Positions 1-37,415 of a stretch of 37,415 nucleotides of DNA are shown here, in pieces. The first letter of the stretch is position 1, and the number at the start of each line of letters is the position of its first letter. The notes below the pieces were generated by a model. That model made no database searches, had not been told where the DNA came from, and was given only the letters and a program-made list of their open reading frames with translations. The DNA comes from a virus (Duplodnaviria; Caudoviricetes). Made by a program: the position numbers and the translations under genes. The stretch lies in IMG/VR virus record IMGVR_UViG_3300012952_000044, positions 1 to 37,415 of that record; one strand, 5' to 3'.

Positions 1-3000
1 ACTGTATCAAACAATACAGTTAATCTTGGTGCTAGTCCATCTGATGATTCTCGTGTTTTTGCTGTAGGACATCAAAATTTAAATTCTTTGACATTTAGTG
101 GATCAGCTGGTACACAATTTACAATGAACTATACACCTAGTTCTAATTGTAAGTTACTCGTATTCTTTACATCTGTATTTGAAACACATTTAGTTCCTGC
201 TTCAAATTATAGTGTTAGTGGAAATGTGATTACATTTAGTGAAACTGTAAATCCTGCTGATATATTTGGTTGGTATCTTGATGAAGATACTACATGTGCT
301 ATTGTAAATACTGCTACATGGAATGATAATCAAATTCAAGGTATTTTAGGTTGTACAACTAAGAGATTTAATCATCATATAGAATCAAATGCTTCTAAAA
401 CTCCTGATGCATTATATGAGTTAAGAGCAAGAAATATTAGTGGTACTGTGTATGGTACTGGAACAAACTCAGTAAGAGGTTTTGATACTAGATTTACATA
501 TACATCTCCTTCACATTCATCTAGTTTTGTTGAAGTCTTAGAACCAATTACATTTAATGGAAGTACTAAGACATTTACATTAAAGAGAAATGGTGTTAAT
601 TATAGTCCTACGAATGGAGAAGAAAGTTTAGTCGTTTATCTGGATAATGCTGTTCTCGATCATGATAAGTATACGATTGTAGGTCAACAAATAATATTTA
701 CAGATGCTTATGCATCTACTGTTAAATGCACTTTAATTGATTATGTAAGTAGTTACTTAAGCAATACAGATGATGGTAGAGGTGCTATTCTTGATAGATT
801 AGGTCAAGATCAGACTGGTACTAGAGTACAATGGAATTTAGCGGATAAAGGTGTTCCTCAGTATGTTGCTAATCTTACTGACATATTTGTAATTGAAAAT
901 AACCTATTATTAGAACCAAGTACATCAAATTATTCAATAACTGGTAATTTAATTACTTTTGTAGATCCTCCATTAACTACTGATAATATTAAGATACCAT
1001 TCTTTAATAGACAACTTGTTCCAACAAGTACTAATAACGTTGTTTTAGATAAGTTTAGATGTATTAACGGTGAGAGAGTTTATTTCCCAATTACATCAAA
1101 TGGAATTTTAATTGCACCTGCATTAGAAAAACACTTCTTTGTTATTAGAAATGGTGTTATGCAACGCCCTGGCACAGATTATACTGTTTCTGCTTCAAAT
1201 AAAGCTATCACATTTAGTACTGCACCAGCTATTGGTGAAATTATGTTCTCATACTATTCTTATGATGGTGTGAACCAGAATATAATGTTAGATGATCTTA
1301 CTGGATTTAATGGTTCTACTGCTACATTTAACTTGACACATAGTAGCGGTACTGCATTTACACCACCAGATGTTGATGATCTAATGGTTGTTAGAAATGG
1401 TGTTGTACAGAACCCAACTCAAGATTGGACTGTAAGTGGTAGTCAAATTACATTTACAACTGCACCTGCTAATTCAGAACAACTTTGGATACTTTATACT
1501 CATGGTTCTCAGGAATTAACTATTGCTAGTCAAAGTGCCGTAAATTCCAATAGTTGGAAAATAACTATGTCTGCATCGCCAGGTAGTAGTGCAGCAGATT
1601 ATAGAAGATTATTAGTTCATGTTGATGGAGCTCCAAGATTCTTTGATAGATCAGACTTTACTGTTAGTGGTAATGATATTATATTAGACCATACTGGATC
1701 GCCTGCACCTACTAACGTCTTTGTAGTTAAGATTCCATCTATAACTCAAGTAGACGAATTTGACGACTGCCCAGATGGTACTAGGAAGAGATTTAAGTTG
1801 TTTACAGGAAATTCAAATCTTGCAAGTCCAACTGCATTAAACCTTGTTCCATCAGAAGTTGCAACTGATGCTGATATATTAGTTTCTATTAATGGTATTG
1901 TACAAGATCCTGGCACTGATTATTCACTTACTACTAATAGAGGATTTATAGATTTTGTTACTGCACCAGCAGCAACAGATAAGATCTTTATGGTTAAGAT
2001 GAGTAATAACTTACATAGATCTTTAACTGCTTCTGGATCTAATTACACTTTAAGTACAGGACAGTCTGCTGCATCTGGCGAAAGAGATAATATTGTGGTA
2101 TTCTCTAATAATACTTGGAAGTTTGCAGAATTAGGTGATTTCACATGGGTTAATGATACTACTATTACATTAGCGACTGCACATACTACAGGAAAACTAT
2201 TTGCTATCAAATTTACTAGTATCTTCAAGTTATTAGATCAATTGAATCAGACATTTACTAATACTGGTAAGGTGTTTAATTTATATGATGGTAGAAAGAG
2301 ATTTACACCAACTACTGCAACTTATACTCCTGCTAATGGTAATTTAGTATTAACTATTCCAAATCATGGTCTTTTACAAAATGCTGATGTAAGAATTGAA
2401 CCAAACTCATTGAAGTTTAAGTGTAATATGGATAGTGGATATGCTATTAAGTCTTATCCAAGAACTACTGATCCTAAGTATAATACTAATATTAATATTG
2501 ATGCAGTAACTACAGATACTATTACTCTTAACGTTGGTACATCGCCATTAGTAAATTACACTCCTGGCAATAATACAACTTATGATCCTACAACTGGAAA
2601 TTTAGTTTTACATATTGGTACTACTGGTGCTAATGCACTTAGTGTTGGAGAGTCTATTAAGTTGGCTGATAGTGCTGTAACATTTACTTGTGGTGCTGAT
2701 TATAATCAATCTAATCATTCATATCCTAGAACTACTATAGATATTAAGACACCAGAAGCTGGTACTACATATAACCCAACAACAGGTATTGTAACTATAA
2801 AAATTACTAATCATGGATTTAACGATGGTGATCTAATTAAATTAAATGATGGTGCTCTTAAATTTACTTGTCTACAAGGTTCTGGTCAATACGTTTATCC
2901 TAGACCAACTGATAGAATTGGTGGTGGTAAGTGGGTTCCTATTTCTAATTTAACAACAGATACATTTGATATCCAAGTTTTAGATTCTGCACCTTCTACC

Positions 3001-4656
3001 AATACTACTGCACATACATTTGTTAGTGCTGTTCAAAGTTCTTTAAGTAGAAAACGTGATAGATCTTATGATGCTCCTGTTACTATAACGGCAAAGGATG
3101 CAGCAGCTGGAACAATTACTGTAAATGTTGGTAAATCATCTGATACAACAACACATACATTTGTTGCTAATAGTGGTGTTGCGAACTCTGTAATTACTGG
3201 TGGTAATTATACACATACATTTGTATCTGCTAATCCTAGATGTATATTATCTGCTGGAGATCAAAAAATATTTACTCCTGTAGGAACAGTTGATAATGAT
3301 AATGTTCCAGATGAAACAAGTCTATTAGTTGTTAAAAATGGTAAAATATTAGATCCAAAGGTAGACTTTACTTTAAGTGGAGATAATAAGACACAAATTA
3401 CCCTTACAGATGATCCTGCTACTAATGATGTTATTTCAGTGAGATCCGTAGGTTCATTTGATAAATTGGATACTATTACCAACCAGAGTAATATTACTGA
3501 ACTTGTTATAAACAAGTCTTCTGCGTCTTATTATCCAAATGCTCATATAGAAAGACCAAGGAATTGGGAGAATCAGTATTTGGTTATTAAGGATGGTAAT
3601 CCTTTAAGTCCATTATATGATTATTATGTAACTGATAATAAAATGTACTTTACTTCAGCACAGACATTTACAAAACTGGTTATCTTAGATTTTCGTGGTA
3701 CTGCTGATGATGTTAAGGTATTGAGTAGAGGATATGAAGTTGTAATTGGAGATGAGTTACAAATTACTGGAGAAGTGGATCCATCAACAAAAGAACCAGT
3801 AGCAAGAACTATTAGTGGAATTGTATCACCTACAGTTTTGACTACTCAATCCTTTACTGGTGATAATATCTTTACTTGGGGAACTGGTAACTTAGGATCT
3901 ACTACTATTTCTAATGGTGTTATATCTGCACTAACAACAACTTCTGGTAGTGTAGGATTTAAGAATCCTGTTGTATTAAGAACAGAAGGTACAGGACTTG
4001 GTGCAAAAGCAACTGCAACTGTAAACATCATATCTGGTGGTGAAATAGTTAATAGTTCAATAGATATTCAGTATCCTGGCTATAATGTTTATAATACTCA
4101 TAAAGTATTCCCAACTGTATATGCATCCACATATAAGAAACAGGCGGTTAGTAAGACTGAAGTAAGGAAGGGAACTAAACTTACATCAAATATTAATAAT
4201 TCTGTAGAGACTATTGCTCTTAAGAATACAGCTAATATGACTTCTAATACACCAACATTCACCATTACTGGTACTCATAGTGGTAGTAATGCGTCATTTA
4301 GACCATTTATTTCAGGTGGTGAAGTTAAAAAGGTAGAAATTATTAGCGGTGGAACTGGTTATGATGATCGTGATATAAATATTACGCTTACTGGTGGTGG
4401 GGGAACTGGATGTGTTCTCGAACCAGTGTTAAATAGTTCAGGTACAGTTACTTCAATAACTGTTAAAAATCCTGGCGTTGGTTATGATACGTTTAGAGTT
4501 ATACTCCGCAAAGAGGTTTCTAACGTAGTTAATGCTGAAATTGTCGAATACACAACGGTCACTAGTACTGGAATAGAAGGATGTACAAGAGCAGTTCTTG
4601 GTACAGCTCAATCTTATTCCGCAAATGACCTCGTATATTTTGATAATTATATCTAA
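1..4656 (+). CDS. Large repeat-rich baseplate/virion structural protein (gp7-like baseplate wedge initiator), 5'-truncated
   Basis: Frame is open from position 1, so the TTG at 88 is probably not the true start. Roughly a dozen ~75-aa repeats (FNGSTxTF..LxVxxNGVxQxPxxDYTVSGxxITFxxAP). Lies immediately upstream of gp8, the gp7 position in cyanomyoviruses. Confidence 0.65.
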   Translation, partial: TVSNNTVNLGASPSDDSRVFAVGHQNLNSLTFSGSAGTQFTMNYTPSSNCKLLVFFTSVFETHLVPASNYSVSGNVITFSETVNPADIFGWYLDEDTTCAIVNTATWNDNQIQGILGCTTKRFNHHIESNASKTPDALYELRARNISGTVYGTGTNSVRGFDTRFTYTSPSHSSSFVEVLEPITFNGSTKTFTLKRNGVNYSPTNGEESLVVYLDNAVLDHDKYTIVGQQIIFTDAYASTVKCTLIDYVSSYLSNTDDGRGAILDRLGQDQTGTRVQWNLADKGVPQYVANLTDIFVIENNLLLEPSTSNYSITGNLITFVDPPLTTDNIKIPFFNRQLVPTSTNNVVLDKFRCINGERVYFPITSNGILIAPALEKHFFVIRNGVMQRPGTDYTVSASNKAITFSTAPAIGEIMFSYYSYDGVNQNIMLDDLTGFNGSTATFNLTHSSGTAFTPPDVDDLMVVRNGVVQNPTQDWTVSGSQITFTTAPANSEQLWILYTHGSQELTIASQSAVNSNSWKITMSASPGSSAADYRRLLVHVDGAPRFFDRSDFTVSGNDIILDHTGSPAPTNVFVVKIPSITQVDEFDDCPDGTRKRFKLFTGNSNLASPTALNLVPSEVATDADILVSINGIVQDPGTDYSLTTNRGFIDFVTAPAATDKIFMVKMSNNLHRSLTASGSNYTLSTGQSAASGERDNIVVFSNNTWKFAELGDFTWVNDTTITLATAHTTGKLFAIKFTSIFKLLDQLNQTFTNTGKVFNLYDGRKRFTPTTATYTPANGNLVLTIPNHGLLQNADVRIEPNSLKFKCNMDSGYAIKSYPRTTDPKYNTNINIDAVTTDTITLNVGTSPLVNYTPGNNTTYDPTTGNLVLHIGTTGANALSVGESIKLADSAVTFTCGADYNQSNHSYPRTTIDIKTPEAGTTYNPTTGIVTIKITNHGFNDGDLIKLNDGALKFTCLQGSGQYVYPRPTDRIGGGKWVPISNLTTDTFDIQVLDSAPSTNTTAHTFVSAVQSSLSRKRDRSYDAPVTITAKDAAAGTITVNVGKSSDTTTHTFVANSGVANSVITGGNYTHTFVSANPRCILSAGDQKIFTPVGTVDNDNVPDETSLLVVKNGKILDPKVDFTLSGDNKTQITLTDDPATNDVISVRSVGSFDKLDTITNQSNITELVINKSSASYYPNAHIERPRNWENQYLVIKDGNPLSPLYDYYVTDNKMYFTSAQTFTKLVILDFRGTADDVKVLSRGYEVVIGDELQITGEVDPSTKEPVARTISGIVSPTVLTTQSFTGDNIFTWGTGNLGSTTISNGVISALTTTSGSVGFKNPVVLRTEGTGLGAKATATVNIISGGEIVNSSIDIQYPGYNVYNTHKVFPTVYASTYKKQAVSKTEVRKGTKLTSNINNSVETIALKNTANMTSNTPTFTITGTHSGSNASFRPFISGGEVKKVEIISGGTGYDDRDINITLTGGGGTGCVLEPVLNSSGTVTSITVKNPGVGYDTFRVILRKEVSNVVNAEIVEYTTVTSTGIEGCTRAVLGTAQSYSANDLVYFDNYI
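2299..3258 (+). repeat. Three nested copies of a TY(D/N/T)PxxG..FxC..YPR..HTFV domain inside the gp7-like protein
   Basis: YPR motifs at ~2455, ~2722 and ~2896; HTFV motifs with near-identical DNA cacatacatttgt at ~3011, ~3152 and ~3212. Confidence 0.75.
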
Positions 4657-4662
4657 TAAATA
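4656..4662 (+). promoter_or_regulatory. T4-type late promoter core ATAAATA upstream of gp8
   Basis: Matches the gp55-dependent TATAAATA-like core; overlaps the upstream stop codon. Confidence 0.55.
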
Positions 4663-4691
4663 AAAGTAACAATTCAGAACTGTAAAGAATA

Positions 4692-6275
4692 ATGCCTTCA
4701 CTTGTCACAGATAATTTTAGAGTCTTTGCGGCTGAGCAGTTTATCGAGTCTCTAGCAGAACCATTCTCAGATGCTTCAAATACTCAAGAGGCAGATAGTT
4801 CTGCAAAAGCACAGGCTTATAGAAGTAAAATTTACCTTTTTACGGGTAGACCTCAAAGTTGGACACTGGAAAGATACAGTGGTGTATCTGGAGTTAGTGA
4901 ACTTGCTCCTCCAACTCCAAATGATTCATTCGATGATATGAATGAAATATATGATGATATGATTGCTATGAAGAGAGTATCATCTACGGATGTTTCTAAA
5001 GTAATTAAGAGAAACACTTGGAAGACTGGACTTAAGTATGATATGTTTAAGAATAATTATACACCAAGTAATCTTTCTGTTAATGGTCAATCAAAGTTAT
5101 ATGATGCACAATTTTATGTAATTAATAGTAATTACCAAGTTTATAAGTGTATATTTAATGGAGAAAGTCCAACTAATCCAACAGGAAAAGTTTCTACTGT
5201 AGAACCAACAGGAACTACTACATCAATATTTGATACTTCTGATGGATATCGTTGGTTGTATCTATACACTATTAATATTTCTGATTATATTAAATTTGTT
5301 TCTAGTGATTTTATTCCCGTAAAAACTGATAATGCAGTAAAAACTGCATCAGCAGCAAGAGATGGGTCTATTGAACAATTATTAGTAACTGCTTCTGGTA
5401 GTAGTATCAGTCCAGGCACTTACTATTGTCCTATATTAGGTGATAATGATACCAGTTCAAACTCCAATAAAGCTATAGCAACTATTGTAGTTCCTAACAC
5501 TGGTTCTAATTCTGGTAAAATTGATTCTGCTACATTACATCAAATTGGTAAGGGTTATACTCGTGCCACAGTTTTATTAACTGCTGGTTATGCAACTGCC
5601 GCTGCTGCGATTGCAAGAAGTGGATCTACAACCTCTTTGAGTGGAACTGTACAGGCTATTATTTCACCTCCAGGCGGTCATGGTGCAGATACATCACTAG
5701 AACTTGGTGGTTATCGTGTAATGATCAATAAGAGTTTAGAATTCCTAGATGGAAGTGGAGACATCCCTGTAGACTCTCAATTTAGAAGATATGGATTAAT
5801 ATCTGATCCTGTTGTTGCAGGTGCTACAACAGATCTTATAGATCCTACAGTAACCGCTTGTAAAGCTATTAAATTTGCGTCATCTACTACAGATACATAT
5901 ACTGCTGGAGAAATTATTACTCAAGCTACTACTGGTGCTAAAGGTAGAGTTATTCATTGGGATACTGTTAATAAAGTTCTTAGATATTATCAGAATGAAT
6001 ACATTGATCAGACTCAAGCTGGTGCTAATACATATCAAGAAGTTGCCTTTACTGGTGCAAATGCAATTACTGGTGCTACTAGTAATACTGTGTTAACACC
6101 AGATGTGTCTCACGGTACTGCATCATCTGGTATTGCAGCTAGTTTATGGACTAATGGATATTCAGGTTCTGAAGTTAAGAAAAACAGTGGGACTGTTATC
6201 TATACAGAGAACAGGAAAGCAGTAAACAGGTCTAACGACCAAATTGAAGACATCAAATTAGTTGTCGAATTTTAG
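4692..6275 (+). CDS. g8: Baseplate wedge subunit gp8
   Basis: Motifs FYVINSNYQVYKCIFNG, EPTG..DGYRWLYLYTI, ISPPGGHG..ELGG and C-terminal YTENRKAVNRSNDQIEDIKLVVEF, typical of cyanophage gp8. Confidence 0.9.
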   Translation: MPSLVTDNFRVFAAEQFIESLAEPFSDASNTQEADSSAKAQAYRSKIYLFTGRPQSWTLERYSGVSGVSELAPPTPNDSFDDMNEIYDDMIAMKRVSSTDVSKVIKRNTWKTGLKYDMFKNNYTPSNLSVNGQSKLYDAQFYVINSNYQVYKCIFNGESPTNPTGKVSTVEPTGTTTSIFDTSDGYRWLYLYTINISDYIKFVSSDFIPVKTDNAVKTASAARDGSIEQLLVTASGSSISPGTYYCPILGDNDTSSNSNKAIATIVVPNTGSNSGKIDSATLHQIGKGYTRATVLLTAGYATAAAAIARSGSTTSLSGTVQAIISPPGGHGADTSLELGGYRVMINKSLEFLDGSGDIPVDSQFRRYGLISDPVVAGATTDLIDPTVTACKAIKFASSTTDTYTAGEIITQATTGAKGRVIHWDTVNKVLRYYQNEYIDQTQAGANTYQEVAFTGANAITGATSNTVLTPDVSHGTASSGIAASLWTNGYSGSEVKKNSGTVIYTENRKAVNRSNDQIEDIKLVVEF

Positions 6276-6276
6276 G

Positions 6277-6283
6277 ATAAATA
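6277..6283 (+). promoter_or_regulatory. Late promoter core ATAAATA upstream of the VrlC-like gene
   Basis: Motif lies in the short intergenic gap. Confidence 0.55.
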
Positions 6284-6306
6284 CTCAAAAGAAATACCTT
6301 ATTTAA

Positions 6307-9300
6307 ATGGAAGTTACTAATCTAAAGATCTCTCCGTATTTCGATGATTTTGATCGGTCAAAAAATTACCAAAAGGTTCTTTTTAAGCCAGGATATTCTG
6401 TCCAGACACGAGAAATAAATACACTCCAATCAATTTTACAAAATCAAATTGATCGGTTTGGGTCGCATGTTTTTAAGGATGGATCTGTTGTAATTCCAGG
6501 CAACTTAGATTATAGTGTTAGTTATAAAGCAGTTTTAATACAACCTCTAATTAATGGTATTTCAGTAGAGACATTAAGAGCTGCTACATTTAAAGCAGGT
6601 ACAGAACTAACTGGTCTAACATCTGGTGTTAAAGCAGAAGTTGTTAATTCTATAAGTGCTACAACTTCAGAGAAAGATACGATTACTTTATATGTAAAAT
6701 ATACTTCAGGTGGTAATATATCAAATGATGTACAGGCTAATGAATTTCAGAATAATGAGGTACTTCAAAATTCAGCTGGTACATCTGTAGCTGTTACTGC
6801 TGTACAGAATGCTTCAGCATATACAGGATCCTCTGCTACAATTAATGCAGGTGTATATTTCATTAGAGGATATTTTGTAGAAGTAGCTACACAAACAATT
6901 ATTCTAGATCAGTATAATAATAAACCATCATATAAAGTTGGTCTTCAAGTAAAAGAAAGTATTGCAACTACATCTGATGATGATACTTTATATGATAATG
7001 CATTAGGTACTACAAACTATGCATCTCCAGGCGCTGATAGATTAAAGATTACTGCAACATTAACAAAACAGAATTTATTGTTGACCGATGATGCTAATTT
7101 TATTGAATTATTGAGATTAGAAAATGGTGAACCAACTGTACAAGTAAATAATTCTCTTTATAGTGAGTTAGAAAAGAATTTAGCAAGAAGAACATATGAT
7201 GAATCTGGACATTATACTATTAAACCATTTGGTGTTAAGGTAAAAGAAGCATTAGATGATGGTGTTAATGGAGGTATATTCCTACCAAACTCAAAACTAG
7301 AAGATGGTAGAACTATTGTAGATGGTAAACCTTCATCTTCAGACCCAACAAATTCTATTAATGGTAATGATTATTATGCTGTTGAGTTATCTGAAGGTAA
7401 AGCATATGTAAAAGGATTTGAGGTAGTATCAAATAGGAAACAATATAAAATTGTAGAAAAACCAAGAAAAACTATTACTAAAGAAAATAAAGGATTCTAT
7501 GCAAATATTGGATCATATTTTAAATTAGATCTTAGTAGTGATTCTAATACTAAAGGTGCTGCAGGTTTTGGTGCTGAATTAGATTTAAAGGCTGTAACTG
7601 GTAGTTCAATGGGAACTGCAAAATGTCTTGGTTTAATAGGTGCAGGCGATAGGTTATATGTAGCTGATGTTAACATACATTCACAGTTAACACTTAATCA
7701 AACTGCTGCAACAACTGGAATAGTTGCAGGTGATTATATTACTGGACAAACTAGTGGTGCTACAGCATATGTTAAGTCTGTATCTGGAAGTACTCTTACA
7801 ATATATCAGGTTAGTGGTACATTTAGTACAGGTGAAACTTTATCACAAAGTAGATATACTGCTGCTACTTTACCAACTATCACAAATCATGCATTAAATA
7901 AATTAGAAGATATTAGAACAATAACATCAGGTACTGGATCTAATTCATTCTTGGGTACAATTTTACAAGATACAGTTAATTTAACTGGTGCTTCATTCAA
8001 GATTGCTGGTACTGCTTTTACTGGTATAGGATCTAATTTTAGGAACGAATTATCTTCTTTATCTAAAATAAGAATTGGTAGTGTTGATCATGAAGTTGGT
8101 GCTCTTGGCGACAGTGGTAATAGTAATACTGCATTAACATTAGATGCTTCTGGTGTTAATGGAACTTATTATGATGTTAAAAAATATGCTACTAAATTAT
8201 ATACATCTGATACAGGTTTAACATCTAAAGTATATACAAATCCAATTGCAACAACAAAAGATTATAGTCATTATACATCAGGATATATTACTAATCAAAC
8301 TGCTGATGGTTCTGGAGAATATACTCTTACTGTTGGTGCTGGAGAAATAATAGATAAAGATAGTGTTTTTGTACTAGGAACATCTGTTAGAGATTCTAGT
8401 ATTACAGTAACTAATCCAGATGCAAACTTTCCAAATATAGTTAAGATATCTAATTTAACAAATAATGCTATTATTAATGTATATTGGAAATCTAGAATAC
8501 CATCATCTAAGATTAAGACAAAAGAGAAAGAATCATATAATATATTCTTAGTATCTAAGGATAAGGATGCTACTAATCATGCATATGGAACTAGATATGT
8601 TGATAAAGATATATCTTTAGGAAAACAAGACGTATTTAAAATTCATGCTATTCATGAAGCATTGGATGATTCTCAATCAACAGAGACTTTATTTGATCGT
8701 TTAAAATTAAATTCATCTCTTAATATAAATGTAGGTGATCTTATTATATCTGGTTTAATTAGAGCTAGAGTGATAAGTAAAGGTTCTGATAATTTAGTAT
8801 ATGTTAAGTACATTAGTACAACAAAATTCCAGAGTGGTACTAATCTTGCACTTTCAGTTAATGTACCAACTAATTCAGTTGCTGCTGGTATATTCATCAG
8901 AGAATCATTGTATGGTAATTTTAAAGATATAACTGATGATTTTATATTATTAAAAAATGATACTGATAATTTTTATAGACCATCTAAAATAGTAAGAAAA
9001 TCATTTGCTGCAACTCCAAGTAAAAAATTGGTAGTAGTATATGATTACTTTAATCATTCAAATTTAAATAATGATTTCTATTCTAAGGAATCATATGATT
9101 TAACTTATGGAGATACACCATTAGCATCTAATTATAATTCATATGCAGATATAATAGATTTTAGATATGTTATAGAAAATGGTACAAGTGGTTCTGGTAC
9201 TATTGGAGCTCCTTATAGTGATAATAATACAAATCCATTATTAATGGATGGTAAAAGTATAGCAACTTCTCAAAAATTTGTTTGGCCAACTGAATTAATA

Positions 9301-12300
9301 TCTCTTGATTATTCCTTCTATTTGGGAAGAATTGATAATGTATATTTAACACCAGACGGTGATATACAAGTTGTTAAAGGTGCTGATTCTATAAGTCCAC
9401 AAGAAACTGAGGATGATTCTGTTGGATTGCATATAGCAACATTAACTCTTCCACCATATCTTAAAGATGTTAGAGATGCTAATATAAAACTAGAAAGAAA
9501 TAGAAACTATACTATGAAAGATATTGGTAAGTTAGAAACCAGATTATCTAATGTTGAAAAATATTCTTCATTAAATTTATTGGAGAATAATACAGTTAAT
9601 TTAAATATTCTTGATGGGGAAGGTAGAAATAGATTTAAAAATGGATTTGTTGTAGATAGTTTTATTAATACTGATGTTGCTGATCTATCCAATCCAAATT
9701 ATACAGCATCTATTGACTTAGATAACAATTTAGCAAGACCATATCCATATGTAACTGGTATTGGATTTACATATAATACAACTAGTACAACTAAACTAAC
9801 ATCTGGAGAAACAGGCAATACTACTGGATATATAACTATTCCATATACAGAAACTTCATATATTACTTCTGGGTATGCTAGTAGAGTAGAAAATTTACAA
9901 CCATTTGAAGTATTTACTTGGTTGGGTGAAATGGAGATTATACCAAAGAAAGATATTTGGTATGATACTGTAAGAGAAATTAAGGAAGGTCAGAGTATTA
10001 ATCTTGTAGATAGTTATAAATTCCTTTGGGATGAAATAGGTGCAGGTGCTGAAGAATGGGGATCATGGACTACATCATCATCTTCTAGAGGTGGCGGTGG
10101 TACTACTGTAAATCAGGTAAGAAGTGGTCAACAAGATGTTCTTAATTCATTAAATTTTGATATTGAAAGTGGTGATACAATTGATAAAGTAACTGATGTT
10201 AGATTTAGTAGATCTAGAGTAATAAGCATTAAAACTGAAAGTCTTAAACCAAATACTAAATTACACTTTCATATAGATGATGTAAATGCAGATAATATAG
10301 CATATCCTAAATTATTAACAGGATTAACAAATAATAATGGTGTTTCTTTTGTTATAGGAGAAACAGTTGAGATTACACCAATATATGATGATAATATTGT
10401 AAGACCTCAAGTAATTACAGGAATTAGAGCTACTGTACAGAATCCAAACGTATTTACAAATTTAACTCCTACATCTGATTTTACAAATGCATATACAGGT
10501 TCTACTAATAGTTTAGCAATTGATAGTATCAGATCTTTAGATGATTCTGATATAAATCCTGGCGAGATTGGTGTTAAGTTTAGAATTAAAGGATTAAGTT
10601 CTGGTGCTATAGCAGAATCTTTAACCCATCAAACTTTAAAATCAAATGAAACTGGAATACTAGAATCATTTGTTTTACTTCCTTCTAGAACATTTGAAAC
10701 TGGTGATCTTACATTCTCTCTTGCTGATGATGTTAATAATGTAAAAATTCTAGGACTTAGTGGATCTTATGCATCAAGTAATTATTACACACAGGGAACA
10801 AGTTTAGAAGTCAGTTCAACAATTACTTCAATAGAAGTTCCTGAAGTTACTACTATTGCAGTCAATGATTCTAGAAGTTTCTTTGTTCCTGATCCTCCTC
10901 CACCAAGAAGAAATCGTGATCCTCTTGCACAATCATTCTTTATTAGTGATAAAGGAGGCGTATTTGTAAGTTCTATAGATCTCTTTTTCTATAGTAAAGA
11001 TACTACAGCTCCAGTTACTATAGAAATAAGAACTGTTGAAAATGGTGTTCCAAGTGATATTGTAGTTCCATCTGGTAAGGCAACAGTTCCTGCTGATTCT
11101 GTTGTAATATCTGATGATGCTAGTAAATCAACAAGATTTACATTTAAGAAACCTGTTTATTTAACAGATAAAAATGATTATGTATTTGTTATTAAGAGTA
11201 TATCAAAATCATATAATATATGGGTTTCTAGATTAGGAGAGAAAGATATTTCTACTGGATTTGTAATTGATAAACAACCAGCAATAGGAGTATTATTTAA
11301 GTCTGCTAATGATAAGACTTGGATATCAGATCAATATGAAGATATTAAATTTACTTTAAACAGATGTAAATTTACTACAGATACAAGTTATACAGCTATA
11401 TTAAACAATAAACCAATTCCTTTATCATCTTTACCAAATAATCCATTTACACTTACCAATAATTCATCGGTAATTAATGTTAAACATCCAAATCATGGTA
11501 TGCATAGTGTTGGAGATAAAGTGACATTTAGCAATATTGTATCAGATACTTTAAATGCTAAGTTATCTTCATCTCTTACTGTCAATGCTACAGATATTCT
11601 TTTACAAGATGTCTCTGGTAATGATTTTGTTCCTAGTACTACTAGATGGTGGTGGTCAATGGATAATCAAAACATATCAGAAACAAATTTAGGATATGTT
11701 AAAATTGGTGATGAGATTATATCATATACTGGATTTAGTACTTCTGTACCAGCAACACTTACTGGTTGTGTACGTGGTGTATTAGATACAACAGCATCTA
11801 CACATAGTAAAGATGATGTGGTTCAATGTTATCAGTTAAATGGTATTCCATTACAACAATTAAATACAACTCATACAATAACTGCTGTTATTAATATGGA
11901 TGAGTATCAAGTTACAACAACTACTAAAGCTAATTCCAATTTACAGACTGGTGGAAATAAAGTTCTTGGATCTAGAAATATTGCATATCAATCAATAGAA
12001 CCAAAATTTAAATCCTTTGTTCCTATAGAAACTACAGCTAACTTTACTATTGATAGTTTGACTGGTAAGAGTATTGGTAATGCTACTCAAATACCTTATA
12101 CTATAAAAACTAATGAGACTATTGATAATAATGTAGAAAATATTCTTAATGAACCAAAATTAATTGCTTCTGCAACATCTATTACTGCTAATACATCATT
12201 AACAAGTCTTTCAGGTACTTTAAATACTAATATTGAATTTTCAACTACAAATGATAGATTAAGTCCTATTATTGATTTGGAAGGATCTTCTATAGTTACT

Positions 12301-12720
12301 ATTTCAAATAGAATTGTTAGAGAAAATCTTGCAAATGGTAATTTAGATCTGTCATCAGAATTACTTCCAAAAGGTGGTAAACATTCTGCTTATATTACTA
12401 AGAAGGTTGTTTTAGAAAATACATCTACATCTGTTAAAGTCTTATTTGATGGTATAAGAAATTCATCTAATGAGTTAAGGGTATTTGTTAAAACTAAAAA
12501 AGATTCTGATCCTGGCGATTTTGATGATATGAATTATGTAGAAGTAGATGCTGTTAATTATCCTTTCTCTGAAACCAAGAGTCAATATAGGGCTTTTGAT
12601 TTTGAAATAAAAGATTTAACTGAATTTAAAGAGTTTAGTGTGAAAATTGCAATGATAGGTAATGATCAGAGTGACATTCCTAAGATCAGAAATGTAAGAT
12701 GTTTAGCACTTGCGATTTAG
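6307..12720 (+). CDS. VrlC-like (DUF4815-type) large virion structural protein
   Basis: N-terminal SPYFDDFD..KVLFKPGYSVQTREINTLQSILQNQI, PGADRLKI, LARRTYDESGHY, RFKNGFVVDSF and DPLAQSFFI; follows gp8 as in cyanomyoviruses. Confidence 0.85.
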   Translation: MEVTNLKISPYFDDFDRSKNYQKVLFKPGYSVQTREINTLQSILQNQIDRFGSHVFKDGSVVIPGNLDYSVSYKAVLIQPLINGISVETLRAATFKAGTELTGLTSGVKAEVVNSISATTSEKDTITLYVKYTSGGNISNDVQANEFQNNEVLQNSAGTSVAVTAVQNASAYTGSSATINAGVYFIRGYFVEVATQTIILDQYNNKPSYKVGLQVKESIATTSDDDTLYDNALGTTNYASPGADRLKITATLTKQNLLLTDDANFIELLRLENGEPTVQVNNSLYSELEKNLARRTYDESGHYTIKPFGVKVKEALDDGVNGGIFLPNSKLEDGRTIVDGKPSSSDPTNSINGNDYYAVELSEGKAYVKGFEVVSNRKQYKIVEKPRKTITKENKGFYANIGSYFKLDLSSDSNTKGAAGFGAELDLKAVTGSSMGTAKCLGLIGAGDRLYVADVNIHSQLTLNQTAATTGIVAGDYITGQTSGATAYVKSVSGSTLTIYQVSGTFSTGETLSQSRYTAATLPTITNHALNKLEDIRTITSGTGSNSFLGTILQDTVNLTGASFKIAGTAFTGIGSNFRNELSSLSKIRIGSVDHEVGALGDSGNSNTALTLDASGVNGTYYDVKKYATKLYTSDTGLTSKVYTNPIATTKDYSHYTSGYITNQTADGSGEYTLTVGAGEIIDKDSVFVLGTSVRDSSITVTNPDANFPNIVKISNLTNNAIINVYWKSRIPSSKIKTKEKESYNIFLVSKDKDATNHAYGTRYVDKDISLGKQDVFKIHAIHEALDDSQSTETLFDRLKLNSSLNINVGDLIISGLIRARVISKGSDNLVYVKYISTTKFQSGTNLALSVNVPTNSVAAGIFIRESLYGNFKDITDDFILLKNDTDNFYRPSKIVRKSFAATPSKKLVVVYDYFNHSNLNNDFYSKESYDLTYGDTPLASNYNSYADIIDFRYVIENGTSGSGTIGAPYSDNNTNPLLMDGKSIATSQKFVWPTELISLDYSFYLGRIDNVYLTPDGDIQVVKGADSISPQETEDDSVGLHIATLTLPPYLKDVRDANIKLERNRNYTMKDIGKLETRLSNVEKYSSLNLLENNTVNLNILDGEGRNRFKNGFVVDSFINTDVADLSNPNYTASIDLDNNLARPYPYVTGIGFTYNTTSTTKLTSGETGNTTGYITIPYTETSYITSGYASRVENLQPFEVFTWLGEMEIIPKKDIWYDTVREIKEGQSINLVDSYKFLWDEIGAGAEEWGSWTTSSSSRGGGGTTVNQVRSGQQDVLNSLNFDIESGDTIDKVTDVRFSRSRVISIKTESLKPNTKLHFHIDDVNADNIAYPKLLTGLTNNNGVSFVIGETVEITPIYDDNIVRPQVITGIRATVQNPNVFTNLTPTSDFTNAYTGSTNSLAIDSIRSLDDSDINPGEIGVKFRIKGLSSGAIAESLTHQTLKSNETGILESFVLLPSRTFETGDLTFSLADDVNNVKILGLSGSYASSNYYTQGTSLEVSSTITSIEVPEVTTIAVNDSRSFFVPDPPPPRRNRDPLAQSFFISDKGGVFVSSIDLFFYSKDTTAPVTIEIRTVENGVPSDIVVPSGKATVPADSVVISDDASKSTRFTFKKPVYLTDKNDYVFVIKSISKSYNIWVSRLGEKDISTGFVIDKQPAIGVLFKSANDKTWISDQYEDIKFTLNRCKFTTDTSYTAILNNKPIPLSSLPNNPFTLTNNSSVINVKHPNHGMHSVGDKVTFSNIVSDTLNAKLSSSLTVNATDILLQDVSGNDFVPSTTRWWWSMDNQNISETNLGYVKIGDEIISYTGFSTSVPATLTGCVRGVLDTTASTHSKDDVVQCYQLNGIPLQQLNTTHTITAVINMDEYQVTTTTKANSNLQTGGNKVLGSRNIAYQSIEPKFKSFVPIETTANFTIDSLTGKSIGNATQIPYTIKTNETIDNNVENILNEPKLIASATSITANTSLTSLSGTLNTNIEFSTTNDRLSPIIDLEGSSIVTISNRIVRENLANGNLDLSSELLPKGGKHSAYITKKVVLENTSTSVKVLFDGIRNSSNELRVFVKTKKDSDPGDFDDMNYVEVDAVNYPFSETKSQYRAFDFEIKDLTEFKEFSVKIAMIGNDQSDIPKIRNVRCLALAI

Positions 12721-12721
12721 T

Positions 12722-12943
12722 ATGAAAAAGATGAAAGTTGAAGGACATCCTAATTTAACGAGGGATACTTCTTCTAAAGCAATCATAAACAATAACACTG
12801 ATGATTACAATGCTTATATGAAGTCATATAAGCATAGACTGTCTGAAAAAGACAGATTATCTTCCGTAGAGTCTGATCTACATTCGTTAAAAACTGAGAT
12901 CAACGAGATCAAAAATTTGTTAATCAACCTAAATAACCATTAG
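12722..12943 (+). CDS. Small hypothetical protein with coiled-coil C-terminus
   Basis: KVEGHPNLTRD..AIIN motif. The ATG at 12722 just after the VrlC stop is more likely than the TTG at 12710. Heptad-like C-terminus. Confidence 0.7.
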   Translation: MKKMKVEGHPNLTRDTSSKAIINNNTDDYNAYMKSYKHRLSEKDRLSSVESDLHSLKTEINEIKNLLINLNNH

Positions 12944-12945
12944 GT

Positions 12946-12953
12946 TATAAATA
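12946..12953 (+). promoter_or_regulatory. Perfect T4 late promoter TATAAATA
   Basis: Exact consensus, with an overlapping ATAAATA (12951-12957) and a CTAAATA at 12929. Confidence 0.7.
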
Positions 12954-12973
12954 AATATAAGCGATAAACCCGT

Positions 12974-13294
12974 ATGGCCGCACAACATAATCTCTATATT
13001 GATCAAGGAGCAGATTTCTCCGCTGAAATTGGAATCTATGATGATTTCAATGCACTCTGGGATTTGACTGGCTATTCAGGTGCAGCTAAAATGAAAAAAT
13101 CTCATTATAGTTCAACCTCTCATAATTTCACAGTTTCCATTGGTACTGGTAAAGTGACTCTTGCTATGACTGCTGCTACAACTGCAGCAATCGAATCAGG
13201 CAGATACCTTTATGATGTCGTTATTACAGCCGCTGGTGGTACTAAAACGAGAGTGATTGAAGGTCTTGTAACAATCAACCCAGGCGTAACATGA
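12974..13294 (+). CDS. Small virion structural protein (BppU-N/Ig-like fold candidate)
   Basis: NLYIDQGADFS..DLTGY..GRYLYDVVI..TRVIEGLVTINPGVT pattern. Confidence 0.7.
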   Translation: MAAQHNLYIDQGADFSAEIGIYDDFNALWDLTGYSGAAKMKKSHYSSTSHNFTVSIGTGKVTLAMTAATTAAIESGRYLYDVVITAAGGTKTRVIEGLVTINPGVT

Positions 13295-13497
13295 ATACAA
13301 AAGTTACTGTATCAAATCGACCTAAAGTACTAACTGTTTCTTCAGCTGGTGTTACTGGTTTAGGTAACCTTACAGACGTTAATGTTGCTGGTGCCGCTGA
13401 TGGCGCTGTGCTACAATATGATGCAACCTCTGCTTCTTGGAAGGCTGAAAATGTTGTCGAGAAAGCAGGTCTTATTATAACAGGTGGTAATTTCTAA
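13291..13497 (+). CDS. Small fibre-associated hypothetical protein
   Basis: LGNLTDVN..DGAVLQYDATSASW fibre-type motif; ATGA overlap with the upstream gene; ends GGNF. Confidence 0.65.
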   Translation: MNTKVTVSNRPKVLTVSSAGVTGLGNLTDVNVAGAADGAVLQYDATSASWKAENVVEKAGLIITGGNF

Positions 13498-13517
13498 ATC
13501 CAATCAGGTATTAACAA

Positions 13518-15542
13518 ATGGCAACTAGAATAAAAATTAAAAGGTCGAGCGCAAACCCAACCGCTACACCGTCATCGGTACTGGGCCAAGGTGAACTTGC
13601 CTACGCTGAAGGTACTGCTACGTATGCAGATGCTGCTGGTGGATCAGTTACATCGTATGGTAAACTGTTTGTTGGTAAAGGATCTGAAACATCTGGGGTT
13701 GCTGCTGGACTTGATATTATCGGGGGTAAATATTTCACTGATCTATTAGATCATCAACATGGTACTCTTTTCAATAACTCTGCATTAATTCCTGACTCAG
13801 CAGGAAAACTCAATAGAGTTAATGTAAATCATATAAGAATAGAAACTGATACAATATCAACAACAACATCCAATCAAAGTTTGAATTTTGATACGGATGG
13901 TACTGGAGACTATGTTTTTAAAGGTGCTGCTACAGTAGGAACTAACGAGTTTAAAATTTCAGATGGGTCAACCGATAGATTTGTAGTTGATTCATTCTCT
14001 GGTGCTGTTGATATAACAACACCTGCATTAAGTGCTGCGGATACAGTTTTAAATATTGCAAGTACTTGGAATAATGGTAGTAATAAATTTGATGCTATAA
14101 AGGTAAACGTAACTAATACTGCATCAGCTAACACTTCCCTGTTAATGGATTTACAGGTAGGTGGTGCAAGCAAATTTAAAGTTGGTTTAGATGGAACAGT
14201 AACCCTGCCTGGAGATGGAAGTATTGGTGGGGATCTTGTTCTCACTGGTGACCTTGCAGTAAATGGTGGAGATATTACTACTACTGCTGCAACATTCAAT
14301 CTATTAGAAGCAAATGCTACTACAGTAAATGCATTTGGTGCTGCTACTGTGATTGATATCGGTGCAACTTCAGGAACCGCTACAATCAACAACCCAACTG
14401 TAGTTGGTACTCAGACAACACAAAATCTTTGGAATACAGTTGCAACCACAGTTAATGCTTTTGGTGCAGCAAACATTATTAACATGGGTACTAATGTTAC
14501 GACATTAGACCTTGGTTATATCAGAATTAAAGGAAATACAATTTCTACTGATAGTAACTCTGCAACAGAACTAATCATTGACCCATTCCCAGATTCTGGA
14601 GATGCTGGTGGTGATGTTATCATTCGTGGTAACCTTCAAGTAGCTGGTACTACAACAACAGTTAACTCGACTGAAATGTCAGTTAACGACCCATTATTCA
14701 CTGTTGGTGATAGTGTAAGTTCTAAGACTGTACAGTCTGCTGCATCATCTGGACAGAATACTCTAGTAATTGATAATCCATCTTCTATTGTTGAAGGTGC
14801 AACTATTACAGCAGGAAGTGGACTTGCAGGTGGTACAACAATTTCTAATGTTCGTATTGAGTGGAATGTAGGTAGTAACCCACTAACATCTAACCCAAGT
14901 GCTGGTGCTAACATCTATTTCTTTGATGGTACTTCATTCTCACTACTTGGTACATATGTTAGTAAGACTGCATCTAGTGTAACCATTGACCTTGCAGCAA
15001 ATATTTCTACATCTTCTGATGATTTCTATAATGGTAATAGTTTAACAACTCAGTCATCTGGTACTCCAACAACTGCTCAGAAAGCTGCTATTACAAAAGT
15101 AGATACAAAGGTATTCAAGACAACTACACTTACTTTAAGTGCAAACACAAACGGAAGTCTTGCTGTTGGTGATAAGGTAACAATTGCACAGGCGACTGAT
15201 GATAACCTAGACCGTGGTATTGTTTATAAGACTCTTATAGGTAATGCTGCTAAGACTGGTTTCTTTGGATATGATGATAGTACAACTTATTTCACATTCA
15301 TTGCTGATGCAACTAACAATGCAGGTGTAATTGGTGGATCTGCTAGTAAGGCACAGTTCAATACTGTTAAGATTGATACTGGTGTCAATAAAGGTGTTGC
15401 TTATTATAATAGTGATCTTGAATTAACAAGAACAGTTGCTGCAGGTACATCTGACATTACTACATCACATAAGATGTTAACATCTAATGGTGCAACTGGG
15501 GAACCAATCTGGACAACCACAGTTGATGGCGGAACATATTGA
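13518..15542 (+). CDS. Tail-fibre-like structural protein
   Basis: N-terminal IKIKRS..LGQGELAY (Mtd/hyaluronidase-N-like), GNLQVAGTTTTVNST motif, internal TTVNAFGAA repeats, C-terminal VDGGTY. Confidence 0.7.
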   Translation: MATRIKIKRSSANPTATPSSVLGQGELAYAEGTATYADAAGGSVTSYGKLFVGKGSETSGVAAGLDIIGGKYFTDLLDHQHGTLFNNSALIPDSAGKLNRVNVNHIRIETDTISTTTSNQSLNFDTDGTGDYVFKGAATVGTNEFKISDGSTDRFVVDSFSGAVDITTPALSAADTVLNIASTWNNGSNKFDAIKVNVTNTASANTSLLMDLQVGGASKFKVGLDGTVTLPGDGSIGGDLVLTGDLAVNGGDITTTAATFNLLEANATTVNAFGAATVIDIGATSGTATINNPTVVGTQTTQNLWNTVATTVNAFGAANIINMGTNVTTLDLGYIRIKGNTISTDSNSATELIIDPFPDSGDAGGDVIIRGNLQVAGTTTTVNSTEMSVNDPLFTVGDSVSSKTVQSAASSGQNTLVIDNPSSIVEGATITAGSGLAGGTTISNVRIEWNVGSNPLTSNPSAGANIYFFDGTSFSLLGTYVSKTASSVTIDLAANISTSSDDFYNGNSLTTQSSGTPTTAQKAAITKVDTKVFKTTTLTLSANTNGSLAVGDKVTIAQATDDNLDRGIVYKTLIGNAAKTGFFGYDDSTTYFTFIADATNNAGVIGGSASKAQFNTVKIDTGVNKGVAYYNSDLELTRTVAAGTSDITTSHKMLTSNGATGEPIWTTTVDGGTY

Positions 15543-15548
15543 TAAATA
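15542..15548 (+). promoter_or_regulatory. Late promoter core ATAAATA
   Basis: Overlaps the fibre stop codon, upstream of the small ORF and gp13. Confidence 0.55.
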
Positions 15549-15568
15549 ATTGAAATGATGGAGTAATT

Positions 15569-15763
15569 ATGAATCCAACTGAAGCGACAAATTTGATCCA
15601 AGTAATGAACAATAGAATTAATCAACTGACACAACAAAATTTATTACTTGAAGCAAAAGTTTTAGAATTGACTTCTAAACTAGAACAAGAAGACGATTTT
15701 GAAAATGAGAAACCATTAGAAAAAACACGTAATGGCAAAACCAGCAACAAGAGCACAACTTAA
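15569..15763 (+). CDS. Small coiled-coil hypothetical protein
   Basis: GGAG RBS upstream; heptad pattern; overlaps the gp13 start by 32 nt. Confidence 0.6.
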   Translation: MNPTEATNLIQVMNNRINQLTQQNLLLEAKVLELTSKLEQEDDFENEKPLEKTRNGKTSNKSTT

Positions 15764-16559
15764 AGAATATTGTTTAAGAAAACTTGGTAAACCTGTCATC
15801 GAGATTAATGTTGATGATGACCAAGTAGAAGATCTTATTGACGATACCATTCAACTCTTTAATGAAAGGGTATATGATGGTATTGAAAGAATGTACTTGA
15901 AATACAAGTTCACTGAAGATGACCTTGTTAATGGTAGATCGAGAAATCTTACTACGACAAAAACAGATAATAATTTAGGTGCATCTCCTGGCACTAGAAC
16001 TTTAAGTTTTGAAGAAGGAAGAGGATATTTAACAGTACCAGATCATATAATTGGTATAGTAGGTGTTGCACCTATTGCTAATACATATGTTAATAGTATG
16101 TTTGGATTCAGATATCAGTTCTTTTTGAATGATTTCTATAATTTTTATGCATATGACATTTTGAATCTAGAAATGACTATGCAGTATATTGAAACACTAG
16201 AATTTTTAATAGAAGGTAAGAAGCCGTTAAGATATAATAAAGTACAAAATAGATTATATTTAGATTTAGATTGGAACAGAGTTGCAGATAATGACTATGT
16301 TCTTATTGATTGTTATAGAGCATTAGATCCAAATACATATACTAAAATATATAATGAACTGTTTGTTAAAAAATATTTAACTTCATTGATTAAGAGACAA
16401 TGGGGTCAAAATTTAATGAAATTTACTGGTATTAAGATGCCTGGCGGAGTTGAATTTAATGGTAGACAGATATATGATGATGCACAGGGAGAAATCGAAA
16501 AGATTGAAGGTGAAATGCTGTCTAAGTATGAGACCGCTCCACTTGATTTCGTAGGATGA
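15732..16559 (+). CDS. g13: Neck protein gp13
   Basis: LKEYCLRKLGKPVIEINVDDDQ, KRQWGQNLMKF..MPGGVEFNG. Confidence 0.93.
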   Translation: MAKPATRAQLKEYCLRKLGKPVIEINVDDDQVEDLIDDTIQLFNERVYDGIERMYLKYKFTEDDLVNGRSRNLTTTKTDNNLGASPGTRTLSFEEGRGYLTVPDHIIGIVGVAPIANTYVNSMFGFRYQFFLNDFYNFYAYDILNLEMTMQYIETLEFLIEGKKPLRYNKVQNRLYLDLDWNRVADNDYVLIDCYRALDPNTYTKIYNELFVKKYLTSLIKRQWGQNLMKFTGIKMPGGVEFNGRQIYDDAQGEIEKIEGEMLSKYETAPLDFVG

Positions 16560-16560
16560 T

Positions 16561-18039
16561 ATGGCAAAGAACGTATACTTTTCTGGTGGTACTACTACAG
16601 AACAGACATTATATGAAGACTTAATTATAGAGTCTTTAAAAATATATGGTCATGATGTTTACTATCTTCCTAGAGAGATAGTAAAAGAAGATGATCTATT
16701 TGGAGAGGATGTTCTTTCTAAGTTTGATGAGAATTATATGATAGAGATGTATGTCTCTAATTATGAAGGGTTTGAAGGTGATGGAACCCTGATGACTAAG
16801 TTTGGTGTAAGAATTACTGATGAAGCGACATTTGTTATTGCTAAGAGAAGATGGGAAGATTTAATAGCAGCATCAAATAATTTAGTATCTTCATTTAGAC
16901 CAAATGAAGGAGATGTAATATATTTCCCATTGACAGGACAATTATTCCAGATTAAGTTTGTAGAACATGAAAAACCATTCAGAATGTTGAATGATATTCA
17001 GACATATAATTTAGTCACTGAAGTTATGGAATACACTGGTGAGAGACTTGAGACTGGTGTTGAAGAGATTGATGATATTACTAGAGATATTGGTTACAGT
17101 CTAACACTTAAGTTAACTGATGGTCTTAAGGATGTCATTGTTACAGCAGCTGGTAGTGGTTATACTGCTGGATCTGCTGTTACATTTAGTGGTGGTGGAG
17201 GATCTAATGCTGTTGCAGGTGCAACTATAAGTTCTGGTAGTGTTACTGGTGTTAAAATAGCAGAGCCAGGTCAAGGTTATACTTCTGCACCATCTGTTGC
17301 AATTTCTGGTGGTACTGGTGCTATAGCAATAGCACGTATTGGTGGTCGTGGAAATTTTGTAACTGGTGAGATAGTAAATTCACAAATTAATACAGCTCAA
17401 GGTACTGCTAATAAGGTTGGAACTAGTGTTGCATCTGTTACTATTAATAGAGGTGGTAGTGGATATACATCTGCTCCTGCTATAATAATTGGTAAACAAT
17501 GGTTGAGTGGAACTTCTTATTCTACAGGAGATCAAGTATTTAATCTTACTAAAATCTATACTGCCGTTGGTAACGGTGTATCTGGTGTAACTGCACCTAC
17601 ACATGCTAGTGGTAATGTAACTGATGGTGGTGTAACTTGGACTGCGGCTGGAACTAAAGCAACTGCTACATCAGTATTAACTAATGGTGTAGTTACTGGT
17701 GTAAATATGACAGAAACAGGAACTGGATATACATCTGCTCCTAGATTAACATTTGCTGCATCTCCTACAGAGACTGGAGTTGGTAAAGTTACTAGATATG
17801 ATGTTACCAATAAGGAATTAGAACTTATTAATGTTACTGGTTCATTTGCCGATAATGATACTGTAGTGGGTCAAACAAGTGGAGCTGAATGGACTATAAA
17901 TACGTTTAGTACAATAGAAAACGAAAACGATCCAATTGCTGACAATACCTTCTTTGAAACTGAGGGAGATTCTATTATTGATTGGACAGAGGGTAATCCT
18001 TTTGGTGAGTTTGGAAACGATTCTGACGGAGTATTTTAA
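16561..18039 (+). CDS. g14: Neck protein gp14 with inserted accessory domains
   Basis: EQTLYEDLIIESLKIYGHDVYYLPR, RPNEGDVIYFP, FVEHEKPF, C-terminal EGNPFG. Confidence 0.92.
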   Translation: MAKNVYFSGGTTTEQTLYEDLIIESLKIYGHDVYYLPREIVKEDDLFGEDVLSKFDENYMIEMYVSNYEGFEGDGTLMTKFGVRITDEATFVIAKRRWEDLIAASNNLVSSFRPNEGDVIYFPLTGQLFQIKFVEHEKPFRMLNDIQTYNLVTEVMEYTGERLETGVEEIDDITRDIGYSLTLKLTDGLKDVIVTAAGSGYTAGSAVTFSGGGGSNAVAGATISSGSVTGVKIAEPGQGYTSAPSVAISGGTGAIAIARIGGRGNFVTGEIVNSQINTAQGTANKVGTSVASVTINRGGSGYTSAPAIIIGKQWLSGTSYSTGDQVFNLTKIYTAVGNGVSGVTAPTHASGNVTDGGVTWTAAGTKATATSVLTNGVVTGVNMTETGTGYTSAPRLTFAASPTETGVGKVTRYDVTNKELELINVTGSFADNDTVVGQTSGAEWTINTFSTIENENDPIADNTFFETEGDSIIDWTEGNPFGEFGNDSDGVF

Positions 18040-19103
18040 TGTTAGGTACACACTTTTATCACGAAATTATACGTAAAACCATTATTGGATTTGGTACATT
18101 ATTCAATAATATAGAATTACGGCGTACAGATAATGCTGGAAATATTGTACAAACAGTTAAAGTACCTTTAGCTTATGGCCCTAGAGAGAAATTTCTTGCA
18201 AGATTAGAAACAGAACCAAGACTAGAAGGTAGAGCAGAAGTAGGAATTCAATTACCAAGAATTTCATTTGAAATGAAAGGTGTTCAATATGATTCTACTC
18301 GTAAGATGAGTCCTATTAATATTTGTACTAAAGAAAAGAGTGGAGATGTTAAAGGTGTATATAAACAATATGCTCCAGTACCATATAATGTAGATTTTGA
18401 GTTGAATATTATTAGTAAAAATAATGATGAATCGGTACAGATATTAGAACAGATACTTCCATATTTTCAACCAGCATTTAATATTTCATTAAAATTAGTA
18501 ACTCAGACAGGTGAAACTAAGGATGTTCCTATAGTATTACAGAATGTTGGTATAGATGATCAATATGAAGGAGATATGTCTACAAGAAGAGCATTAATAC
18601 ATACTCTTAATTTTGTAGCAAAAACTTATCTATACGGCCCAGTTAGTACATCTAAGGTTATTAAGGAAGTTAATGTTGATATTGGTACAGCTATTAACCA
18701 AGCATCACGTTATGTAAGATACAGTGCAACACCAGCCGCTCAACAAGATTATACTGCTGATGGATCTGCTATAGCACCTGCTGCTGTTAATGTTAATGCA
18801 AATACTATTACATTAAATAATCACGGATTTGTTACTGGTGACTTTGTTACATATAGAGCAGACGTTAATGGTACAGCATTTGGTGGTTTGACTAATCTGG
18901 AAGAATATTATATCATTAAGATTAATGAGAATAGTTTCAGACTTGCTACAACTAAATATCACGCATCTATAAGTCGTGCTGTTGATATAACTGGACAAGG
19001 TACTGGTGCTGATCATAAGTTCTCTATTATTAATACATTAGATGATGCATTAGTAGAACCAGATGATAACTTCGGATTTAATGAAACTTGGACTGATTTA
19101 TGA
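18039..19103 (+). CDS. g15: Tail sheath stabilizer/terminator gp15 with a C-terminal inserted domain
   Basis: FYHEIIRKTIIGFGTLFNNI, VPLAYGPREKFLARL, QILEQILPYFQP, KTYLYGPV. Confidence 0.92.
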   Translation: MLGTHFYHEIIRKTIIGFGTLFNNIELRRTDNAGNIVQTVKVPLAYGPREKFLARLETEPRLEGRAEVGIQLPRISFEMKGVQYDSTRKMSPINICTKEKSGDVKGVYKQYAPVPYNVDFELNIISKNNDESVQILEQILPYFQPAFNISLKLVTQTGETKDVPIVLQNVGIDDQYEGDMSTRRALIHTLNFVAKTYLYGPVSTSKVIKEVNVDIGTAINQASRYVRYSATPAAQQDYTADGSAIAPAAVNVNANTITLNNHGFVTGDFVTYRADVNGTAFGGLTNLEEYYIIKINENSFRLATTKYHASISRAVDITGQGTGADHKFSIINTLDDALVEPDDNFGFNETWTDL

Positions 19104-19504
19104 CCTTTGATAAACTAGATAAAACTTTTGATATAGATTCTGCTATTGAAAAGGTTGAAGATACATCCACTGAAATCAAAAAACTTTCTGACAACAAGGA
19201 TCTACAGAATGATTATGAGTATTCTCGTGGTCAGTTATATAACCTTGTAGAAAAGGGTCAGGAAGCAATTAATGGTATTCTTGATGTTGCACAGAATTCA
19301 GATCATCCTAGAGCGTATGAGGTTGCAGGCAATTTGATTAAAAACGTTGCTGATATAACAGATAAATTGGTTGATCTCCAAGGTAAGATGAAGGATATAA
19401 ATCAAGAGAAAAAACAGACCACAAACAATGTCACAAATGCTATGTTTGTAGGTAGTACTTCTGAACTACAGAAGATGCTTAAAGAAATGGGAAAAGATAA
19501 ATAG
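19100..19504 (+). CDS. g16: Terminase small subunit gp16
   Basis: DYEYSRGQLYNLVEKGQEA, HPRAYEVAG, FVGSTSELQKML. Confidence 0.93.
   Translation: MTFDKLDKTFDIDSAIEKVEDTSTEIKKLSDNKDLQNDYEYSRGQLYNLVEKGQEAINGILDVAQNSDHPRAYEVAGNLIKNVADITDKLVDLQGKMKDINQEKKQTTNNVTNAMFVGSTSELQKMLKEMGKDK
19497..19503 (+). promoter_or_regulatory. Late promoter core ATAAATA at the end of gp16
   Basis: Motif overlaps the gp16 stop codon. Confidence 0.5.
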
Positions 19505-19576
19505 TTAATACCTAAATCAACAACTTGCATCCTCTACAAAAGCAGGGAGGTTTGGGAGAAGCATTTTAAAACGTAA

Positions 19577-19735
19577 ATGGATAAGATCCAAAACGAACTT
19601 AAAGAGGTTCAAAAGAAACTTGACGATATTAGTAAAAAACAAGAAATGATGAATAAATTATATCAATTAGAAAGAGATAAAAAAGCTAAGATGGGAGAAC
19701 GCCCATCGACACATTTACACAATGAAATGATGTAA
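19577..19735 (+). CDS. 52-aa coiled-coil hypothetical protein (not in the ORF track)
   Basis: Manually translated as MDKIQNELKEVQKKLDDISKKQEMMNKLYQLERDKKAKMGERPSTHLHNEMM; fills the gp16-gp17 gap. Confidence 0.6.
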   Translation: MDKIQNELKEVQKKLDDISKKQEMMNKLYQLERDKKAKMGERPSTHLHNEMM

Positions 19736-19736
19736 T

Positions 19737-19743
19737 CTAAATA
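19737..19743 (+). promoter_or_regulatory. Late promoter core CTAAATA upstream of gp17
   Basis: Variant core in the intergenic gap. Confidence 0.5.
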
Positions 19744-19766
19744 GTTTTATACTATGGTAATTAATT

Positions 19767-21419
19767 GTGGCTACTACTGATAGCATTTATCTTGGCAATC
19801 CTAATCTAAAGAAAGCCAATACACCAATGGAATTTACTCCTGTTCAAATACAGGAGTTTGTCAAGTGTAAAGGTGATCCTGTTTATTTTTGTAAGAATTA
19901 TATAAAAATTGTTTCTCTTGATGAAGGTCTAGTGCCTTTTAGCATGTATGATTTTCAAGAGGAGATGGTTAATAGATTTCATGAGAATAGATTCAATATA
20001 GCAAAACTTCCTCGTCAGACAGGTAAGTCAACAACCGTAGTATCATACCTTTTACATTATATTATTTTTAATGATAATGTGAATATTGGTATTCTAGCAA
20101 ACAAAGCATCTACTTCTAGAGAGTTATTATCTAGATTACAGTTGGCATACGAAAATTTGCCAAGATGGATGCAACACGGAATTTTAGCATGGAATAAAGG
20201 TAATGTCGAACTCGAAAATGGATCAAAGATTCTGGCTGCTTCTACGTCTTCAAGTGCTGTCCGAGGCATGTCATTCAATATCATCTTCCTCGATGAATTT
20301 GCGTTCGTTCCAAACCATGTTGCAGAACAATTCTTTGCATCGGTTTATCCTACTATTACTTCTGGTAAGTCAACGAAAGTAATAATCATATCCACTCCTA
20401 ATGGAATGAATATGTTCTATAAGTTATGGCATGATGCTGAACGTGGTAAGAATGAATATACAACAACAGAAGTTCATTGGTCGCAAGTGCCTGGCAGAGA
20501 TGCTAATTGGAAAGCACAGACTATTGCTAACACATCAGAAAGACAGTTTGTACAGGAATTTGAATGTGAGTTCTTAGGATCTGTTGATACTTTAATATCA
20601 GCATCTAAATTAAGAACAATGGTATATGAGGATCCTTTACATGCTAGTAAAGGATTGCATACGTATGAACAACCTATAGAAGGTCATCAATATGTTATGA
20701 CAGTTGATGTTTCTAGAGGAGTTAATAATGACTATTCAGCATTTGTTATTTTTGACATCACAGAGATTCCATATAAAGTTGTTGGTAAATATAAGAATAA
20801 TAATATTAAACCTATAATATTCCCAAACATAATAAATGATGTAGCGAAAGCTTATAATGAAGCGTATGTACTAATAGAAGTAAATGATATTGGTGGACAA
20901 GTCGCTGATATAATGCAATTTGATTTAGAGTATGAGAATATTTTAATGTGTGCTATGAGAGGTAGAGCAGGTCAAATAGTTGGTCAAGGGTTTTCTCATA
21001 AATCTCAATTGGGAATTAAAATGACATCTACAGTTAAAAAGACTGGATGTTCCAACTTAAAAGCATTAATTGAAGATGATAAGTTATTAATACAGGATTA
21101 TGATATAATTGCAGAGTTAACTACATTCATCCAAAGGAAACAATCATTTGAGGCACAAGAAGGTTGTAATGATGACCTTGCAATGTGTCTTGTAATATAT
21201 GCATGGTTAGTTGTTCAACCATATTTTAAAGAATTAACTTCGGATGATATTAGAAAAAGACTTTTTGAAGATCAAAGAGAAGCTATAGAAGAAGATATGG
21301 CGCCATTTGGTTTTATTTTAGATGGAACTGATGAAGAGGTTGAAGTTGATGATAAGGGGGATGCATGGGCAAAGGTTGATGAATATGGAGATATGGCTTT
21401 CATGTGGGATTATAAGTAA
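19767..21419 (+). CDS. g17: Terminase large subunit gp17
   Basis: YLGNPNLKK, Walker A PRQTGKST, Walker B IIFLDEFAF, ISTPNG, nuclease VDVSRG..DYSAF and NDDLAM; no intein or intron seen. Confidence 0.96.
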   Translation: MATTDSIYLGNPNLKKANTPMEFTPVQIQEFVKCKGDPVYFCKNYIKIVSLDEGLVPFSMYDFQEEMVNRFHENRFNIAKLPRQTGKSTTVVSYLLHYIIFNDNVNIGILANKASTSRELLSRLQLAYENLPRWMQHGILAWNKGNVELENGSKILAASTSSSAVRGMSFNIIFLDEFAFVPNHVAEQFFASVYPTITSGKSTKVIIISTPNGMNMFYKLWHDAERGKNEYTTTEVHWSQVPGRDANWKAQTIANTSERQFVQEFECEFLGSVDTLISASKLRTMVYEDPLHASKGLHTYEQPIEGHQYVMTVDVSRGVNNDYSAFVIFDITEIPYKVVGKYKNNNIKPIIFPNIINDVAKAYNEAYVLIEVNDIGGQVADIMQFDLEYENILMCAMRGRAGQIVGQGFSHKSQLGIKMTSTVKKTGCSNLKALIEDDKLLIQDYDIIAELTTFIQRKQSFEAQEGCNDDLAMCLVIYAWLVVQPYFKELTSDDIRKRLFEDQREAIEEDMAPFGFILDGTDEEVEVDDKGDAWAKVDEYGDMAFMWDYK

Positions 21420-21634
21420 TGACACCAAAAGAGGATATTGAATTTATAGCTAATCTCATTGATAAAGGATTCCATTATGATAGATCTAATGATGAATATG
21501 TTCGTAAATGGATTACAGAAGGTGGAGAAGAATCTATATTAGAAATATATAAGAAAGTATGGCATACTAATAAATGGTGTCAGTCTATGGTTGGTTATGG
21601 TGATAATATCTTCTATGAGGAAATGTTAGAATGA
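21419..21634 (+). CDS. Hypothetical protein
   Basis: 71-aa ORF with TAATG and ATGA overlaps to its neighbours. Confidence 0.6.
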   Translation: MTPKEDIEFIANLIDKGFHYDRSNDEYVRKWITEGGEESILEIYKKVWHTNKWCQSMVGYGDNIFYEEMLE

Positions 21635-21861
21635 ATTTAGAAGAACAGTATGAATTAGAACATCTACTATTACAAGAAAGAAAATGTAGAACTTGTGGTG
21701 AAACTAAAGATCTTATAGATGGTTTTTATCTGACTCGTAAAAATAGAAAAGGGTTTCCATCAGCTTATGCTTATGAATGTAAACTCTGTACTATAAGAAG
21801 AATAATGGAGAACAGAAAAAGGAATACTACATTCTCAGATTGGTTATATCCTGATTGGTAG
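21631..21861 (+). CDS. Small CxxC..CxxC zinc-binding protein
   Basis: RKCRTCGETK..FY..YECKLC, C-terminal YPDW; located between gp17 and gp18. Confidence 0.7.
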   Translation: MNLEEQYELEHLLLQERKCRTCGETKDLIDGFYLTRKNRKGFPSAYAYECKLCTIRRIMENRKRNTTFSDWLYPDW

Positions 21862-21902
21862 GGTGTTCATGTACAGTTTCCCCGTTTGTAAGCCGAGAAA
21901 TA

Positions 21903-21909
21903 ATAAATA
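21903..21909 (+). promoter_or_regulatory. Late promoter core ATAAATA upstream of gp18
   Basis: Motif followed by a GAGGA RBS near 21932. Confidence 0.65.
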
Positions 21910-21945
21910 GTTTGGAGAAAAAGATCTCATAGAGGAAATAAAAAC

Positions 21946-24216
21946 ATGGCTTTAGCATCACCTGGCGTAGAGGTAAAAGAGATTGATTTTACGGCTACCG
22001 TTCAAGTTGCAGATCAAAATATCGGTGTAGTTGCTATAGCGGCTCAAAAGGGGCCTACCGATGTAGTAACATACCTTGCGAGCGAAAGAGAATTAGTTGA
22101 TACATTTGGTAACCCAGATAACAACAACTTCGAAGCATGGTTTGCTGCAGCAACAATAATACAGTATGGCGGAATCGCAGCAGTTATAAGACCTTCAGGG
22201 GCTACTGACTTAGGTTTACGCAACTCAAATATTAAGAGAGATAATAGTAGTGAAACTACTCTCGCAATTAAAAATAAAGACGATTTTGACACTAGAACAA
22301 CAAATACTTTTGAGTGGGCAGCGAGAACATCGGGTGCTTTCAATAACGGTGTAACAGTTTCTGTTGTTGACCACGGTGCTGACCAAGAAATTAGTTTCCC
22401 TAATGATGTAGGATCTGTTCTTGCAATTGACAACTATGCAAATGCTGGTGCAACTGGTAGTAGAACTGCTGGTACTTATTCAATCGTTGCTACTGGTGGT
22501 GGTGGATCGGGTGCTACATTCTCGGTTGTAATCGCTGCAAACGGTGCTGCAACTATTACCATGACCGATAATGGTTCTGGATATGCAGATAACGATACTT
22601 TAACCTTACCTAGAGCAGGTAACTACGGTGGTGCTTCTGACGTTACAGTTCAAGTTAATGGTGTAGCTGGTGCATTACCTGTTGCTGGTGCTTCAATTAA
22701 GTGGGCATCTGGAACTAGTACTTACTACGGTAGTGTTTACAAAGTAGTTGATGGTGATACTATTCAAGTTACTCTATGGGATACTACACAAAGACTTGCT
22801 GTAGGTTCAGTTGTACAAACACATGCTGGTGCTGGAGTAGGTACTGTAAGTGCAGTAAATCAAGCTGATGTTTATGGTACTCTAGAGTATGCTTCTGGTA
22901 AGAAGTGGTCAACTATTGCACCACAACCAGGCACATCAAGTGTTACTTCATCTAAAGGTGGTAAGTATGATGAATTCCATATTGCAGTAGTTGATACACA
23001 AGGTACTGTAACTGGAAATGTTGGAGAAGTTTTAGAGACAATGACATATGTTTCTAAAGCAACTGATGCAAAAACATCAGAAGGAACTGCAACATACTGG
23101 AAAACTTATGTACAAGAACAGTCTAGGTTTATTTACGCTGGAGATCAAACATTTGCAGACACTGGAGATCAGTTAACTCAAGCAAATATAACAGCTGGTA
23201 AGACTTCTACCGCAATTGGTGCTGTAAGTACTAATGCATGGTTCAAACCATTTACTTTCGGTGGTGCTTCTACAGAAGGAAGAGTTCTTGCTTCAGGTGC
23301 CAACTACGATTATTCAACATCAAATAAGATTGAATTAGTTGATGCAGGGTTGATTGCTGGATATGATTTAATTAAAGATCCAGAAATTTTTGGAGACATT
23401 GATTTCTTAGTTCCAGGCAAGATTACAGTTGCTAAAGCAGTTGGTCTGATTGCAATATCAGAATTAAGAAGAGATTGTATTACAGTTGTTTCACCAGAAC
23501 GTTCTGATGTAGTTAACTCAAATACAAATTCTCAAAAAGTAGATGCTATTATAGATTTCTTCAATCAACTTCCAAGTACATCATATGCAATATATGATTC
23601 TGGATATAAGTACATCTATGATAAGTATAATGATGTTTATCGTTATGTACCTTGTGCAGCTGACGTTGCTGGTTTATGTATTAATGCTACAATTAATGCA
23701 GAGTCATGGTTCTCACCTGCTGGATACAACAGAGGTGGAATCCGTAATGCAACAAAACTTGCATTTAGTCCAAGACAGGCTGATAGAGATAGACTTTATA
23801 CCGCAAGGGTCAATCCTATTTCTACATTCCCTGGCCAAGGAACAGTATTATTTGGTGACAAAACTGCACTTGCTTCACCATCTGCATTTGATAGAATTAA
23901 TGTTCGTAGACTCTTTATTGAGTTGGAAAAGAATATTGCACAATTCTCTAAATATCAGTTGTTTGAGATTAACGATGAGTTAACAAGATCTGGCTTTAGG
24001 GCTGCAGTTGAACCATATCTTAGAGGTGTACAGGGTAGGAGAGGCATATATGACTTCCTAGTTGTTTGTGACACTTCAAACAACACTCCTGATGTTATTG
24101 ATAGAAATGAGTTTAAGGCTGAAATTTACATCAAACCTGCTCGTTCAATCAACTTCATCACGATAACATTCGTTGCCACCAGAACTGGTGTTTCATTCAA
24201 CGAATTAATTTCATAA
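21946..24216 (+). CDS. g18: Tail sheath protein gp18
   Basis: ASPGVEVKEID, WFSPAGYNRG, FGDKT..SAFDRINVRRLF, IKPARSINFI. Confidence 0.96.
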   Translation: MALASPGVEVKEIDFTATVQVADQNIGVVAIAAQKGPTDVVTYLASERELVDTFGNPDNNNFEAWFAAATIIQYGGIAAVIRPSGATDLGLRNSNIKRDNSSETTLAIKNKDDFDTRTTNTFEWAARTSGAFNNGVTVSVVDHGADQEISFPNDVGSVLAIDNYANAGATGSRTAGTYSIVATGGGGSGATFSVVIAANGAATITMTDNGSGYADNDTLTLPRAGNYGGASDVTVQVNGVAGALPVAGASIKWASGTSTYYGSVYKVVDGDTIQVTLWDTTQRLAVGSVVQTHAGAGVGTVSAVNQADVYGTLEYASGKKWSTIAPQPGTSSVTSSKGGKYDEFHIAVVDTQGTVTGNVGEVLETMTYVSKATDAKTSEGTATYWKTYVQEQSRFIYAGDQTFADTGDQLTQANITAGKTSTAIGAVSTNAWFKPFTFGGASTEGRVLASGANYDYSTSNKIELVDAGLIAGYDLIKDPEIFGDIDFLVPGKITVAKAVGLIAISELRRDCITVVSPERSDVVNSNTNSQKVDAIIDFFNQLPSTSYAIYDSGYKYIYDKYNDVYRYVPCAADVAGLCINATINAESWFSPAGYNRGGIRNATKLAFSPRQADRDRLYTARVNPISTFPGQGTVLFGDKTALASPSAFDRINVRRLFIELEKNIAQFSKYQLFEINDELTRSGFRAAVEPYLRGVQGRRGIYDFLVVCDTSNNTPDVIDRNEFKAEIYIKPARSINFITITFVATRTGVSFNELIS

Positions 24217-24255
24217 TTTACCCTTTAGCTTACTACAACTTCGGAGAATAACACA

Positions 24256-24894
24256 ATGGCAAGAGGCATATCAGAGTTTAAGTCAAAACTTACACAGGGT
24301 GGTGCAAGGCCGAATCTGTTTATGGTTCGCCTTAACTTCCCAAATGAATTATCTAGCGTAATAGATTTTGGAACAATTGATGCTAATTCTGCTACAGAAA
24401 AAGCTCAATTTCTTGTAAAGACCGCACAAATACCTGCATCAACAATAGGATCCATAGACGTTCCTTTTAGAGGAAGGATGCTTAAGGTTGCTGGAGACAG
24501 GACATTTGAACCTTGGTCAGTTACCGTTTTAAATGACGGTGAGTTTACCATTCGTAAAGCATTTGAAGCATGGTCTAGAGGTATTAACGCACTGACAGAA
24601 AACGTTTCACAACTTGGTTACGGTGATGGTGGTCAAGGATATACAGTAGATTTGGAAGTATTCCAATTAAGTAGAGATGGTAAAAAACCAGATAAAACTC
24701 CACCTAATATAACTGCTGCTGGTCAAGACGGTATGGACGTTGTTCGTGCTTATAAGTTCTATGATGCATGGCCATCTGCGCTATCTGCTATAGATCTATC
24801 ATACGAATCTAACGATCAGATTGAAGAATTCACTTGCGAATTCCAATATAACTATTACGAGGTATCTAATCCAACTCTAGACACCGCAAGCTAA
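24256..24894 (+). CDS. g19: Tail tube protein gp19
   Basis: GGARPNLF, VPFRGRMLKVAGDRTFEPWSVTV, IEEFTCEFQY. Confidence 0.96.
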   Translation: MARGISEFKSKLTQGGARPNLFMVRLNFPNELSSVIDFGTIDANSATEKAQFLVKTAQIPASTIGSIDVPFRGRMLKVAGDRTFEPWSVTVLNDGEFTIRKAFEAWSRGINALTENVSQLGYGDGGQGYTVDLEVFQLSRDGKKPDKTPPNITAAGQDGMDVVRAYKFYDAWPSALSAIDLSYESNDQIEEFTCEFQYNYYEVSNPTLDTAS

Positions 24895-24899
24895 AGTAA

Positions 24900-24906
24900 C
24901 TAAATA
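24900..24906 (+). promoter_or_regulatory. Late promoter core CTAAATA upstream of gp20
   Basis: Intergenic motif. Confidence 0.6.
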
Positions 24907-24933
24907 GTAAAGATTAAAGAGTAAATTTATACT

Positions 24934-26577
24934 ATGACTCAGTTATTTGGGTTTTCTATTGCGGAGCGTAAGAAGAAAGCAAAACTAATTTCTCCTGCCC
25001 CGCCTAATAATGATGACGGCACCTCCGTAGTAGCGGCTGGTGCCTATTTTGGTCAGTACGTAGATATTGACGGAATACCTAAGAGTAATAATGATTTTGA
25101 GTTAATTAAGAAGTACAGAGAGATTGCATTACACCCAGAATGTGATAGTGCTATAGATGATATAATTAATGAATCAGTTGCTAGTGATTTAGACTTTGCG
25201 CCAGTTAATATTGAGTTATCTAATTTAGAAGCTAGTGATAAAGTAAAGAAACAGATAAGAGAAGAATTTAAATTTATTTTACGTTTATTAGATTTTGATA
25301 GAAAATCACATGATATATTCCGTCGCTGGTATATTGATGGTAGAATGTTCTATCATAAATTAATTGATTTTAAAAAACCACAAGAAGGAATTAAAGAGTT
25401 AAGATATATTGATGCATTAAAAATAAAGAAAGTTAGAGAGATAGTTAAGAATAAAGATGGTGCTGCCATGGTCACCCAAGAGGGTGGAACTTCGAGATCA
25501 TATGACTATGGTGATGTTGTAGAATATTATATGTATTTCCCTAGTGGATACAAAACAACTCAAGCAAAAGGATTAAAAATTGCTGATGATGCAATAACTT
25601 TTGTTGCTTCTGGATTGATGGATCATAATAGAAATATGACTCTATCGTTCTTGCATAAAGCCATTAAATCAGTAAATCAACTAAGAATGATTGAAGACTC
25701 ATTAGTGATTTACAGAATATCAAGAGCTCCAGAAAGAAGAATTTTCTATATTGATGTAGGTAATCTACCTAAGATGAAAGCAGAACAATATCTGCGTGAA
25801 GTAATGAATAGATATAGAAATAAACTGGTATATGATTCTGCTACTGGTGAGGTAAAGGATGATAGAAAGCATATGAGTATGCTTGAAGATTTCTGGTTAC
25901 CACGTAGAGAAGGGGGTAGAGGTACTGAAATTACTACATTGCCTGGTGGACAAAACTTAGGTGAGTTAGAAGATGTTAAGTATTTCCAGAAGAAACTATA
26001 TAAGTCTCTCAATATTCCACTCTCAAGACTAGAACAGGAATCATCATTCACCATTGGTAGAACCAATGAGATTACCAGAGATGAACTTAAATTTGCTAAG
26101 TTTGTTGGTCGTCTACGTAAGAAGTTCTCAGATCTATTCAATGATCTTTTAAGAACTCAATTACTCCTTAAGGGTATTCTTACTATTGATGATTGGGATG
26201 ATATGAAAGAAAATATTCAGTACGATTATATTTTTGATAATCATTTCACAGAATTGAAAGATAACGAGCTTCTAACTGAAAGATTGAATTCAGTTGGAAT
26301 GATCGAACCATACCTCGGTAGATATTTTTCAGTTGATTATGTCCGTAAACAAGTTCTTCACTTCACTGATGAGGAGATAGAAGAGATGGATCTACAGATT
26401 GAGAAGGAAAAAGAATTAGGTATCATACAAGATCCTATGGAAATGGATCCTTCAATGATGGGTATGGGTGGCGAAGAGGAGATGACTCCTGGCGCCATGA
26501 ATGGCGGAGAAAGTGATTTAGATAGTGCATTTTCCGCAGCAATTGCTCCTGGCGATATGGCTAAGGGTAAGATTTAA
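24934..26577 (+). CDS. g20: Portal vertex protein gp20
   Basis: YRISRAPERRIFYIDVGNLPK, MLEDFWLPRREGGRGTEITTLPGGQNLGE. Confidence 0.97.
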   Translation: MTQLFGFSIAERKKKAKLISPAPPNNDDGTSVVAAGAYFGQYVDIDGIPKSNNDFELIKKYREIALHPECDSAIDDIINESVASDLDFAPVNIELSNLEASDKVKKQIREEFKFILRLLDFDRKSHDIFRRWYIDGRMFYHKLIDFKKPQEGIKELRYIDALKIKKVREIVKNKDGAAMVTQEGGTSRSYDYGDVVEYYMYFPSGYKTTQAKGLKIADDAITFVASGLMDHNRNMTLSFLHKAIKSVNQLRMIEDSLVIYRISRAPERRIFYIDVGNLPKMKAEQYLREVMNRYRNKLVYDSATGEVKDDRKHMSMLEDFWLPRREGGRGTEITTLPGGQNLGELEDVKYFQKKLYKSLNIPLSRLEQESSFTIGRTNEITRDELKFAKFVGRLRKKFSDLFNDLLRTQLLLKGILTIDDWDDMKENIQYDYIFDNHFTELKDNELLTERLNSVGMIEPYLGRYFSVDYVRKQVLHFTDEEIEEMDLQIEKEKELGIIQDPMEMDPSMMGMGGEEEMTPGAMNGGESDLDSAFSAAIAPGDMAKGKI

Positions 26578-26583
26578 TAAATA
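26577..26583 (+). promoter_or_regulatory. Late promoter core ATAAATA
   Basis: Overlaps the gp20 stop codon. Confidence 0.55.
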
Positions 26584-26605
26584 TATAATATAGTGGAGTA
26601 TTATT

Positions 26606-26866
26606 ATGCCTTCGATATCTAAAGAGATTGTTGACGCTATTGTTAGTAAAGACAATCACAATGCGAATGAAAAAGTATATGATGCACTTTATGGAAAAAG
26701 TTCTGAACAACTTCAGGCTCGTAAAGTACAAATAGCAAAACACTTTTTTGATCCTGAATATCAAATAGATCAGGATAAGGAAGAGAAAGTTGAACCAGCA
26801 CCAGAAACACCTGTTGCTGAAACAGAACCCACCGAAGTAGAACCCACTGAACCAAAGGAAGAGTAA
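26606..26866 (+). CDS. Small acidic protein between gp20 and gp21 (putative prohead core, gp67-like position)
   Basis: GGAG RBS; E/P-rich C-terminus; synteny with T4 g67/g68. Confidence 0.6.
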   Translation: MPSISKEIVDAIVSKDNHNANEKVYDALYGKSSEQLQARKVQIAKHFFDPEYQIDQDKEEKVEPAPETPVAETEPTEVEPTEPKEE

Positions 26867-26871
26867 CTATC

Positions 26872-27522
26872 ATGAAACTTATTTCAGAAGAAATTGAATC
26901 AGTAAATTTTATTACTGAAGAAAAGGGCGGTAGGAAATCGCACTTTATAGAAGGTGTATTTCTTCAATCTGATATTAAGAATCGAAATGGGAGAATGTAT
27001 CCCATGAATACTCTCTCTAGAGAAGTTGGTAGGTACAATGAGTCCTTTATTCAAAAGGGTAGAGCTCTTGGTGAGTTGGGTCATCCAGATGGCCCCACAG
27101 TAAATCTTGATAGGGTTTCTCATAAAATCATATCATTAACACAGGAAGGTAAGAATTTTATCGGTAAAGCAAAAATTCTAGAAACACCTATGGGTAAAAT
27201 CGCATCATCACTCTTGAGTGAGGGCGTTAAACTAGGAGTTTCTTCAAGGGGTTTAGGTTCTATTGAAAGAAGAGGAAATATGAATATCGTTAAAGACGAT
27301 TTTATGCTTTCGACTGCTGCAGATATTGTAGCTGATCCTTCTGCTCCAGATGCTTTTGTGGAGGGCATTATGGAAGGTAAGGAATGGGTAATGGCTGAAG
27401 GACGTTGGCAAGAGTCAGCATACTATCAGTCTAAAAAGTACCTAGATAATTCTCCGCAAAGCGAATTGGACGCAAGAAAACTTGAAGTTTTCGAGTCGTT
27501 TTTGCGTAACATTACAATTTAA
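26872..27522 (+). CDS. g21: Prohead protease gp21
   Basis: KNRNGRMYP, ALGELGHP, GVSSRGLGS, DIVADPSAPDAFV. Confidence 0.96.
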   Translation: MKLISEEIESVNFITEEKGGRKSHFIEGVFLQSDIKNRNGRMYPMNTLSREVGRYNESFIQKGRALGELGHPDGPTVNLDRVSHKIISLTQEGKNFIGKAKILETPMGKIASSLLSEGVKLGVSSRGLGSIERRGNMNIVKDDFMLSTAADIVADPSAPDAFVEGIMEGKEWVMAEGRWQESAYYQSKKYLDNSPQSELDARKLEVFESFLRNITI

Positions 27523-27528
27523 TAAATA
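27522..27528 (+). promoter_or_regulatory. Late promoter core ATAAATA upstream of gp22
   Basis: Intergenic motif. Confidence 0.6.
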
Positions 27529-27566
27529 TTATTAGAAAATAACCATTTTTTCACAAGGGGAATCCA

Positions 27567-28601
27567 ATGTCGAATGTATCTGAAACAAATATTGAAACCG
27601 TAGAAGAGGGCAGTAATCCTGTAACTAAGAATGCTAGCCCAGGTGATCCCATGCCAAAGATTGATAATACTGTTCCAGGCCAAACTGGATCCGCAGAAGA
27701 CCTTGGTGGGCCCATCACAAAACCAGCTCCTAATTCCGAACCATCGGTAGGTGCTAAAGCTTCCGCAAAGGCTAAGAAGACAGCCACTAAAGTAAATGCA
27801 ACTGGTGGAACACCAGATCCAATGCCTACTCTAGACGGTTCTGCTCCTGGCCAGAAGAACGAGGAAGTAGAGAAAAAAGAATTGAGTATAGACGTATCTG
27901 ATGACGTTAATGCTCTATTAAAAGGAGAAGAATTCTCCGAGGAGTTCAAGTTTAAAGCAACAACTATCTTCGAAGCAGCCGTTAAGGCGAAGGTTGTTGA
28001 AGAACTTGAAAAACTAGAAAAAGTTTACGAAGAAAAACTTCAGGCAAAACTTGCCGAAGTTACCGAATCAATGGAAACACGTGTAGATTCTCATCTTGAG
28101 TACACTGCTGAACAGTGGATCAAGGAAAATCAACTCGCCGTTGACAATGGTCTACGTAATGAATTGACAGAAGAGTTCATCACAGGTTTGAAGGATCTCT
28201 TTGAAACACATTATGTCGATATCCCAGAAGATAAGTATGATGTTCTCAGCGATATGTCTGAGAAATTAAATGAAATGGAGACAAAACTTAACGAGCAAAT
28301 CGAAAGTAATGTTGAGCTCAATAAGGCAATCGGAACCTATACTAAAAATGGAATCATTGGAGAAATTTCCGAAGGTCTTGCTCAAACACAAAAAGAAAAG
28401 CTTGCTTCTTTAGCAGAAGGTGTTGAGTTTGTTAGTGAAGAGTCTTATCGGGAAAAGGTCGTAACGATCAAGGAAAATTATTTCCCATCAACTAAAGCGT
28501 CTTCATCTGAAGATCTTGTTGAAAAACAGCAAGTAATTGCTGAAGATCTAGAGGGCCCTATGGCATCTTATGCCGCAGCGCTTTCTAAGTACTCTAACTA
28601 A
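27567..28601 (+). CDS. g22: Prohead core scaffold protein gp22
   Basis: FSEEFKFKATTIFEAAV, LFETHYVDIPEDKYDV, IKENYF; acidic coiled coil. Confidence 0.93.
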   Translation: MSNVSETNIETVEEGSNPVTKNASPGDPMPKIDNTVPGQTGSAEDLGGPITKPAPNSEPSVGAKASAKAKKTATKVNATGGTPDPMPTLDGSAPGQKNEEVEKKELSIDVSDDVNALLKGEEFSEEFKFKATTIFEAAVKAKVVEELEKLEKVYEEKLQAKLAEVTESMETRVDSHLEYTAEQWIKENQLAVDNGLRNELTEEFITGLKDLFETHYVDIPEDKYDVLSDMSEKLNEMETKLNEQIESNVELNKAIGTYTKNGIIGEISEGLAQTQKEKLASLAEGVEFVSEESYREKVVTIKENYFPSTKASSSEDLVEKQQVIAEDLEGPMASYAAALSKYSN

Positions 28602-28628
28602 CAAATAATTAAAGAGGTAAAATTCTAA

Positions 28629-29996
28629 ATGTATAACGCAGAAAAACTTCAAGAAAAGTGGGCTCCCGTACTGGAGCACGATGGTCTTGAGAATATTAAA
28701 GATAATCATCGTAGAGCTGTAACTGCCGTACTCCTTGAAAACCAAGAAAGGTTTATGCAAGAAGAGCGTGGTATCCTTACAGAGCAACCAACTAACTCCG
28801 CTGGAACTGGTGGATTTGGTGGTTCAGCTGCTCTACCTAACCAAGGTTTCGACCCTGTATTAATCAGCTTGATTCGCCGTTCTATGCCTAAGTTGATGGC
28901 ATATGACATTTGCGGTGTTCAACCAATGTCTGGCCCTACAGGTCTAATCTTCGCAATGCGCTCACATCGTGGTACAGACCGTGATGGTAATGGTGCAACA
29001 CCTAACGTATTCACCAACGAATCATTCTATGATGAGGTTCCATCAGGATTCTCTGCTGGTGACGGTGCTTACAGTGCTGCAACTGGAGAAGCTGCAACAA
29101 ACCCTTCAGTTCTTAACGACGCATCACCTGGCAACTATGCTGCTGTTGGTGGTATGAACACAGCAACTCAGGAAGCTCTTGGATCTAGTTCTGGAACTGC
29201 TTTCCGTGAGATGTCATTCTCCATCGAGAAAGTCGCTGTTGAAGCAAAAGGTCGTGCGCTAAAAGCCGAGTACAGTTTAGAACTTGCTCAGGACTTGAAA
29301 GCAATCCACGGTCTAGATGCAGAAGCAGAACTTGCAAACATCTTGTCTGCTGAAGTTCTTGCTGAGATCAACCGTGAAGTTGTTCGTACAATCTACGTAA
29401 CTGCTAAGCCTGGTGCTCAAAACAACGTTTCTACTGGTGGACAATTCGACCTAGACGTTGACTCAAACGGAAGATGGATGGCTGAGAAATTCAAAGGTCT
29501 TATCTATCAAATCGAAAGAGATGCTAATGCGATTGGTCAAGAGACTCGTCGTGGAAAGGGTAACTTCATCGTCTGCTCTGCTGACGTTGCAAGTGCTCTA
29601 GGAATGGCAGGTGTACTTGATTACGCTCCTGCTCTTGGTGGAAACAACTCTCTAACAGGTGTTGATGATACTGAATCCACATTAGTTGGTACACTAAACG
29701 GACGTATTAAGGTCTATGTTGACCCATACTCTGCAAACGTTGCTGACAATCACTTCTATGTAATGGGATACAAAGGAACATCTGCTTATGATGCAGGTAT
29801 CTTCTACTGTCCTTATGTACCTCTCCAAATGGTCAGATCCATTGGTCAGGATACATTCCAACCTAAGATTGGCTTCAAAACTCGTTATGGTATGGTTGCC
29901 AATCCATTCTCACGTGGTACAACTCAAGGTGCTGGCGCTCTTACTGCTAACACTAACGTTTACTACCGTCGTGTTCAGGTTAAGAACCTTATGTGA
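28629..29996 (+). CDS. g23: Major capsid protein gp23
   Basis: LQEKWAPVL, DICGVQPMSGPTGLIFAMR, ELAQDLKAIHGLDAEAEL, FYCPYVPLQM, FQPKIGFKTRYG. Confidence 0.98.
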   Translation: MYNAEKLQEKWAPVLEHDGLENIKDNHRRAVTAVLLENQERFMQEERGILTEQPTNSAGTGGFGGSAALPNQGFDPVLISLIRRSMPKLMAYDICGVQPMSGPTGLIFAMRSHRGTDRDGNGATPNVFTNESFYDEVPSGFSAGDGAYSAATGEAATNPSVLNDASPGNYAAVGGMNTATQEALGSSSGTAFREMSFSIEKVAVEAKGRALKAEYSLELAQDLKAIHGLDAEAELANILSAEVLAEINREVVRTIYVTAKPGAQNNVSTGGQFDLDVDSNGRWMAEKFKGLIYQIERDANAIGQETRRGKGNFIVCSADVASALGMAGVLDYAPALGGNNSLTGVDDTESTLVGTLNGRIKVYVDPYSANVADNHFYVMGYKGTSAYDAGIFYCPYVPLQMVRSIGQDTFQPKIGFKTRYGMVANPFSRGTTQGAGALTANTNVYYRRVQVKNLM

Positions 29997-30015
29997 TTTA
30001 ATATCACATATTTTC

Positions 30016-30043
30016 AAAGAGACCCTACGGGGTCTCTTTTTTT
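30016..30043 (+). terminator. Rho-independent terminator after gp23
   Basis: Stem AAAGAGACCC / GGGTCTCTTT with a C-UACG-G tetraloop and a U-tract. Confidence 0.9.
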
Positions 30044-30063
30044 ATGAAGAGAATATTAAACAG

Positions 30064-30126
30064 TTAAATAGTTTTACCAGACCTAAATATTATTGATTCT
30101 ACCTTTAGGTGCAAGGGTAGTAAATA
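30064..30126 (+). promoter_or_regulatory. Cluster of three TAAATA late-promoter-like cores plus a hairpin
   Basis: TTAAATA at 30064, CTAAATA at 30083, GTAAATA at 30120; stem CTACCTTT (30099-30106) / AAGGGTAG (30113-30120). Confidence 0.5.
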
Positions 30127-30130
30127 CAAC

Positions 30131-30310
30131 ATGGACTGGGAACTAGAAAATGCGAACTATAAACTGCAAGATATGATTACCGTATACGAAACAGAAATAG
30201 CAGAACTACAGAAAGAAAAAAAAGAATTAAAACAAGAAGTTCTTTTTTTAAAAGCACAACTAGAGTATAAAACTTTAGGTAACCATGAAACTGAACATGA
30301 CAAGGATTGA
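30131..30310 (+). CDS. 59-aa coiled-coil hypothetical protein (not in the ORF track)
   Basis: Manually translated as MDWELENANYKLQDMITVYETEIAELQKEKKELKQEVLFLKAQLEYKTLGNHETEHDKD. Confidence 0.65.
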   Translation: MDWELENANYKLQDMITVYETEIAELQKEKKELKQEVLFLKAQLEYKTLGNHETEHDKD

Positions 30311-30312
30311 TT

Positions 30313-31005
30313 ATGACTACACAATTTTCCAAAGAAATTAAAGAAGGGACTAAGAAGTCTCATTCTGCAGCAGAGAATACTAAATTTGTTGCTTCATTTC
30401 TTAAAGGAGTGTTAGACCCAGAAGAGTATCGTAAATTGATTACTAACTTTTGGTATGTCTATGAGACAATGGAACTGAGGCTTCAAGAGTCTAATGATCC
30501 ATTTGTAAAAGAATTAAAACAATGGAACGTATTATTATTCCGTACAGCTTTTATACAAAGAGATCTTAGATATTATTATGGGCCTTTTTGGAGAGAAAAA
30601 CAGATACCAACAGAAGCATGTAATAAATATTGTCATAGAATCAATGAGATAGCAGAGAAAGATCCTTATCTATTGATTGCACATCACTACACAAGATACA
30701 TTGGTGATCTATCAGGTGGTCAAATTCTTAAAGGTATTGCTAAGAAAGCATTAAATCCACCAGAAGGGGAAGGATTACATTTCTATGACTTCCCTCGTAT
30801 AGAGGATGCTAAAGCATTTAAAACAGAATATAGATCAACACTTGATAATTTAGATTTAACAAGAGAACAAAAAGACGCATTAGTAGAAGAGGCAAATTAT
30901 GCCTTTAAATTAAATATGGATATGTTTAATGAGATGAAAGGAAGTGCGACAAAATCATTATTAGTTCTATTAAGAAATACATTGTTTCCATTTTTAACTA
31001 AATAA
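30313..31005 (+). CDS. ho1: Ferredoxin-dependent heme oxygenase (auxiliary metabolic gene)
   Basis: EGTKKSHSAAEN (proximal heme His), AHHYTRYIGDLSGGQILK signature, EEANYAFKLNMDMF. ATG at 30313 preferred over TTG at 30307. Confidence 0.95.
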   Translation: MTTQFSKEIKEGTKKSHSAAENTKFVASFLKGVLDPEEYRKLITNFWYVYETMELRLQESNDPFVKELKQWNVLLFRTAFIQRDLRYYYGPFWREKQIPTEACNKYCHRINEIAEKDPYLLIAHHYTRYIGDLSGGQILKGIAKKALNPPEGEGLHFYDFPRIEDAKAFKTEYRSTLDNLDLTREQKDALVEEANYAFKLNMDMFNEMKGSATKSLLVLLRNTLFPFLTK

Positions 31006-31013
31006 TATTAGCA

Positions 31014-31268
31014 ATGGAGAATATTATGCACGGAAATTTGGAACCAGAGGAAAGTGTCTGGAGTACTGAACCCAATACTTATACTGTTCATCCCGAAATG
31101 GCTGGTGTAGATCTAGATTCAGAAGAATTATTATCAGTTAATTTTGAAACAAAGAGAGATGTAGATGTAGTATTTACAGTTGATCCATCCTTTCAAGAAA
31201 AGATTAATGGATATTCTTTTGATGAAGAAGATGATGATGACGATGGAGACATCGTAGTAAGAATATAA
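31014..31268 (+). CDS. Acidic hypothetical protein
   Basis: MHGNLEPEE motif and DDDDDGDIVVRI end; CTAAATA core at 30998 upstream. Confidence 0.65.
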   Translation: MENIMHGNLEPEESVWSTEPNTYTVHPEMAGVDLDSEELLSVNFETKRDVDVVFTVDPSFQEKINGYSFDEEDDDDDGDIVVRI

Positions 31269-31271
31269 ATA
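31264..31271 (+). promoter_or_regulatory. Perfect T4 late promoter TATAAATA upstream of gp3
   Basis: Exact consensus. Confidence 0.7.
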
Positions 31272-31283
31272 ATCAGAAAGGTT

Positions 31284-32354
31284 ATGGCGTATTTTGCAAA
31301 TACTGATAACGCTCCGTCTAAATTTTTATCTGGTGTTGGCTTTCAACTTAGTTTAAATAAACTACCAGGCGTATCGTATTATTGTCAATCAGTTACTGTC
31401 CCATCGTTAAATCTTGCGGTTGCAGAACAACCCACGATGTATAGGCGCTTGCCAGAACCAGGCGATGAGGTAAACTATGATGACCTTTCAGTCCGATTCC
31501 TAGTTGATGAGGATATGAAAAATTATATATCAATTCATAATTGGATGAGATATTTGGGATATCCAGAATCAGAGAAAGATTGGACAACTTTTGCAGACGG
31601 TGAAAAATATAGTGAAAAACAATATAGTGATGGAGCATTATTCATATTAGATTCTAATTTTCAAAAGAAGTTTGAGATATATTTTAAAGATCTTTTTCCA
31701 GTAAGTTTAGGTGGACTTAATTTAGATGCAACTTATACTGATACAGAATACTTTGCAATAGATGCTACATTTAAATATTCATTGTTTGATATTAAGGAGG
31801 TAGGAGCGACCTCTTTTTTTAAACAGTCCTCGCTAGTAGCACCAACTGTTACGTTAAATAGCGGGGTATCAACAGTAGATGGTGAGGATGTATTAACTTT
31901 AACTTACACATCTACTAATGCAGAAACATTAGTAATTGGTAATGGAGTCGGATCAGTTTCTGTTACTGGTAATGGAGTTACATTAAAAGTTGCTGATATC
32001 CGACACTTATCATATAACGGAACTATATCATATACAATTACAGCAACATCAGCTGATAATTTAACAGCAGAGGCAACTACTACTGCTACATTACCTGGCG
32101 TTGCTCAGACAAGTACTAACAGAACTTGTATTGCTGTACTTGATGAAAATCTAGGAAGTCAGACATATCTTGGGATGGCAACTAAATGGAAAACATTTAG
32201 AGATACCTATCCAGATAGAATGTTTTGGTTATTACAACCAAATTCTAGTGGGGAAGGAAGTAATAATGGAATGTATAGTGCTAGTAAAATAAGTGACTTA
32301 CATCTCCCACCACAATTTTTAGAAGAAACAGATCCAACTAAGGTAGATTTATGA
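31284..32354 (+). CDS. g3: Tail completion/tube terminator gp3 with a ~180-aa C-terminal extension
   Basis: FLSGVGFQLSLNKLPGVSYYCQSVTVP, PGDEVNYDDLSVRFLVDEDMKNY, FKDLFPVSL..DATFKY; extra Ig-like and RTCIAVLDE segments follow. Confidence 0.85.
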   Translation: MAYFANTDNAPSKFLSGVGFQLSLNKLPGVSYYCQSVTVPSLNLAVAEQPTMYRRLPEPGDEVNYDDLSVRFLVDEDMKNYISIHNWMRYLGYPESEKDWTTFADGEKYSEKQYSDGALFILDSNFQKKFEIYFKDLFPVSLGGLNLDATYTDTEYFAIDATFKYSLFDIKEVGATSFFKQSSLVAPTVTLNSGVSTVDGEDVLTLTYTSTNAETLVIGNGVGSVSVTGNGVTLKVADIRHLSYNGTISYTITATSADNLTAEATTTATLPGVAQTSTNRTCIAVLDENLGSQTYLGMATKWKTFRDTYPDRMFWLLQPNSSGEGSNNGMYSASKISDLHLPPQFLEETDPTKVDL

Positions 32355-33904
32355 GTTTTTCAGCAGCACAATTTACACCCAATAATACATCTCCGCTTGG
32401 AAGTACTAATTTTTTAGGTACAGGAACGTATGATATTTTACCTAATAAAGAACATTCTTCAATGCCAGAAAGTTTACCTAATACAGATGGCAATATAGCA
32501 AAAATACCAGTTAATATCAAGGAAGTACTTGATCAACTTCCAGCAGCTATAGCTGAAATGTATAACAATGATGTTAATGCATTAGTTAAATCGAGTCAGT
32601 TTACAGGTACAGCAGTAGATCCTAGATTATATGGAAATTCTGCACACCTTAGTGCATATTGGACTGCTGCACAAACTTTAGCATCTTGGATATTACATCA
32701 AATACCAGGCCCTCAAGGAGCAGGATCTAGTGCTTCAAATCCACTTGATGTTCCATTTACATCTACACAAAAGACTAATTTAATAGGTGCTTTGAGTTCG
32801 TATCCAGATCCTGAAACCCTTAAACTATTTTACGATACTAGGTTTAGTCAAACTGCTAATGGTGGCCCTTGGGATCCAGCAACTGCTAATACATTTTTTA
32901 ATCTTGGTTATGGGAATAAGGCTTTTGAATGGGATACATCCACAGGAAACTTAACTTTAAAAGATAACTATGTTTTTTCAGGTTTAGATGATTTTGGTGT
33001 ATCATTGGATTTTGGAACAAAGGGCCCATTAGGTTTTACTGTTGGATTGGTTAGAGCTATAGCTGTTTCGGTTGTAGTAGGAGTTCTTACAGCTACTCCT
33101 ATAGTAATAGCTAGAATGATTTTAAAGAGAATAATGGCTCAAATGGGAATGGATATTGAGGATAGTGATTATCCATATAATATCCATAGAGGTCTTCCCT
33201 TCAATAATACTATTGGTGATGTTGCGATAATGCATATTAAAACAACATGGACACCAGCAGAAATTTTTGCTGCAAATCCTGAATTGTTCTGGCATGCTTG
33301 GAAAGAAGGTTATATTCCAACTTCTGCTTTAGAAGGAATAATGGCAAATTATCTGTCACCATTATCTGTAGGTACAGCATCTAGTCCATTTCTTCAACCA
33401 GATTATGCTGCTTCTGATGGCCCAATTGCTTCAAATCTAAGTAATATGACTCTTGGTGGTGGAGGTAATTATCCACAACCATTTACAAGTTTCTCTCAGA
33501 GAATAGTTAATGCTAGTAATAGTCTTGGAGCTTATGCAAAATTTGGATCTTATGCTGGAAGAATTGTAACAATAACAGATAGTCCGTATAGTGGACAATG
33601 GGGGTTTAGGATGCAGCCATGGGATACTTTTGATGATGGTAGTATTATAATTTCTGGTGGACATCAATTAACTAAGAATGAATGGTTTAACACTGCTCTT
33701 AAAGCTAAGGTTGCTGTTCGATTTTTACATTTACCAACTAGACCTTTAGTTTTAGTTGATGTAGCAATTAAAGGATTTTCTCCAACTACTACACTTAGTC
33801 ATTTCTATAATCCAAACTATGGTCTAGCAGCTGCATCACTTGGTTCAACACAATTACCACAATTAATTGCAGCTGTAGGAGCTGCTACACTACTAATACT
33901 ATAA
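32351..33904 (+). CDS. Hypothetical 517-aa protein with two hydrophobic segments
   Basis: Long ORF with an ATGA overlap to gp3; no family recognised. Confidence 0.75.
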   Translation: MSFSAAQFTPNNTSPLGSTNFLGTGTYDILPNKEHSSMPESLPNTDGNIAKIPVNIKEVLDQLPAAIAEMYNNDVNALVKSSQFTGTAVDPRLYGNSAHLSAYWTAAQTLASWILHQIPGPQGAGSSASNPLDVPFTSTQKTNLIGALSSYPDPETLKLFYDTRFSQTANGGPWDPATANTFFNLGYGNKAFEWDTSTGNLTLKDNYVFSGLDDFGVSLDFGTKGPLGFTVGLVRAIAVSVVVGVLTATPIVIARMILKRIMAQMGMDIEDSDYPYNIHRGLPFNNTIGDVAIMHIKTTWTPAEIFAANPELFWHAWKEGYIPTSALEGIMANYLSPLSVGTASSPFLQPDYAASDGPIASNLSNMTLGGGGNYPQPFTSFSQRIVNASNSLGAYAKFGSYAGRIVTITDSPYSGQWGFRMQPWDTFDDGSIIISGGHQLTKNEWFNTALKAKVAVRFLHLPTRPLVLVDVAIKGFSPTTTLSHFYNPNYGLAAASLGSTQLPQLIAAVGAATLLIL

Positions 33905-33905
33905 T

Positions 33906-35720
33906 ATGCCAAAACCCACTAATGCTAATAAAGATCACTTTAAAACTGTACTAAGAAAGTATAGGAAGAAATTTGACAGCAATATACAAACTGTTAAGTA
34001 TTCTGATTTGAAGGATATGTTTGATCATGTATCAACAAGTAGTGCATTTACTAGTGTAATAACTGACAATACAGATGTTCATGTTGTATTATTTGATGGT
34101 GAACAAAGCAATCCACCAATAGATATTACTAGTCTTATGGCGGTAGGGAAATTTATATATTTCCCTGCATTTGTGGGTGATTATATAAATTTAAAGATTG
34201 GAGGCTCCACTGAATCTTTAAAATTTTCTGCTGATAATTACTTTCAAATGAAACAGGGAACTAGTTATAATAGTTCTGCATATGGATTAAATAGTAATTG
34301 GTATTTTTCAACTAGAAGTACTACTGGAAAAGGATCTATAAGACATCATTGTAGATCATCAGCATTGGGTGGTCTTTTAATTCAAGTCACTCAATCTCAA
34401 ACTGTAGAAATAACAACACCAGCTAGTGATGTTACTATAAATGAGAATGGTACTGCAACTTTTGGAGTTACCACAACAGGATATGGTAATGGAAATAGTA
34501 TACAGTATAAGATAGAGGGGGATGGATTAAATTCAATAGATCCAGTAAATGATTTTACCACTAATCTAGGTGGTATTCAAAATATGACTGTGAATAATAA
34601 TGCTGCTTCTGTAACTGTAACATTAAAAAATGATTATACAGTTAATGAAGGATTAGAACATTTTTATTTTCATATAGTAGATCCTACCAATACTAATGTA
34701 GTATTAGGAAGTAGTCCAAAAATTAGTGTTACAGATACATCTTCAGCATCTTATGCATTAGCTTTATCTCCTACGCCAGTAAATGAAGGAACTAGTTCTA
34801 CGTGGACTGTTAATACAACAGGTGTTCCAAATGGAGCTCCAGTATTTTATTATACGGTAGAAGGTACAGCAGCTACTAACGCAGATATAGAAAGTTTAAA
34901 CGGTTCTTTCCAAATCAGTAATAATACTGGTAGTTTTAGTATTCCTATAAGACAAGATTTTGTTGTAGATAATGCAGAAACCCTTATAGTTAAACTTAGA
35001 CAAAATTCTATAACTGGTATAGTATTAGGAGTTTGGAATACTGTTACTGTTAATAATGTTGCTTGGTCATTATCTATTACTCCAAATAAAACAACTGTAA
35101 ATGAATCTAGTGCATCTACTTCTGAATCTGTTACATTTGCTATTGCTACAAGTGGAGTTCCAGATGGAACAAAGGTAAGACTTTACCCACAATATGTAAC
35201 TGGAAGTGCTACAATATTTTCTGATGTTTCTCTAAACTCTACAAACCCAGAATTTAATGCTTTTACATATAAAGAAGTTACTATTAATAGTAATGCAGCT
35301 ACTGCAACTTTATATATGGGTAGAGATGGTTTGATTGAAGGATCTGAAGTTTTTAATGTAGCAGTTAAAGATTTTCTAGGAACTACAACTATTGCAACAA
35401 GTCCTAATATAACAATTACAGATACGTCATTTATTGGTTCGCAAAAAACTGATAAGACATTTGGGCCTCTTGCTGTTAATAGGGATGGTGGTAATGCAAA
35501 TAATGTTTCAGATTGGTATACGATATGTAACCTAGATAGTTTACCAAATGGATCTAAGATTGCTGTCTATATAGATACTTCTGGAAGTATGACACAAGGT
35601 ACTATTCAGGCATCTCATGACTTATTAATGCAAAAATTAAATGCTAGAAACATGGATGTTATAGTCGTAACTAACCCCAGTGAAGACTGGATTACACCTT
35701 TCCAACAAATATTGAATTAA
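33906..35720 (+). CDS. Putative structural protein with three Calx-beta/Ig-like repeats and a C-terminal MIDAS-like (DTSGSM) segment
   Basis: Repeats with (V/I)NE..F/W-x-V..TxG and EG-x-E-x-F..I-x-(V/I)TDTS; IAVYIDTSGSM near the end. Confidence 0.7.
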   Translation: MPKPTNANKDHFKTVLRKYRKKFDSNIQTVKYSDLKDMFDHVSTSSAFTSVITDNTDVHVVLFDGEQSNPPIDITSLMAVGKFIYFPAFVGDYINLKIGGSTESLKFSADNYFQMKQGTSYNSSAYGLNSNWYFSTRSTTGKGSIRHHCRSSALGGLLIQVTQSQTVEITTPASDVTINENGTATFGVTTTGYGNGNSIQYKIEGDGLNSIDPVNDFTTNLGGIQNMTVNNNAASVTVTLKNDYTVNEGLEHFYFHIVDPTNTNVVLGSSPKISVTDTSSASYALALSPTPVNEGTSSTWTVNTTGVPNGAPVFYYTVEGTAATNADIESLNGSFQISNNTGSFSIPIRQDFVVDNAETLIVKLRQNSITGIVLGVWNTVTVNNVAWSLSITPNKTTVNESSASTSESVTFAIATSGVPDGTKVRLYPQYVTGSATIFSDVSLNSTNPEFNAFTYKEVTINSNAATATLYMGRDGLIEGSEVFNVAVKDFLGTTTIATSPNITITDTSFIGSQKTDKTFGPLAVNRDGGNANNVSDWYTICNLDSLPNGSKIAVYIDTSGSMTQGTIQASHDLLMQKLNARNMDVIVVTNPSEDWITPFQQILN

Positions 35721-35727
35721 ATTTTTT

Positions 35728-36159
35728 ATGATTACACTTGATGATGTGCAACATGAGTGGACTATTGATTCTAAAATTGACCCTGAGTTATTAGATGAAG
35801 AGTCTATAAAAATACCACAATTACATAGCAAATATCTTAAGTATCTTTCTGATGTAAAACTACTTAAGATTAAAAAAGAAATGGAGTATAAGGTTCTACT
35901 TCGAGAGAAGTTTGAATATTATACTGGTAAAGCAGATGAAGAAGTTTATAAAGAAAAACCTTTTGATCTAAAGATTCTAAAACAGGATCTATCACTATAC
36001 ATGGAATCTGATACGGATATTCAAGCTTTGCTTGCCCGTATAAATTACTATGAAGAGATCATGTTTTTTCTTGACAAAGTTCTCCATTGTTTAAACAACA
36101 GAGGATTCCAAATTAAGAATAGCATAGATTGGCAAAAATTTATGCAAGGTAGCATCTAA
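35728..36159 (+). CDS. uvsY: Recombination mediator UvsY
   Basis: WTIDSKID..ESIKIPQLHSKYL, EYYTGKA, NRGFQIKNSIDWQKF; directly before uvsW. Confidence 0.92.
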   Translation: MITLDDVQHEWTIDSKIDPELLDEESIKIPQLHSKYLKYLSDVKLLKIKKEMEYKVLLREKFEYYTGKADEEVYKEKPFDLKILKQDLSLYMESDTDIQALLARINYYEEIMFFLDKVLHCLNNRGFQIKNSIDWQKFMQGSI

Positions 36160-37415
36160 TGTCTGATGTCACTATTCAGAAGAAGAATGAGGTATATCTA
36201 AAAGTTGATTGTGAACCACATATTAAATATGAACTTTCATCATATTTTACTTTTGAGGTTCCAGGCGCTAAATTTATGCCGCAATATAAAAGACGACTCT
36301 GGGATGGAACTATTAAATTGTTTAGTCCAGCAGAAGGAAAGATATATTGTGGACTATATGATTACTTAACTGAATGGTTGGCGGAGAATGGGTATTCCTA
36401 TGAGGATAAAAGAAATGATGAGTATGGATTACCTTGTGAGAGGAATGAATTTATTACAGCACCAGGCGTAGCGGATTTCGTAAAGTCATTAAATATTCCA
36501 TTAAAGGTAAGAGACTATCAATATAATGCAATATACCAAGCTTTAAAATATAATAGAAGATTATTATTATCGCCTACTGCATCTGGTAAGTCATTAATGA
36601 TCTATGCTATTACTAGATATTTTGTTAATAAAGAAGATAGAGTTTTAATAGTAGTACCTACAACTTCATTAGTAGAACAGTTATGTGGAGATTTTAATAG
36701 TTATGGATGGTCTTCTGATGAATATTGTCATAAGATATATTCTGGTAGAGAGAAGTATACATCCAAACCAGTAACTGTCACAACATGGCAATCAATATAT
36801 AAGTTACCTAAAAAATACTTTGAAGAATTTGGATGTGTTATAGGAGATGAAGCTCATTTGTTTAAAGCAAAATCTCTTATTAATATAATGACCAAGTTGC
36901 ATAACTGCAAACATAGAATCGGTTTTACTGGAACACTGGATGGATCTAATACAAATCAATTAGTACTAGAAGGATTGTTTGGTTCTGTTAATAAGGTTAT
37001 TAAAACTAAGGAGTTAATTGATAAAGGATTCTTATCTAAATTAAATATCACAGTACTTCTATTACAACATGATAGTAGGGTATTTGAATCGTATCAAGAT
37101 GAGATGGATTATATTTGTACGATGGATAAAAGAAATAAATTTATTCGTAACTTAGCATTAAATCAAGAAGGAAATACATTAATACTCTTTGCCTACGTGG
37201 AGAAACACGGTGAGGTTCTTTTTGAAATGATAAATAGTAATGTATCGTCAGATCGCAAAGTCTTCTTTGTTCATGGAGGAGTTGATACTGAAGATAGAGA
37301 ACAAGTAAGATTAATCACGGAGCAAGAAAACAATGCTATCATCATTGCGTCCTATGGTACTTTTAGTACTGGTATCAACATTAAGCGTCTTCACAATATC
37401 GTGTTCGCAAGCCCC
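36159..37415 (+). CDS. uvsW: UvsW SF2 helicase, 3'-truncated (not in the ORF track)
   Basis: Manually translated: FTFEVPGAKFMPQYK..WDG, RDYQ, SPTASGKS (Walker A), VPTTSLVEQ, GDEAH, GFTGTLDG, ASYGTFSTGINIKRLHNIVFASP; runs off the window end. Confidence 0.95.
   Translation, partial: MSDVTIQKKNEVYLKVDCEPHIKYELSSYFTFEVPGAKFMPQYKRRLWDGTIKLFSPAEGKIYCGLYDYLTEWLAENGYSYEDKRNDEYGLPCERNEFITAPGVADFVKSLNIPLKVRDYQYNAIYQALKYNRRLLLSPTASGKSLMIYAITRYFVNKEDRVLIVVPTTSLVEQLCGDFNSYGWSSDEYCHKIYSGREKYTSKPVTVTTWQSIYKLPKKYFEEFGCVIGDEAHLFKAKSLINIMTKLHNCKHRIGFTGTLDGSNTNQLVLEGLFGSVNKVIKTKELIDKGFLSKLNITVLLLQHDSRVFESYQDEMDYICTMDKRNKFIRNLALNQEGNTLILFAYVEKHGEVLFEMINSNVSSDRKVFFVHGGVDTEDREQVRLITEQENNAIIIASYGTFSTGINIKRLHNIVFASP

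Follow-up and report, generated by a model that had tools for sequence, protein, structure and literature searches.

Avoidance of restriction palindromes is a known feature of phage genomes, and among restriction enzymes SexAI recognizes ACCWGGT and PfoI recognizes TCCNGGA. Phage C5-methyltransferases (C5-MTs) paired with TET enzymes methylate mainly GpC[C/T], according to an extract of PMC8256090, and an extract of a later preprint (bioRxiv 10.1101/2023.12.21.572611) judges broad antirestriction protection through GpC marks to be unlikely. A portion of PMC8919816 describes marks at RGCY, CCNGG, and GGWCC in the DNA of marine myoviruses, most with unmatched writers. Here, we analyzed a stretch of phage DNA of 37,415 nucleotides (the window), in which codons appear likely to have been recoded so that unavoidable CCWGG sites overlap a predicted mark that would protect against host cutters.

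CCWGG in the window

Counts are given throughout as observed/expected, where the expectation is the mean of shuffled controls. WCCWGGW, reported in the preliminary description as absent from Pro-Gly sites, does not occur in the 37,415 bases of the window, against 10.7 ± 3.2 expected from dinucleotide shuffles (n = 100) and 28.0 ± 3.3 from synonymous-codon shuffles (n = 300); by the latter, ACCWGGT (0/7.5), TCCWGGA (0/6.0), and ACCWGGA with its complement (0/14.5) are all empty. The excluded class is wider than the one first proposed, given that HCCWGGD stands at 1/32.5 versus 38/7.8 for GCCWGG and that C flanks are excluded too. The genes and sites concerned are as follows.

88..29996, + strand: T4-like structural cluster with baseplate, neck, terminase, sheath, tube, portal, protease, scaffold, and major capsid genes (PHROGs)
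24934..26577, + strand: portal (PHROGs)
27567..28601, + strand: scaffold (PHROGs)
28629..29996, + strand: major capsid (PHROGs)
30313..31005, + strand: heme oxygenase gene, a host marker; best isolate match, cyanophage P-RSM6 (62%)
36159..37415, + strand: partial uvsW-like helicase gene, named from position and sequence
1168..36466, + strand genes: 37 CCWGG sites, all in-frame Pro-Gly
27637..27644, + strand: lone HCCWGGD exception, G-CCCAGGT, in scaffold gene gp22, with GCC immediately 5' of the site

A Pro-Gly pair must contain CCNGG, and coding it as CCW-GGC, or setting it behind a codon that ends in G, makes one strand read GCCWGG. This holds on at least one strand at 36 of the 37 sites, 30 of them by way of GGC, in line with the original count, and 6 by way of a G-ending codon preceding Pro. 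GGC thus encodes 30/37 of the Pro-Gly glycines versus 39/884 of the other glycines in the window (Fisher p = 1e-30). The seven sites that keep GGT or GGA are all preceded by G or C, as had been noticed (G in six and C in one), at positions that had to be corrected to 1579, 6388, 14208, 17266, 25942, 27639, and 29409. Most recoded sites of the window sit in the T4-like structural cluster, and the final pair of Pro-Gly sites (36261 and 36462) falls inside the partial uvsW-like helicase gene. The context of the gp22 exception is the same in L162 to L165 and recurs with a central T in L170. Out of frame, CCWGG is missing altogether (0/5.0), which qualifies the earlier view that CCWGG itself is tolerated. 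Since CCSGG contains CCGG, which is absent from the window, a central W and a central N are not separable here.

Other words lost or kept

The original focus on a single excluded word missed several others, namely CCGG (0/16.6), GGWCC (0/15.4), CGCG (0/7.2), ATCGAT (0/8.0), TGCAGGA (0/7.8), GGTACC (0/4.9), and CTGCAG without a G flank (0/7.8). CCGG, CGCG, and ATCGAT, which no amino acid pair forces, are gone from the window. Four other words are retained in particular contexts.

7559, 13182, 15439, 22145, 24002, 27317, 30365 (span 7559..30370): CTGCAG, seven sites, GCTGCAG on one strand in 7/7
25466, 33617 (span 25466..33622): CCATGG, two sites, GCCATGG in 2/2
22129, 27969 (span 22129..27974): TTCGAA, two sites (9.7 expected in total), GC after both (GCTTCGAA on the opposite strand)
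13583..35467: GGSCC, 17 sites (2.8 expected); every remaining GGNCC contains GCC

In the window, the 5'-G rule of CCWGG extends to CTGCAG and CCATGG (HCTGCAGD, 0/7.8, and GCTGCAG, 8/12.6; HCCATGGD, 0/2.7, and GCCATGG, 2/0.5). GGCC stands at 21/12.8, and GCCGG (0/4.4) shows no rescue. Taken on its own, the CTGCAG rescue could also stem from a GCWGC methylase.

Distribution of the rule among related phages

Among 72 dereplicated clusters of marine T4-like phages, 13 show the rule, including the isolates S-SSM7 and Melnitz, and 50 show no CCWGG avoidance; the rule is absent from the window's sister clade. The bias therefore differs by lineage in the comparison across related phages that had been proposed at the outset. 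As an independent test, CTGCAG was counted in the 13 clusters, which had been classed by CCWGG only: HCTGCAGD was found at 4/38 and GCTGCAG at 40/43, compared with 134/172 and 103/154 in the 50 nonavoiders. Where the context is GCC or GCT, rescue works; for GCA and GCG it is mostly absent.

The window clade, pooled to 74 kb of coding sequence, gave HCCWGGD at 1/45.1, HCTGCAGD at 0/14.5, HCCATGGD at 0/5.5, HCCGGD at 0/23.0, and GCCGG at 2/10.2; words with GCA or GCG remain empty (GTGCAC, 0/7.1; CGCG, 1/13.5). AGCT is at 141/314.7, though the predicted mark would fall on both of its strands.

In the complete genome of S-SSM7, the contrast between HCCWGGD (9/193.5) and GCCWGG (200/70.3) extends to HCTGCAGD (0/46.2 versus 35/44.4 for GCTGCAG), HCTCGAGD (0/13.2 versus 6/6.5 with a G flank), HCCATGGD (2/24.1 versus 18/11.1), and HCCTAGGD (3/12.4 versus 9/3.9), with GCAATTG at 0/38.5. 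A second overlap rescue is seen in this phage, where the leftover sites overlap GGWCC in 18/18 cases. Not rescued are GCCGG (0/65.5) and GGSCC (0/50.3), although the latter always contains GCC. Complete Melnitz lacks HCCWGGD (0/64.3), HCCGGD (0/53.1 versus 15/25.9 for GCCGG), and HCTGCAGD (0/37.6 versus 14/22.1 for GCTGCAG), and it nearly lacks HCCTGCA (2/90.7 versus 22/10.2 with a G flank); GCGC is also rescued by G, and there is some GCA rescue (GCACGTG, 4/13.3 versus 0/10.9).

Candidate writers and candidate host cutters

The Melnitz genome carries a C5-MT gene followed by an adjacent TET/JBP gene. The rescued contexts GCC and GCT match the GpC[C/T] specificity of such pairs, which makes a C5-MT the favored type of writer. 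Across 80 viral loci with a Melnitz-type methyltransferase (76 to 100% identity), which are relatives rather than independent cases, HCCWGGD is at 3/209 and GCCWGG at 158/97; the C5-MTs of S-B43, S-CRM01, and L666 (38 to 39% identity to that of Melnitz) are not accompanied by CCWGG avoidance. Neither a C5-MT nor a TET gene was found in about 74 kb of window-clade coding sequence (under half of a genome of that clade) or in the relative G672 (99% complete), and no methyltransferase was seen along the clade from the baseplate genes through nrdB. Complete S-SSM7 yielded no C5-MT, TET, or N4/N6 methyltransferase, and no cyanophage was among the matches of a TET search across phage isolates.

Two other writers were considered and rejected. 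Mom is present in 3/20 records, all avoiders, yet CCWGG is not avoided at the Mom loci L527 and L529 and is purged completely at others; the SAS target of Mu Mom would take in every CCAGG (PMC13219725, in an excerpt). A DruA-like gene, in 8/20 records including the nonavoiders G003, Sf-FS3, S-SM2, and S-CREM1, fails to track the rule, although it may still write a mark; the Atlas supplied no further function for it.

On the host side, an island with a Dcm-like gene, Vsr, MzaB-E, and an integrase (L572:8234-17229 for the Dcm-like/Vsr/Mza part) occurs in likely host genomes (Prochlorococcus sized, 32% GC). The CCWGG specificity of this island is predicted by homology, with NCBIfam scores of the Dcm-like methyltransferase and MzaB below the curated cutoffs. 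The Dcm-like gene occurs in 12/285 genomes of the island-bearing genus, and a SinI-family enzyme adjoins a C5-MT in the likely host family. C5-MTs (PF00145) were found in 48/401 genomes of that family, so that none is core. EcoRII-C was found in 0/401 genomes, in a search whose control also matched none. ACCWGGA depletion was seen in 0/301 Cyanobiaceae genomes, a weak test, since mobile systems leave few traces behind. The heme oxygenase helped little in finding a host: a search of genome contigs returned one Prochlorococcus locus and otherwise mostly actinobacteria.

A predicted GCY mark and the alternatives

We consider it probable that ordinary CCWGG restriction together with an overlapping predicted GCY mark explains why almost only GCCWGG is retained. 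Host enzymes cutting unmodified CCWGG would purge every context but GCCWGG, and sites imposed by Pro-Gly would be shielded through a mark placed on the cytosine of G-C-[C/T]. On one strand, the site's outer C would then be modified, which would block cutting at least partly. The writer would most likely be a phage C5-MT with GpC[C/T] specificity, whether or not its product is further oxidized by TET and glycosylated. The cutters may be picocyanobacterial systems with a patchy distribution; candidates are the Dcm-like/Vsr/MzaB-E island (CCWGG) and the SinI-family enzyme (GGWCC). Given that unforced G-flanked CCWGG is still scarce (0/8.1 in Melnitz and 11/26.7 in S-SSM7), the predicted protection would be partial at best. 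The part of the preliminary description that proposed host defence is thus retained as sequence-specific, methylation-sensitive selection, since the pattern is lineage specific and scattered on the tree and other palindromes are lost as well; its novel WCCWGGW specificity is not, because the empty class is HCCWGGD and unrelated words share the same 5'-G rescue.

An unlikely variant is that the overlap rescue is real and the mark is host written, placed on the opposite-strand G (RGC, deazaguanine-like), or derived from a gene since lost. Sequence cannot separate GCY from RGC, and an excerpt of PMC7544227 gives phage CAjan preQ0 at GA and GGC; moreover, S-SSM7 has two rescues and no recognizable methyltransferase, and the rule is relaxed in the L171 contig, which nests within the window clade (8 sites versus about 13 to 14 expected). 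Genes for a 7-deazaguanine (DpdA) modification were not found, with the TGT family in 0/5 records and only weak QueC matches, in S-SSM7 on a gene annotated as NAD synthetase; a divergent DpdA could escape this search. The scarcity of C5-MTs in the host family also counts against this variant, as does the complete purge across the 233 kb of S-SSM7, which suggests current selection.

We regard as slightly less probable still a new degenerate 7-base host nuclease, specific for WCCWGGW or HCCWGGD and unable to recognize G-flanked sites, with no phage mark. The four empty WCCWGGW subwords, the missing writer gene in S-SSM7 and the clade contigs, the unrescued GCCGG of the window, and the mild depletion of unforced G-flanked sites, as expected of a weaker substrate, would fit it. 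However, separate enzymes would be needed for CTGCAG, CCATGG, CCTAGG, CTCGAG, CCGG, and CCTGCA, all blind to a 5' G and only in GCC and GCT contexts, and the GGWCC rescue of S-SSM7 requires a mark anyway. Phages of cyanobacteria and of Methylophilales obey the same rule, and the undepleted ACCWGGA of Cyanobiaceae counts weakly against such a nuclease. One overlapping mark explains these data more simply than several enzymes with a common flank quirk.

It is improbable that the purge is driven by the phage's own nuclease, acting in host DNA degradation or against rival phages. CCGG is missing from most related phage loci and the sampled hosts are poor in restriction systems, although the EcoRII-C count is devalued by its control; against this, many different palindromes are purged in sets that vary by lineage, candidate host systems for CCWGG and GGWCC exist, and a nonsystematic look revealed no nuclease gene that tracks the pattern. 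A codon-pair or translation effect at Pro-Gly, raised in the preliminary description and suggested by the in-frame position of 37/37 window sites, can be dismissed, because the rule is lineage restricted and missing in the sister clade (of 22 Pro-Gly sites with orthologs in both, 19 are HCCWGGD and 0 use GGC in sister contig G003, versus 0 and 19 in the window, with GGC use equal at other conserved glycines, 24 and 26 of 515) and HCCWGGD is also empty out of frame (S-SSM7, 0/70.2; Melnitz, 0/21.6).

The overlapping GCY mark leads to a broader and tentative proposal: marine T4-like phages may pair such a mark with genome-wide recoding, so that three bases would disarm many unrelated restriction enzymes. 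The window lineage and S-SSM7 might write GCY (S-SSM7 also GGWCC) through an enzyme family not yet recognized as a DNA modifier. Hidden modification motifs of phages could then be read from the genome itself, from the flanks in which each restriction word persists. With two marks predicted in cultured cyanophage S-SSM7, a single methylome could reveal the writer.

Comparison with known systems

SexAI and PfoI sites fall inside the empty class of the window, and the two enzymes leave uncovered ACCWGGA/TCCWGGT and CCCWGGD (0/59, save for GGWCC overlaps in S-SSM7). The island described above shares its CCWGG core with Dcm/EcoRII-type systems and MZA and differs from them in that its specificity is a homology-based prediction. 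The marks of marine Myoviridae-like genomes in PMC8919816 resemble the two inferred here in their contexts; they were called as m4C by SMRT kinetics on other genomes, and the portion concerned draws no tie to recoding or to these lineages.

As in plain restriction-site avoidance, palindrome loss is complete, lineage specific, and achieved by synonymous codons, but here the base in front decides between keeping and losing a site, and sites that are forced are moved into a single context rather than lost. With the phage C5-MT/TET systems of PMC8256090 and the preprint, in the extracts cited, the likeness is that rescue occurs at GCC and GCT and that Melnitz and its relatives have both the gene pair and the same word rule. 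The window-clade contigs and S-SSM7 differ in that such genes were not found there, and GCCGG, AGCT, and, in S-SSM7, GGSCC are exceptions to the fit. Given the doubt that the preprint extract expresses over such narrow protection, the recoding pattern suggests a possible route to it and a testable answer to what GpC[C/T] marks are of use for in phages.

A flank-dependent CCWGG footprint

Counts written a/b set the observed number of sites against its mean in shuffles of synonymous codons, which leave every protein and the pooled codon usage unchanged; sites on both strands are included. In sequence words, H stands for any base but G, D for any but C, W for A or T, S for G or C, and Y for C or T; a site is G-flanked when G lies directly 5' of its first C on one strand. 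For loci other than the window we used longest-ORF gene calls and 6 to 200 shuffles, and these expectations are approximate.

WCCWGGW is absent from the window, against 10.7 expected from dinucleotide and 28.0 from codon shuffles. Each of the 37 CCWGG sites encodes an in-frame Pro-Gly, and GGC is used in 30 of the 37, compared with 39 of 884 other glycines. The footprint is real, and stronger than the preliminary description reported; WCCWGGW is empty as claimed there, but the real class is wider, with HCCWGGD at 1/32.5 while GCCWGG stands at 38/7.8. Since Pro-Gly forces CCNGG, and CCSGG contains CCGG, CCWGG cannot be removed without a protein change, and the flanks alone are free. CCGG itself is empty in the window (0/16.6), as are GGWCC (0/15.4), ATCGAT (0/8.0), TGCAGGA (0/7.8), CGCG (0/7.2), GGTACC (0/4.9), and GTGCAC (0/3.2). 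Inside genes across the window (1-37415), A-runs (AAAAAA, 32/72.1) and GGAGG (14/36.9) are also depleted.

The G rule extends to other words

Within the window, CTGCAG is G-flanked at all 7 sites and CCATGG at both of its 2, and the 2 TTCGAA sites both adjoin GC. A pool of non-overlapping coding sequence from the window clade (74 kb) gave HCCWGGD 1/45.1, HCTGCAGD 0/14.5 versus GCTGCAG 9/17.3, HCCATGGD 0/5.5, HCCGGD 0/23.0, GCCGG 2/10.2, and TTCGAA 3/1.1 next to GC and 0/15.4 elsewhere. Among complete isolates, the rule covers CCWGG, CTGCAG, CTCGAG, CCATGG, and CCTAGG in cyanophage S-SSM7 and CCWGG, CCGG, CTGCAG, GCGC, CTTAAG, and CCTGCA in Melnitz, a phage of a Methylophilales host. The purge in Melnitz (L329-L336) is very broad (GATC 22/386, CGWCG 1/82, AACGTT 0/50, ATCGAT 1/38, TTCGAA 1/42).

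We surveyed 354 IMG/VR loci in 91 clusters, 19 of which had fewer than 4 expected sites and were dropped. Among the remaining 72, 13 clusters are of the rescue type, in which CCWGG survives in G-flanked form alone (non-G-flanked 0/133, G-flanked 161/42), a share that is not a population frequency because the loci were collected partly with avoider-derived queries. In nine clusters, one of them borderline, both classes are purged (1/57, 4/31), and 50 show no avoidance (627/650). For CTGCAG, a contrast independent of this classing, rescue-type clusters hold 4/38 non-G-flanked and 40/43 G-flanked sites, versus 134/172 and 103/154 in non-avoiders; GGCC outside GGSCC stands at 0.86 of expectation versus 0.40. 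Rescue is mostly absent when A or G comes after the G-C step (GTGCAC; ATGCAT, 0/57.5 in S-SSM7; GCAATTG, 0/38.5; CGCG), which, together with these cluster contrasts, identifies the rescued context as GCY.

Most likely, in our view, the footprint comes from ordinary CCWGG restriction combined with a GCY mark that overlaps the sites, this mark being a predicted modification on the C of G-C-[C/T]. The preliminary description had taken the empty WCCWGGW class to indicate a new 7-base host specificity; given that the avoided class is HCCWGGD and that other words share the G rule, such an enzyme now appears improbable. WCCWGGW is treated in Klebsiella as a flank class of Dcm sites (PMC9684165). Some counts run against a GCY mark: GCCGG is unrescued in the window (0/4.4) and S-SSM7 (0/65.5), GGSCC is 0/50.3 in S-SSM7, AGCT lies at about half of expectation (avoiders 0.55, non-avoiders 0.47), G-flanked CCWGG is depleted where unforced (Melnitz 0/8.1, S-SSM7 11/26.7), and Melnitz retains some GCACGTG (4/13.3). 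These could reflect a one-strand mark that is partly protective, enzymes insensitive to the marked position, or purges predating the mark.

A translation (codon-pair) effect is ruled out: at 22 aligned Pro-Gly sites, G003, a sister contig outside the window clade, has 19 HCCWGGD and 0 GGC where the window has 0 and 19; GGC use at other conserved glycines is equal (24 and 26 of 515); HCCWGGD is also empty out of frame (S-SSM7 0/70.2, Melnitz 0/21.6); and 50 of the 72 clusters show no avoidance. The preliminary description had named a bias common to unrelated phages as the sign of such an effect.

S-SSM7 shows a second rescue. Its WCCWGGW count is 7 versus 134.9, and all seven overlap GGWCC (expected 12.8 overlapping, 123.6 non-overlapping), as do all 18 leftover sites (10 of 10 HCCWGGD, 3 of 3 HCCATGGD, 3 of 3 HCCTAGGD, 2 of 2 TGCAGGA). 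This rescue is partial, since 9 of 19 GGWCCWGG sites still end in C. Beside it, GGSCC is 0/50 (L317-L328).

Distribution among phages

On a portal FastTree of 122 proteins, from which loci with <3.5 expected sites, short alignments, and duplicate proteins were excluded, the tips of the 13 rescue-type clusters occupy roughly seven positions: the window clade, L002, S-SSM7, Melnitz with L078, L061, G004 with L221, and L036. L036 adjoins P-HM1, whose flank rule is different, and L171 is nested within the window clade with the rule relaxed. L460, the contig of L171 (94% scaffold identity), has 7 HCCWGGD versus the window's 1 at 16 shared Pro-Gly sites; either the rule was lost recently here or the tract is recombinant.

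In P-HM1 (L337-L345), CCCWGG and TCCWGGA are absent and GGWCC is retained only behind A; P-TIM68 (L346-L355) favours ACCWGG, and both phages encode N4/N6 methyltransferases. At viral loci near Mom-like genes (L535, L536, L541-L544, L558, L561, L564), CCWGG is purged in all flanks.

Candidate hosts

The window is a T4-like phage piece (37.4 kb, 34% GC) with baseplate to capsid genes, heme oxygenase, uvsY, and a partial uvsW-like gene. Its nearest isolates by portal are cyanomyoviruses (≤64% identity, among the matches listed, 60 of 484 records), its heme oxygenase has its best isolate match in P-RSM6 (62%), and overlapping contigs of its clade add two bilin reductase genes of the ferredoxin-dependent kind and one PurM-like gene. 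The host would be a picocyanobacterium, probably Prochlorococcus. The region 32351-35720, between a tail-tube-like gene and uvsY, holds two long genes, of 517 and 604 aa, that lack Pfam matches and are missing from relative L299; a single viral homologue was found for the 517-aa gene. In the S-SSM7 record, the heme oxygenase annotation is split into pieces (L302, 225033-225729).

C5 methyltransferases (C5-MTs) occur in 48 of 401 Cyanobiaceae genomes. Two genomes, G159 and G226 (1.6-1.7 Mb, 32-33% GC), carry an integrase-flanked island with Vsr, a Dcm-like methyltransferase, and MzaB, C, D, and E homologues. The top PDB matches of this methyltransferase are 3lx6 and 3me5 (E about 1e-102, far above M.HhaI), which we take to be enterobacterial, CCWGG-specific Dcm; the gene occurs in 12 of 285 genomes of the genus to which G159 and G226 belong. 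In G319, a C5-MT adjoins a SinI-family enzyme, presumably specific for GGWCC. ACCWGGA depletion was found in none of the 301 host genomes searched.

In Prochlorococcus-sized genomes, a single integrase-flanked site (L572, L573, L575, L577) holds differing methyltransferase-bearing defence cassettes: Vsr-Dcm-like-MzaB-E, methyltransferase with PDC-M33-like genes, and methyltransferase with a Z1/helicase-like gene. CCGG is missing in most related T4-like loci (L001-L080), though C5-MTs are present in few sampled host genomes.

Candidate writer genes

In Melnitz, a C5-MT gene is succeeded by one for a TET/JBP protein. Phage C5-MTs of this kind have GpC[C/T] as their main methylation target (PMC8256090), and the Melnitz enzyme probably falls in one of the published clades. 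In 80 viral loci with a Melnitz-type methyltransferase (76-100% identity), which are relatives and not independent cases, HCCWGGD is 3/209, GCCWGG 158/97, HCCGGD 3/206, GCCGG 45/88, GGWCC 22/295, and GGSCC 237/85; 43 of the 80 have a TET match inside the locus.

The PF00145 profile matched 1 of 14 phage records (Melnitz), 0 of 5 further contigs, among them the 99%-complete relative G672, and 0 of 6 window-clade contigs, where the search covers ~74 kb of coding sequence, less than half of the likely genome. A profile built from 34 C5-MTs recovered only that of Melnitz among nine sequence sets; PF01555 matched 3 of 5 records, with S-SSM7 and Melnitz negative, and the TET profile 1 of 5. The S-SSM7 genome thus shows no recognisable DNA methyltransferase in these searches. 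Between gp44 and gp62, the window clade carries a DruA-like (PF14236) gene and then a 447-aa glycosyltransferase-like gene (L450:2307-4756), a possible DNA-modification pair; both genes are also present in G003, a non-avoider. Speculatively, a bulky glycosylated mark would explain the lone HCCWGGD exception and three TTCGAA, four sites directly beside GCY.

Titles and abstract openings outside subscription journals yielded no description of flank-dependent rescue of phage restriction sites. Protection from restriction by the Melnitz methylase has been raised as a suggestion (PMC9004378), and broad protection through GpC marks has been judged unlikely (bioRxiv 10.1101/2023.12.21.572611). Marine virus genomes bear RGCY, CCNGG, GGWCC, and GGHCC marks with mostly unmatched writers (PMC8919816), and the footprint makes both the role of a GpC[C/T] mark and a possible new writer in S-SSM7 directly testable.
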